This document shows, one piece after another, positions 1 to 64,000 of a stretch of 64,000 nt of DNA. This DNA is from Mobula birostris. Lineage: Eukaryota. The stretch spans positions 164,919,415-164,983,414 of the forward strand of contig NC_092375.1 in NCBI RefSeq assembly GCF_030028105.1. Reading direction: 5' to 3'. The notes below the pieces were generated by a model. It was not told the origin of the DNA, did not search any database, and saw only the letters and a program-made list of their open reading frames with translations. A program made the position numbers and the translations under genes. Each line of letters opens with the position of its first letter. Positions within the stretch are counted from its first letter, which is position 1.

Positions 1-856
1 CTCATAATTTGCCCTTCCCCAATTAAAAATTTTCCTGTCCTCTCTGATTCTATCCTTTTCCATGATAATGCTAAAGGCCAGGGAGCGGTGGTCACTATCC
101 CCCAGATGCTCACCCACTGAGAGATCTGTGACCTGACCCGGTTCATTACCTAGTACTAGATCTAGTATGGCATTCCCCCAGTCGGCCTGTCCACATACTG
201 TGACAGGAATCCGTCCTGGACACACTTAACAAACTCTGCCCCATCTAAACCCTTGGAACTAATCAGGTGCCAATCAATATTAGGAAAGTTAAAGTCACCC
301 ATGATAACAACCCTGTTATTTTTGCACCTTTCCAAACCCTGCCTCCCAATCTGCTCCTCTGTATCTCTGCTGCTAGCAGGGGGCCTATAGAATACCCCCA
401 ATAGAGTAACTGCTCCCTTCCTGTTCCTGACTTCCACCCATACTGACTCAAAAGAGGATCCTGCTACATTATCCACCCTTTCTGTAGCTGTAATAGTATC
501 CCTGACCAATAATGCCACCCCTCCTCCCCTTTTTCCGCCCTCTCTATCCCTTTTAAAGCACTGAAATCCAGGAATATTGAGAATCCATTCCTGCCCTGGT
601 GCCAGCCAAGTCTCTGTAATGGTCATTACATCATAATTCCATGTATGTATCCAAGCTCTCAGTTCATCGCCTTTGTTCCTGATGCTTCTTGCATTGAGGT
701 ACACACATTTCAGCCCTTCTACCTTGCTGTCTTTACACCGTATATTCTGCTTCTCTTTCCTCAAAGCCTCTCCATATGTTTGATCTGGCTTTATTCCATG
801 CACTTCTTTCACTGCTCTATCGCTCTGGGTCCCATCCCCCTTGCAAATTAGTTTAA
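1..856 (-). mobile_element. CR1-clade LINE fragment, APE endonuclease region of ORF2, continues off the left edge
   Basis: ORF 162..812 has YLNARS, ITETWL, GGGVAL, FYRPP and GDFNFPNIDW endonuclease motifs. Confidence 0.9.
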
Positions 857-951
857 TATAGTGTTGACATTTTAATATCTGCTTTCATGTTGCCTTGCAT
901 AGTTATTACTTTGTTACTTTTACAATAAAATATTTATGTTTACATTTTTAG

Positions 952-1239
952 AGCCTAGGGTTGCACCCCGCTTTGACAAAAGACTAGAACCAGTAGAAGT
1001 TACAACAGGGGAAAGTGTGGATCTTGAATGCCATTTAACTGGATCTTTCCCAATTAAAGTTACTTGGCTGAAGGATGGCAAAGAGATTCGATCTGGTGGC
1101 AATTACAACATAACTTATGTAGAAAATACACCCCACCTGATCATTCTGAAAGCAGACAAAGGAGATGTTGGTCAATACATTTGTGAGGCCAGCAATGATA
1201 TTGGAAAGGATTCATGCAAAACTGAAGTGACTGTGAAAG
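952..1239 (+). CDS. ttn: Titin Ig exon, I77-like copy a (288 nt, phase 1-1)
   Basis: ttttag|AGCCTAGG...GTGAAAG|gtactg; EPRVAPRFDKRLEP...GQYICEASNDIGKDSC. Confidence 0.95.
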
Positions 1240-1983
1240 GTACTGATCAATAATAATTACAAATCTTTGCTCTCTGTTATATCGTGTGAGCCTAGATGTT
1301 AGTAATTATAGAAGAAATCTTTTAAATATTTAAAAATGAATGTGAGTTGTAAGAATCCAGGTTTGATTAGTTTCAAAAGATACTTTTTTAACATCTGCAG
1401 TGTGACTCTTAATGGTTACTTGGTCAATTTTTTTTTGCTATCCAGTGCATGTGCATTTCTTATTTTGATTTTTCTAACCATCTTTGGGTTGGAGCTTTTC
1501 TTGCTATAATAGTTGGCATTGCTTTTGTAGTTAATAGGTTTATTCAATATCCAGATATAGGTTAACTATTAATAAAATTGAATTAGGAAAAAAAATGAAA
1601 AGATCCAAACAAGGTAACAAAAATGCATAAACACCAATAAATAAAAATATCAAAATAATACAAAAACAAAACTAAAGAGTAATACATTCCTCCTCAAGTT
1701 CTGCTCTACAATCCCTATGAAAATCAACAAGCTGCCAGAATTTCCACCAAATATGACTTTGTACATGATCCAGGAGGCAACTTCCTCAGCTTAAAGGTGA
1801 CCAGAATCCTGTGGTGTAGTGAACTAATAATAAGTCCATATCAATGTACAGAAATGTGTGATACACTGATATTTCAAAAATTAAGTGGAAATAGTTTTGG
1901 ACTACAAGCCTTAGCTAAAGTTAGCATGCTTCACGACAACTGGTTGTTTATCACTTTCATAGTGCTACTTCTGTCTGATACAG

Positions 1984-2274
1984 ATCGTAAAATTCCACCA
2001 AGCTTTACTAAAAAGCCTCTTGAAACAATACACGAAGTAGAAGGAAAACCTATAAAACTTGAAGCTCGTGTTTCTGGTTCACAACCATTATCTGTAACCT
2101 GGTTCAAAAATGAGCAAGAGATATTGCAAACTGAAAACTATGAGCTATCATTTAAACACAACGTCGTAATGTTGAACATTAAAAAAGCACAGCATGCTGA
2201 TTCTGGTGTGTATACATGTGAAGCATCCAATGAAGTAGGCACTGCACAGTTTAACGTCTCTGTTTCAATCGAAG
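1984..2274 (+). CDS. ttn: Titin Ig exon, I78-like copy a (291 nt)
   Basis: tacag|ATCGTAAA...ATCGAAG|gttagt; DRKIPPSFTKKPLET...SGVYTCEASNEVG. Confidence 0.95.
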
Positions 2275-3059
2275 GTTAGTAATGCTATTAGTGATTACAG
2301 TGGGTATTATTTTATTATTCTGTTACTTGCTGTCAAATGAGTTAACCAATGACTTAACATAGAGAATGTTCTGTGTACAATCAGTCCTCATTATTAATAT
2401 ATTCACTTTCACTTACTTGTGAAGTTGTCCCCAGTCCCTATCTTGAACTTCTTTGGACAAGTATTTCTATAACCATATACATGCTGAGGTACTAATCATT
2501 ATCTCTATAAACATAGTGATCAGTTTTCATACTGCTTGGGTCAAGTGGTTCCCTGCTGTTTGCTGTTGCAGTCAAGAATAGCCTCAGGCTTACATAGCTG
2601 TTCCCTATGATTTCAGAACTGATCTCTGCATTCAAATATAAATGCATTCATTTAAACTAATACTATTACCTTATAGGTATTTTTTAAAAACTGTAATACT
2701 TAAGGGACTATTTTATGATTATTTGGAGGGTCATAGGGTACAAAAGACAGTGTCTAAGTGGTGTTCATTTTATCTGGTGTATGTGGGAAGCCCCTGTCTC
2801 TCGTGGATAATGAAGAAGGAGTTGGTGTAGAAATTTTTACTATTTATTTTTCATAATATGGCATTACTTGTATCTTCTGCACTTATTGCGAAGGTGGTGT
2901 TGAGCCACCTTCTTGATCAGCTAATGTTCTCCTAGGGAAGATGTACACACGTTTTCAATGGGAAGTCAAGAAAATAGATCTTGTGACAATCAATGAGCAG
3001 CAATATGTTTACAAACCAGAGTATTAAGCAGATGAACTTGCAAGTGGTTGTGTTCCAAA

Positions 3060-3266
3060 TGTCCACAACACGCTGGAGAAACTCAGCAGGTCGGGCAGCA
3101 TCCGTGGAAACGATCAGTCAACCTTTCGGGCCGGAACACTTCGTGACAAAGGGTTCCGGCCCGAAACGTTGACTGATCGTTTCCATGGATGCTGCCCAAT
3201 CTGCTGAGTTCCTCCAGCGTGTTGTCAGTGTTGCTTTGACCCCAGCATCTGTAGATTATTTTGTGT
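3060..3266. mobile_element. Foldback non-autonomous element derived from a Penelope-like terminal repeat
   Basis: ~80 bp inverted arms (3065-3144 / 3145-3225); 12 bp TSD ttgtgttccaaa (3048-3059, 3267-3278); resembles the PLE end at 44300-44430. Confidence 0.8.
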
Positions 3267-3583
3267 TTGTGTTCCAAAAGTGCTTTCTTAGTGATAGAAG
3301 TAAGAGATGCTGTCAGAGAGACAAGTAAATGAAGTACATTGTGCAGCCATGGCACACAGAAAATAGAGGAATAGATGTTTAAAGCGGTTTACAGTTGCAA
3401 ATATGGTGCCAGTTAAATTAGTTGTTTTGTCAGGCTTCTCAAGTATTGTTTCATGCTGAGAGTGTTGGTATGTAGAGTAATCTTGGTTTCTTTGCAGATG
3501 AATCACTGAAATTTAATATGTACATGGGGAAGCAAGTAGGAAGTCTGAATTGTCTTCTCAATCTGTAATGGTTTATTTTGCAG

Positions 3584-3871
3584 AACATAAAATGGCACCT
3601 TATTTCATCAGGAAAATTAAGAATATGGAAGTATCTCTTGGTTTACCAGTGACCTTTGAATGTTGCACTGCTGGTTCTGCTCCTATTAAAGTATCTTGGT
3701 TTAAAGGTGGTGTAAAATTACTCCCTGGAGAAAACTTAATTATATCTTTCATGGAGAATGTAGCAACTCTTAAAATTCTTAGAACTGAGATGAATCATGC
3801 TGGTGAATACACTTGCAAAGCTTCCAACGAAGTTGGAGTTGTTTCATGTAGTTCAAAACTAGTTCTTATAG
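3584..3871 (+). CDS. ttn: Titin Ig exon, I76-like copy b (288 nt)
   Basis: tttgcag|AACATAAA...CTTATAG|gtatgt; EHKMAPYF...GLPVTFEC...AGEYTCKASNEVG. Confidence 0.95.
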
Positions 3872-4010
3872 GTATGTTGGATTGAATATTTACCTTATTT
3901 TTTCTTTAATAATGTTTTGATCTATAATTGATATATGTTGTTACTTTACAATTGATATTTCTATAATAGAATTGTTGTAATTATTGTATTAATTATTATA
4001 ATGTTTTCAG

Positions 4011-4298
4011 AGTCCAGAGTTGCTCCTCTATTTGACAAAAAACTGGAGCCAGTGGAGGTAACAACCGGACAAACTGTGGACTTTGAGTGTCACTTAATTG
4101 GCTCTCCACCAATTAAAGTTACTTGGCTGAAGGATGGCAAAGAGATTCGATCGGGTGGAAATTACAAGATAACTTATGTGGAAAGTACACCCCGTCTGAT
4201 TATTCTGAAAGCAGACAAAGGAGATGTTGGTCAATACATTTGTGAGGCCAGCAATGATATTGGAAAGGATTCATGCAAAACTGAAGTTATTGTGAAAG
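4011..4298 (+). CDS. ttn: Titin Ig exon, I77-like copy b (288 nt)
   Basis: ttttcag|AGTCCAGA...GTGAAAG|gtattg; near-identical to exon 952-1239. Confidence 0.95.
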
Positions 4299-5337
4299 GT
4301 ATTGATTAATAGCAGTTATAATCTTCACTCTCTCATACATCTAATGAGCCTAGACTTCAACAATTTCAAAGCCGAATGTTTATTTTTGCACTTCAAAGTG
4401 ATTCTGACAAGTCATTTGATCATTTCTGTTATATTTTTATCTGTGTTTCTCATTATTATAATATTTTAAAATGGCTTAACACTGATCATTAGTTCTTTAT
4501 TTTTGTGCACATCAATCTCTCCTTTTCCTGAAGCACATATTTAACTTTGAAGACCCAAAGAATGTGAACACCATTTAACAAGAATAAGGCTGAACTTCTA
4601 CAACTCCATTTTCCTGTATTTTCCCTTGTTCACTATGATCTGTAAACAATACTCTGTAATTCTTAGTCTTGAATATATTTAGATCAGTTAGTGTCTACAT
4701 TTCATTCATGGAAGAATAATATTATTGAAGAAATTAAAAATAGCTATGTATCTGATCAAACAATCTGGTTTCCTACTTAAATTGCTGTTGCTTTTATCTT
4801 GTGCAATGGAAAGGCTCCGTCCTAATAACTTTCCACATCCCTGGAGTCCAGCAACATTTCTATCAGGTCATGCAAAATAGGGGCCCTTTCCTGGAAACTT
4901 TCCGATGATTGGCAAAGTTGGGGACAGGGCTTTGCTAACTGTAGTAGTCGCCAATAGTTTTATTAGTTTTTAATTGCATAATATTCAAAGGTAGTTTAAA
5001 AACTATAAAAATTAAGGCAAATAATAAATTAAATAGAACTATTTGATAAAAAATGTTGCTTAAAGCACACAAAGCATGTAACAATTAAAAGCAAACAAAA
5101 TTAACTATGTAAAACTATTGCTCTGCAATTCCCATTAAAGTAAGTGTGGCCACAAATCTTTCAGAAATTTTGTCAAACGTACCACTGCCTCTGTGTACTA
5201 CAATGAACTAACAGTAAGTCCATGTGAGTACGGCAAAAATTACCAATTGATCAAGTTGAAACCATCATTAAAAGTCAGCCTGCCTCAAGCCAATTGAATG
5301 TATGTGATATTTATATTGTTACTCCTTTCTAATGCAG

Positions 5338-5628
5338 ATCATAAAATTCCACCAAACTTTACTAAAAAACCTCTTGAAACAATTCATGAAACAGAAGGAA
5401 AATCTATAAAACTTGAAGCTCATGTTTCTGGTTCACAACCATTATCTGTAACCTGGTTCAAAGATGAGCAAGAGATCTTGCAAACTGAAAACTATGAGCT
5501 ATCATTTAAAAACAATGTCATAATGTTGAACATTAAAAAAGTACAGCTTGCTGATTCTGGTGTGTATACATGTGAAGCATCCAATGAAGTAGGCACTGCA
5601 AGGCTTAATGTCTCTCTGCTGATCAAAG
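5338..5628 (+). CDS. ttn: Titin Ig exon, I78-like copy b (291 nt)
   Basis: tgcag|ATCATAAA...ATCAAAG|gtaagt; DHKIPPNFTKKPLET. Confidence 0.95.
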
Positions 5629-6476
5629 GTAAGTGAAGGGTAATGATGATTGCATGGAGTGCAAATTCTCCTCTTTCTTCAGTCGCATTTATTGGTAATT
5701 TTTTAGAAGTGTTATTAGAGCTATATTTGTTTAAAGTACAAATACCAAAAGGAAATTAAAGATAGTATCAAATAAAATGAAGAACCTAATAAAGTTGTCA
5801 GAGATTGCAGTACATTATAAGATAGCAAGCATTTAGAACTCAGTGAAAGTAAGCCAAGAAATTGATAAAGGCAAGATGGAATATTAGAGTAGACTATTAA
5901 GAAACATAAACATTGAGTAATTCATTATTGTAATCTTCAATAGGCATTCTAAAATCCTTATTGTTATAAACTCTTCTTGTCAGCATATCATTTTGATGGT
6001 ATCTTTTTTCATGATTATACATTGGTTAAAATCCAACAATTATTTCCCATCTCTAATAGCCCTTTATATGGTGGTAGTAAGCCACCTTCTTGAACATGCC
6101 ATGGATTCCCAGGAAAGCAGCTCACAATGCCATTGAGAAGGGAATTCCATGATTTAGACCCATTTGTGATGACAATGATATCTTTCCAAGTCAGAGTATT
6201 GTGTGATTTAGAGAGGAACCTGTAGATGCCATGTGCTTTCTTGGCATTGAGTTCGTAGCTTTTACAGGTCCTATCAAAGTTGCCTAGGCAATTGATTTCA
6301 GTGTACTTTGTAAATGGCATACACTGTAGCCATGGTGCGCAGGTACTGATTGCAGGAAATGTTTTGAGTGGCTTACAGTGGTTGCCTTGTGTATGAACGA
6401 CTAAAAGTTAACTTGTCAGTATGGCATGCAAGTAGGGTATCAAATGATCTTATTTTCATAACATTTTATTTTACAG

Positions 6477-6764
6477 AACATAAAATTCCACCTTCTTTCT
6501 TAAGAACAATGGAGAATATTGAAATAACTGTTGGCTTACCAATCACATTTGCATGTCATACTGCTGGTTCAGCTCCTATTGAAACTGCTTGGTTTAAAGA
6601 TGGTGTAAAATTAATTCCTGGAGAAAATTTAATTATATCATTTATAGAGAATGTAGCATCTCTTAAAATTCTTAAAACTGAATTGAAGCATGCTGGTGAA
6701 TACACTTGCAAAGCTTCCAACATAGCGGGAGATATTTCATGTCATTCAACACTGTCTCTCAAAG
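6477..6764 (+). CDS. ttn: Titin Ig exon, I76-like copy c (288 nt)
   Basis: ttacag|AACATAAA...CTCAAAG|gtacag; EHKIPPSFLRTMENIEITVGLP. Confidence 0.95.
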
Positions 6765-6932
6765 GTACAGTATATTGAGTTAAATATTTACTAATTCAGC
6801 TTCTTTCCTTAATTAATAATTACCTTTTATAGTATTAGGACTTTAGTATCTACTTTCATCAGTCAGTACTAGACGTTATTACTTTGCTGTTGATGCATTT
6901 ATAATAGAGTGCAATTCTTGTTATGGTTTCAG

Positions 6933-7220
6933 AGTCTAGAGTTGCTCCTCTATTTGACAAAAAACTAGAACCAGTGGAAGTTACAGTTGGAAAAACTGTG
7001 GATCTCGAGTGCCACTTAATTGGGTCTTCCCCAATTAAAGTTAGATGGCTGAAGGATGACAGAGTGATTCATTCGGGTGGCAATTATAAGATAACTTTTG
7101 TGGAAAATACACTGCATCTGATTATTCTGAAAGCAGACAAAGGAGATGTTGGTCAATACATTTGTGAGGCCAGCAATGATATTGGAAAGGATTCATGCAA
7201 AGCTGAAGTGGTTGTGAAAG
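6933..7220 (+). CDS. ttn: Titin Ig exon, I77-like copy c (288 nt)
   Basis: tttcag|AGTCTAGA...GTGAAAG|gttatt; ESRVAPLFDKKLEP. Confidence 0.95.
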
Positions 7221-8117
7221 GTTATTGTTCAATAACAATTATAATTCTTTATTCATTGACGTATTATATGTGTCTGGGCTTTATTTATTATGGGGAAAAT
7301 GTTCACATCTTTTAAAAATGATTTTTATTTGTTGTGCTACCATTCAACAAGAATAAGGCTGAACTTTCATATCAGCTGCAATTCCCTCCACTTTCCCATT
7401 TCTCTTCTTCCCAATTGTGCTCAAAATCCTGTAGATCCTAATACAGAATATATTTAGTGTCTTGAACAATTGCTTTTTGCTCAGTGGAGATTAATATCAC
7501 TGAAGATATATAAAAAAATTTATGGACCATATCATACTTGAATCACTGCCAGTGGTCTGTCTGACCACCTTATTGGCACTCATTGCTGAGGCTCTAACTT
7601 ATTAATCTTCCACATTCTGGAATGCAGCAATATTTTATCAGGTGTTGCAGAAAAGATACCCTGCCCTCAAAACTTCCTGGTAGTTAGCAAAACTGGAGAT
7701 GAAGCTCTTGAAATTATTTCTTCATGTAAATAATTAAATGTGCAACAAAATTATTTTTGAATCAAGACAAATAGAATGAACTAAAATACACAAAAATAGT
7801 TTAAAATAATTAAAAACAGCAAAGCAAACACAAAATTAAGAAGTAACACATTTCCATTGGCCTTCTAAAATGTACACAGATCAAACCCTTTGATGTCAAT
7901 GGGGTCTCAGATTTTACTCCAGGCTTGATCCTAGTGTATAATCCAAGGAGCAATTTGCTCAGTTTAATGTTCTGGTCTGCTGCAGAATTCCAGTTGAATT
8001 GAAATTTTAAATGACAAATGATAGCAGTTCTAATTGGAACTGTTGATAATAGTCAGCATGTTTTAGGCCAGGTAGATGTGTGTGTGTTTTTCACAATGCT
8101 ATTCCTTTCTGTTACAG

Positions 8118-8408
8118 ATCGTAAAATTCCACCAAGTTTTACCAAAAAGCCTCTTGAAACAATTCATGATACAGAAGGAAAATCTGTAAAACTTGAAGCT
8201 CGCGTTTCTGGTTCACAACCATTATCTGTCACCTGGTTAAAAGATGAGCAAGAGATCTTGCAAACGACAAACTATGAGTTATTATTTAAAAATAATCTCA
8301 TAACAATGAACATTAAGAAAGCACAGCTTGCTGATTCTGGTGTTTATACATGTGAAGTATCCAATGAGGCAGGCTCTGCAACATTTAATGTGTCTCTGCT
8401 GATCAAAG
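8118..8408 (+). CDS. ttn: Titin Ig exon, I78-like copy c (291 nt)
   Basis: ttacag|ATCGTAAA...ATCAAAG|gttagt. Confidence 0.95.
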
Positions 8409-8469
8409 GTTAGTGATGGATATTCATGGCTATAAGGGTTGGCGAAACTTACACTTGCCAATGTATATT

Positions 8470-8955
8470 TAGAAACGTAGAAAATGTACAGCACATTACA
8501 GGTCCTTTGGCCCACAATGTTGTGCTGATCATGTAACCGACTCTAGAAACTGCCTAGAATTTCCCTGCCACATAGCCCTTTATTTTTCTAAGCTCCACGT
8601 ACCTATCTAAGAGTCTCTTAAAAGACCCTATTGTATCCACTTCCACCACTGTTGCTGGCAGTGCAATCCATGCACCCACCACTCTCTATGTGGAAAAACT
8701 TACCTCTGACATCCCCCTTATACCTACTTAAAAGCACCTTAAAACTATGTTCCCTCTTGTTCGCCATTTCAGCCCTGGGAAAAAGCCTCTGGCTATCCAC
8801 ACAAGCAATGCCGCTCATCAACTTATATACCTCTATCAGGCCACCTCTCATACTCTGTCGCTCCAAGGAGGAAAGGCCAAGTTCACCCAACCTATTCTCT
8901 TAAGGCATGCTCTCCAATCCAGGCAAAATCCTTGTAAATCTCCTCTGCACGCTCT
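8470..8955 (-). mobile_element. CR1-clade LINE 3' fragment
   Basis: ORF 8618..8890 LGLSSLERQSMRGGLIEVYKLM matches the CR1 ORF2 C-terminus; tagaaa-type repeat tail near 8470; boundaries approximate. Confidence 0.8.
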
Positions 8956-10162
8956 CATTTCGTCATTTTTTAATATTTATTATTACAAAGTCCATTGGAC
9001 TTCTAAAATCTGTTGTTGATTTCTCTTATATACATTTTGTTTAAAATACTGCATTTTAATCAATAACTATAAATACAAAGGTGTTCTCATTGTTCATTTT
9101 TCACAATTTGGGCATTGCTGGAAAGGTCAACATTTATCGCTTCCCTCTAATAATTACTTGGGATGTGGTGGTGAGTCAAGTTCTTGAGCCATCACAGTCC
9201 TTCTGGAAAAGCTAGTCCTATTGTGCCTTTGGGAGGAGATTCCAGGTTTTAGGCCAAGTCACACTGAAGGAACATCAATTTATTTCAAAATCAGTATGTT
9301 CTGTGATCCGGACAGAATCCTGGAGGTAATGGTATTCTCATAAATCTCTCTGGTTGTAGAAAAGCTGCTGTCAGAATTGGCTGGGCAAATAACTAGTGCA
9401 TTTGTTGATGGCACACACCATACATATGTTGCATATAGTGAGTGGAATGGATATTTACAGTAATTTAGAATGGTAGGTGTGGTGCCTATCAAGTCAAGTG
9501 CTTTGCTATAGTGGTGTCAAGCGTATAGAGCATTGTTTCAATGTCAGAGATTGAAAAGTGTTGGTGTTCAGAGGGACCTGGATATTTCTGTACACAAATA
9601 GCTGTTAACTTGTCGAGCAGGCAAGTAGGAGTTTAGAATTCCTTTATCTGTTTCTTCAGTTTTATAAGCTTATATTGCAGCCGTGATCATCAAGAATAAA
9701 GTATACTATCTTGCCCTTGTATTAGTACATGAGTCCCTTGTTACTTCTGGAATCACTATGCTTCTGCAAATTGAGTTTCTTTCCTTGATTTTCTGTCTTT
9801 ATCTAGCTTGCCTGTTTTGTTAATTAGAATCCAATTCAAGCGGTAGGAATCCATATTCTAATTGAGTTACAATAGCAATCATTCTGTGTTATTTTGTTGC
9901 TGGGCAAGTTTTATCATCCAGGATAGGTCATTAGATGAAACTTTATCTATGAAAAAGTGCTAAAAGTGTCGGAGCTAAAATGCGGATATTATTAAGTGTT
10001 ATTAATGTTTTGAGCAAGTCTGTATCTAAACATTCTTAAGTGAAAGAGGAAATGTGTTAATTGGAAACAACAAGGACATGAACACAAAGGGGAGAGAGTA
10101 TGTAAAATGATAATAGAAATTTTCTGTATTAAATATTAACATTTATTTTGTTGTTTTTTTAG

Positions 10163-10450
10163 AACTTAAGAAGCCACCTGTCTATGATATTCCACTTAAA
10201 CCAATGACAGCAACTGAAGGAGAGTCTGTGCAGCTAAGTTGTCATGTCCATGGGTCTGAACCAATTAAAGTACAGTGGTTCAAAGATAGGAAAGAAATAA
10301 AACCATCTGACAAATTGAACATGACTTTTGTAAATGGCACAGCTACCCTAGCAATTAAAACAGCTGCAAAGACAGATAGTGGTGACTACTTGTGTAAAGC
10401 CACAAATGAGGCTGGAAGTGACAATTGCAAAGCCAAGTTAACAATCCAAG
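10163..10450 (+). CDS. ttn: Titin Ig exon I79 (288 nt)
   Basis: ttttag|AACTTAAG...ATCCAAG|gtatgg; ELKKPPVYD...VQLSCHVHGSEPI, like human EPKKPPVFD...VQLSCHVQGSEPI. Confidence 0.95.
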
Positions 10451-11099
10451 GTATGGGGTAGATAAATAGGATGTTTTTTTATCTGCATGTAATTGGGGAA
10501 AATAGAAATGAACAACCTGTAGAAGTAGTTAAGGCAGACATAAATGACAAGAAATGAGATGAAATACAAAGTCAAATGCCTTACAACTTGCACATTAAAG
10601 GAAATTGTGGGACTACCTCCGATTCATTCACCAAATATCTTACAAACATATTACCTCACCCGACTGTTGAATTGAAAATCAATATTTAAGCAAAGTAATG
10701 GATTCAGCCATAAATGAATAGATAGGGTTCTGTATGTAAGTGTTACTTGTAATATTGGTGTTACACAAAAGTTTATATAACTTAAATTTAAACTGAGGAA
10801 TTGACCTAACCGGAACTCTCTGAAGGGGACTTTCTGAAGAAAGGATTCTTGCTGTTTCTCACTAGATGCAGGTCAGGCGCATTCAGCAAATTTACCTCTA
10901 GTAGAAGTTATTTTGTGATAAGATCAAAGTGTGGTATAAGTGTGCCCTGAATACCTTTGGTTAAATCAGGTTTGATTTAAACAAAAGATTACAATTTTTC
11001 TATGTACAGAGCATTCATTCACCATGTTTACTTTTTGAGAAATTGTGAATAGTTAATAGAATTAGACCTATTGAAATCATTTAATTTGTTTTGATTTAG

Positions 11100-11189
11100 A
11101 AAAAGTGGCAACAAAGAAAGTGGTTTCTCCACCACAACCTGACAAGATCTTCTTCATTGAGAAACCAAATAACTTGAAAGTAATAGAAA
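11100..11189 (+). CDS. ttn: Titin linker and I80 N-terminal exon (90 nt)
   Basis: tttag|AAAAAGTG...ATAGAAA|gtaagt; EKVATKKVVSPPQPDKIFFIEKPNNLKVIE. Confidence 0.9.
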
Positions 11190-11285
11190 GTAAGTGCACT
11201 GTTGAATATTTTGTTGTGAATATATTTGTTAAAAAGTAATATTTCTGCAAGAGGTGATACTTAAAGAAGCTATTCTACATTTCAG

Positions 11286-11568
11286 AGGATATAGCAACAT
11301 TTACTGCAAAGGTTGGTGGTGATCCAATTCCAAATGTCAAATGGATGAAAGGCAAATGGAGGCAAATGAACCATGGTGGACGATTTATTATACAACAGAA
11401 GGGACAAGAGGCCAAACTAGAAATCAAAGATGTGGTAAAAACTGACTCTGGACATTACAGATGTGTTGCATCTAATAAATTTGGTGAAATTGAAAGCAGT
11501 GCAAACTTAGAAATCGCGGAGAAGAAAGAAATCATTGTTGAAACAGACTTTAGAGCAAAATTGAAGAA
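11286..11568 (+). CDS. ttn: Titin N2A Ig I80 exon (283 nt, phase 1-2)
   Basis: ttcag|AGGATATA...TTGAAGAA|gtaagt; ATFTAKVGGDPIPNVKWMKGKWRQ. Confidence 0.95.
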
Positions 11569-11840
11569 GTAAGTATTCTGGTTTATGTATTGCTAATAAA
11601 GTTTTGATTTTTCATCTGATCATTATCTTGATTATGTGCATGATGTTCCTGAACCTCTCTCACTCTCTCTTGCTTAATTTTGGCCTTTTTCTGCATGATG
11701 ATTTGTTCTATTTAATGGAATGGAAAAAATTTAGCTATGTTTTTGTTGATAACACACAGGTGTTAATATTCTTACATGGACTCATGTATTCCTGACGTAG
11801 ATTTTTAATAATGAATTAATTTTACTACTTATTTTAAAAG

Positions 11841-12024
11841 AACACCATCCAAGAAAAAGGAAGAAGAAGCAGATAAGGACATTGATATTGTAGAACTGTT
11901 AAGGAATGTCGATCCTAAGGAGTATGAGAAGTATGCACGTATGTATGGAATTACAGATTTCCGGGGCCTCCTCCAAGCTATTGAGCAACTGAAGGCCAGC
12001 AAAGAAGATGAAACTCACAGAGTG
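11841..12024 (+). CDS. ttn: Titin UN2A unique sequence exon 1 (184 nt)
   Basis: ttttaaaag|AACACCA...AGAGTG|gtgcgt; DIDIVELLRNVDPKEYEKYARMYGITDFRGLLQA. Confidence 0.95.
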
Positions 12025-12136
12025 GTGCGTAACGTTATATATGTTTGTACCATAGGACATATTATACATTTGATGCAGAATAGATGGCTTATATTCATAC
12101 CCTTTGGTAATTACTTCTAATTGATGCTTTGTTAAG

Positions 12137-12223
12137 GAGATCGAAGAGCGGGAGCGAGGCCCTGAAGAAGATGAGTTTAATGAACTAATTCAATATATTC
12201 AGCAAAGAATAGAAAAAGTTGAG
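12137..12223 (+). CDS. ttn: Titin UN2A unique sequence exon 2 (87 nt)
   Basis: gttaag|GAGATC...GTTGAG|gtatgt; EIEERERGPEEDEFNELIQYIQQRIEKVE. Confidence 0.9.
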
Positions 12224-12340
12224 GTATGTTTTTTGTCTTTATAATGCAATGATTTTCTCAAGTGATATAATGATATTCTGTGATATTCCGTGCATATCTT
12301 TGGAAATAGATATTTATAAAAATGTTTATTTTCTCTACAG

Positions 12341-12608
12341 CCTATTGAATTAATCAAAGATATTGAAGATCAGGTTGTACGTACAAATGCAGATGCAGTG
12401 TTTGAATGTGCCATAAAAATAAACTATCCTGAAATCAAGCTTTCCTGGTACAAAGGAACTGAAAAATTGGAATCAAATAGCAAGTATGAAATGAGCATTG
12501 ATGGTAATATTCATCGCTTAAGAGTTAGAAATTGTGGTCTGCAAGATCAAGGCAACTTCCGCATTGTCTGTGGCCCACATATCTCAAGTGCTAAACTGAC
12601 AGTTGTTG
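12341..12608 (+). CDS. ttn: Titin N2A Ig I81 exon (268 nt)
   Basis: ctacag|CCTATT...GTTGTTG|gtaagt; KINYPEIKLSWYKGTEKLE. Confidence 0.95.
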
Positions 12609-12695
12609 GTAAGTGGTATTTATAATTTTGGTTCTAAATGTTCTCTGGAGACTTTTTAACTCCTCTAATTTATTTAAATTGTTTCTGTTCTCTAG

Positions 12696-12956
12696 AACCT
12701 ATTGTTGAACAACATCTTGAAAATCTTTCCGGGAAAGAAGGTCATATCTGTATCATGGTTTGCCAGTTTTCTTTACCAAATTTAAAAACTGAATGGTTTA
12801 AAAATGGCAGGAGAATTGAGGGCCGTGGCCGATATTCCATAGATGTTGTAGATAAATTACAGAAAGTTACGATAAGTGACTTGAAACCCGAGGATCAAGG
12901 TCGATTTACTTGCAGATTTGAAGATCTAGAGACATCTGCTGATTTAAGGGTTCAAG
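12696..12956 (+). CDS. ttn: Titin N2A Ig I82 exon (261 nt)
   Basis: ctctag|AACCTATT...GTTCAAG|gtttgt; EDQGRFTCRFEDLETSADL. Confidence 0.95.
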
Positions 12957-13047
12957 GTTTGTAGTTTTATTAAATGGGGTTACTTTAATCGTAATTTGCT
13001 GAGTGAATTTTGCATAAGAATATTGTTTCTGCTTTTGTATGTTATAG

Positions 13048-13257
13048 CTCACCCAATTGAATTCACAAAGACAATTCAGGATATTGTGGTAAACGAACAC
13101 GAGTCCGCTGTATTTGAGTGTGAGGTATCCTTTGATGATGCCATTGTAACCTGGTTTAAAGACACAGTGGTTTTGAAAGAAAGTGCAAAATACAGTTTCA
13201 GAAGGGAAGGGCGCCGACATTTTATGACCATCCATAATGTCACAACAGAAGATGAAG
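13048..13257 (+). CDS. ttn: Titin N2A Ig I83, first exon (210 nt)
   Basis: gttatag|CTCACCCA...GATGAAG|gtttgt; FECEVSFDDAIVTW. Confidence 0.95.
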
Positions 13258-13782
13258 GTTTGTTTATTGTAATGATTCAATCTTATTTTTACTATAATGG
13301 TTATTTCTTTATTTTGATTATCAGCTGAGGTTAATTTTCAGAGAGCAATTCAAACTAGAGAAGTTACGTTAAGCTTAATTTTGAACTTTGATCAGAACAC
13401 AGTCATAAAAATGTCCTCAATGTACTGAGAAGTACAAAAGTGAATGTAAAACTGGTTATATCAATAAAAAAGAATGAATAATTATGACTAGAGGCCTGAT
13501 AGAGGTATTTGGAAATGTAAAGTTGTTTTATATAAGTAATGGATACAATGGTGTATGTGATGTTTTCCAAAATTAGGAGCCTTGGGTATAATCAAATAAC
13601 AAGACTAGGAGGTTCTGTACCTTGAACATGGATTCTGGAATGAATCCCTGCATCCATCAACATCAATATAGGCTTTTTTTATTGTTAACCTGTTTCTATG
13701 CTATACATATTCTGAAATACATTGAAATCTCATTTCAGTTAAAATAAAGATAAATATCAAAGTATAAAATTATTTTCTTCAG

Positions 13783-13860
13783 GTGTTTATTCTGTAATTG
13801 CTCAACTGGAACCAAGAGGTGAAGCTAAAAGTACTGCAGAACTTTATGTGTCTAGCCAAG
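13783..13860 (+). CDS. ttn: Titin N2A Ig I83, second exon (78 nt)
   Basis: ttcag|GTGTTTAT...AGCCAAG|gtaggt; VYSVIAQLEPRGEAKSTAELY. Confidence 0.93.
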
Positions 13861-13945
13861 GTAGGTACTTTTGACTTTAACACAATTTTTTTCAAAGAAA
13901 TTGTGTTGTTTTCAGAACTAATTTATGTGTTTACCTCACTTACAG

Positions 13946-13972
13946 AAATTACCTTGCAGCGGAGGAAACCTG
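13946..13972 (+). CDS. ttn: Titin 27 nt microexon (EITLQRRKP)
   Basis: ttacag|...CCTG|gtatgt; same size and position as the recalled human EIKLELKPP exon. Confidence 0.85.
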
Positions 13973-14415
13973 GTATGTAATCTTTTTAAGATTTCATATT
14001 CCAGTAATCAAATATTAGTTTACAAAAAGATAAATCATGAACAGATGCAATTGTGCTCATTGCCTCATTTAGTTAGTGGTTCACAAGCTGCTGTAAGTTT
14101 GTTTACAATAAAGTACCTATATTAAATAATTTCACAAATATTACTGCTCTTAAAATATTTCTAATTTGTATGTAAAATGTAAATGTGTATGCAAATGTTA
14201 GGCTGATAATGAATTTTAAAAGCTACCTTTAACACTCCGTTGTCATTGCTGTTAATCATTTTGTTTACACTTCCTGAAAACCTTGCTAGGATTTAAAACT
14301 TGAAATGCCAATTAGAAGTTTAATTTCTTGAAGTAAAATATTCAAAAATATCAATACAGTAAATCCACAGGATCAAAAACCTAAAAATAATACATATTCT
14401 CTCTGTATTCTTCAG

Positions 14416-14460
14416 ATGTTCCTGACTTTGAAATTCCATTTGAAGAAAAATCATTTACAG
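14416..14460 (+). CDS. ttn: Titin 45 nt exon (DVPDFEIPFEEKSFT)
   Basis: ttcttcag|ATGTTCCT...TTTACAG|gtaaaa; phase 1-1, open frame. Confidence 0.8.
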
Positions 14461-14689
14461 GTAAAACAACTGATAATATATGAATGTATTGTCAAGTAAG
14501 TCAGGGCTGGGCTGAAGAATTTATTACTGTGTAATTTGGATAGGAAGCAGCCTTTGATTTGACAGATCTGAGGCCAGCTGGAAGAACAAATATGCCCAGA
14601 TTGCTTGGGTTCAATTGGGTACCGGTGTGGATGAGGCTAGTGGAAGGAGTTTGGTGGTGATTTTGACTGTAGCAGATGTATAGTTGAGA

Positions 14690-14870
14690 CAACATTCCAC
14701 CAATCACTGCTGAATCCATTCTTGCCATTGCCCCTTCTCCCCTCTATGCTAGCTGTCTTGCCCCTCCACTCTCAGTCCTGATGCAGGGCTTTGATCAAAA
14801 AAGCCGACAATTTATTTCGAGTCACCAGTGTTAGTCAACCCGCTGAGTTCCTCCAGCAGACTGTTAGCTC
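14690..14870 (+). mobile_element. Degenerate Penelope-like terminal repeat remnant
   Basis: ctcagtcctgatgcaggg...cgctgagttcctccagc resembles the PLE end; boundaries approximate. Confidence 0.5.
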
Positions 14871-15289
14871 AATATTTCATTAGATATTCTCTTCAACCAC
14901 AGATGATTGACGAAGTTGTGGTGAATTGAGTATCATCATAGTGTTCCACTTGTGAGGATGTGCAATCTGAAGGTGCTTTTATTGATATTATGTGATCTTG
15001 TGATCCTCTGGGAATAGAGACCTCTCCCTACTTCCAAACTTCAGCACCAATGCCTCAATGGTTGTGATTAAAAAGCTTATTGCTTGCTCTCTCCTTGTAA
15101 ATTCTTCACATTTACCACAACAGCTTTACTTACAACAGGTTCAATGTACTGTACATATATATCCTTTTGCATGATTTTCATGTCGTCAAATTTAGCAGCC
15201 ATTGCAAACTTTTTCCTAAATCTAACTTGCAAAAAATTGTACTTAAGAACTGTATTTTGGATTTGTGTGCACTTTTTTATGCTGTACTT

Positions 15290-15775
15290 TTCAAGTTCAA
15301 GTTTAGTTGTCATTCAAAAATATACATGAATGCAGCCAAATGAAACTGAATTCCTCTGGGGTCAAGGTGCAAAACCACACAGCACCAACAGATACGCACA
15401 GCACAAGGCACATACAGCATATATAATTATGATAGCAGTGAAAATACAGTGACAAAAATTATATAGCCCAAGTCCCTGAGTGTCATGTCCAGTAAATTGA
15501 TGATGCATGGATGTTATCCTGGAGCCATGTTTCTGCAAGGACAAACCTGCAGCAGTTTCTCATCTCTTGCAAGTACAGTTGCAGACGAATGTAGTCCAGT
15601 TTGTCTTCCACTGAGTGAACACTGGAGGGCAGGACAGGACAGCCAGCCCCCAATCCAGTACGGAATCTAGTGGCACACGACCAGCTCCGGCGTCTCCTTC
15701 CCCAGAGGGCGCATCAGGTGATCCAGAGGCATGAGGGCCTTGTCCATGCAGCAACCATGTTTGAAGTTTCTTTTT
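15290..15775 (-). mobile_element. Degenerate LINE 3' end, Rex1/Babar-like
   Basis: (ttcaag)n tail and composition like the 18185 element; boundaries approximate. Confidence 0.45.
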
Positions 15776-15881
15776 TCCTGTATCTCCCCATGTATTTGTT
15801 TCAGTTAGCTGTTCAGATGTAACCTCCTTAATTATGTTAACATGATTGGATATTGATATTTTTTTCTTATCTTTTTAACAG

Positions 15882-15905
15882 AACAAGAATGGACAGAAGA
15901 AATAG
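15882..15905 (+). CDS. ttn: Candidate titin 24 nt microexon (EQEWTEEI)
   Basis: Long pyrimidine tract, aacag|AACAAG...ATAG|gtaatg; phase 1-1, acidic. Confidence 0.7.
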   Translation, partial: NKNGQKK

Positions 15906-16933
15906 GTAATGTGTTTCACATATTTGGTTTTAATAAAGTATGGAAATTATTGAATCCCATTCAAACATTCTGAATCAGCATAATTTAAACAATACTGTTA
16001 AACAGAATTGTTTTATCAGTGGACGGGCTCATGCTAATGATTCATCTTTATGATACTTGTCTCAAATGGATCATCTCTGCTACTACCCACACACATTTCC
16101 TTCCTCCCCAACCCTTCCCTCTCTCCAGCCAGCATGCTAATACAGTCATACACTCTGGAAACAATTGTTCATCCAGTCAGACCCAATAATAGTGTCCATA
16201 TCCATGTCAACTTAATTTTTAAGTCAGTTGATGCTAAACAGAAATTAAGCTTTGCAGAAATTGAACCTCACACCAAATTACATTAGTTAATAATCTGAAA
16301 CCTCTAATTTAGTAAGTTGATGCACCTCCCAATTCAGCACCTTCGAACTTTAAATGGACTTCAATACACTTCTGACATTGAAACATGGTGAGGCTAACTG
16401 GCCATGCATGAAGGCAGTTATATAGTGGCCCACAGCATTTTATCTCTATGTTTACCATTCTTGAGCAGCTTTTATGAAGTTATGATGAGGTTTACTGTGT
16501 ACCTATAAAAACTGAGCTGAGCATTGGAGTTCTTAGGAAGGCATCAGTTCCTTGATCAGAATGATTATGATGCGTGATGTACATTTCAAAGGATTCCCAG
16601 CTTTGAAGGGTTCTACTACACATAGGCATTGTTGCTCTGAACTCATAATTTATGCCAAGAATTCAAATATAACAGACACAAAGGCTGTCTCTATGTTATT
16701 CATGTTCCACATTTCATTTCTGTTCATTAGAAACCAACACTAATAATACAAATATAATATCATGCTGACTTAATTAAAATATAACTTTACTATATCAGTG
16801 GTTTAATGTAAGAAACCAATTTTTCAGTAAAACCTAATGTGTAATTTCTAATATTTAAAATCCAATATTCCAAGCAGGTGTCATATTCTTTCTATGTGTG
16901 ATGATTTATAAAAAAACATTTTCTTTTGAACAG

Positions 16934-16978
16934 GAATACACATTAATCGTGAGAAAACTGACCTTGAAGGGCCATTGA
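16934..16978 (+). CDS. ttn: Candidate titin 45 nt exon (GIHINREKTDLEGPL)
   Basis: ttttgaacag|GAATAC...TTGA|gtatga; phase 1-1; a competing out-of-frame donor lies at 16990. Confidence 0.5.
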   Translation, partial: EYTLIVRKLTLKGH

Positions 16979-17309
16979 GTATGACTATAGTAAGATTAAA
17001 TGAGTTAAAATGACAAGATGTCCAAATAATTTTCATTGATGACTAACTCTCCATTAATAATTTAGTTATTTTTCTTTAAACCTCCCTAAAGTCAATTCCT
17101 CATCTTAGGTCATTTGCTGTTGTACAAAGTTTGCTAAGAACAAATGAACATAAATAGACAAGGGGCAAAACAGTTTTATTTTCTCAAATTATGTTAATTA
17201 GCATACAACTGTTGTAGTTCGTAAACTTATAGTGTCTTGTCTCAATTGTTGCTATCTTCTACATGTGTTCTTGCTAAATGAAAACTGATAGCATATATCT
17301 CTTTTAAAG

Positions 17310-17384
17310 TGACTGAAATATCAAAGACTCATGAAGAAATTACTTACACTATTTTGGAAGAAGATGAAATTAGTCATCGGAAAG
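17310..17384 (+). CDS. ttn: Titin PEVK-type exon (75 nt, VTEISKTHEEITYTILEEDEISHRK)
   Basis: cttttaaag|TGACT...CGGAAAG|gtagaa. Confidence 0.8.
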
Positions 17385-18184
17385 GTAGAAACAGTTATGC
17401 TATCTTGTTTCAAACAACACATTATGGAGGATTACTTTTAAGGAATAAATATTTAGAATAGGATGTCAATAACCTGCTCTTTATAGGCAACATTATCTGT
17501 GAATTTTATGAAAAGTTATGTATTTGCGCCCAGTTCAGTGACTTCAACATTTTATTTGGTCAGATTTCTTGTAACAGATCAGCATCTTATTTCTTTTAAG
17601 TACTTCTTCAAAGGTAACGTTTGAACTTTAAAGGTGAATTTCATTATTTATGTTTTCATCTTAGCAAGTCTACTTCTGAGGATTTCTTATACAAATAGTT
17701 GTTAATGTTTTTGATGAGGTCATCAATAAAAATAATATAAAGCAATAATTTTAATGCAGAATTTTGTCAAAATTTACTTAGACTAGCTTATCCATATCCA
17801 TTTCTTTTAATAACATTTTTATGCTGCTAAGGAGTCAATTTTTTCCAAGTTGGGGCTGGTCTGTATTCCTACAGAACTTTCTATCAACTAGCCTTCAATG
17901 CAGTGCATTTTTGTGAAGCTCTTAGAAATTTAGTTACGTAGCATTATTAGACTGTAATCATTCACTATTTTCGAAACTTCCTCAAAGAACTCACTGAAGT
18001 TAATGCAGTAGAAACTTTATATGTTGAAGCAATATTAGGAATCTCAACCAATTATGCATTTACATACAACAATTTCTCACAAATGTCAAGTTGACAAGTA
18101 TGCAGTATAATTACCAGGATCACTTAAATTTTCAAGTTGTTTTGAATATTTTAAATGTTGGAATCAATGCAGACTTCAGCAACT

Positions 18185-19112
18185 AAGATTCAAAATTCAA
18201 GATTGTTTAATGTCATTTCCAGTACACACGTGTAAATCAGAATGAAATAATTGTTACTCCGGATCCAATACAGCCCAAAAAACGCAACAAATATAAATAC
18301 ATTGGATAGCTTATATACATAGAGTAATTTTATGTCCATTAAGTCACGCTAGGCACAGGAGTGTCTGTGCATAAGGTGACTCTGACAGGAAATAATAAAG
18401 TAATGGTGGTGGGGGTGGGGCGGTGCTGGGGTAGGTTAGTGAGTGGAGATGTTACTGCTTGGAGAGAATAGCAACTTTTAAGTCTGGTGTATACTGCATA
18501 GCCTCCTCCCTGATGGGAGTCGGACAAACAGTCCATGAACAGGGTGGGTGGGATCCTTCATGATGTTGCTGGCCTTTTTCTGGCACTTTCTGTATAGATG
18601 TCCTTGATGGTGGGTAGACCAGTGCTGGTGATGTGCTGGACAGTTTTGACTACCCGTTGTTGAGATTCTCTGTGTGCCTTAGTGCAATTTCCATAACATG
18701 CAGTGATGAAGCATGTTAGGATACTCTCTACTGTGCATCTGCAGAAGGACATGTGTATTGATGTGCATAGTCCAGCTCCTGTCAGTCTCCTCAGAAAAAG
18801 AGGCATTGGTGAGCATTCTTGATTGTATAGGATGTGTTCAGGAACCATGACAGGTTGTATAAATTGTGCACTCCCTGGAGTTTGAAGCTGCTTGCATTTC
18901 CCATTTCTGTGCCACCAATGTAAAGAGTGGTATGAGTGGTGTGAGTTCTCCTGAAGTCAATAACCATCTGCTTTCTCATGTTGACATTGAGGGAGACAAT
19001 ATTTGCTTGGCACCAGCTCTCAAGCACTTCCACCTCCTCTCTATAGGATGTTTAATCATTGTTGACAATGGGCCCCACCACTGCCGCCCCATCAGCAAAC
19101 TTGACAATGGCG
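18185..19112 (-). mobile_element. Rex1/Babar-clade LINE 3' fragment (degenerate RT C-terminus)
   Basis: Minus-strand remnants IVKFADG, MVIDFRR, SSFKLQGVH and FCRCTVESILTCFITACYGNCT; ttcaag-type tail. Confidence 0.75.
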
Positions 19113-19421
19113 AAATAGTATGTAAATGAATTATTGACTCACTGGGCGTATCACTGAGATTAGACAGAATCAGCACCATTAAAATATTTTTTTCAAAAAT
19201 AGGTTTTGTACTAATACTTACTTTAATGGAAGTATGTGATTCAAGATCTTGGCAATTCAATTTTGCCACATACATTCTTCTTATCAGTCGATTGTGCTCT
19301 CTGGTCTAATTTGTATAATATATGTTTGTCATCCAGGTTTCATTTCACTTTTCAAACATTTTTGAAAAAATGTCCATTCATTTCAATGTCTTGCATCTAA
19401 AATTAAAAATGTTCTTTAAAG

Positions 19422-19493
19422 TGTCCAAGAAGCCAATTTCTGATGAAGTTAAGCCACAGCTTGTTTCAAGAAAAGAAGTTCCTCCAACCAAAG
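19422..19493 (+). CDS. ttn: PEVK array exon A1 (72 nt, one codon shorter than other copies)
   Basis: tttaaag|TGTCC...ACCAAAG|gtatgg; VSKKPISDEVKPQLVSRKEVPPTK. Confidence 0.9.
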
Positions 19494-19722
19494 GTATGGG
19501 AATATGCATCCCATCATTTTAAACAGAGCCCTTGAAAAAGTAATCACGTGATCAATTGGCTTTACTGTGTGTGTGCGCGCACATGTTTGTATATACGGTG
19601 ATGTCTTGTGCATTTATGCTGAATCTTGATTCATATTTGGTCACTTGTTTTGTGCATTTTATCATTAAGTCGAGTGGAGATATTAAATTAGAAGTAATAC
19701 AGTGAAGCATGAAACTGTAAAT

Positions 19723-19799
19723 CAGGGGATCCCAACCTGGAGTCCATGGACCCCTCGGGCATCCATGGCTCCATGGCATAAAAAGGTTGGGAACCCCTG
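19723..19799. mobile_element. 77 bp hAT-like MITE, one copy per array unit (also 21858-21934, 28051-28127, 30401-30477, and units 5-8)
   Basis: 16 bp TIRs caggggatcccaacct / aggttgggaacccctg (15/16 match); no clean TSD. Confidence 0.6.
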
Positions 19800-20566
19800 C
19801 GTTGAAAATAAGACAGAAAATGCAATGTGCCTATGATTTATGTAGAGAATTCACTCAGCCAACCAGAAAACGATGGAAAAATTCATCCGGTTATGAACAG
19901 TTAACATTTCAGTTCTGAGAGCCTTCATCAAAACAAAGGAAGACAGAAACAAATTACTCTAGATGGCAGAGAAAATGGAGGAGGATAATGGGTGTAACAA
20001 AAGGAATTTCTTTGATGGGGTGAAAATGTGGAACTGTGAAGAGACAGTAAAGCCTCCTGTATATGACTTATTGCCTTCCCTCATCTTTTTTGCATTCTTG
20101 ACTAATTTGTTTCTTTATCAGTTCTGATGAAAGTTGTCTGACCCAAAACATCAGCTGTTCATCCTTCCACACATGTGCCTAGCTTGCTGAGTTTTCCCAG
20201 CATTTTCTGTTTTTACTTACTTGGGGTAGTGAGTTCTTCTCATAAATCATGAGCACATTTTGAAGTAATCACACCATAAAGTGCTATACCTCAGAAAAAA
20301 ATATTTTCATCAAAGTTATTTGAGTTCATTGAGAGAATTTGTTATTAAAATAATTAGTGGGCAGTCAAGCATTTCTGCTTGAATTATTAAGTCAGCTGCA
20401 TTTGATGTAATTTCTGTACACATTATAAATATGTGCTCGTCACAAGATGATGAACTATGTCAAGTCTTATTTGTAGTAATGCATTTAATGTTATGTGCAT
20501 TGCTATTTTAAATATTCTTAGTGTATGCCTCTGAAATTCTCTTCTCCAAAAATTACATTTTTCAAG

Positions 20567-20641
20567 TGCCCGAGGTTCCTGAGTTTATTCCTGAAGAAAA
20601 GAAGCCAGTTGTACCAGAAGAAGAAGTTGCTCCAATGAAAG
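20567..20641 (+). CDS. ttn: PEVK array exon B1 (75 nt)
   Basis: ttcaag|TGCCC...ATGAAAG|gtacaa; VPEVPEFIPEEKKPVVPEEEVAPMK. Confidence 0.9.
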
Positions 20642-21552
20642 GTACAAAAGAAGGCACATATTTTATATTAGTTACTCTTTCAATAAATGATGCTATCATA
20701 ATTGCATTAGCTTGGAGAGTAATTATATTTTAGGGGACCTTTTAATTTTGTGTCTTTTGTTTGTGTATCTGTTTAATTTTTACTGTATCAGTTTGTCCTT
20801 GAAACCAAACTCTAATGTAAGATAGTGTTTGGTGGTTGTAATTGTCTGATGCTGTACAAGCTTTTTGTGTATCAAAATGACAGTTTAGTCCTGCAGCACA
20901 GTTGTGTTGAATGTCAAACTGCTGATGGGACATATTGGGGTAACCAATGTGTAGTGGACCTGTATATGGTAACTGCTGTTTAAAAAAGGCATGAAAAATC
21001 AAGGAACTGCTAACCTCTTAGCCAGGCATCATTAGTTGGGAAGATTCTGGAACCTGTCATAAATAAACCAATATAATATTATGATTGAACAAACAGAACA
21101 TGGGTTTATGAAGGTAGAGTACATAAGACTAAACTCCAGGAATATTTGGGGATGTATCTGATAGAGTGGATGAGGGAGATCCAGTGTAGATATTAAGTAA
21201 TTGGCTTTTCAGAAGGCTTGAATCGGTTCTGAAGAGATTAGTCAACAACGTTCATGCATGAATTGAAGTAGCATCTGCAATTACTGAAAACATGGAAGAG
21301 AAGTGGAAAATATCTAATAATTTTTTGAAAATAGGTTTTGTACTAATACTTTCTTTAATGGAATATGAGATTCAAGATCTTGGCAACTCAATTTTGCCAC
21401 ATACATTCTTCTTTTCAGTCGATTGTGCTCTGTGGTCTAATTTGTATAATATATGTTTGTCAACCATGTTTCATTTCACTTTTCATACATTTTTCAAAAA
21501 ATGTCCATTAATTTCAATGTCCTGCATCTAAAATTATAAATGTTCTTTAAAG

Positions 21553-21627
21553 TGCCCAAGAAGCCGATTTCTGATGAAGTTAAGCCACAGATTGTTTCAA
21601 GAAAAGAAAAGGTTCCTCCAACCAAAG
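21553..21627 (+). CDS. ttn: PEVK array exon A2 (75 nt)
   Basis: aaag|TGCCC...AAAG|gtatgg; VPKKPISDEVKPQIVSRKEKVPPTK. Confidence 0.9.
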
Positions 21628-22701
21628 GTATGGGAATATGCATCCCATCATTTTAAACGGAGCCCTTGAAAAGTAATCACATGATCAATTGGCTTTACTG
21701 TGTGTGTGCGCGCGCACATGTTTGTATATACGGTGATGTCTTGTGCATTTATGCTGAATCTTGATTCATATTTGGTCACTTGTTTTGTGCATTTTATCAT
21801 TAAGTCGAGTGGAGATATTGAATTAGAAATAGTATACTGAAGCATGAAACTGTAAATCAGGGGATCCCAACCTGGAGTCTATGGACCCCTCGGGCATCCA
21901 TGGCTCCATGGCATAAAAAGGTTGGGAACCCCTGCGTTGAAAATAAGACAGAAAATGCAATGTGCCTATGATTTATGTAGAGAATTCACTCAGCCAACCA
22001 GAAAACGATGGAAAAATTCATCCGGTTATGAACAGTTAACATTTCAGTTCTGAGAGCCTTCATCAAAACAAAGGAAGACAGAAACAAATTACTCTAGATG
22101 GCAGAGAAAATGGAGGAGGATAATGGGTGTAACAAAAGGAATTTCTTTGATGGGGTGAAAATGTGGAACTGTGAAGAGACAGTAAAGCCTCCTGTATATG
22201 ACTCATTGCCTTCCCTCATCTTTTTTGCATTCTTGACTAATTTGTTTCTTTATCAGTTCTGATGAAAGTTGTCTGACCCAAAACATCAGCTGTTCATCCT
22301 TCCACACATGTGCCTAGCTTGCTGAGTTTTCCCAGTATTTTCTGTTTTTACTTACTTGGGGTAGTGAGTTCTTCTCATGAATCGTGAGCACATTTTGAAG
22401 TAATCACACCATAAAGTGCTATACCTCAGAAAAAAATATTTTCATCAAAGTTATTTGAGTTCATTGAGAGAATTTGTTATTAAAATAATTAGTGGGCAGT
22501 CAAGCATTTCTGCTTGAATTATTAAGTCAGCTGCATTTGATGTAATTTCTGTACACATTATAAATATGTGCTCGTCACAAGATGATGAACTATGTCAAGT
22601 CTTATTTGTAGTAATGCATTTAATGTTATGTGCATTGCTATTTTAAATATTCTTAGTGTATGCCTCTGAAATTCTCTTCTCCAAAAATTAAATTCTTCAA
22701 G

Positions 22702-22776
22702 TGCCCGAGGTTCCTGAGTTTATTCCTGAAGAAAAGAAGCCAGTTGTACCAGAAGAAAAAGTTGCTCCACTGAAAG
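22702..22776 (+). CDS. ttn: PEVK array exon B2 (75 nt)
   Basis: caag|TGCCC...CTGAAAG|gtacga. Confidence 0.9.
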
Positions 22777-23211
22777 GTACGAAAGAAGACACATATTTTA
22801 TATTACAGTTACTCTTTCAATAAATGATGCTATCATAATTGCATTACCTTGGAAAGTAATTCTATTTTAGGGTTCCTTCTAATTTTTTGTCTTTTGTTTG
22901 TGTATCTGTATAATTTTTACTGTATCAGTTTGTCCTCCTTGAAACCAAAAATCTCTAATGTAAAATAGTGTTTGATGATTGTAATTGTCTGATGCTGTAT
23001 AAGCTTTTTGTGTATCAAAATGACAGTTGTACTCCTGCAGCAAAGTTGTGTTGAATGTCAAACTAGTGATGGGACATATTGGGGTAACCAATGTGTAGTG
23101 AACCTGTATATGGAAACTGCTGTTTAAAAAAAGGCAAGGACAATCAGGGAACTGCTAACCTGTTAGCCTGGCATCATTAGTTAGGAAGATTCTGGAACCT
23201 GTAATAAATAA

Positions 23212-26200
23212 TGGTGGTGGCATCCGTTGGTCTCGCGAGACCATGGATCTGCGCCTGGAAGGTCTTGCTTCAGTGTGTGTTAGAACAGCGTCTGTTGTGG
23301 CTGTAGAGGCCCACACGGGAGTGACAGTCTCGGCTGCATCGACTACACTTGAAGGCGCTGTCCTCCAGTAGTGTCTTGGTACTGTTTTTCCGATGAGTGC
23401 ACTTTTCTTCAGCAGCAAGCCTCAGCTTCTCTTCTCCCCTTTTTAGATCTGCATAGTTCCAGCCTCCAGTGAGAGCGATCGCTTGCGATGTCCTCCCACC
23501 TCTCGATGTTTATTTTCAGTGACTTCATGTCTCTCTTGCAAACGTCTTTAAAACGAAGATGGGGTGGCCCTTGTGCTCTCTTGCTGGAGGCCAGTTCCCC
23601 GTACAGCAGGTCTTTCGGGATCCTCCTGTCTGACATGTGGTGTACATGACCCAGCCAGCGGAGACGGCGTTGTTGGTGCAGGGTGAAGAGGCTGGGTATC
23701 TGGGCGTGGGCCAGGACCTCATTGTTGGTGACTCGGTCAGTCCACGTGATGTCTAGGATGCGTCTCAGGCTGTGAAGGTGGAAGGCGTTGAGACGCCGCT
23801 GTTGTCTATAGTAGAGGCTCCAGGTCTTGCTGCCGCAAAGCAGTGTGCTGAGGATGCAGGCCCTGTAGACTGCAACTTTGGTGTGCGTCGTCAGCTTTCT
23901 GTTCTCCCAGACTCTGTTTGTCAGCCTGGCGAATGTTGAGGCTGCTCGTCCGATCTGTCTGTTGATCTCCGGGTCTAGGGAGAGGCTGTCCATGATGGTG
24001 GAGCCAAGGTATGTAAACTTGTGAACTACCTCCAGCTCATAGTTGTTGATGGTAATGGCAGGGGGGTGCTCAGCGCTCTGGCCCAACACGTTGGTTTTCT
24101 TCAGGCTGATGGTCAAGCTGAAGTCCTGGCAGGCTCTTGAAAAGCTGTCCATGAGGCGTTGCAGTTGCTCTTCAGAGTGTGTTGCCAGTGCCACGTCGTC
24201 TGCAAACAACATGTCCCTGATGAGTACTTCACAAACCTTGGTTTTTGCCCTCAGCCAGGACAGAATGAACAGCCTCCCGTCCGATCTGGTGTGGAGGTAG
24301 ACACCATCAGTTGGTGTTCTAAAGGCATGTTCAGCATGACTGCGAAGTAGATGCCAAACAGGGTGGGGTAAGCACACAGCCCTGCTTCACACCGCTGTAG
24401 ATGTTGAAGGCCTCTGAAGAAGAGCTGTCGAACTGAACAACGCCCTTCACATCTGTGTGGAATGATTGAACTATCCTGAGGAGCCTCGGGGGACAACCAA
24501 TCCTGGCGAGGATTCTGAACAGGCCGTCTCTGCTCACAAGGTCGAAGGCCTTCGTAAGGTCAATGAAAGCAACATAGAGTGGTTGTCTTTGCTCTCTGCA
24601 TTTCTCTTGTAGCTGTCGATGGGAGAAGATCATGTCGATTGTGGAGCGTTCTGACCTGAAACTGTACTGAGACTCGGGATATACCCTTTCAGCTCTTTTC
24701 TGCAGTCTGTTCAGGACCACGCAGGTGAAGAACTTCCCAATGATGCTCAGCAAGGAGATTCCCCTGTAGTTGTTACAGTGGCTTCTGTCCCCTTTATTCT
24801 TTTATGTGGTGACAATGTTGCAGTCTCTCATGCCTTGCGGCACTGTTCTTTCTATCCAGCACTGGCACAGTAGTTCGTGCAGGTGGTTTAGCAGGACGCC
24901 CTTTGCGCATTTGATGGCCTCTGGTGGAATGCCATCCAATCCTGGTGCCTTCCCAGTGGGCAGGCTGTCGATGACTTTACTCAGCTCTTCGGCAGTCGAC
25001 AATGTATCAAGTTCCTCCATGACAGGCAGGCATTCCACGACATCTAGCGCGCTGTCCGAGATGCTGTTTCCTCTGGAGAAGAGTTCGGAATAATGCTCCA
25101 TCCATCTCTCCATCTGCTTGCTTTTGTCATTGTTGGTCTCGCCTGTTATGGTTTTCAATGGTGCTGTCTTGCTCTGGGTTGGCCCATTGGCTTTCTTGAT
25201 CCCCTCGTACACTCCATGGATGTTGCCTGTGTCAAATGATGACTGAATGCTTTTGCATAGTTGTAGCCAGTAGTCATTTGCACAGTGTCTGGCTGTTTCC
25301 TGGGCCTTGCTTCTTGCTGTCCTTAGCGCTTGCAGTGTTGCCTGGGTGGGGTGGCGTTTGTGCTCTAGTAGTGCAACACGCGTCACCTCGATGACAGCGG
25401 TGAGCTTGCTGGAGCTCACTTCAAACCAGTCCTGTGTCTTGCCCCGTTTCTTCCCGAAGGCCTTATGTGCAGTGCTGTGAATAGTGTCCCTGAGGGAGTC
25501 CCATCTCTGCTGAGCATCTCCTTCTGGTGGGTCTGCGAGGAGAGCATCCTCCAGTGACAATGAACTCTGCTTGCCTGGAGGCTTGGTGCAGTGCCTCTTC
25601 TTCGGCCGAAGTTTGATCTTGCAGCAAACCAGAGAGTGATCCGTGTCGCAGTCGGCACTCTGAAAGGAGCGAGTCATGAGCATGTTTCTCAGGTGACGGC
25701 GTCTTGTGATTATCAGGTCCAACTGGTGCCAGTGTTTGGAGCGGGGATGTCACCAAGACACTTTGTGCTGAGCTTTTGGTCTGGAAGTAGGTGTTGGTGA
25801 CACACAATTAGTGGAGCATGCAAAGCTCGAGCAGTCGTTGCCCGTTGTCATTCATGCTGCCGATCCCATACCGTCCCAGACAGCTTGGCCAGGAATTGTG
25901 GTCGGTGCCCACTCTGGCATTGAAATCACCAAGTAGCAGCAACTGTTGCTGACTTGGGATCTCCTGTATCATCATTGAGAGCTGGTCGTAGAATTCGTCC
26001 TTTGTGTCTTGTGTAGAACAGAGGGTTGGGGCATAGACACTGACAAAGTTGACAGGCCCGTTGGATGTGTGGAGTCAAAGTGAGAAAATCCACTCCGTCC
26101 CTTTCTCACTAGGCTCTACCATCTTCAGCAGCGAGTACTTCATAGCAAAGCCGACACCATGCTCTCCGGTCTTGTCTGAGCCCTTCCCCTGCCAGAAGAA

Positions 26201-27224
26201 GGTATAGTCTCTTTCTCGTAGCGTTCCCGATTCTGCAAGACGTGTCTCTTGGAGCGTTGCAATGTCCACTTGGAGCCTTGACAGTTCATTGTTACTCACT
26301 GCTGTCTTGCGTGAGTCGCTGATCTCCCGAAGGTCATCTGATATACCAGTTGTCATGGTCCGTATATTCCAGCATCCTAGTCTGAGTGCTGGCTTCTTTC
26401 TTTGTCTTCTAGTTGTGCTTGGTGCAGCGTTTACAGTCCGCAGTTCGAGCTACTTGTATCCCTAAGCTCCACGCACCCAGTGGAGTGGGTGGACTGTGGC
26501 AGGACAGCACCTAATTGGCTGGGGGCTGCCCAGCTTGAGGCGGGCAGTAGCTGTCCAGTGAGACGCGATAGTCTCTCCCTCCGTCGAAAGCAACCCCTGG
26601 CGCCTTGCTCTACACCAGTCGAGCACAGGCTTATAACCAGTAGACTGCTGCTTTCCATGTTGTGCTGTCGCGGTGAGGCGACGCTGGAGTGTCCTCTCCA
26701 GGGCGCAGGCGTGGGAAGGTTGTATGGATGATCAGCAGTTGCCCATGCTGCAAGTCTCCCCTCTCCACAACACCGATGTTGTCCAAGGGAAGGGCAAGGG
26801 CCGATACAGCTTGGCACCAGTGATATCGCAGGAGTTGCCAGAACGAAGTTGAAAGCAATGTCGGACTGCCTTAGGGACTCCAGCTCCGGATTTGTCCTCA
26901 GGGTTTACTCCCAAAGCCTTTCCAATCAGTGGGTATGGCCGCAAGGCAGCGGAGGTTTGAAATCAGAGTTTCCCTCTCTTAGATGGACTGCCATCCCAGG
27001 CTGACGAACTCCATCTACCCAAAGCACTGGTTTTAAGGCGCCAGGACCCGCCTTCACCCCTTCTCCTGTCAGCAGAAACAGTTCCGCCAGGCTTAGAGGC
27101 TAAGCCACACCAGAAGGCCAGGAGTTGGACTTAGTTGTCAGAGGCTATTTGAGGCGCATGTCACGAGGAGCACTTTTATGTAGTCAGAGCTTGTCCCCAC
27201 TACCACTCCTCGGCTTGACAAGCT
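23212..27224 (-). mobile_element. Near full-length RTE-clade LINE (~4.0 kb), antisense to titin
   Basis: Imperfect TSD tggaacctgtaataaataa (23193-23211) / tggaactgtaataactaa (27225-27242); APE and RT domains; short (cca)n tail. Confidence 0.92.
23409..26420 (-). pseudogene. Disrupted RTE ORF (endonuclease plus reverse transcriptase) split by frameshifts and stops
   Basis: GCWNIRT, LQETRL, ADCDTDHSLV, FIDLTKAFD, GVKQGCVL, LFADD and LRWLGHV motifs lie in different frames. Confidence 0.9.
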
Positions 27225-27225
27225 T
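27063..27225 (-). ncRNA. Candidate HDV-like self-cleaving ribozyme at the RTE 5' end, partly degenerate
   Basis: P2 CUCCUG/CAGGAG, P3 GCC/GGC, GG for P1.1, P4 CGGAA/UUCUG, J4/2 CUGA, P1 AAGCUUG/UAAGCCU (6 of 7 pairs). Confidence 0.6.
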
Positions 27226-27729
27226 GGAACTGTAATAACTAAACCAATATAATAGTATGATTGAGCAAAAAGAGCATGGATTTATGAAAGTAGAGTACAT
27301 AAGACTAAACTCCAAGAATATTTGGCGATGTATCTGACAGAGTGGATGAGGGACATCCAGTGTAGGTATTAAGTAATTGGCTTTTCAGAAGGCTTGAATC
27401 AGTTCTCAAGAGATTAGTCAACAAAGTTCATGCATGAATTGAAGTAGCATCTGCAATTACTGAAAACGTGAAAGAGAAGTGGAAAATATCTAATAATTTT
27501 TTTGAAAATAGGTTTTGTACTAATACTTTCTTTAATGGCATATGAGATTCAAGATCTTGGCAATTCAATTTTGCCACATACATTCTTCTTATCAGTCGAT
27601 TGTGCTCTGTGGTCTAATTCGTGTAATATATGTTTGTCAACCATGTTTCATTTCACTTCTCATACATTTTTCAGAAAATGTCCACTCATTTCAATGTCTT
27701 GCATCTAAAATTAAAAATGTTCTTTAAAG

Positions 27730-27804
27730 TGTCCAAGAAGCCAATTTCTGATGAAGTTAAGCCACAGATTGTTTCAAGAAAAGAAAAGGTTCCTCCAACC
27801 AAAG
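27730..27804 (+). CDS. ttn: PEVK array exon A3
   Basis: aaag|TGTCC...AAAG|gtatgg, 75 nt. Confidence 0.9.
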
Positions 27805-28378
27805 GTATGGGAATATGCATCCCATCATTTTAAACAGAACCCTTGAAAAGTAATCACATGATCAATTGGCTTTACTGTGTGTGCTCACGCACATATGTGT
27901 TTGTGTGTGTGTGTTTGTATGTACGGTGATGTCTTGTGCATTTATGGTGAATCTTGATTCGTATTTGGTCATTTGTTTCGTGCATTTTATCATTAAGTCG
28001 AGTGGAGATATTGAATTAGAAATAGTATACTGAAGCATGAAACTGTAAATCAGGGGATTCCAACCTGGAGTCCATGGACCCCTCGGGCAACCATGGCTCC
28101 ATGGCATAAAAAGGTTGGGAACCCCTGCGTTGAAAATAAGACAGAAAATGCAATGTGCCTGTGATTTATGTAGAGAATTCACTCAGCCAACGAGAAAACA
28201 ATGGAAGAATTCATCCGGTTACGAACAGTTAACATTTCAGTTCTGAGAGCCTTCATCAAAACAAAGGAAGGCAAAAACAAATTTTTCTAGATAGCAGAGA
28301 AAATGGAGGAGGATAATGGGTGTAACAAAAGGAATTTCTTTGATGGGGTGAAAATGTGCAACTGTGAAGAGACAGTAA

Positions 28379-28569
28379 ACACAAAATAATCTGTAGATGC
28401 TGGGATCAAAGCAACACTCACAACACGCTGGAGGAACTCAGCAGGTCTAGCAGCATCCGTGGAATCCTGTGGCAGCACCCTCAGGTTCTGGCCCGAAACA
28501 TTGACTGATCGTTTCCATGGATGCTGCCCGACCTGCTGAGTTCCTCCAGCGTGTTGTGAATGTTGCAAT
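28379..28569. mobile_element. 191 bp PLE-derived foldback insert in units 3-8 (also 30729-30919, 33066-33256, 35417-35607, 37757-37947, 40097-40287)
   Basis: 47 bp inverted arms (28418-28464 / 28513-28559); TSD agacagtaa; empty site in units 1-2. Confidence 0.85.
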
Positions 28570-29087
28570 AGACAGTAATGCCTCCTATATATGACTCATT
28601 GCCTTCCCTCATCTTTTTTGCGTTCTTGACAAATTTATCAGTTCTGATGAAAGTTGTCTGACCCAAAACATCAGCTGTTCATCCTTCCACACATGTGCCA
28701 AGCTTGCTGAGTTTTTCCCAGCGTTTTCTGTTTTTACTTACTTGGGGTAGTGAGTTTTTCTCATGAATCATGAGCACATTTTGAAGTAAACACACCATAA
28801 AGTGCTATACCTCAGAAAAAAATATTTTCAGCAAAATTATTTGAGTTCATTGAGAGAATTTGTTATTAAAATAATTAGTGGGCAGTCAAGCATTTCTGCT
28901 TGAATTTTTAAGTCAGCTGCATTTGCTGTAATTTCTGTACACATTATAAATATGTGCTCGTCACAAGATGATGAACTATGTCAGGTCTTATTTGTAGTAA
29001 TGCACGTAATGTTATGTGCATTGCTTTTTTAAATATTCTTAATGTATGCCTCTGAAATTCTCTTGTCTAAAAATTAAATTCTTCAAG

Positions 29088-29162
29088 TGCCTGAGGTTCC
29101 TGAGTTTATTCCTGAAGAAAAGATGCCAGTTGTACCAGAAGAAAAAGTTGCTCCAATGAAAG
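29088..29162 (+). CDS. ttn: PEVK array exon B3
   Basis: caag|TGCCT...AAAG|gtacaa; EKMPVV variant. Confidence 0.9.
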
Positions 29163-30080
29163 GTACAAAAGAAGACACATATTTTATATTACAGTTACTC
29201 TTTCAATAAATGAGCTATCATAATTGCATTACCTTGGAAAGTAATTCTATTTTAGGAGACCTTTTTTTTTGTCTTTTGTTTGTGTATCTGTATAATGTTT
29301 ACTGTATCAGTTTGTCCTTCTTGAAACCAAAAATCTCTAATGTAAAATAGTGCTTGGTGGTTGTACTTGTCTGATGCTGTACAAGCTTTCTGTGTATCAA
29401 AATGACAGTTGTAGTCCTGCAGCAAAGTTGTGTTGAATGTCAAACTGGTGATGGGACATATTGGGGTAACCGATGTGTAGTGAACCTGAATATATGGAAA
29501 CTACTGTTTAAAAAAAGGCAAGAAAAATCAGGGAACTGCTGACCTGTTAGCCTGGCATTATTAGTTAGGAAGATTCTGGAACCTGTAATAAATAAACCAA
29601 TATAATATTATGATTGAGCAAAGAGAACATGGATTTATGAAATTAGAGTACATAAGACTAAACTCCAGGATATTTGGGGATGTATTTGATAGAGTGGATG
29701 AGGGAGATCCAGTGTAGATATTAAGTAATTGGCTTTTCAGAAGGCTTGAATCAGTTCTCAAGAGATTAGTCAACAATGTTCATGCATGAATTGCAGTAGC
29801 ATCTGCAATTACTGAAAACTTGAAAGAGAAGTGGAAAATATGTAATTCTTTTTGAAAATAGGTTTTGTACTAATACTTCTTTTAATGGAAGTATGAGATT
29901 CAAGATCTTGGCAATTCAATTTTGCCACATACTTTCTTCTTATCAGTCGATTGTGCTCTGTGGTCTAATTCGTGTAATATATGTTTGTCAACCATGTTTC
30001 ATTTCACTTCTCCTACATTTTTCAGAAAATGTCCATTCATTTCAATGTCTTGCATCTAAAATTATAAATGTTCTTTAAAG

Positions 30081-30155
30081 TGTCCAAGAAGCCAATTTCT
30101 GATGAAGTTAAGCCACAGATTGTTTCAAGAAAAGAAAAGGTTCCTCCAACCAAAG
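30081..30155 (+). CDS. ttn: PEVK array exon A4
   Basis: aaag|TGTCC...AAAG|gtatgg. Confidence 0.9.
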
Positions 30156-31436
30156 GTATGGGAGTATGCATCCCATCATTTTAAATAGAACCCTTGAAAA
30201 AGTAATCACATGATCAATTGGCTTTACTGCGTGTGCTCACGCACGTGTGTGTTTGTGTGTGTGTTTGTATATACGGTGATGTCTTGTGCATTTATGGTGA
30301 ATCTTGATTCGTCTTTGGTCACTTGTTTTGTGCACTTTACCATTAAGTCGAGTGGAGATATTGAATTAGAAGTAGTATACTGAAGCATGAAACTGTAAAT
30401 CAGAGGATCCCAACCTGGAGTCCATGGACCCCTCGGGCATCCATGGCTCCATGGCATAAAATGGTTGGGAACCCCTGCGTTGAAAATAAGACAGAAAATG
30501 CAATGTGCCTGTGATTTATGTAGAGAATTCACTCAGCGAACCAGAAAACAATGGAAGAATTCATCCGGTTATGAACAGTTAACATTTCAGTTCTGAGAGC
30601 CTTCATCAAAACAAAGGAAGATAGGAACAAATTACTCTAGATAGCAGAGAAAATGGAGGAGGATAATGGGTGTAACAAAAGGAATTTCTTTGATGGGGTG
30701 AAAATGTGCAACTGTGAAGAGACAGTAAACACAAAATAATCTGTAGATGCTGGGATCAAAGCAACACTCACAACACGCTGGAGGAACTCAGCAGGTCCAG
30801 CAGCATCCGTGGAATCCTGTGGCAGCACCCTCAGGTTCTGGCCCGAAACATTGACTGATCGTTTCCATGGATGCTGCTCGACCTGCTGAGTTCCTCCAGC
30901 GTGTTGTGAATGTTGCAATAGACAGTAATGCCTCCTGTATATGACTCATTGCCTTCCCTCATCTTTTTTGCATTCTTGACAAATTTATCAGTTCTGATGA
31001 AAGTTGTCTGACCCAAAACATCAGCTGTTCATCCTTCCACACATGTGCCAAGCTTGCTGAATTTTCCCAGCATTTTCTGCTTTTACTTACTTGGGGTAGT
31101 GAGTTCTTCTCATGAATCATGAGCACATTTTGAAGTAATCACACCATAAAGTGCTATACCTCAGAAAAAAATATTTTCAGCAAAATTATTTGAGTTCGTT
31201 GAGAGAATTTGTTATTAAAATAATTAGTGGGCAGTCAAGCATTTCTGCTTGAATTTTTAAGTCAGCTGCATTTGCTGTAATTTCTGTACACATTATAAAT
31301 ATGTGCTCGTCACAAGATGATGAACTATGTCAGGTCTTATTTGTAGTAATGCACGTAATGTTATGTGCATTGCTTTTTTAAATATTCTTAATGTATGCCT
31401 CTGAAATTCTCTTGTCTAAAAATTAAATTCTTCAAG

Positions 31437-31511
31437 TGCCTGAGGTTCCTGAGTTTATTCCTGAAGAAAAGATGCCAGTTGTACCAGAAGAAAAAGTTGC
31501 TCCAATGAAAG
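31437..31511 (+). CDS. ttn: PEVK array exon B4
   Basis: caag|TGCCT...AAAG|gtacaa; EKMPVV variant. Confidence 0.9.
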
Positions 31512-32429
31512 GTACAAAAGAAGACACATATTTTATATTACAGTTACTCTTTCAATAAATGAGCTATCATAATTGCATTACCTTGGAAAGTAATTCTATT
31601 TTAGGAGACCTTTTTTTTTGTCTTTTGTTTGTGTATCTGTATAATGTTTACTGTATCAGTTTGTCCTTCTTGAAACCAAAAATCTCTAATGTAAAATAGT
31701 GCTTGGTGGTTGTACTTGTCTGATGCTGTACAAGCTTTCTGTGTATCAAAATGACAGTTGTAGTCCTGCAGCAAAGTTGTGTTGAATGTCAAACTGGTGA
31801 TGGGACATATTGGGGTAACCGATGTGTAGTGAACCTGAATATATGGAAACTACTGTTTAAAAAAAGGCAAGAAAAATCAGGGAACTGCTGACCTGTTAGC
31901 CTGGCATTATTAGTTAGGAAGATTCTGGAACCTGTAATAAATAAACCAATATAATATTATGATTGAGCAAAGAGAACATGGATTTATGAAATTAGAGTAC
32001 ATAAGACTAAACTCCAGGATATTTGGGGATGTATTTGATAGAGTGGATGAGGGAGATCCAGTGTAGATATTAAGTAATTGGCTTTTCAGAAGGCTTGAAT
32101 CAGTTCTCAAGAGATTAGTCAACAATGTTCATGCATGAATTGCAGTAGCATCTGCAATTACTGAAAACTTGAAAGAGAAGTGGAAAATATGTAATTCTTT
32201 TTGAAAATAGGTTTTGTACTAATACTTCTTTTAATGGAAGTATGAGATTCAAGATCTTGGCAATTCAATTTTGCCACATACTTTCTTCTTATCAGTCGAT
32301 TGTGCTCTGTGGTCTAATTCGTGTAATATATGTTTGTCAACCATGTTTCATTTCACTTCTCCTACATTTTTCAGAAAATGTCCATTCATTTCAAGGTCTT
32401 GCATCTAAAATTATAAATGTTCTTTAAAG

Positions 32430-32504
32430 TGTCCAAGAAGCCAATTTCTGATGAAGTTAAGCCACAGATTGTTTCAAGAAAAGAAAAGGTTCCTCCAACC
32501 AAAG
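32430..32504 (+). CDS. ttn: PEVK array exon A5
   Basis: aaag|TGTCC...AAAG|gtatgg. Confidence 0.9.
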
Positions 32505-33774
32505 GTATGGGAATATGCATCCCATCATTTTAAATAGAACCCTTGTAAAAGTAATCACATGATCAATTGGCTTTACTGCGTGTGCTCACGCACGTGTGTG
32601 TTTGTATATACGGTGATGTCTTGTGCATTTATGGTGAATCTTCATTCGTATTTTGTCACTTGTTTTGTGCACTTTATCATTAATTTGAGTGGAGATATTG
32701 AATTAGAAGTAGTATACTGAAGCATGAAACTGTAAATCATGGGATCCCAACCTGGAGTCCATGGACCCCTCGGGCATCCATGGCTCCATGGCATAAAATT
32801 GTTGGAGACCCTTGCGTTGAAAATAAGACAGAAAATGTAATGTGCCTGTGATTTATGTAGAGGATTCACTCAGCGAACCAGAAAAGAATGGAAGAATTCA
32901 TCCAGTTATGAACAGTTAACATTTCAGTTCTGAGAGCCTTCATCAAAACAAAGGAAGACAAAAACAAATTACTCTAGATAGCAGAGAAAATGGAGGAGGA
33001 TAATGGGTGTAACAAAAGGAATTTCTTTGATGGGGTGAAAATGTGCAACTGTGAAGAGACAGTAAACACAAAATAATCTGTAGATGCTGGGATCAAAGCA
33101 ACACTCACAACACGCTGGAGGAACTCAGCAGGTCCAGCAGCATCCGTGGATTCCTGTGGCAGCACCCTCAGGTTCTGGCCCGAAACATTGACTGATCGTT
33201 TCCATGGATGCTGCCCGACCTGCTGAGTTCCTCCAGCGTGTTGTGAATGTTGCAGTAGACAGTAATGCCTCCTGTATATGACTCATTGCCTTCCCTCATC
33301 TTTTTTGCATTCTTGACAAATATATCAGTTCTGATGAAAGTTGTCTGACCCAAAACATCAGCTGTTCATCCTTCCACACATGTGCCAAGCTTGCTGAGGT
33401 TTTCCCAGCATTTTCTGTTTTTACTTACTTGGGGTAGTGAGTTCTTCTCATGAATCATGAGCACATTTTGAAGTAATCACAACATAAAGTGCTATACCTC
33501 AGAAAAAAATATTTTCAGCAAAATTATTTGAGTTCGTTGAGAGAATTTGTTATTAAAATAATTAGTGGGCAGTCAAGCATTTCTGCTTGAATTTTTAAGT
33601 CAGCTGCATTTGATGTAATTTCTGTACACATTATATATATGTGCTCGTCACAAGATGATGAACTATGTCAGGTCTTATTTGTAGTAATGCACGTAATGTT
33701 ATGTGCATTGCTTTTTTAAATATTCTTAATGTATGCCTCTGAAATTCTCTTGTCTAAAAATTAAATTCTTCAAG

Positions 33775-33849
33775 TGCCTGAGATTCCTGAGTTTATTCCT
33801 GAAGAAAAGAAGCCAGTTGTACCAGAAGAAAAAGTTGCTCCACTGAAAG
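33775..33849 (+). CDS. ttn: PEVK array exon B5
   Basis: caag|TGCCT...CTGAAAG|gtacaa; VPEIPE...APLK. Confidence 0.9.
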
Positions 33850-34768
33850 GTACAAAAGAAGGCACATATTTTATATTACAGTTACTCTTTCAATAAATGA
33901 GCTATCATAATTGCATTACCTTGGAAAGTAATTCTATTTTAGGAGACCTTTTTTTTTTGTCTTTTGTTTGTGTATCTGTATAATGTTTACTGTATCAGTT
34001 TGTCCTTCTTGAAACCAAAAATCTCTAATGTAAAATAGTGCTTGGTGGTTGTACTTGTCTGATGCTGTACAAGCTTTCTGTGTATCAAAATGACAGTTGT
34101 AGTCCTGCAGCAAAGTTGTGTTGAATGTCAAACTGGTGATGGGACATATTGGGGTAACCGATGTGTAGTGAACCTGAATATATGGAAACTACTGTTTAAA
34201 AAAAGGCAAGAAAAATCAGGGAACTGCTGACCTGTTAGCCTGGCATTATTAGTTAGGAAGATTCTAGAACCTGTAATAAATAAACCAATATAATATTATG
34301 ATTGAGCAAACAGAACATGGATTTATGAAATTAGAATACATAAGACTAAACTCCAGGATATTTGGGGATGTATTTGATAGAGTGGATGAGGGAGATCCAG
34401 TGTAGATATTAAGTAATTGGCTTTTCAGAAGGCTTGAATCAGATCTCAAGAGATTAGTCAACAATGTTCATGCATGAATTGCAGTAGCATCTGCAATTAC
34501 TGAAAACTTGAAAGAGAAGTGGAAAATATGTAATTTTTTTTGAAAATAGGTTTTCTACTAATACTTTCTTTAATGGATGTATGAGATTCAAGATCTTGGC
34601 AATTCAATTTTGCCACATACATTCTTCTTATCAGTCGATTGTGCTCTGTGGTCTAATTCGTGTAATATATGTTTGTCAACCATGTTTCATTTCACTTCTC
34701 CTACATTTTTCAGAAAATGTCCATTCATTTCAATGTCTTGCATCTAAAATTATAAATGTTCTCTAAAG

Positions 34769-34843
34769 TGTCCAAGAAGCCAATTTCTGATGAAGTTAAG
34801 CCACAGATTGTTTCAAGAAAAGAAAAGGTTCCTCCAACCAAAG
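34769..34843 (+). CDS. ttn: PEVK array exon A6
   Basis: ctctaaag|TGTCC...AAAG|gtatgg. Confidence 0.9.
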
Positions 34844-36125
34844 GTATGGGAATATGCATCCCATCATTTTAAATAGAACCCTTGAAAAAGTAATCACATG
34901 ATCAATTGGCTTTACTGCGTGTGCTCACGCACGTGTGTGTTTGTGTGTGTGTTTGTATATACGGTGATGTCTTGTGCATTTATGGTGAATCTTGATTCGT
35001 ATTTGGTCACTTGTTTTGTGCATTTTATCATTAAGTCGAGTGGAGATATTGAATTAGAAGTAGTATACTGAAGCATGAAACTGTAAATCAGGGGATCCCA
35101 ACCTGGAGTCCATGGACCCCTCGGGCATCCATGGCTCCATGGCATAAAATGGTTGGGAACCCCTGCGTTGAAAATAAGACAGAAAATGCAATGTGCCTGT
35201 GATTTATGTAGAGAATTCACTCAGCGAACCAGAAAACAATGGAAAAATTCATCCAGTTATGAACAGTTAACATTTCAGTTCTGAGAGCCTTCATCAAAAC
35301 AAAGGAAGATAGAAACAAATTACTCTAGATAGCAGAGAAAATGGAGGAGGATAATGGGTGTAACAAAAGGAATTTCTTTGATGGGGTGAAAATGTGCAAT
35401 TGTGAAGAGACAGTAAACACAAAATAATCTGTAGATGCTGGGATCAAAGCAACACTCACAACACGCTGGAGGAACTCAGCAGGTCTAGCAGCATCCGTGG
35501 AATCCTGTGGCAGCACCCTCAGGTTCCGGCCCGAAACATTGACTGATCGTTTCCATGGATGCTGCCCGACCTGCTGAGTTCCTCCAGCGTGTTGTGAATG
35601 TTGCAATAGACAGTAATGCCTCCTGTGTATGACTCATTGCCTTCCCTCATCTTTTTTGCGTTCTTGACAAATTTATCAGTTCTGATGAAAGTTGTCTGAC
35701 CCAAAACATTAGCTGTTCATCCTTCCACACATGTGCCAAGCTTGCTGAGTTTTTCCCAGCATTTTCTGTTTTTACTTACTTGGGGTAGTGAGTTCTTCTC
35801 ATGAATCATGAGCACATTTTGAAGTAATCACAACATAAAGTGCTATACCTCAGAAAAAAATATTTTCAGCAAAATTATTTGAGTTCGTTGAGAGAATTTG
35901 TTATTAAAATAATTAGTGGGCAGTCAAGCATTTCTGCTTGAATTTTTAAGTCAGCTGCATTTGATGTAATTTCTGTACACATTATAAATATGTGCTCGTC
36001 ACAAGATGATGAACTATGTCAGGTCTTATTTGTAGTAATGCACGTAATGTTATGTGCATTGCTTTTTTAAATATTCTTAATGTATGCCTCTGAAATTCTC
36101 TTGTCTAAAAATTAAATTCTTCAAG

Positions 36126-36200
36126 TGCCTGAGGTTCCTGAGTTTATTCCTGAAGAAAAGAAGCCAGTTGTACCAGAAGAAAAAGTTGCTCCAATGAAAG
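36126..36200 (+). CDS. ttn: PEVK array exon B6
   Basis: caag|TGCCT...AAAG|gtacaa. Confidence 0.9.
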
Positions 36201-37118
36201 GTACAAAAGAAGGCACTAATTTTATATTACAGTTACTCTTTCAATAAATGAGCTATCATAATTGCATTACCTTGGAAAGTAATTCTATTTTAGGAGACCT
36301 TTTTTTTTGTCTTTTGTTTGTGTATCTGTATAATGTTTACTGTATCAGTTTGTCCTTCTTGAAACCAAAAATCTCTAATGTAAAATAGTGCTTGGTGGTT
36401 GTACTTGTCTGATGCTGTACAAGCTTTCTGTGTATCAAAATGACAGTTGTAGTCCTGCAGCAAAGTTGTGTTGAATGTCAAACTGGTGATGGGACATATT
36501 GGGGTAACCAATGTGTAGTGAACTTGAATATATGGAAACTGCTGTTTAAAAAAAGGCAAGAAAAATCAGGGAACTGCTGACCTGTTAGCCTGGCATTATT
36601 AGTTAGGAAGATTCTGGAACCTGTAATAAATAAACCAATATAATATTATGATTGAGCAAAGAGAACATGGATTTATGAAATTAGAGTACATAAGACTAAA
36701 CTCCAGGATATTTGGGAATGTATTTGATAGAGTGGCTGAGGGAGATCCAGTGTAGATATTAAGTAATTGGCTTTTCAGAAGGCTTGAATCAGTTCTCAAG
36801 AGGTTAGTCAGCAATGTTCATGCATGAATTGAAGTAGCATCTGCAATTACTGAAAACGTGAAAGAGAAGTGGAAAATATGTAATTCTTTTTGAAAATAGG
36901 TTTTGTACTAATACTTCTTTTAATGGAAGTATGAGATTCAAGATCTTGGCAATTCAATTTTGCCACATACTTTCTTCTTATCAGTCGATTGTGCTCTGTG
37001 GTCTAATTCGTGTAATATATGTTTGTCAACCATGTTTCATTTCACTTCTCCTACATTTTTCAGAAAATGTCCATTCATTTCAATGTCTTGCATCTAAAAT
37101 TATAAATGTTCTTTAAAG

Positions 37119-37193
37119 TGTCCAAGAAGCCAATTTCTGATGAAGTTAAGCCACAGATTGTTTCAAGAAAAGAAAAGGTTCCTCCAACCAAAG
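37119..37193 (+). CDS. ttn: PEVK array exon A7
   Basis: aaag|TGTCC...AAAG|gtatgg. Confidence 0.9.
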
Positions 37194-38465
37194 GTATGGG
37201 AATATGCATCCCATCATTTTAAATAGAACCCTTGAAAAAGTGATCACATGATCAATTGGCTTTACTGCGTGTGCTCACGCACGTGTGTGTGTTTGTATAT
37301 ACGGTGATGTCTTGTGAATTTATGGTGAATCTTGATTCGTATTTGGTCACTTGTTTTGTGCATTTTATCATTAAGTCGAGTGGAGATATTGAATTAGAAG
37401 TAGTATACTGAAGCATGAAACTGTAAATCAGGGGATCCCAAACTGGAGTCCATGGACCCCTCGGGCATCCATGGCTCCATGGCATAAAATGGTTGGGAAC
37501 CCCTGCGATGAAAATAAGACAGAAAATGCAATGTGCCTGTGATTTATGTAGAGAATTCACTCAGCTAACCTGAAAACAATGGAAAAATTCATCCGGTTAT
37601 GAACAGTTAACATTTCAGTTCTGAGAGCCTTCATCAAAACAAAGGAAGATAGGAACAAATTACTCTAGATAGCAGAGAAAATGGAGGAGGATAATGGGTG
37701 TAACAAAAGGAATTTCTTTGATGGGGTGAAAATGTGCAACTGTGAAGAGACAGTAAACACAAAATAATCTGTAGATGCTGGGATCAAAGCAACACTCACA
37801 ACACGCTGGAGGAACTCAGCAGGTCCAGCAGCATCAGTGGAATCCTGTGGCAGCACCCTCAGGTTCCGGCCCGAAACATTGACTGATCGTTTCCATGGAT
37901 GCTGCCCGACCTGCTGAGTTCCTCCAGCGTGTTGTGAATGTTGCAATAGACAGTAATGCCTCCTGTATATGACTCATTGCCTTCCCTCATCTTTTTTGCG
38001 TTCTTGACAAATTTATCAGTTCTGATGAAAGTTGTCTGACCCAAAACATTAGCTGTTCATCCTTCCACACATGTGCCAAGCTTGCTGAGTTTTTCCCAGC
38101 ATTTTCTGTTTTGACTTACTTGGGGTAGTGAGTTCTTCTCATGAATCATGAGCACATTTTGAAGTAATCACACCATAAAGTGCTATACCTCAGAAAAAAA
38201 TATTTTCAGCAAAATTATTTGAGTTCGTTGAGAGAATTTGTTATTAAAATAATTAGTGGGCAGTCAAGCATTTCTGCTTGAATTTTTAAGTCAGCTGCAT
38301 TTGATGTAATTTCTGTACACATTATAAATATGTGCTCGTCACAAGATGATGAACTATGTCAGGTCTTATTTGTAGTAATGCACGTAATGTTATGTGCATT
38401 GCTTTTTTAAATATTCTTAATGTATGCCTCTGAAATTCTCTTGTCTAAAAATTAAATTCTTCAAG

Positions 38466-38540
38466 TGCCTGAGGTTCCTGAGTTTATTCCTGAAGAAAAG
38501 AAGCCAGTTGTACCAGAAGAAAAAGTTGCTCCAATGAAAG
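38466..38540 (+). CDS. ttn: PEVK array exon B7
   Basis: caag|TGCCT...AAAG|gtacaa. Confidence 0.9.
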
Positions 38541-39448
38541 GTACAAAAGAAGGCACTAATTTTATATTACAGTTACTCTTTCAATAAATGAGCTATCATA
38601 ATTGCATTACCTTGGAAAGTAATTCTATTTTAGGAGACCTTTTTTTTTGTCTTTTGTTTGTGTATCTGTATAATGTTTACTGTATCAGTTTGTCCTTCTT
38701 GAAACCAAAAATCTCTAATGTAAAATAGTGCTTGGTGGTTGTACTTGTCTGATGCTGTACAAGCTTTCTGTGTATCAAAATGACAGTTGTAGTCCTGCAG
38801 CAAAGTTGTGTTGAATGTCAAACTGGTGATGGGTAACCAATGTGTAGTGAACTTGAATATATGGAAACTACTGTTTAAAAAAAGGCAAGAAAAATCAGGG
38901 AACTGCTGACCTGTTAGCCTGGCATTATTAGTTAGGAAGATTCTGGAACCTGTAATAAATAAACCAATATAATATTATGATTGAGCAAACAGAACATGGA
39001 TTTATGAAATTAGAGTACATAAGACTAAACTCCAGGATATTTGGGGATGTATTTGATAGAGTTGATAAGGGAGATCCAGTGTAGATATTAAGTAATTGGC
39101 TTTTCAGAAGGCTTGAATCAGTTCTCAAGAGATTAGTCAACAATGTTCATGCATGAATTGAAGTAGCATCTGCAATTACTGAAAACGTGAAAGAGAAGTG
39201 GAAAATATGTAATTTTTTTTTGAAAATAGGTTTTGTACTAATACTTTCTTTAATGGAAGTATGAGATTCAAGATCTTGGCAATTCAATTTTGCCACATAC
39301 TTTCTTCTTATCAGTCGATTGTGCTCTGTGGTCTAATTCGTGTAATATATGTTTGTCAACCATGTTTCATTTCACTTCTCCTACATTTTTCAGAAAATGT
39401 CCATTCATTTCAATGTCTTGCATCTAAAATTATAAATGTTCTTTAAAG

Positions 39449-39523
39449 TGTCCAAGAAGCCAATTTCTGATGAAGTTAAGCCACAGATTGTTTCAAGAAA
39501 AGAAAAGGTTCCTCCAACCAAAG
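39449..39523 (+). CDS. ttn: PEVK array exon A8
   Basis: aaag|TGTCC...AAAG|gtatgg. Confidence 0.9.
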
Positions 39524-40806
39524 GTATGGGAATATGCATCCCATCATTTTAAATAGAACCCTTGAAAAAGTAAACACATGATCAATTGGCTTTACTGCGT
39601 GTGCTCACGCACGTGTGTGTTTGTGTGTGTGTTTGTATATACGGTGATGTCTTGTGCATTTATGGTGAATCTTGATTCGTATTTGGTCACTTGTTTTGTG
39701 CACTTTATCATTAAGTCGAGTGGAGATATTGAATTAGAAGTAGTATACTGAAGCATGAAACTGTAAATCAGGGGATCCCAACCTGGAGTCCATGGACCCC
39801 TCGGGCATCCATGGCTCCATGGCATAAAATGGTTGGGAACCCGTGCATTGAAAATAAGACAGAAAATGCAATGTGCCTGTGATTTATGTAGAGAATTCAC
39901 TCAGCTAACCTGAAAACAATGGAAAAATTCATCCGGTTATGAATAGTTAACATTTCAGTTCTGAGAGCCTTCATCAAAACAAAGGAAGATAGAAACAAAT
40001 TACTCTAGATAGCAGAGAAAATGGAGGAGGATAATGGGTGTAACAAAAGAAATTTCTTTGATGGGGTGAAAATGTGCAACTGTGAAGAGACAGTAAACAC
40101 AAAATAATCTGTAGATGCTGGGGTCAAAGCAACACTCACAACACGCTGGAGGAACTCCGCAGTTCCAGCAGCATCCGTGGAATCCTGTGGCAGCACCCTC
40201 AGGTTCCGGCCCGAAACATTGACTGATCGTTTCCATGGATGCTGCCCAACCTGCTGAGTTCCTCCAGCGTGTTGTGAATGTTGCAATAGACAGTAATGCC
40301 TCCTGTATATGACTCATTGCCTTCCCTCATCTTTTTTGCGTTCTTGACTAATTTATCAGTTCTGATGAAAGTTGTCTGACCCAAAACATCAGCTGTTCAT
40401 CCTTCCACACATGTGCCAAGCTTGCTGAGTTTTTCCCAGCATTTTCTGTTTTGACTTACTTGGGGTAGTGAGTTCTTCTCATGAATCATGAGTACATTTT
40501 GAAGTAATCACACCATAAAGTGCTATACCTCAGAAAAAAATATTTTCATCAAAGTTATTTGAGTTCATTGAGAGAATTTGTTATTAAAATAATTAGTGGG
40601 CAGTCAAGCATTTCTGCTTGAATTTTTAAGTCAGCTGCATTTGCTGTAATTTCTGTACACATTATAAATATGTGCTCGTCACAAGATGATGAACTATGTC
40701 AGGTCTTATTTGTAGTAATGCACGTAATGTTATGTGCATTGCTGTTTTAAATATTCTTAAATGTATGCCTCTGAAATTCTCTTATCCAAAAATTAAATTC
40801 TTCAAG

Positions 40807-40881
40807 TGCCCGAGGTTCCTGAGTTTATTCCTGAAGAAAAGAAGCCAGTTGTACCAGAAGAAAAAGTTGCTCCAATGAAAG
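40807..40881 (+). CDS. ttn: PEVK array exon B8
   Basis: caag|TGCCC...AAAG|gtacga. Confidence 0.9.
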
Positions 40882-41624
40882 GTACGAAAGAAGGCACATA
40901 TTTTATATTACAGTTACTCTTTCAATAAATGATGTTATCATAATTGCATTATCTTGGAAAGTAATTCTATTTTAGGGGACCTTCTAATTTTTTGTCTTTT
41001 GTTTGTGTATCTGTATAATTTTTACTGTATCAATTTGTTCTTCTTGAAACCAAAACTCTAAGTAAAACAGTGATTGATGGTTGTAATTGTCTGATGCTGG
41101 ACAAGCTTTTTGTGTATCAAAATGACAGTTGTACTCCTGCAGCAAAGTTGTGTTGAATGTCAAACTGGTGATTGGACATGTTGGGGTAACCAATGTGTAG
41201 TGGACCTGTATATGGAAACTGCTGTTTAAAAAAAGGCAAGAAAAATTAGGGTACTGCTGACCTGTTAGCCTGGCATCATTAGTTAGGAAGATTCTGGAAC
41301 CTGTAATAAATAAACCAATATAATATTATGATTGAGCAAACAAAGCATGGATTTATGAAAGTAGAGTACATAAGAGTAAACTCCAGCAATATTTGGGGAT
41401 GTATCTGATAGATTAGAAGAGGGAGATCCAGTGTAAATATTAAGTAATTGGCTTTTCAGAAGTTCTCAGGAGATTCGTCAACAATGTTCATGCATGAATT
41501 GAAGTAGCATCTGCAATATGAAAATGTGAAGGAGAAGTGGAAAATATGTGAAAACTTAGCAGGTCAGACAGCATCAGTGGAGCAGATCTTAAACTCTAAA
41601 TCATTACTTGTGCAGAATCACCTT

Positions 41625-41963
41625 ATTTTGGTGTGTGCCTGTGTGCATCCGAGTCTGTGCATCTGCGTGTGCGTGCTTGCGTGTCTGTGTGCATCTGTGT
41701 ATACTTGCGTGCGTCTGTGATGATGTCTTCTTCATGGGCTTTTTACAAGGCGCAAAGCAAGAGAGAGACTGTGTAGCGTGCCACTCCTCACACAGACATT
41801 TTCGCAGTATTTTTCCTTTTTATTTTACAAGGTTGAGTTGCGATCTCGACACTCAACCCGGCATGGATGGAAAGCGTACTCGGAGCGGACCTGACTGGTT
41901 TCGAACCTGGGAACCTCCGCTTCCGGGTCCAGCACCGATGTCATTGTGCCACCAGCCGGCCCC
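41625..41963 (-). mobile_element. tRNA-derived SINE with a simple-repeat tail
   Basis: Minus-strand A box TGGCACAATGA (41941-41951), B box GGTTCGAAACC (41897-41907); (GCAC/CA)-type tail 41625-41720. Confidence 0.75.
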
Positions 41964-42092
41964 AGAATCACCTTTTTATAGACAGATGTAATTATGCGGA
42001 AAAGTAATTTTAAATTAAGAACATTTTATTTTTGCTCCCAACTTGCTAGTTCAGTTGGTATAAATATAACAGGACCATTCTGTTAGTTCTGT

Positions 42093-42355
42093 TGGCGCCA
42101 TGATGTGTAGTTGTTCGTGTAGCAGCTTGGGACATTGGAGTTCAATCCTGGCGTCCTCTAAGGAGTCTCTTTTACGTCCTGCCTATGGAATACATGGGTT
42201 TTCTCCTGCAGTCCAAAGACATACCGATTGGTACATAAATTAGCCAATTGTAAATTGTCCCATGATTAGGCTAGGATTAAATCAGGGGTTGCTGACTGGT
42301 GTGGCTTGAAGTACCAAAAGGGTCTATTCCCAGTTTTATCTCTGAACAAAATAAA
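42093..42355 (+). mobile_element. Degenerate V-domain SINE (HE1-like)
   Basis: B-box-like ggagttcaatcct, then V-core-like cagtccaaagac...attgtaaattgtccc; boundaries approximate. Confidence 0.6.
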
Positions 42356-42711
42356 ATTTAAAAAAAATCATGTTCCAAAGACATGGAGAACTACAAGCCA
42401 GGTATATTGGAAAGCAGTCCTTAGGACAACAGAGATCCTACATGAAGGCTGTGCATGTACTTAAATGTCATATATATAGTCCTATCTGAAGTGATGGGCA
42501 GCGAAACAAGTTGACTGTGTCCCAAGAATTGATATGAGGTGGATTATAACTGCTTCATTAACTAACATTAAGCCTTGTGTATATCAGAACCAAGATTCAA
42601 AGTGTGTGATTTCGCACAAAATCTTTGACTGTTGCTTTTGTGTTTAATGTTACGTGCATTCTTATCCTATTGCATCTTGGCAATCTTTTTTTTAATTTAA
42701 CTTTCTTTAAG

Positions 42712-42786
42712 TGCCTGAGGTTCCCAAGTTTGTTCCTGAAGAAGTGAAACCAGTTACACAAAAAGAAAAGGGCATTCCAATGAAAG
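42712..42786 (+). CDS. ttn: PEVK exon, B-like (75 nt)
   Basis: ctttaag|TGCCT...ATGAAAG|gtacag; VPEVPKFVPEEVKPVTQKEKGIPMK. Confidence 0.88.
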
Positions 42787-43195
42787 GTACAGAAGAAAGA
42801 AAATGTTTTATCCTAGAATTGTTGTTTGGATCATAGTGAATTAATTTTGTCATTGCCTTGGGAAGTATTTTTGCTTCACATTGCCGTAGCTCTGCCTCAT
42901 GCTAATATTTTAAGTTGTGTGATTTGTTGAGCATTTGAACAACTCTATAACTGTGTGTCTTTATTGTGTTGCCTTTGTAACAGAAATAATTTTACTACTG
43001 AAGTATTGAAAGTGTTGATGGTGGCCATTATTTAACTGTCGGTATCACACACATATACCTGTGATGTTTCTTGTGCCAATCATCACATTAGTGAAGTTGC
43101 GCTGAACCCTAGCTGCAAGTACATAATAATGGCAGCTCATAATGCCAAGCAGTCCAGAATTCAGGATACTGCAAAACCAGTTGCTCCTGATAAGA

Positions 43196-44436
43196 GCCAT
43201 CCCCTTCTCGCAATTCCTCCGTCTCCGCCGCATCTGCTCTCAGGATGAGGCTTTTCATTCTAGGACGAGGGAGATGTCTTCCTTTTTTAAAGAAAGGGGC
43301 TTCCCTTCCTCCACTATCAACTCTGCTCTTAAACGCATCTCCCCCATTTCACGTACATCTGCTCTCACTCCATCCTCTCGCCACCCCACTAGGAATAGGG
43401 TTCCCCTGGTCCTCACCTACCACCCCACCAGCCTCCGGGTCCAACATATTATTCTCCGTAACTTCTGCCACCTCCAACGGGATCCCACCACTAAGCACAT
43501 CTTTCCCTCCCCCCGTCTCTCTGCATTCCGCAGGGATCACTCCCTACACAACTCCCTTGTCCATTCGTCCCCCCCATCCCTCCTCACTGATCTCCCTCCT
43601 GGCACTTATCCGTGTAAGCGGAACAAGTGCTACACATGCCCTTACACTTCCTCCCTTACCACCATTCAGGGCCCCAAACAGTCCTTCCAGGTGAGGCAAC
43701 ACTTCACCTGTGAGTCGACTGGGGTGATATACTGCGTCCGGTGCTCCCAATGTGGCCTCTTATATATTGGCGAGACCCGACGCAGACTGGGAGACCACTT
43801 TGCTGAACATCTACGCTCTGTCCGCCAGAGAGAGCAGGATCTCCCAGTGGCCACACATTTTAATTCCACATCCCATTCCCATTCTGACATGTCCATCCAC
43901 GGCCTCCTCTACTGTAAAGATGAAGCCACACTCAGGTTGGAGGAACAACACCTTATATTCCGTCTGGGTAGCCTCCAACCTGATGGTATGAACATCGACT
44001 TCTCTAACTTCTGCTAAGGCCCCACCTCCCCCTCGTACCCCATCTGTTACTCATTTTTATGCACACATTCTTTCTCTCACTCTCCTTTTTCTCCCTCTGT
44101 CCCTCTGAATATACCTCTTGCCCATCCTCTGGGTCCCCCCCCCTCGTCTTTCTTCCCGGACCTCCTGTCCCATGATCCTCTCGTATCCCCTTTTGCCTAT
44201 CACCTGTCCAGCTCTTGGCTCTATCCCTCCCCCTCCTGTCTTCTCCTATCATTTTGGATCTCCCCCTCCAACTTTCAAATCCCTTACTCACTCTTCCTGC
44301 AGTTAGTCCTGACGAAGGGTCTCGGCCTGAAACGTCGACTGCACCTCTTCCTAGAGATGCTGCCTGGCCTGCTGCATTCACCAGCAACTTTGATGTGTGT
44401 TGCTTGAATTTCCAGCATCTACAGAATTCCTGTTGT
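43196..44436 (+). mobile_element. 5'-truncated Penelope-like element with intact GIY-YIG endonuclease frame, sense to titin
   Basis: 15 bp perfect TSD ttgctcctgataaga (43181-43195, 44437-44451); AIPFSQFLRLRRICS, CKRNKCYTC and VIYCVRCSQCGLLYIGET; stop at 44017. Confidence 0.93.
44305..44340 (+). ncRNA. Minimal type I hammerhead ribozyme motif in the PLE terminal repeat
   Basis: AGUC-CUGACGA-AGGGUCUCGGCCU-GAAA-CGUC-GACU; predicted cut after C44336. Confidence 0.75.
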
Positions 44437-45508
44437 TTGCTCCTGATAAGATGTAGGGCAATTGAAATGTTAAACAAGTTGACTGGGGAATAATTTGAGG
44501 ACATGCAGAACAGGCCAAGTTACTAGAGGAGCAAAAAGGATGGAGAATCAGAAGTTAGCTACAACTGCCAAATATGTATTTCAGACTTAATTTCCCCTAA
44601 CTGAAACCTTTAATATCAACTGCACCTTCAGAACAAGATAAGAACCACACTGATTATGAGTCAAAGACCTACTCCTATGCTACAGTAGCCTAAGTTCTTG
44701 TTCTATAGCCTACTTCTGCTTCAAATCTTTTGTTCATATTGCTAGTGGCTATCAGAGTGACCGTAGTTATATTCTTTTGAGGTCCTTTCAAATTACAACT
44801 GAAATAGTTCTAAGATTATCTGTTTTATTTACTTATCTGCAAATATTAGAGAATAATATCTTCACATAGAAAAATACACCAGTGTATTGTAGAAATTGGT
44901 TATTGATTTTTTTTAAATCAGCACTTTGGTTTCTAAGACCAACACCAAGAAATCAGAGAATAAAACTTCATCTATTTTCAATTACGCCTGCAAATATCCA
45001 AACCCTACTATTTATTATATTTGAAATTGCACCTTATAATAGTTAGTCATTGCATGAAACAGATTGCACATTGTTGAACCGTCAAATATTTTTACTTCCT
45101 AGCATGACCATTAAGTTCACATTAAATTAAACAAAGCATAACAACAAAAAGTCTTTATGTCTGAAAGTTATGCTAGTTCTATCCATAAGAAATTATATTT
45201 GTAGGAATATGGGTATTTTTGAAAATTGTGATCAGATAAACAGCTTGGGCTGAATGAGAGTGAATATTAACCTATTCTAGTGATTAATGTCTAATCAATT
45301 TGGCTCACTGTTACTTTATTAATTAACTAGCTTAATTTTATATATACCAGAAGCATAATATAAAATGAAAGATTATTATGTGATTGGTACAAGATAATAA
45401 ACTGTGTCATGTATCTGTTGCTTCTTTTGTGTTCCGTGTGTATTGTTTTAGAGTGTTTTGTTCCCCTCTTTGATATTTTTAACAAAAGAAAAACAAATTT
45501 CTTTTAAG

Positions 45509-45583
45509 TTCCTGAAGTTGCAAAGTTTGTTGCTGAAGAAGTGAAAACAGTTACAGAAAAAGAAAAAGTTACTCCAATCAAAG
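45509..45583 (+). CDS. ttn: PEVK exon, B-like (75 nt)
   Basis: cttttaag|TTCCT...ATCAAAG|gtatta; VPEVAKFVAEEVKTVTEKEKVTPIK. Confidence 0.85.
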
Positions 45584-45629
45584 GTATTAAAGGAGGCATG
45601 TTTTATATTAGAATTTTCCTTTGAATTAT

Positions 45630-46455
45630 AGAACCTAGAACATTGATCACTACAGCACAAAAACAGGCCCTTTGGCTCACAATACTGTGCCAAACAAACT
45701 AAATTAGTAATCAAATGCCCAAATAATCTAATACCTTCTGACTACAAAATGTCTATATCCTTACACGTCCTGCACATTCATGCCTGTCTAGGATCATCTT
45801 GAAAGCCTCAATCATATTAGCCTCCAGCACCACCCCAGGCAGCACATTCCAGATACCCACCACTCTACACTGTCCGGAGCATCACCAACTTTCATATCAT
45901 CTGCAAACTTACTGACCTACACATCTATGTTTTCATTCAGGATATATATATCACAACAACAGAGGGCCCAATACAGATCCCTGCAGAACACCACTCATCA
46001 CAGACCTCCAGCCAGAATAAGTCTCATCAGTCACTACCCTCTGTCTTCTATGATCAAGCCAATTCTGCTTCTAAGTGCCATTTGGACTGTGGTCCCAAGC
46101 ATCTAGATGAGCCTCCCATGAGATATGTTGTTAAATGCCTTTCTAAAATCCATGCAGATAATATCGACAGCTCTACTTTCATCATTCACCGTTATCACCT
46201 CCTTGAAAAATTCACCCATTAGTAAGACATGACTTGCCCCACACAAAACTATGCTGACTGTCCTTCATTAGGCCATGGTATTCCAAATGCTCATGAATTC
46301 TATCCTTAAGAATCCTCACAGCAACTTTCCTTCTATTGATGTGATACTTACTATTCTATAGTTTCCAATGTTATCCCTATTTCTCTTCTTGGATAAAGGA
46401 ACAACATTAAGTACTTGCCAGTCCTCCAAGACCTCGACTGAGGCTAGAGGAGACA
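45630..46455 (-). mobile_element. Degenerate CR1-clade LINE 3' and RT fragments
   Basis: atagaa-type tail near 45630; VSKFADD on the minus strand at ~45895-45915; boundaries approximate. Confidence 0.7.
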
Positions 46456-47300
46456 TGATAATGTTGGTCTTTTTTTTAAGCTTCACTTTGACAATACTCT
46501 TTAGTATTCAGTTATTTGTTGCCATGTTTACTGCTTTATTTTCTTGCTTGTATCATTCTGTGTGTCCTTGTATAAGATAATTTTTGTACTCATATGACGG
46601 ATATGAAATAATTCAAAACATACAATGAAAATCCAGTTCAAGCACAACTATTGTGCTCAAAATGGCATCTGATGTGCTGTACATCAAAGGCCATCATAAT
46701 GAATTTCATTGAATACCCGCTAGAAAGATGCCTAGTTTCAACCCACTAAATTAATTTCTCCAATACTGATTAATTACCAGCACTTGTGTTTCAAAGTTCA
46801 GCAGAATACACACTTCTTCATCAGTGGCTGACCAAGCATTGAGCAGCAAAATGAGCATGCTTTAACTTGCCACCTCCCTCACCTCCAACTTAAAGTTATC
46901 CCATATGTCTGAAAGTTTTATTTAACAAATTATTCACATCTTAGAAGTGAGGATGGGTTATTTATGGGAAGTGCTCAATTCTTTTTAGAATTGATTCACA
47001 TTTCAGGTCTGCAGGGAGTCACGAAATATACTTTAAAATCAGTCACATCAGGGTATCCAGAATTGAACATTGAAAAGTTCAAGAATCATTGTGTGATGAC
47101 ATGGCTCATTGCAGCGCCCATTAATGATTTAGCCTTCATAAGACAATAGTAACTTTATATATATCAGAATCACTAACCAAAATAGAAAAACGTTTCTTGT
47201 CTCAGCTGCACCTTTTGTGTTTAATTTTATGAGTATTGTTTAAACTGTCAAATGTGCACATCTTTGATGTTCTTTTATCAAAAAATTAAATTTCTTTAAG

Positions 47301-47375
47301 TTCCTGGCATTCCTGAGTTTATTCCTGAAGAGGTGAAGCAAGTTACACAAAAAGAAACAGTTGCTTCAATAGAAG
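47301..47375 (+). CDS. ttn: PEVK exon, B-like (75 nt)
   Basis: ctttaag|TTCCT...ATAGAAG|gtacaa; VPGIPEFIPEEVKQVTQKETVASIE. Confidence 0.85.
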
Positions 47376-48530
47376 GTACAAAAGAATGTACATGTTTACG
47401 TCAAAATTAGCCTTTGAATAATAATTTTGTTTATCTTGTCATTGTCTTAAAAAGTATTTTTATTTTAGAGACTTACCGTCTTTCTAGCCGTTAATATTTT
47501 TTTTCGGTAGAGGTTGTTTTAAATTTTGCTTGTAAGTTTGTGTTGTTCATGTGTTTTGTGCTGTCTTTGTATTTAAAATAAACTTGATGCTTAGTAATGT
47601 AGGGAATAAAATGTGACTTGGTGTGACCATTGTTTGGATGCTGTACATAAAAAGGACTTGCAATGCTCACACATATCAGTAATGTGAACACATCAAATAT
47701 AAATGCTAGCCAAAGTTTGACGGCAGCTCTTGAAATTATTCAGTGTTCATATCTGATATGACTCTGGGACTACCAATTTACTGCTCATTATATTGAGTAA
47801 CATGCATTTTTAAAGGTATTTGAACAAGCATCAAGCAGCAGGAAAGGACATTCACATCTGCGCGCACCTCCTCCTTGACAGGCCTGATGCTCTGCAATTT
47901 AAAGAGGTCAATGAGTGCCGACAGATTATTGGTTGATTTATTCCCATTGATTCTGAAATTGCAGTAATTGTTGCTATTTAGAGTTCACTAGCATCCTAGA
48001 AGATGCAGAATTGAGCATTATGCACTGAAAGACTTGGTGCTGTCTTCCATTACTTGCAAGTCAGTTGCTTCTGGCATGGATGTAATAAAAGCAATTCCCA
48101 TTGCAATTTAGCATGCAGAGAACAAACTGTTAGAAAAGGGAGGAGGAGGAGGACCCAGGAGGAAGAAGAACGGAGAAGGGGAACCCCGCAGGAGGCCGTG
48201 TCTTCCTTTTAGTGGCCTAATTAGCTCTATGAACTTTAGCAATTAACCATGTTTCCTTATGGATGTCCACAATAAAGTAAGCTATCTGTTAGAGCTACAG
48301 CTCTACCTTCAAGGCAGGATAAGGAAAGCTTTACCAGTAGCTTTCAAGATAATCATGGCAAATAACTTTTATATTCCTTCCTAACTGCAGTTTGCAATAT
48401 TCATATATTATCTTATCAATAATAATTTATTTACTTGCCAATAACCAATAGGAAAATAAATAATTGAAAAATATGCATATGTGGATGTAGGCATTAGATT
48501 TGTTTCCTAAAACTCACAACAGTAAATCTT

Positions 48531-48659
48531 GAGAACACAAGAAACTGCAGATTTTGGAATCTGGAGCCTAAGAAACAAACTGCCGGAGGAATTTAGAAGA
48601 TCAGGCAGCATCTCTGCAGATAGAGAGATAATCAACATTTTGAGTTGAGACACTACAAT
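48531..48659 (-). mobile_element. Degenerate PLE terminal repeat fragment
   Basis: Flanked by direct repeat agtaaatctt (48521-48530, 48660-48669); resembles the reverse complement of the PLE end. Confidence 0.55.
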
Positions 48660-49030
48660 AGTAAATCTTCACACAATTCAAATTCTGGCAATTAAAGGTT
48701 ATCTTAAGTACCAGCAGATTTATAATCTTAAAGGGAACAGACTACTACAATCACACCAAATCATTACACTGCTCAGTTAATTATATGGACCATTGTTTAA
48801 GAAAGAGATTTGCAATATTATTTAACAGAAATATCTTTCTGCCTTTTAACCCACTAGTTTAAAAAACACCAACGCAAGTTAGGAGCTACTTCAAGCCTGC
48901 TTGCTTAGCATGTAATTTTATGATCAATATTGAGTGTTTTATATGGGGCTTGAGGTCTGCTCATGAAATTTTGTAATTGTAATGCAACCAAATTTATGGA
49001 CAATTAGGAGAAATATTGAAAAAATAACAA

Positions 49031-49224
49031 AAACAACAGCAATTCTGCAGGTGCTGGAAAATCAAGCAACACACATCAAAGTTGCTGGTGAACTTTCAAA
49101 TCTCTTACTAACTCTTCCTTCAGTTAGTCCTGATGAAGGGTCTCAGCTTAAAACGTCGACTGTACCTCTTCCAAGAAATGCTGCCTGGCCTGCTGCGTTC
49201 ACCAGCAACTTTGATGTGTGTTGC
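49031..49224. mobile_element. PLE terminal repeat fragment preceded by an inverted copy of its own 3' end (foldback)
   Basis: 31 bp perfect inverted arms 49063-49093 / 49197-49227; 15 bp TSD ttgaaaaaataacaa; same subfamily as the 43196 element. Confidence 0.85.
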
Positions 49225-49477
49225 TTGAAAAAATAACAAGTTTGTTGAGAGTAAACTTCAAAATATCCTAATTATGTGTAATTTAAACCCCACAGAACAG
49301 TCATAAATTTATGTACACAAAGCAATAATACAGATAGGAGTTTTTTGAATGACTTGCTCAAGATAGTAGATCATAATATATATCAGTTGGTTGTTTTGTG
49401 TTTAATGTTATCTGTATTGTAATGTTAAATTGCAAGTTTATGTCTGATCTTTTGTTCTAAAATTAAATCTCTTAAAG

Positions 49478-49552
49478 TGACTGAGGTTGTGGAATTTATT
49501 CCTGAAGAAATTAAACGAGTTACACGAACAGAAAAGGTTGTTCCTATAAAAG
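49478..49552 (+). CDS. ttn: PEVK exon, B-like (75 nt)
   Basis: cttaaag|TGACT...ATAAAAG|gtacaa. Confidence 0.85.
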
Positions 49553-51125
49553 GTACAAAAGGCACATTCTTTCAAGCACCATTCTTTCCATGTATAGTGT
49601 GTTCACCTTATTATCTTGAAAACTATTTTCTGCTTTAAAGAACTGAAATTGCTCATGCTCTGCTATTTATTTTGCTTTACAATATGTTGTTTTATTTCGC
49701 TCTTTATGCATTTGTGCCATTCTAATGCTGTAACACTATATTAGCGGTAGTGCACTGATTGCCAGGCAAAATAATGCCCAGAAGGCATCTCATTCCACCA
49801 ATCAATGTGAAATGTTATGTAGGCAACTGTACTGTAACCTTTGGGCTCAGCTTACATCTTATACCCGCGTGGCTGAATATGTGCAAGTCTGTGGAAGATG
49901 GATCTCATTTTATTCAAACTACCCTCAGCCATTTAAAGGAATCATCCATTACACACAGGTTATTTGGGGCTGATATTTCAATTACCTTTATGGCAATTTT
50001 ACAGGTATTTGGTACTTTGCAGTGACAAATCAGATTGCAAATATACAGGGATCTGTGTGGCAGGTGTGGAAGGACCATTTACCACAGTATCTGCGCTAAC
50101 CTTCCATGCATTTGGTGCAATAATGGCCATTCCTTTTGCAATACAGCATGATTAGAAAATTAAACAAGAACCCATAAAAGGAAGTCCCAGCTAGGAAATA
50201 TACTCCAGAACTAATATCACATAGCAAAGCAAGAAATGCAAAGTCAGTAGCTGTCAGGGTGATCACATCAATGAAATTCTGTGCTAATTGTTCTTTCTTA
50301 GTGGCAGCTGCTAGTGGAAATGTTTCAGTTACATATTAGTAATGATTAGAAAAACATACAAGCATATGGATGTGATAATTGTAAAATTAAAATGGAGTTT
50401 AATTTTTGAATAACTCCAATAACCATAAATATTTGGACTGAAAATTTGTCCAATAGAGAACGAGGCTCTGTATACCCATGGATTATGTGACACTTTTTGT
50501 AGAATTAAACCTGCAGAAATACCATTTGTAAGATGTTTTGAAAATAGATTTTAAGTGTTAGCAAGAAAGTATATTTTCATTCTTGTAGCATGTTGGTTGA
50601 GATATCAATAGCATATCAAATCATAGGCATAGCATTGTGGTCCCAAAGGCATGGTGATGTTACAAGGTAGACCTATTGAAAAGTGGTTCTCAAAATGAAG
50701 AAAAAACATTTCAGGATGTATATTGTATACATTTCTCTGACATTAAATGTACTTTTGAAACCTTTGAAAGCACCAGTCCATAACAAAATAAGACTTGCGG
50801 TACAATTAGAAAAATTGCACAATGTGGAGAGGAGGTTTAGAACTAACAAAGCATATTGGTTGATAACTGAGAATTGAAATATTCCAATTTTTTTATATTT
50901 AACCAAGATGGCTATTGGCTGCTGCAATGAATTTACTAGATTCATTAAGACAAATCTGCCTATATCTAGCAAAAATGATTAGATGAGATTATTGTGTTAT
51001 TAACATAAAATAGTAATTTGCACCTTGCTTTTGTTGTTCTTGTTGTGTTTAAATTGTGTGCAATTCTGTGAAATTTAAGTGAACATCTTTTGACATTCTT
51101 TTGCCCAAAAATTAATTTCTTAAAG

Positions 51126-51200
51126 TGCCTGAGATTCCAGAGTTTGTTCGTGAAGAAGTGAAACCAGCTACCCAAAAGGAAGCGGTTGTTCCATTGAAAG
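51126..51200 (+). CDS. ttn: PEVK exon, B-like (75 nt)
   Basis: cttaaag|TGCCT...TTGAAAG|gtacag. Confidence 0.87.
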
Positions 51201-52693
51201 GTACAGGACATAAATTTGAAACTAGATTTCTTTGAAAAACATCATATCATTATCTTGGGAAGTATTTTTGTTTTAAATGTTTAATTTAATATTTGATATA
51301 TTTTCCCAGATTTTTTTATTTTATTATTTTGTTTTTGTGTTTGTGCTGTACTTTGTTGTCTTTGTCAATTAATTTTTATACTTGCATTCTGGTTGGTTAT
51401 ATGGAACAAAATTTAGGACAGTACTGCCAATTTTGGTTGCGACTGGTAACATCTTGGTATCAAAACAATACCACACCATATTCCATGAACTGTAGCATAG
51501 AAGTAATGTATTAGTGTTGTGTACTCACTAGCAGAGGAAAGCTTGGTAGACGGATCAAGAAGCAAGCTACACTGTTGCACCTAACTACTGCATTAACATG
51601 TATAGATAATATACATATCTAGCCTGCATAAAGACCAACATGCACACTCCTACCAACCCACCACGTATATTTAAATTGTCTATCAACTACTCATAGGTTA
51701 ATTAAAATGAATTTCTTCTTGCTTTAACTGCAACTCCATGAGTTCTTAGTGTTTTCTAGCATTGATTTATGTTGCAGCAAACCTCATTGGTAATAACATT
51801 TTTAACGTTTTAAACAAATCGCCTGGATTAATTAAGCGCTGAGCATTAAAGTATTCAGAGGATCATGGCAAAATTGAGATCACTAATTACTTCTGCATTA
51901 ACTAGTTGGACTCCTTAATGCAATAGATTGATGCATCACATTGTTGATTATGTCATTCCCTCATAAGTACATGAAGCTTATTCACATAGTTCTTTCTCCC
52001 TTTTTAAGGAGTGGTTTGTAAATGTACAACTCTTGCTTTGCTTTACTTTGCACACTGGCTTCTCAAATTCTTGGACTTTTTTTTTAGTGTTTGGGTATTT
52101 GGTATAAATATTTTTGGATAGAATCAATGTGTGACATTTCTCTATTTTGTATATCTCTCATCTGGTCAATGTGGAAACTTTTGAATTCTTAGGAATAGCA
52201 GATTGGGCTGATAGTACAAAATTCTTATAGGACTTGACAAGATACTGGCTGAAACATCAAGTCCCCCTCGCCAAGCCATATTTTAAATAATATAACACAA
52301 GGACATTTCCTTACTTAGAGGGTGGTAAATCTTTGGGACCCAGGAGCAAACATAGGCTTGGTTGTTGATAGATATCTACATAGATATTTAGGGAAGTGTG
52401 GAATATGTGGTCGGTACAGCTCTATAGCATGGAGGTAATAGATCAGTGCAATCTTAATACCTGTACAAAGGTAGAGCAGTAATGGGGGTAAATAGCCTAT
52501 TCCTCCGTCAATTTACGTCTCTGTTTTCTTATTACAAAATCATAATGCAAAAAGCAGAAACTATGATGTGATTAGCACAATAATGTATGTGTTTGTGGTG
52601 TCTTCCTATTTAATGTGATGTGTATTGGTATGTTCATTTGTGATAAGCGCATATTTTTAGTACTCTTTTGTCCATAAATTGTATTTTTTTAAG

Positions 52694-52768
52694 TTCCCGA
52701 GGTTCCTGGGTTTGCTATGGAGGAAGTGAGATCAATTACAAGAATAGAAAAAGTTACTACAGTAAAAG
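52694..52768 (+). CDS. ttn: PEVK exon, B-like (75 nt)
   Basis: ttttaag|TTCCC...GTAAAAG|gtataa. Confidence 0.82.
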
Positions 52769-53557
52769 GTATAAAGAAGGCACTAATTTTGTTGTACAAT
52801 TATTTCTGGCATAATCATCATTATCTTAGAAATGATTTCTTTTTTATGGGCTTCAGATTACCAATGCCCAAATATAAACTCATCTCATAAAAGCTTGTGA
52901 TCATTTAATTTCTTGTATGTATGTTTGAACTTTATTTTGTCCTCCTTGTGTGTTAAATATTTTTTCCATTTGCATTATGGTTAATTAACTATTAAAAAAT
53001 CATAGTATTTATATATCAAAGCAGACTGGCTGCTAAAGATCTCATTTGTGTACCAAAACAACATCCACAATGTGCTCAGTGACTTACAGCATGATTCGCA
53101 TGGAACAAAATTGGTGATGGCATACAGATAACTTGTAATTCAGCAGCAAATAGAAAGCACCCTCACTACCTGTTCTCCTACCACCTTAAACTCAACTCAA
53201 GCCATGCTAGTTTAATGGATCATCCGCAAATGGAGCTTAATTCTGGTTAATAGGTTCCTCGTGTTGTTGCAATTGATGCTCTTGAAATGTTATAGGGACA
53301 AGTGAGCTTTACATTAAAAAGTTCAAAGCTGAGCCTTAAAGTAATCACAGGGTTACCATTATGAACGAGGTGCTTATTGTTATTCCTGTAATTAACCAGG
53401 CTCTATAACACAATAGTAATTTTATGTACTCCAGAACCATGATGCAAAATGAGAAATTATGATGACATTTGTGTTATATATTAATTAATTCTTTGTGATT
53501 AATGTTATATTGTAATGTCCTAAGAGCAAGTGTTTTTTGAAATTGAATATTTAAAAG

Positions 53558-53617
53558 TGTGGGATCCTAGAGAAATGAAACCATTTACACAAAAAGAAAA
53601 CATTCCAACAATTAAAG
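53558..53617 (+). pseudogene. ttn: Decayed PEVK exon (60 nt, GT donor deleted)
   Basis: ttaaaag|TGTGG...ATTAAAG then caaagg where paralogs read gtacaaaag. Confidence 0.65.
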
Positions 53618-54135
53618 CAAAGGAAGACACATTTTATACCAGAATTGTTATTTAGATTGTCTGTGTGTTGATGATGTCATTATCCTGTAAATCATTTCTG
53701 TTTTAGAGGCTTCAGATTGCCAATGCTCTGCTACTTGTAAATCTTAATGTAGAACATACATTGTTCTACTTTTGTTGTTGATATTGTGCAGCTCTAATAC
53801 TGTGTTGTGTTGTCTTTGTTCTTGAAAGAATGTTTATACTTGCATTATTATAGGTGAGCAATAAAAAAGTACAGTTTGGCATAGAACTCATTAGATGTGC
53901 CCCACTGAAAGCATTTGGGTACCAAAATTGTATCTTCCATGCATGCAAGAAATATGTTTCTAGACAGATCATTTTAATTATTCTCAAGTTTAATCTGATA
54001 CGAATGCTCCCACTTTAAAACTTAATGGTCTAACTAATATATACAAGGGCTTATTACCAGAGACAACCTCAATAATTGGGTCAAAACTAAATGTCCTACA
54101 AAGTCCTGAATGTGAATCTGTGCCTGACTAATAAA

Positions 54136-54430
54136 GTTCAAGTTCAAAGCAAATTTATTATCTAAGTATATATATGTCACCTGAGGTTCATTTTCTTCTG
54201 GTAAATCCAAGAAACACAATAAGAAACAATGAAAGACCAAACCAAACAGGACAGACAAACAACTGATGTACAAAAGACAACACACTGTAGAAATACAAAA
54301 GAAAAAATAAAATAATAAATAAATTAGCAGTAAATATGGAGATGAAGAGTCCTTGAAAGTGAGCCCATAGGTTCTGGGAATAGTTCAGTGATGGGGCGAG
54401 TGAAGTCCCAGCCTATGACTTGATTTGATA
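54136..54430 (-). mobile_element. Degenerate LINE 3' end, Rex1-like tail
   Basis: aagttcaagttcaaag tail like the 15290 element; boundaries approximate. Confidence 0.4.
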
Positions 54431-55316
54431 AACACATATTAAACACATTGTCAGTGAGTGTGGGTTGTGAGACACACTCACCAACTTTTGGAGCATCGAT
54501 TTTTTTAAAACGTGAAAGATCATTTCAAAAACTGTTGCATGTAACTACAGCTTTTTCATTAATATCAAAATCATCCTCTAAGTAATTGTTATCTGCAACT
54601 TTTATTTATGTAGTGTGTTTAACACAACGATAGATCCTAAGGACCTTCACAAATACAAATTTTGACAGAGTCAATGTAGAGACAGAATCTAGTTAGAGAT
54701 GCAGTTTTGAAGATCATCTGAAATAACTGAAAGTTGGAGATGTTTAGGAAGGTAACTTTGGACCTGAAGGTACAATTGTCACTGATAAGGCAGAGGAATT
54801 TGGACATGGACAAGATACCAGAAATAGAGGAAAGTGAAATTCTTAGATTTACCAGCTGGCTGATGCATAATCAAGCATATATTGAGCAGAATTTAGAGCT
54901 CACGTTAGAGATGGGTGTAAAATAAAATGACTGCTACATATTGAGTCTGTTTGTAACAAAACCATGTATTGGCCAAAGTGATGCTGGAAACAGGCACGAT
55001 TACGGAGGTTACATTAAATGATGTGGTGCTGGAGAGGGTACAGACCTTCAAGTTTAACTGAAGGTCGAAGTCATAAGTAAATTTAGTTCAGCTGCATTTT
55101 ATGCCCGTAGAGGAGCTAAGAGTATTATCTGACATGTTTACAGGTAATTTCCTTGAAAAGTTGTATGGAGAAAGAATAATGAGGTGGAAGGGAAGCTGTG
55201 ATTTCAATACTACCATTGCCTGTTCCGTGATCTATATGATTTTCATTGCAAGTTTGAATAAACTTACATTTTGATTGTCTATTACTAAATTAAAAATGAA
55301 TCCTTTAATATGACAG

Positions 55317-55385
55317 AAGAAGCTATGAAGCCTGTTCCTGAAGTACCAGTTCTGGTCCAAAAGAAAGAAAAAATCACAGAAACAG
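55317..55385 (+). CDS. ttn: PEVK exon (69 nt) using a shifted acceptor
   Basis: tgacag|AAGAAGCT...ACAG|gtaaaa; EEAMKPVPEVPVLVQKKEKITET. Confidence 0.7.
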
Positions 55386-57010
55386 GTAAAAGATATATGT
55401 CTTTATGCATATATTTCTTCACGTGTCCTGTTGTTTAATTTTGTCATTAAGGTGAGAGGGGTACATTTACTGTTGCAGATAAATGTTCATAAAGATTGTA
55501 TTAGTACTATTGTTGTAACAATAATACTGTTGTTGACTATCTCAGAAGGCACTCTTTTATATATTCCTCTGCTTACCTTCGGGACATTGCTTAGTTCTTT
55601 ATTGCCAATACAATATCACATATCACTGAACTATCCCATTATTTTATTCCATTGTGTTTACATATTTGATTTGTGTGCATTACCTATGCTTTTTGTAGTT
55701 TACTGATTAGAATTTTTCCTTAACATAATAAATGGAGACCTGCCCTGTAACAGCAGAGGTTGGGGGTGAGGTGATGTGTTTCACATTAGAAATCAATTTG
55801 TATTTGAATCTCCTTTCATTCTTCTTTAAAATTGTTTGATTGTCAGTGAAAGTTTAGCATTTGGCAAATATTTGGAGTTGTTTTAAAATAGCAAATCATA
55901 TTTTTGCAAGCAAATAATCAGTGGTTTCCTGAGCCCTACAGCTGAAGTTATTTTTACTGAATCATTTGTATTGGGAATTGTCCAATCTTTGTAATTTGGC
56001 TAAAGAATATCTTTACCCTAAATAAAATTCCAGGGGGCTTGCTAAAACATTGTGATATTTCATAACAGTTTATCAATAAGAGGATTTGTGATGAATAATC
56101 AGAAAGATCGATCTCTGCCTGGGTGATTTAACTGAATCAATGTTAGAGTAAAGAAATACCTCAATTGATAGGAAGATGGTGAGGTGGGACTACATTTCAT
56201 TTCTGGAATCAGTTTGGATTCTAATGGCCTCACAAGCAGGTAATCTCTTGATCAAGCTGGCGCATGAGATAAAAGGCCCAGGATGAATTAATTACTATAT
56301 GTTTCTGTACTGTTGTGCCACTCAGTTAGATCGACTGATGCTGCAATAATGGATTGTTATATTCAAAACCATAACGTACATATGAAACATAGAGTTAGGG
56401 AAGGGGAAGTACATTTCTAGTAAGTATGTTGAGCCAAATATCAGCCTTGCCACATTTGATGCTGATTGTCCTGACATGACAATTATAGCTTTCAGATGTC
56501 TGTGCATATCTTGCTATATTGATTATATTCTTGTATTAATATACTTAATTCTGCTGCAAGAAGTGTAAAAACGAGTAAATGTGTGTTCTGAGTGAGCAGT
56601 ATGTATGATGACAGAAGTGGTAAACAAATTGTGAGGGCTTTGACAGAACATGAGAGGGTGACTATTATAAAAAGGAGGTGAAGTCTTCCTTCCTAACTTA
56701 TGGACACCTACACCAAGGGAAGGGAAGGCATGATTCTAAGCCTTTGAGAAGTAAGAATGGCAAATGGTTTCCCATACTTTAAGCTGCTTGTGCAGGACAG
56801 ATTTTCTAGGATGATCTGTAAATTTTGGATTTATCCATTAGTTTTAGCACATGCAGCCCTGATCAGAGACAGTGATACAAAATCTCTGATGGTTGAATGG
56901 AGGTAAGCTGTGATCGTATCTGAAAATGTCATTATTCGTCTGCTTCACAATTTGAATAATAAATCAGATAGAAATATGCATTATTTTAAAACTATTCTGT
57001 ATTTTTAAAG

Positions 57011-57094
57011 TGCCAGAGGCTCCTAAGAAACCAGTTGTTGAAAAAGTGGAAAAAATTATTGTGCCAAGAAAAGAAGAGGTTCCTCCAAAAAAAG
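57011..57094 (+). CDS. ttn: PEVK PPAK-type exon (84 nt)
   Basis: tttaaag|TGCCA...AAAAAAG|gtacac; VPEAPKKPVVEKVEKIIVPRKEEVPPKK. Confidence 0.92.
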
Positions 57095-57607
57095 GTACAC
57101 GATTACGCAATTTTTATCTCTGCATGGAGAAAGCACTTCTATTGTATTGAATATTATGACAATTGTTCAGATATGATTCTGCAGTTTGCATCATCGGCTT
57201 GTTTTTTAGCTTTATAATTGGCTTTTCATTGGTGTCACTGGAGTGTTCTTATTCTTCAAGCTTAGGTTACTCATGCCCTATGGTTTAAGCAAATAGCAAT
57301 CTACTACTTTTAGTCATTTAGATAAAGGCGTGATCCTCAGTCGTTTGACTGTATAAAATTTATGTTATGTAGTTACAAATATTTACTTTATATAATTTTA
57401 ATATCAATTATATTGGATCATTTGATTTGAAAAAATGAAGAAAGTGAAATTAAATACTGTAATTTCTGAAGATATTGCAACTGTTTTAATATTATGTTTA
57501 TTTGTTACAAAAGAAAATGTCACTTCAGGTCAACATTACTGTGCTTATTTATTAAGTCAACACATAGTGCATTTCACATTATAATTTGCTGTTAATTTTT
57601 TTCAAAG

Positions 57608-57688
57608 TGCCAGAAGTCCGTAAGGAAATAATATCGGAAGAAATCATATCTCTTACTGTATCAAAAGAGGAGGTTCTACCAACTAAAG
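57608..57688 (+). CDS. ttn: PEVK exon (81 nt)
   Basis: ttcaaag|TGCCA...ACTAAAG|gtaaaa. Confidence 0.9.
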
Positions 57689-58974
57689 GTAAAAATGAAA
57701 GCACAGAAGATTTTATATCAATGGGCTTCATTTCTCATTGTTCTCAATTTCATATTACAAAAATCATTATCAAAGCTTACTTTTTATGTACAAAGTTTGT
57801 AAATGCTGATGTATAACTCCAGCAATCTGCTATCCAGTTGTGTTCAGAAATCTCAAATGTTCAGTGACTAGCTCACTGGGTAGTGGTTCTTGAACTCCTT
57901 TTAAACTCATCAGAGCTCTGTTTTCCAACGTCCCTTTAAACTCAACAGAACACTGGTTCCCTCGTTCCCTTTAAACCCGCTGAGGCTGCAGTTCCCACAT
58001 TTCTTTAAAACACACCTGGAACCAGTTTTACACCCTCCCTTTAAGCATATTGTTTGCACTAGAAAATTTATTATACAACTGTATAACACCTAACCAAATA
58101 ATTTTAAAATATTTTGCTGTATTAATAGAAGTAATATTCAATTGTCAAGATAATTTGCCAGACCATTGTTACCGAAGTCCTGAAGGTGCCAGATATTTTG
58201 GGGTTTTACAATACTTAGGTTTTTTCATTATTCTTGCTTTATGATAGTCAGTTATGTATTAGTGAATTTACCCAAATCATACAGAAATACATCTTGTCAT
58301 GTTCAGCATTATTTGACTTTTACTACATTTCAGCTCAGAATGTTTTGTCCTATATGTGGCTGTCAGATTGTCCTGGTATGGCAGTTGTTCATATAGAACT
58401 TCCTAATGAATAACAGGACCAACAATTTAAAGAAAGATATGTACTAAGTACTCAAAGGAGGAGAAATATGTCTGAATTGTAAGAACGATAAAACAAATCT
58501 AAAAATAATCTAAAAAATCTAAAAATATTTTAAATATTGTAATTTCTTAGAATTTATTGTATGCTGAAATTTAATTCAATAGTTAAATAATTTTTTTTGT
58601 TGGCATCTTATTGATGAATCTTATGTTGTTGAGTGAGTCCTTGAATTATTAAGAATCAATACTAATCTTCAGTATGAACATTAATGTAAGTTCAGCAAGA
58701 TAATGAAAATATTAAAGGGATAAGGACAATCAGCATAGCAAATTGTGGTACTCCGATATCTGTTTCTTTTCTAAACTTGCTGATTAGTTGACCAACAATA
58801 ATACCGTAAATAGTGATTTCATTAAATTTCCTGGAATGTTTGAACCAAAGTGCATTGAAATTATTATATTGTTCATAATGTCATACTGGTTGCATGAGTT
58901 ATGTTTATGTTAATATATTGAATCTAACTTTGGGCATTTAACTTCAAAGTGAAATTTATGTTTATTCTTTCAAG

Positions 58975-59058
58975 TTCGGAAGACACCTGGGAAGCCAGTT
59001 GTTGAAGAAGTGGAAAAGATTTCTGTTGCAAAACAAGAAGAAATTTTGATAATGCCAG
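58975..59058 (+). CDS. ttn: PEVK exon (84 nt)
   Basis: tttcaag|TTCGG...ATGCCAG|gtaaaa. Confidence 0.85.
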
Positions 59059-59555
59059 GTAAAAATAATGCGAACAGTCTGAACTAGGCCAGTATTGCTT
59101 AACAGGCAACATAGCAGTGACTGCATATTGTAGTCTTCCAAAGTTCAGGTCTCTTGAACTGGCACTGCAACATTCAACTGAATAAAAGTTTTTTATGGTA
59201 AAGTGAATTGATTGAAGAAATCCCTTAAAATTATAGATCAATGTTCTAACATTGGAAAATCAATGAGATAGCTGAGTCGTCTATTCTGTCTAGTAGTGTT
59301 TTTCAGTCTTGAGCTCCTCAAGCTTTTTGAATGTGTTGCTCCTTCTATTCGGCTCCCATTCCTAAATGTATGCTTTAATCTTGTGTGTGTACTTATTATA
59401 TCTCTTCCGTTGAAAAGTTGTGCTATTATGAAAAATTTTATGTATTTTGTTTGTATATGTTGTTTTAACTTGTCTCTTGTAAGTTCACCTTTATCTTAAT
59501 CTCTTTAAATTTCTCCTCATGTGTATACTTAATAATTAGTAACTTTGTTTTAAAG

Positions 59556-59636
59556 AATCAGAACTCGTTAGGAAGACAGTTCTTGAAGAAACTAAAATAG
59601 CTGCTGTTCCAAAGGAAGATATTACTCCAGCTAAAG
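59556..59636 (+). CDS. ttn: PEVK exon (81 nt)
   Basis: tttaaag|AATCA...GCTAAAG|gtaaag. Confidence 0.87.
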
Positions 59637-60068
59637 GTAAAGGCAACTTCCTTGTTCAGCCATTGAGCTTGCATAAAATTGTGTGTTTTCTTCAACCTTC
59701 ATCATTGTTAACTTTCATTATAATTCAGTGATTCTTTGTCTTCAGATCATGCTTTTGGTTTGCTAAGTCTGGCCTCCTGATATTTGTTAATAGCGGTGTG
59801 TACTTTATGTTTAAAACCTGTGCAAGTTTATTGTGAACAGTAGTTCTGTCACTTGTGTAAATAGACTTACAGTTTAATTTTTAAATCAATTGAATTTTAA
59901 ATAGTTTAAACTCATTTATAGATATTTTGATTTAGAGAGGAAATATCTTGTGTACTTCTATCTGTCTCAAATGACTTTTTTACTTCTAAAACATATTTTA
60001 GTTTTGTATTTTATTGTATGTTAAATGTTTTGGAATTATTTGTATCTTAAAAATATTGTCCTTTGAAG

Positions 60069-60152
60069 TATTAGACATTCATAAGAAACCCACTATTGAA
60101 GAAGTGATTCCAGTCTCTGTTCCGGAGAAAAAAGAAAAGATTCCACCTAAAG
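60069..60152 (+). CDS. ttn: PEVK exon (84 nt)
   Basis: ctttgaag|TATTA...CCTAAAG|gtagca. Confidence 0.87.
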
Positions 60153-60790
60153 GTAGCAATGTGCAGGATATTTCTTGTCTGCTTTTTCTGGTAGAAGTTG
60201 CTTTTGTGGTCACTCCTTAATGCTTTGATTTCCTTTAGTGCTCCTTTTCCTTTGTGTAAAGCCTATGTTTTCAGTCTGTGTTTTTATGAGCATTACGTTT
60301 GATGTTATATATGGGTGTTAAGTATTAACTACTGTATTTATGGAAGAGCTTTGATGATTTGCAAGAAAATATATATAAATATTTGTGATTATACCGAGAT
60401 TAACATTTCATCCAAATACTAGTTCATTATTACTAGGTCATGAATGGCTGATCAAAATATTTAATTTTTCATCTGTAACTTTAATTTTGTTTTGTAAGCT
60501 TAAATAATATTGAAGGACTTTTTTCTCTAAGTTAAAAATATGTAAGCTAACAGTTTAATGCAGAATTTATTAGTATACACAGAGCAAGTTATGTCCAATT
60601 AAACAGATACAGTTCATATCATCAACTCTAAATACTGAGTCCCTTCAATAGAACCCATGTGATTAATTTCCTTTCTGACTTAAAAGTTATGCCATTAGTC
60701 TCTCTTGACATACATGTTTTATCCTGATATAGTTTAACCACTTCACTGCTATGTTCGTTTTATTGAGTTAATTTCCTGATATCATTGAAG

Positions 60791-60872
60791 TGCTAAATGT
60801 TCTGAAGAGGCCTCTGGCTGAAGGAGTGAAACCAATATCTCTTCCTAGGAAAGAGGGAGTCATTCCAGCCAA
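60791..60872 (+). pseudogene. ttn: PEVK-like exon, 82 nt, frame-broken at the donor
   Basis: attgaag|TGCTA...GCCAA|gtctat; the paralog pattern predicts GCC AAA G|gt (84 nt). Confidence 0.6.
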
Positions 60873-61504
60873 GTCTATAAAATAAACACAGTATCTACTG
60901 TTCAGCATTGACTTGTGTTTGTGCGATCATGTATGTGTGTATATGTGTAAGTTTTTGTCATTGTCATCTTTGACATGAAATAAGGAATTAATATGAATTT
61001 CTAACAAAAATTAAACTGTGGTTTACCACAACCATTTTGTATTAGTCTACCCAATCTTAAAATTTATTTTAACCCGTAATTCCATGGAGATAGATAACTG
61101 CAATTGGAAAGTAAATTTGAAGATATTTAAACTAATTTGTAAAGGCAATTTTAAAATGTAACTATGATGGTAAATGTCCCTGTTTTTTGATACATAGTTA
61201 TTCATATTCTAAGCAATTATGTACTTCAGAGATTTAACATTTCATCCAAATACTAGTTCATTATTATGGCCATAAATGGCTGACTGAAGTATTTAACTTT
61301 TCAACTGTAACATTAATTTTATTTTGTAACCTTAAATAATGTTGAAAGAGTCCAACTATCTAATTTGATAGTTTAATTACTCAGTCAAGAGAAAATACTC
61401 ATTTTAGTTCTCGGTTTTATGTTGCCTTATTGGATTAAATTACTATAGTCAAAAATGCCAGACTTATTTGTTATGAATTAATAAAGTAATTATATTCTTT
61501 AAAG

Positions 61505-61582
61505 TGCCAGAGGTTCCCAAGAAGGTTGTAAAAGTTAAACCAGAAACAGTTTCAAGAAAAGAGGAAGTTCCTCCAGTAAAAG
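61505..61582 (+). CDS. ttn: PEVK exon (78 nt)
   Basis: ctttaaag|TGCCA...GTAAAAG|gtacaa. Confidence 0.9.
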
Positions 61583-62820
61583 GTACAAATATAGTTGAAA
61601 AACATCAAAACTTAGTTCACAATTCAGCATGTTCACATTTGGAATGAAAACAACTTCTACTTCTTATACTGAACCTTCAAAGCCTGTTAACAGTGTAGAA
61701 TCCAGTGGAGCAAACCCTAGCAGTTCTGATATGAATCACCACCATTTAAGCTTTTTAACAGCAGTAGGTCCAGGACTTCCCCACAGTTGCTGAGAGGGAA
61801 TTTCTTCTTAGATCCTGCACTAGTCTGGCCCAAGCATCGATTATTTCCCTGGGGATTTATGGCTGTGGGTTGGGAGTTAGTTACACTTTAATTATTTAAG
61901 TTTATTTTTTCAGTTTTGCTTTTAGGTGCTCTTGATTTTATTTATTTTAATTATTAAATTTAATCTTATTGGATTTTTAAAGTTTCCAGATATCAGAATC
62001 AATTAAAAATATCTTAAATGCTTCTCTGAGTTTTATAGTTGACAAAGCAGGGAAGGGCTTTTGCTGCTTGTAAACAACTTGTTTTGTGAGATAGAGCTTT
62101 CTTACTGTACTTCCAGAGGACCTGTTGCCATTCAGTCTATGCCAATAGAGTCTGGATTCTTCAAACCAGTCAGATAGATCCCCCTCTGTATCCTGATGTG
62201 CAGTCATAGGAAGAATGCAAGATGAAATACCTAATAAGAGAACTAGTAGACCTAGATCTTGTCTGTCTATTCTATATGTATTTGCCAAAGTCATTGTTAA
62301 AATATGTAACATAGTAACCTGTATGCATTACTTACATTACAATAGCTTTAACATATAGAGCCACTGATTACACTTTGTCAAATCAATTGAAAAAAAATCT
62401 TAGAAATTTCAGTTTGTGCAGAGGGTTTTGAGGAAGGTTTCCAAAGTTTGTGATATCACGAGCATATTTTCAGTTAATGTAGAAATTATCTTTCAATGTT
62501 TAAATTAATTGAGAACTAAAACCAATTGCAGATTTGGAATAATTATTGTAAAGTGAGTTGACTCATATAATTTGCGTGGAAATTATATATTTATTAAGGC
62601 AATAGAATAAGTAAAAGAAATTAGTATTCCATTCTCTTACATAGGTCACTTCATTGTTGGTGTATTCATTATGTTAATTCTAAAGATATGAAGTTATTTT
62701 GAATTCATGTTAACTGCATTTTAACCTTCTCTTCACCTCTTATTCAGACAGTATGTCAACCTTTTTTTGTACTTGTTCTTTGAGTGAATCTTTTCTTATA
62801 AGAACCTGTATCATTTTAAG

Positions 62821-62904
62821 CACCCGAGGTTCCCAAAGTGCCAGTAAAACCAGAAGAAAAACCAGCCATTGTTCCAAAGAGAGATGAAGTTGCACCAATG
62901 AAAG
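62821..62904 (+). CDS. ttn: PEVK exon (84 nt)
   Basis: ttttaag|CACCC...ATGAAAG|gtacaa. Confidence 0.9.
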
Positions 62905-63724
62905 GTACAAAATTGACAAGATAATCAAAATACCACGTTGATCATAATCTTAGTAGCTTTCCTGGGAACTCTTTATTCTTACTTGGAACTCGGTTTCTGT
63001 TCCTTCTTATTTGAATGAAATTCATTGACCTAACAAGTCACCAATGATTCTTTTGAAGTCTAGTAAATTTTTTATTGTTTTCTATTTGTGTGTTGTAGTT
63101 GTTACTTACATAGAATTTCGTAAACTTTTAGACCATGTATACAAGCCACAGATCTCTGCCAGTGTTTATGCTTCTCACAAACATCCTACCATCATCTCAC
63201 CATATTAAGATACTCTTATATTTCTTCCTTCTCTTCTACTGATTCAGCAGCCATTTATAGTCATTCAAATTAATCACCTCAAATTTTCTACAATAGCAAG
63301 TTTAGCACTTTATCATTTACTGGTGAAGAATTATTAATGTGCTTTGGTAATTAGTTTTTCTCTGCATGGGAGCAAACATTTAACTTAAGAACCTTAATCA
63401 AATCACTGCATAATCTTTTCTGGAAAATAAACTTTAGCATGTCCATCCTTTACCTTCTCTCAAAGCCAATGAAGGTGTTTTAACAGCTATTAAATGTTCT
63501 TAATAATCAGAGTAATTTTAAACTTGATGATGTTACTTAAAATACTGTTAATCAAAATTCCTAAAAGAAATAAAATGTAATGAAATATCTAGAAAGTAAT
63601 TAGAAACAAAAGATGTAAAACAAAGATTATTTCCTTTTCTAATGTATTCAGCAGACCTAGTAAATCCCCATTCAATTATAGGGACTCCAATTCCCATGGC
63701 AAGTTTTCAAATTCAAAATCTGCA

Positions 63725-63815
63725 GTGGTGATGAAGGATCGCCAACCCGAAATGTTAACTCTTTCTCTGTCCTTATATGCTACTTGACTTGCTGAGAATT
63801 TCCATTTTTTTTTTC
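63725..63815 (+). mobile_element. Degenerate PLE terminal repeat remnant
   Basis: gtgatgaagg...cccgaaatgttaac...ttgctgag resembles the PLE end; boundaries approximate. Confidence 0.45.
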
Positions 63816-64000
63816 TGTTTTATTTCCCATGCAAAGTTTATCTGGCTTGTTCAGAGAGGGATATTTCATAGTGCAAAGATGAATTTGAAGAGAATGACAG
63901 ATGCCCGGGCAATTAGTATATTCTAGGTCTACTTGATTCACCTCATTGTTTTCATGATATTTTTTCATTTTTGTTTCAATGCCTATACCTTTCAATAAAT

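Follow-up and report, generated by a model that had tools for sequence, protein, structure and literature searches.

An eight-unit tandem array of a two-exon PEVK module in the titin gene of Mobula birostris

The titin gene (TTN/connectin) of Mobula birostris (organism A) carries 22 kb of head-to-tail repeats at the N-terminal start of its I-band PEVK segment. Eight units, introns included, each hold two short in-frame PEVK exons. The most probable reading (roughly 0.8) is a genuine lineage-specific tandem amplification that has been reshuffled by recombination and provides alternatively spliced capacity, the core of which is mostly skipped in one RNA sample. PEVK length sets the passive stiffness of muscle, on which the array may have an effect. 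All positions refer to the window, the whole stretch of 64,000 nucleotides that was analysed.

A BLAST search of the window with unit 4 bounds the array at 19187-41549 on the + strand, extending the originally predicted end at 41515, and confirms eight whole units of ~2.34 kb of the two-exon module. The repeat search (8 copies) returns start-to-start spacings of 2131, 6177, 2351, 2349, 2339, 2350 and 2330 nt, the same seven numbers that had been predicted for exon A.

19187-21317, + strand: unit U1
21318-27494, + strand: unit U2, carrying a retrotransposon insert
27495-29845, + strand: unit U3
29846-32194, + strand: unit U4
32195-34533, + strand: unit U5
34534-36883, + strand: unit U6
36884-39213, + strand: unit U7
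39214-41549, + strand: unit U8

The array consists of a whole number of units with a common junction, at which only ~6 nt of microhomology (AAAATA) and no transposon are seen; a transposon-mediated origin of the junction was dropped on this ground. A chance origin of the repeat is excluded by 2.3-kb units at 94-99% identity. Tandem Repeats Finder, with a longest searched period of 500 (below the unit length), reported no repeat in the whole window.

The gene is titin because I-set Ig exons lie upstream of the array, with titin I65-I70 as their best match, and older PEVK exons lie downstream. Nine Ig exons (936-8413 and 12638-13328) are found on the same strand with one domain per exon [Pfam I-set, E 1e-9 to 1e-26; best solved structure 3b43, E 1.7e-97]. 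An Atlas search with an Ig exon led no further than 'Chordata'. A 2278-nt RNA contig runs from the upstream exons through to exon A, and its loose-end letters match 17360-17380. Past the array follow six older B-like exons and then canonical PEVK-type exons of 78-84 nt at 57011-62904.

17310-17384, + strand: upstream exon, 75 nt, non-PEVK; RNA from both species shows it spliced to exon A
42712-42786, + strand: first exon past the array and first of the older B-like 75-nt group of six; organism-B RNA shows it joined to exon B
45508-45582, + strand: older B-like 75-nt exon
47301-47375, + strand: older B-like 75-nt exon
~49478-49552, + strand: older B-like 75-nt exon
51126-51200, + strand: older B-like 75-nt exon
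~52694-52768, + strand: older B-like 75-nt exon

These Ig exons, the same-phase 75-nt exons with their high P, E, V and K content, and RNA joints to other titin exons bear out the assignment of the module to titin PEVK. In Pfam, exon B reaches 14 bits against PPAK (PF02818; E 0.063, cut-off 21) and there is no match for exon A or six further exons, the pieces of 24-27 aa from single exons being too short for this test.

All 16 array exons have an AG acceptor and a GT donor and share one phase; 15 are 75 nt long and one is 72 nt. P, E, V and K make up 64% of exon A and 80-84% of exon B. Letters that distinguish units lie at positions 3, 14 and 39 of exon A, besides its 3-nt deletion, and at positions 5 (C/T), 9, 37, 57 and 69 of exon B.

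19422-19493, + strand: exon A of U1, shortened to 72 nt by an in-frame loss of 3 nt, I>L; best-covered exon A variant in RNA
20567-20641, + strand: exon B of U1
21553-21627, + strand: exon A of U2, with 2 unit-specific letters that are present in the B-to-A RNA joint
22702-22776, + strand: exon B of U2
27730-27804, + strand: exon A of U3
29088-29162, + strand: exon B of U3, K>M variant
30081-30155, + strand: exon A of U4
31437-31511, + strand: exon B of U4, K>M variant
32430-32504, + strand: exon A of U5
33775-33849, + strand: exon B of U5
34769-34843, + strand: exon A of U6
36126-36200, + strand: exon B of U6
37119-37193, + strand: exon A of U7
38466-38540, + strand: exon B of U7
39449-39523, + strand: exon A of U8
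40807-40881, + strand: exon B of U8

The prediction of 16 intact, frame-preserving exons adding about 400 aa therefore stands for the exons. The total is 399 codons, as exon A of U1 has 72 nt, and 'adding' holds as capacity only, given the RNA depths reported below. Across 150 exon columns there are 8 substitution events, and across 2006 intron columns 241, which is 2.3-fold fewer in exons (Poisson P = 0.007). Constraint on the exon sequence itself is not evident, given that six of the eight exon substitutions change the amino acid.

Units differ from one another by 1.3-5.8%. Substitution divergence is 1.25-2.6% among U3-U7, 3-4% for U8, 3.8% between U1 and U2 and ~5% between U1/U2 and the rest, so that the edge units are the most diverged. 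U1 and U2 have nineteen sites in common with the 3' half of U8; judged from these sequence patterns all three appear to be old, and the units are mosaic. U3 and U4 show no difference over the last ~870 alignment columns, and exact tracts of 1196 nt and 660 nt are found between units. Identical stretches as long as 1196 nt, at a divergence of 1.3-5.8%, indicate that the units are still exchanging sequence; together with the mosaic units and the diverged edges they support the recombination-driven evolution that had been proposed. The introns had been called near-identical, which overstates an identity of 94-99% even with such tracts.

Two transposon insertions mark subsets of the units. The extra 3.8-4.0 kb of U2 comes from a degenerate non-LTR retrotransposon with a target-site duplication of ~19 nt (23193-23211 / 27225-27242). 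It retains reverse transcriptase [RVT_1, E 1.7e-17] and weak Exo_endo_phos remnants (E 0.003; both Pfam), and its Atlas neighbours include RVT_1+DUF6451 clusters. The original prediction of an RTE element is thus right as to a degenerate endonuclease/reverse transcriptase insert, but the RTE clade is not established by the Pfam or Atlas matches. The second marker is a 200-nt foldback transposon with the 9-nt target-site duplication AGACAGTAA, located at the same site in U3-U8.

23212-27224, - strand: degenerate non-LTR retrotransposon in U2, reverse transcriptase and weak remnants of an APE endonuclease, with the ORF disrupted across several frames
37758-37957, no strand assigned: foldback transposon in U7
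28380-28579, no strand assigned: foldback copy
30730-30929, no strand assigned: foldback copy
33067-33266, no strand assigned: foldback copy
35418-35617, no strand assigned: foldback copy
40098-40297, no strand assigned: foldback copy

Foldback-related joints in the contigs run from 37757 to 37958 and from 37757 to 40298. A foldback-like repeat also adjoins the right array border at 41550. An Rfam search of 17000-46000 (E <= 0.1) gave no genuine family, ribozymes included; its sole matches, to Plastid-psbJ-4 below the gathering score, fall on three foldbacks and are chance hairpin matches.

The sister species (organism B) also has the array. Its array DNA contigs have a depth of 35-54 against 7.1-7.8 in the flank, and the same retrotransposon junction is present as a DNA loose end (run X9); both array and insertion are therefore older than the species split. 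Neither U1 nor U2 nor any organism-B contig contains the foldback, and in organism B a joint skipping exactly the foldback has a depth of 41.1. Its restriction to U3-U8 therefore marks amplification of a core in the M. birostris lineage, the alternative being that foldback-bearing units were lost in organism B. The organism-B unit differs by 3.3-4.3% from the core units and by ~6% from U1/U2. Array/flank depth ratios, which are contig word depths and not unit counts, are ~5-7 in organism B and ~8-13 in M. birostris. The missing foldback subfamily is a difference in make-up between the two species, and the lower ratio may reflect the predicted variability in copy number. The label 'young' fits the core only, since array and retrotransposon predate the split, and the core units differ by 1.3-2.6%, at least as much as the flanks of the two species (~1-1.3%). 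Core divergence above that of the flanks sits poorly with an amplification entirely after the split, if it has not been raised by exchange with older units.

An array over-expanded, collapsed or mis-ordered by the assembler is a very improbable explanation. K-mer depth in DNA run X1 is uniform per assembled copy, at 11.2-13.4 across subfamilies of 4-7 copies, and the 2-copy joint of the empty foldback site has a depth of 20.9. Depth thus scales with assembled multiplicity in the 2-, 4-5- and 7-copy k-mer classes and is at least that expected from the assembled copy number, and read depth gives no sign of assembly inflation. Both outer array junctions were recovered as loose ends in X1 contigs, so that both borders and the empty-site junction are found in read-derived contigs; the units, with 1.3-5.8% divergence, indels of their own, a retrotransposon in U2 alone and a foldback-marked subfamily, would be easily resolved by long accurate reads; and the independent species is also at multi-copy depth. 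What speaks for an artefact is that X1 is probably the assembly's own sample and so not independent, and that the flank depth of 6.4-8.9 lies 1.4-1.9-fold below the per-copy array depth of ~12. Because of this disagreement the exact copy number from depth is unreliable, and eight is not proven exact: the true mean could be up to ~1.9 times the assembled number, or the flank could be heterozygous.

Returning to a genuine amplification, the order of events may have been as follows. A 2.3-kb segment with two 75-nt same-phase PEVK exons would first have duplicated at the ~6 nt microhomology, and the small array would then have grown and been reshuffled repeatedly by unequal crossing-over and gene conversion. 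At a stage of few units the retrotransposon would have entered U2, before organism B split off. Later, in the M. birostris lineage, the 200-nt foldback would have inserted into one unit that was then amplified to the six-unit core U3-U8, and ongoing exchange would leave the exact tracts of up to 1.2 kb.

The RNA evidence comprises one run per species from unspecified tissue, in the form of assembler contigs, from which rare variants are lost. Run X20 is from the same individual as the assembly; a tool labels it 'probably DNA', but exon-only coverage (introns 0, exons 15-180) and spliced joints identify it as RNA. GT..AG joints lead from 38540 to 39449 (B to A) and from 38540 to 38466 (B to B), and the overhang of the A-to-B joint in RNA is TGCCCGAGGTTCCT. 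The titin mRNA joints found are upstream exon to A, A to B, B to A, B to B, B to the exon at 42712 and 42786 to the exon at 47301. The original prediction named exons that never appear in transcripts as its refutation; here exons of both types are spliced, with exact joints. Exon A depth in X20 is 31.8 for U1, 17.3 for U2 and 10.3 for the U3-U8 type, six copies together. The only B-to-A joint seen in X20 leads into exon A of U2; no B-to-A joint into core-type exon A was seen in that run, and the Met form of exon B that U3 and U4 carry left no trace there, other contigs explaining the depth in bin 38482-38522. This points, if weakly, to U3-U8-type exons being mostly skipped in X20, although variants on the other haplotype may differ. 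The mRNA in this sample would then be mainly upstream exon-A1-B1-A2-B2 plus B-to-B skips with little contribution from the core, and of an alternatively spliced capacity of up to 399 aa roughly 2-3 units' worth would be used in that tissue. In organism B, spliced exon A has a depth of ~92 (intron-bearing contigs removed), ~4 times that of single-junction contigs (20-21), which suggests several units per transcript.

How far the core matters to the protein can be read in several ways. The array would be a functional dial of spring length if most or all 16 exons were included in some muscles or stages, up to ~400 aa, with selection tuning the copy number between populations or species. We regard this as unlikely: in RNA of the same individual the depth of exon A of the type found in 6 of the 8 copies falls well below that of U1 alone, the core joints and the Met variant are missing from X20, and no sign of selection on copy number emerges. 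In its favour are the splicing of both exon types, the fourfold exon-A depth in organism B, the different array make-up of the two species, the 2.3-fold deficit of exon substitutions and the retention of frame and splice sites by 16 of 16 exons, which has a chance of ~0.04 under neutrality (a rough estimate from substitution rates). That value is only mildly improbable and is also compatible with the core as a neutral by-product, an intronic segmental duplication of no selective consequence, with effectively silent pseudo-exons kept intact by youth and gene conversion. The scarcity of core-type exon A in RNA, the six non-synonymous changes out of eight and exact tracts that indicate enough homogenisation to keep copies alike would all fit this possibility, which we hold to be a minority one. 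Core-type exon A is nevertheless present in spliced RNA at a depth of 10.3, exon columns vary less than intron columns, and functional PEVK exons under alternative splicing are likewise typically low in one tissue or another; the human duplicated block is reportedly missing from cardiac isoforms (PMC9142044). Somewhat speculatively, and with little weight, the core units may instead hold PEVK exons in silent reserve. Skipping in most muscle would be caused by the foldback hairpin between exons A and B, or else by neighbouring introns being nearly identical, and certain muscles or stages would turn inclusion on; in organism B, where the foldback is lacking, most units seem to be included. Spring length would in that case be set by the units spliced in and not simply by copy number.

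The preferred reading, an alternatively spliced lineage-specific amplification, has close parallels. In human TTN (exons 172-180, 181-189 and 190-198, plus 203-204), PEVK exon blocks with their introns have likewise been duplicated recently, in tandem and within the gene, with associated transposon sequences, alternatively spliced exons and recurrent copy-number change, also reported as PEVK variation in humans (PMC9142044; PMC6469411); ages of ~1 and 3 million years are quoted for the human duplications (PMC12241362). The array differs in its block (2 exons and 2.3 kb, eight times, against 9 exons, three times), in its position directly after a non-PEVK 75-nt exon at the N-terminal PEVK start (the human block lies in PEVK-CA) and in its transposon-free junction, and is an independent event in a distant lineage. 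As had been proposed, the array is an independent analogue of the human triplication; the idea of a 'convergent dial' is not new (PMC6469411; PMC9142044). Human, chimpanzee, orangutan, rat, mouse, star-nosed mole and koala all have PEVK duplications or triplications specific to their lineage, block duplication being the usual route of PEVK expansion and contraction; the non-human PEVK-CA cases, all mammalian, were recognised from dot plots, with neither expression data nor sister-species depth, and none is reported with eight copies (PMC6469411). The array leaves the general picture of titin evolution unchanged. It adds an independent non-mammalian case in which the repeat count is higher and two dated transposon markers put the events in order, together with a sister species whose array is differently built and same-animal RNA suggesting that the newest copies are hardly used. 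It offers a convenient natural system for asking whether PEVK exons are taken into the mRNA immediately after duplication, and what determines this. Cartilaginous-fish connectin/titin has also lengthened its I-band independently by tandem block duplication, of 6-Ig super-repeats (six in elephant shark, eight in whale shark, three in human); these are Ig exons of the middle-Ig segment, and PEVK splice variants but no PEVK block amplification were reported there (PMC12241362). The NEB triplicate region, an 8-exon tandem block with recurrent copy-number variation in another giant sarcomere gene (PMC9142044), concerns a different gene and protein repeat and is a mechanistic analogue only.

The array lies in titin, on the forward strand. 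For the one upstream Ig exon that was searched, the closest solved structure is titin I65–I70 (3b43), with a domain-summed E of 1.7e-97. The main features, in window positions, are as follows.

936–8413 and 12638–13328: nine ORF-sized I-set Ig exons (Pfam), upstream of the array
17310–17384: exon preceding the array in mRNA, 75 nt, non-PEVK-like
23212–27224, minus strand: non-LTR retrotransposon in unit 2, 4013 nt (RVT_1, E 1.7e-17)
42712, 45508, 47301, about 49478, 51126 and about 52694: six older 75-nt exons resembling exon B, downstream of the array
Up to 62904: classical PEVK exons of 78–84 nt, after the older B-like exons

Since the preceding exon is non-PEVK-like, the array opens the PEVK segment at its N-terminal end. 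Eight of the Ig exons lie within 7.5 kb (936–8413) at visibly periodic spacing.

Probes of 300 nt across 19187–41059 each find eight in-register copies in the window, with exon-A start-to-start spacings of 2131, 6177, 2351, 2349, 2339, 2350 and 2330, values identical to those of the original prediction. When unit 4 is aligned to the window by BLAST, every unit matches from position 1–4 to 2347–2349; the array is thus eight whole units (U1–U8, each with an exon A and an exon B), 19187–41549. Tandem Repeats Finder missed it because the period exceeds its maximum of 500. A regex and translation scan gives 16 exons, all preceded by AG, trailed by GT and in a single phase; exon A encodes VSKKPISDEVKPQIVSRKEKVPPTK and exon B VPEVPEFIPEEK(K/M)PVVPEEKVAPMK. 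Fifteen of the 16 are 75 nt long and exon A of U1 is 72 nt (a 3-nt in-frame loss), so the coding capacity is 399 codons. The predicted tandem amplification of a two-exon PEVK module is therefore right, with its 16 intact exons, and the predicted addition of about 400 aa is to be read as coding capacity. The Pfam PPAK match to exon B is below threshold, single 24-aa exons being too short for that test. The six older B-like exons come from a previous round of tandem duplication: they have 48–64% protein identity to exon B and the motif VPE[VI]P.F[IV].EE..., and lie 1.6–2.8 kb apart (42712–52768). The copies at 49478 and 52694, which may be decaying, were rejected by the filter for splicing and composition.

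Copy number was checked by contig word depth. Contigs of X1, a DNA run of M. birostris and probably the assembled sample, were compared over 37100–42900 and 38400–39600, depth per copy being the word depth of each exact contig over the number of times its 31-mers occur in the assembly. Six array contigs give 11.2–13.4 per copy, and the joint across 37758–37957 that lacks the foldback transposon, present in two copies (U1 and U2), has depth 20.9; across classes of two, four to five and seven copies depth thus scales with assembled multiplicity. Both outer junctions are recovered as loose ends, and the window has no N runs. Single-copy flank depth is 6.4–8.9 (41313–42900), below the per-copy array depth; this would mean a heterozygous or hemizygous flank, or else an average copy number over both haplotypes that is up to about 1.9 times eight. 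On both readings nothing suggests that the assembly contains too many units.

The description of the introns as near-identical was overstated. Substitution divergence is 1.25–2.6% among U3–U7, 3.1–4.2% between U8 and U3–U7, 3.8% between U1 and U2, and 4.7–5.8% between U1 or U2 and the remaining units. A (GT)n/(GTTT) microsatellite in the A–B intron varies by 12–18 nt among units (alignment columns 401–418, e.g. window 30240–30270); it explains a large part of what looks like local divergence, as well as the pattern common to U1, U2, U5 and U7. Similarity among the units is a mosaic: U3 and U4 have no differences in the last ~870 alignment columns and differ by 2–3% before them, the 3' half of U8 has 19 sites in common with U1 and U2, U6 and U7 have an exact 660-nt tract in common, and the longest exact tract, 1196 nt (28850–30045 = 31199–32394), spans a unit border. 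Tandem arrays under unequal crossing-over and gene conversion are diverged at the edges, homogenised inside and marked by long exact tracts, and from this general knowledge we infer that both processes shaped the array. Where one unit meets the next, the sequence has only AAAATA in common with the left border, which suggests that the first duplication was mediated by microhomology and not by a transposon.

Two insertions give the order of events. The retrotransposon in U2 has weak APE-endonuclease remnants, an ORF broken across frames and a target-site duplication of ~19 nt; its neighbours are of the DUF6451 type, and the RTE clade is a plausible assignment. The foldback, 200 nt with a 9-nt target-site duplication (AGACAGTAA), occupies the same site in the A–B intron of U3–U8 (the core) and is lacking from U1 and U2; its family is extremely abundant in the genome (word depth in the hundreds of thousands). 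A further copy lies between Ig exons at 3064–3268. The right array border adjoins a high-copy repeat (41550–42340) whose first letters (GAAAACTTAGCAGGTCAGACAGCATCAGTGGAG) resemble an arm of the foldback family.

A close sister species (organism B) has 60% of the sampled flank words, and divergence from the window is about 1–1.3% in its flank contigs. Its DNA contigs have depths of 35–54 in the array against 7.1–7.8 in the flank. Contigs of organism B at full array depth omit exactly 37758–37957 (depth 41.1 in DNA, 29.8 in intron-bearing contigs of the RNA run), so its units are without the foldback. One contig joins the retrotransposon 5' end at the same site (loose end at 38950, corresponding to window 27196–27224); the element had therefore inserted before the split, when the array must already have had at least a few units. 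The multi-copy unit of organism B, rebuilt over 38799–39497 from 20 listed substitutions, diverges from core units by 3.3–4.3% and from U1/U2 by about 6%, and has nine private sites. Units resemble each other more within than between species (the contigs having been chosen by likeness to U7/U8), which argues for concerted evolution or separate amplification. It is also possible that organism B lost foldback-bearing units, as divergence among core units is no smaller than that between the flanks of the two species.

The exons show suggestive signs of selection in their substitution pattern: 8 events in 150 exon columns compared with 241 in 2006 intron columns (Poisson P = 0.007), all eight splice-site dinucleotide columns invariant, and the sole exon indel in frame. 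With stops created by 4.7% of substitutions, the intron rates give a rough estimate of ~4% for the chance that none of the 16 exons would be broken in the absence of selection. Six of the eight exon substitutions alter the residue, which counts against constraint.

RNA evidence comes from one run per species, tissue unspecified, whose contigs attest presence, not absence. X20, from the same individual as X1, is labelled RNA with an automatic 'probably DNA'; all its clean intron bins are at depth 0 and its exons at 15–180, the pattern of RNA. Its GT..AG joints coincide exactly with the predicted exon borders, and three kinds of exon A are separable because contigs break at variant positions.

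38540 to 39449: joint of exon B to exon A, depth 17.3
38540 to 38466: joint of exon B to exon B, exon A skipped, depth 17.8
Upstream exons via 17384 into exon A: contig of 2278 nt
Overhangs of exon A to exon B: TGCCCGAGGTTCCT, as in the C-type exon B (U1, U2 and U8)
Exon A, U1 type (3-nt deletion and C at 39487): depth 31.8
Exon A, U2 type (two unit-specific letters, acceptor of the B-to-A joint): depth 17.3
Exon A, U3–U8 type (without U1 or U2 marker): depth 10.3

The contigs of the last two kinds run together into one of depth 31.2, a check on the depth bookkeeping. The six U3–U8 copies, out of eight in the genome, thus together yield about one-third as much signal as U1 alone, and relative to the upstream contig (depth 22.6) the mRNA has roughly 2–3 exon-A equivalents. 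The depth in bin 38482–38522 of X20 leaves nothing over for exon B with Met (U3/U4). X9, the RNA run of organism B, has joints of A to B, B to B, B to the 42712 exon and 42786 to the 47301 exon, alongside intron-bearing contigs. Its spliced exon-A depth of about 92, a rough figure, is ~4 times that of single-junction contigs (20–21), which suggests that most of its units are included in mRNA. Exon 42712–42786 has zero depth in X20 (42338–42900), yet X9 has joints that link it with exon B and with the 47301 exon; PEVK splicing may differ between the species or tissues, or coverage may have dropped out.

Duplication of PEVK exon blocks is established in mammals: a nine-exon block occurs three times, plus two extra exons, in human, with duplications in chimpanzee, orangutan, rat, mouse and star-nosed mole and a triplication in koala (PMC6469411). 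The human block has recurrent copy-number variation and is reported absent from cardiac isoforms (PMC9142044). Cartilaginous-fish titin was lengthened independently through Ig super-repeat duplication, with eight 6-Ig super-repeats in whale shark, and its PEVK is spliced differentially, with no PEVK block amplification reported (PMC12241362); the literature searched gave no case of PEVK block duplication outside mammals. Compared with the mammalian blocks, the unit here is smaller (two exons), the count higher (eight) and the position at the N-terminal end of the PEVK. The predicted dial for spring length, adding 400 aa, remains capacity plus analogy: the capacity is present, its function would follow by analogy, and X20 points the opposite way for the youngest copies.

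A search of 17000–46000 with Rfam (E ≤ 0.1) found neither an HDV-like ribozyme at 27063–27225 nor a hammerhead at 44305–44340, its only matches being sub-threshold hairpins on three foldbacks. Just past the array, a 291-aa ORF (43142–44017, plus strand) has a weak GIY-YIG match (E 0.007) and is questionably Penelope-like; at the window start, a 216-aa APE endonuclease ORF (162–812, minus strand) belongs to another non-LTR element.

Follow-up and report, generated by a model that had tools for sequence, protein, structure and literature searches.

A P4-less HDV-like double pseudoknot, putatively self-cleaving, at the 5' end of an RTE-clade retrotransposon in a titin-like gene of Mobula birostris

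Introduction

Within a 64,000-nucleotide stretch of Mobula birostris DNA (the whole of which we call the window), a retrotransposon lies antisense in an intron of a titin-like gene, and its 5' end raises the question whether such an element is headed by an HDV-like ribozyme and, if so, where the helices and the cut are to be placed. In HDV, a G·U wobble at the cleavage site binds the catalytic metal, and large HDV-like ribozymes of the Agam-2 type are linked to RTE elements. HDV-like ribozymes have been described at the 5' ends of non-LTR retrotransposons including RTE, R2, L1Tc and Baggins (Ruminski et al. 2011, as cited in PMC3774820 and PMC6765202; PMC4908430), and those of RTE are reported to cut at the 5' junction (PMC3774820, PMC6765202). 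A helix in J1/2, the P1.2 'pinch', activates large members such as Agam-2 (PMC4908430), minimal members do without P4 and use the first nucleotide of J4/2 as the catalytic cytosine (PMC10879173), and one non-Watson-Crick pair per P1.1 is tolerated in ribozymes with solved structures, such pairs being present in fast ribozymes (PMC13635239).

A first-pass annotation of the window had drawn an HDV-like double pseudoknot at the 5' end of the antisense RTE, starting at 27225. With relatives of the element, covariation and sequencing runs, we find that this idea stands, while P1, P1', P3' and P4 as drawn have to be replaced.

Results

The insertion and its host gene

A GC-rich block of ~4.0 kb (23212–27232; Table 1) is surrounded by AT-rich intron sequence. 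Its coding region is split over several frames, and on the resulting ORF pieces Pfam finds Exo_endo_phos (AP-endonuclease) and then RVT_1 (reverse transcriptase). The protein homologues are RTE-derived sequences named 'craniofacial development protein 2-like', the closest of which come from elasmobranchs (best 76% in Chiloscyllium, 70% in Hemitrygon). The 3' end reads ...CCACCACCA, without poly-A. A single ORF with an APE endonuclease N-terminal to the reverse transcriptase, a length of ~3–4 kb, the missing poly-A tail and a target-site duplication (TSD) are the sequence features of the RTE clade, to which the insertion is assigned as a LINE from its domains and homologues. With its coding region broken, this copy is immobile. 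At its C-terminus the element's ORF carries a Cys/His motif (C-x2-C ... H ... GLYSH ... C; 23276–23340, minus strand).

Immunoglobulin I-set exons of the titin-like gene lie on the plus strand, hence the minus-strand element is antisense to it, as had been annotated; that this orientation would spare titin pre-mRNA from the putative cleavage follows logically. The host intron is part of a tandem array (window 20958–41371) whose units measure ~2.34 kb; seven of them resemble the flanks of the insertion at 88–96% identity, so that empty sites are available inside the same window. The paralogous empty sites are six (or seven) sister units without the insertion. The insertion and its junction are real.

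Table 1. Features of the element head and its insertion site, in window coordinates, listed from the 5' end of the element
Feature	Position	Strand	Basis or remark
RTE-clade LINE insertion, ~4.0 kb	23212–27232	minus	GC-rich block, Pfam domains, homologues, empty paralogous sites
TSD, 5' copy	27225–27242	minus	alignment with six empty sites
Revised P1, 5' strand CAGUUCC	27226–27232	minus	7/7 Watson-Crick with 27085–27079; covaries in L023 and L003
First-pass P1, AAGCUUG	27219–27225	minus	unsupported: overlaps P1.2-like helix
J1/2 peripheral domain	27125–27225	minus	P1.2-like helix 27221–27216 with 27140–27135, enclosing long hairpin 27212–27164
P2, 5' strand CUCCUG	27119–27124	minus	pairs with 27068–27063; G-C to A-U in L023/L024
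P3, 5' strand GCC	27116–27118	minus	pairs 3/3 with GGC 27088–27086
L3: UUCUGGUGU + inserted hairpin GGCUUAG 27106–27100 / CUAAGCC 27096–27090 + U	27089–27115	minus	
Revised P3, 3' strand GGC	27086–27088	minus	homologous to GGC beside P1' in L003
Revised P1, 3' strand GGAACUG	27079–27085	minus	directly after P3' (J3/1 = 0)
Linker UUUCUG in place of P4	27073–27078	minus	6–7 nt there in every lineage
J4/2 CUGA, candidate catalytic C27072	27069–27072	minus	CUGA in window and L023/L024, CUAA in L003/L002
P2, 3' strand CAGGAG	27063–27068	minus	pairs 6/6
TSD, 3' copy (TTATTTATTACAGGTTCCA)	23193–23211	minus	flanks and empty-site alignment

The fold drawn from a single sequence

The first-pass annotation paired P1 at 27225–27219 with 27095–27089, placed P3' at 27106–27104, left an 8-nt spacer before P1' and closed P4 over 27086–27073. 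All of its strings are present on the minus strand: AAGCUUG (27225–27219), the GUAGU/ACUAC hairpin, CUCCUG (27124–27119), GCC, UUCUGGUGU and GGC, followed by the 8-nt UUAGCCUC, UAAGCCU (27095–27089), GG, CGGAA/UUCUG, CUGA (27072–27069) and CAGGAG (27068–27063). Of the drawn elements, P2, the 5' strand of P3, J4/2 and C27072 as candidate catalytic base stand. J4/2 also fits C-N-R-A, as had been claimed, with the cytosine first in all five sequences (CUGA or CUAA).

The remaining part of the drawing does no better than chance. When the first 260 nt are dinucleotide-shuffled and scanned with a descriptor no stricter than the drawing, 1.1–2.1% of the shuffles equal the fold anchored at the 5' end and 27% contain a '3' core'. 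With the real P2-closed core kept fixed, 4.7–7.5% of random 7-mers at the 5' end yield an acceptable P1. The drawn P1 alone amounts to +2.5 kcal/mol with a pair probability of zero, and its 5' strand belongs to a hairpin of −28 kcal/mol. The drawn P1' lies within a 7-bp local hairpin, GGCUUAG/CUAAGCC (−8.9 kcal/mol, pair probability 0.95–0.99), which also takes the drawn P3'. It is because of these shuffle and 7-mer rates, the energy of P1 and the hairpin around P1' that we put the drawn P1/P1'/P3'/P4 portion at chance level. Furthermore, we know of no HDV-like ribozyme with an 8-nt J3/1.

Relatives of the head and a revised fold

Relatives were obtained from an exact 21-mer scan of metagenome contigs (L002 and L003) and from a search with the endonuclease piece (L023 and L024). 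L023 and L024 are one locus in two assemblies; the RTE in it is full, with 76% identity over element nt 5–488. L002 (1–3481) and L003 (1–1585), from two ENA metagenome assemblies, are ORF-less and 87% alike; they carry this head minus the L3 hairpin, and both are likely to be non-autonomous derivatives residing in an animal host. The comparison thus spans only three independent lineages, namely the window, L023/L024 and L003/L002, among which homology starts at (A)CAG. The head is missing from L001, a Chiloscyllium copy that is 5'-truncated at element nt 1175, and from L004, L005, L022 and L025–L028.

An alignment-free, P4-less descriptor finds a homologous fold in the window (P1 7/7), in L023 (CAGGGUU/AAGCCUG, 6/7) and in L003 (CAGCCUU/GAAGCUG, 6/7), in each case with P1' right after P3', a linker of 6–7 nt and then C-N-R-A. 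In the decayed L002 it finds no such arrangement, and P1 and P3 are not kept. The head is a nested double pseudoknot in which P1 crosses P2 with P3 inside, and all helices are complete in the window (P1 7/7, P2 6/6, P3 3/3). In the window, L023 and L003, P1' abuts P3' as the rule of a 0–1 nt J3/1 has it, where the drawn fold needs 8 nt. Since the revised P1 strand lies 7 nt upstream of the drawn one, the predicted cut lies 5' of C27232 and not at 27225. In L023 we also considered an intermediate P1 (GGGUUCA/UGAGCCC, 7/7), which was rejected for the P1' abutting P3' because only the latter is homologous and covarying in all lineages.

With this arrangement, the pieces of the first drawing find other places. 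Its P3', 8-nt insert and P1' together form a self-contained 17-nt hairpin (27106–27090) inserted in L3. L023 has this hairpin with another loop, and L003 and L002 lack the hairpin as well as the whole ~20-nt segment that holds the drawn P1'. The true 3' strand of P3 is the drawn 'GG' plus one C, and the 5' strand and loop of the drawn P4 are the revised P1'. As a result of the inserted hairpin, L3 measures 26–27 nt in the window and in L023 and is not the short loop of ~7–8 nt, of which L003 has an example with 7 nt. A P4 helix is found in no lineage, the linker taking its place, yet this does not bar the head from HDV-like membership, since P4 is dispensable in minimal members (PMC10879173). 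The G·U wobble at the cleavage site is absent: the first P1 pair is C27232–G27079 in the window and C-G also in L023 and L003. For a two-base-pair P1.1 between L3 and J1/4, the candidate strands are UU after P1' (CU in L023) and the start of L3, UUCU, which allow only pairs of the C·U/U·U type.

When 27236–27058 is folded, the centroid holds the revised P1 and the minimum free energy structure holds P2, as expected if both helices form a pseudoknot; the folding z-scores are weak (−1.0 to −1.8). The HDV covariance models, which the first-pass annotation had proposed as a check, do not recognise the head: Rfam HDV_ribozyme, CPEB3, drz-Agam-1, drz-Agam-2-2 and HDV-F-prausnitzii gave no match at the gathering score or at E ≤ 10 over 801 nt and 236 nt of the window, and no HDV-family model matched the relatives. 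Twister, hammerhead and other small-ribozyme covariance models gave no match either (gathering score and E ≤ 10; window, sub-windows and relatives). A twister variant, suggested by the 5' AA and by PMC8501958, was dropped on this ground. A search for a tRNA-like head and a protein search with a spurious ORF spanning the head found nothing. The view that the head is only a nested structured leader, HDV-like by chance, was given up once L023 and the insertion of the L3 hairpin revealed P1 upstream of 27225.

Several side observations were made among the relatives. A second conserved module of the 5' UTR (window 27020–26955, minus strand) is a hairpin, UAGAUGGA...UCCAUCUA, common to L004, L023 and L003; it shows some compensatory changes and is more widespread among RTE relatives than the ribozyme-like head. 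In L004, (TGTA)n-type microsatellites (696–936 and 5076–5984) accompany the RTE relative, and sub-threshold matches to mir-297/mir-466 are false positives. Viral contigs and a bacterial MAG also gave matches to a 16–21-mer, which are so short that chance seems to account for them. In L021, a contig filed as a Flavobacteriales MAG, 23 nt (3969–3991) match the conserved core exactly with nothing beyond, which is either chance or mis-binned eukaryotic DNA.

Covariation across lineages

The revised P1 changes in a compensatory manner: in the window, L023 and L003, respectively, position 4 is U-A, G-C and C-G, position 6 is C-G, U-A and U-A, and position 7 is C-G, U-A and U-G. Covariation touches 4/7 pairs of P1 and 1/6 pairs of P2, where G-C is replaced by A-U. 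That all three P1 matches arise together by chance has a probability of ~1e-5. A covariance model of 179 nt aligns all relatives. In the alignment made with it, with P2 added as a pseudoknot, 91.9% of cells are paired, 18/46 pairs are changed on both sides and 0/500 shuffles are as good, against 34–45% paired cells in slid controls, although an alignment fitted to the structure under test leans towards it; the descriptor result is free of that bias. A model of the first 110 nt likewise aligns the relatives end to end, and for J1/2 (helix 27221–27216/27140–27135 plus hairpin) it gives 93.8% paired cells and 10/23 pairs changed on both sides, with 0/500 shuffles as good. The drawn P1 overlaps this covarying P1.2-like helix.

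On single sequences, descriptor hits are frequent by chance (14–35% of shuffles), and such statistics are too permissive to decide. This frequency, together with the weak z-scores, is what would speak for strands that are complementary by accident, in a repeat rich in GC whose RNA has no conserved structure. We regard that reading as very improbable, given that the compensatory changes affect five helices, at positions that are homologous between the three lineages, and that shuffles and slid controls score far lower.

The family in sequencing runs

Thousands of contigs in four runs from four organisms cover the head. The read depth of this very high-copy family goes from ~20,000 (27220–27226) to ~5,600 (27227–27233) and then to ~50 (27234–27240); it ends between 27233 and 27234, and in this copy the P1 strand overlaps the TSD. 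Since depth is kept to 27233, the 5' end of the family appears to lie at the start of P1 and not at 27225, where the first-pass annotation had let element and cleavage begin. It had also expected GGGCUU at +1, which no family variant of at least 10% gives, bearing in mind that changes in the last two bases could be masked by end-clipping of alignments. Its suspicion that this copy, lacking G1/G2, may be dead falls away, because P1 (7/7 Watson-Crick), P2, P3 and C27072 are intact and C at +1 is common to all lineages.

Position C27072 has no family variant of at least 10%, and 27073 varies. The L3 hairpin bears the hallmark of a genuine one, in that its stem does not vary in the family and its loop does (CCU or CUA). 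Family members also differ in the 3' half of L3 (UGG, UCG, ACA), an uncommon feature where a loop belongs to the active site. Most family contigs diverge from the titin-intron copy 5' of 27153 (27153–27201), where their loose-end consensus is homologous and ~60% identical; this divergence places the titin-intron copy in a minority 5' subfamily, the major one resembling L023. Between 26724 and 26795 the summed contig depth reaches 10–50x that of the rest of the 5' region, up to millions, which suggests that this piece is common to a far more abundant repeat, perhaps a SINE.

The family data also bear on the fold as first drawn. Its P1 pairs at 6/7 in this copy, with an A·C mismatch that had gone unmentioned, at 5/7 against the family majority, where P1' reads UAAGCCC, and at 4/7 in L023. 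The consensus 5' end is not complementary to the drawn P1', and these strands show no covariation. The closing pair of the drawn P4 is lost in the family because 27073 is A in ~95%, and the family-majority version of the first 171 nt does not match even a loose descriptor of the drawing. Although all strings of the drawn fold are present, its anchored chance level is low at 1–2% and the family-majority L3, UUCUCGUGU, is more HDV-like than that of the titin-intron copy, its P1' sits in a conserved hairpin or, in L003/L002, is missing altogether, and its P1 has the pairing probability and chance level given above, overlaps a covarying helix and calls for the 8-nt J3/1. Hence we consider the drawn arrangement scarcely tenable.

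Target-site duplication and junction

The last 8–9 nt of the 5' TSD copy (27233–27225) double as the element's own 5' end and constitute a microhomology. The 5' strand of P1 falls within the target sequence (ACAGGTTCCA) as defined by the empty sites, and target and element 5' end (ACAGTTCCA) are identical at 10/11 positions (27233–27225 compared with 23202–23193 and with empty sites, e.g. 41295–41313). Against CAGGTTCC in the target, the junction copy has CAG-TTCC, and it is this lack of one G that makes it a perfect match to P1' GGAACUG. Since L023 and L003 have matching P1 strands of their own, the junction bases most likely derive from the element and not from the target. On this reading the true duplication would be ~10 nt, followed by 8–9 nt of microhomology. 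In L023, L003 and L002, the 5' flanks resemble the element 5' end in a similar but weaker way, and a TSD was looked for in L023 and not found.

The likeness of target and element 5' end could reflect microhomology-guided 5' joining or a target preference. One way would be for the cDNA end to anneal to the target, a step that has been put forward for R2 (PMC3774820).

Discussion

Like the HDV-like ribozymes of other retrotransposons, the ray head is a nested double pseudoknot at the very 5' end, with a P1 that apparently begins at the element's first base, a P3 of 3 bp, C first in J4/2 and a long J1/2 whose helix draws P1 towards P2. Its host, too, is like other ribozyme-bearing elements, being an RTE-clade LINE with no evident promoter that sits in an intron. 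Unlike the known retrotransposon examples, it has no P4, C-G for G·U at the cleavage site and a 17-nt hairpin in L3, and it matches none of the Rfam models (HDV, CPEB3, Agam-1, Agam-2-2, F. prausnitzii); its host is an elasmobranch, and its cleavage is putative. It shares with minimal HDV-like ribozymes (drz-Mtgn, theta; PMC10879173) the few nucleotides in the place of P4 and a P1' straight after P3', and the core of the L003 lineage, with its 7-nt L3, resembles them. These ribozymes are, however, ~50–60 nt long with a short J1/2 and occur in phages and metagenomes beside tRNAs (PMC10879173), whereas the ray J1/2 is ~100 nt, structured, and set in a eukaryotic LINE. Perere-3, an RTE of Schistosoma mansoni, bears self-cleaving twister-variant ribozymes (PMC8501958) that likewise lie at the RTE 5' end and in which target sequence contributes to or overlaps the P1 strand. 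The ray head differs from these in fold and matches no twister model.

Altogether, we think it rather probable that the family head is, or was, a self-cleaving HDV-like ribozyme with the revised helices. The first ~170 nt of the RTE would fold as a P4-less nested double pseudoknot with a structured J1/2, a P1.2-like helix and a lineage-specific hairpin in L3; the helices, their covariation and their position at the family 5' end are observed. By analogy with the RTE, R2 and L1Tc ribozymes, the element would be transcribed within a longer host transcript, and the head would cut itself 5' of the first P1 nucleotide, C27232, with C27072 as general acid and Mg2+ assisting. The freed RNA would begin exactly at the element's first base and then be reverse-transcribed into new sites. 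In the titin-intron copy the head is intact; being antisense to titin, its RNA would be made only from antisense transcripts. Because there is no G·U at +1 and no clear P1.1, L3 is long and no curated model matches, self-cleavage is inferred; its exact site and any role in translation are likewise putative.

The absence of a G·U at +1, of a clear P1.1 and of an Rfam match, together with the variable L3, would suit the same pseudoknotted fold without self-cleavage, that is, a 5' leader with a role in transcription, in starting translation or in binding the protein that the element encodes, and with the RNA 5' end set by transcription initiation. In favour of such a leader, structure and covariation are seen where catalysis is inferred, the R2 protein binds a pseudoknot in the R2 5' UTR and HDV-like folds have been proposed as IRES (PMC6765202), and a second conserved hairpin module follows at 27020–26955. 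Yet the topology is specifically that of HDV (P1 crossing P2, a 3-bp P3, P1' abutting P3' and C-N-R-A before P2'), the C is invariant, P1 starts at the family 5' end, and characterised RTE relatives use such ribozymes (PMC3774820). We therefore hold a non-cleaving leader to be unlikely, if far from negligible.

For the self-cleaving reading, a fuller version can be formulated, in which an active HDV-type ribozyme with three departures from the canon (C-G for G·U, a missing P4 and a hairpin inside L3) would stand at the front of an RTE family that has thousands of copies in rays and occurs in unrelated hosts too. The element's first 8–9 bases, its P1 strand, would pair with a target of similar sequence, and the ribozyme would thereby be restored when the 5' junction forms. 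Taken as a whole, this version is tentative and, in our judgement, possible but on the doubtful side.

That HDV-like ribozymes head RTE elements is already established, and the principle is not new. If the cleavage is true, the HDV core would be workable despite the absence of G·U and P4 and with a hairpin in L3, which bears on searches with descriptors and covariance models, all of which missed this head RNA. For annotation, the lesson is that the cut site and helices lie elsewhere than a reading of a single sequence had placed them. Again if cleavage is true, a vertebrate (elasmobranch) LINE family would carry such a head at very high copy number, and the microhomology at the junction might be the reason why a LINE without site specificity has uniform 5' ends.
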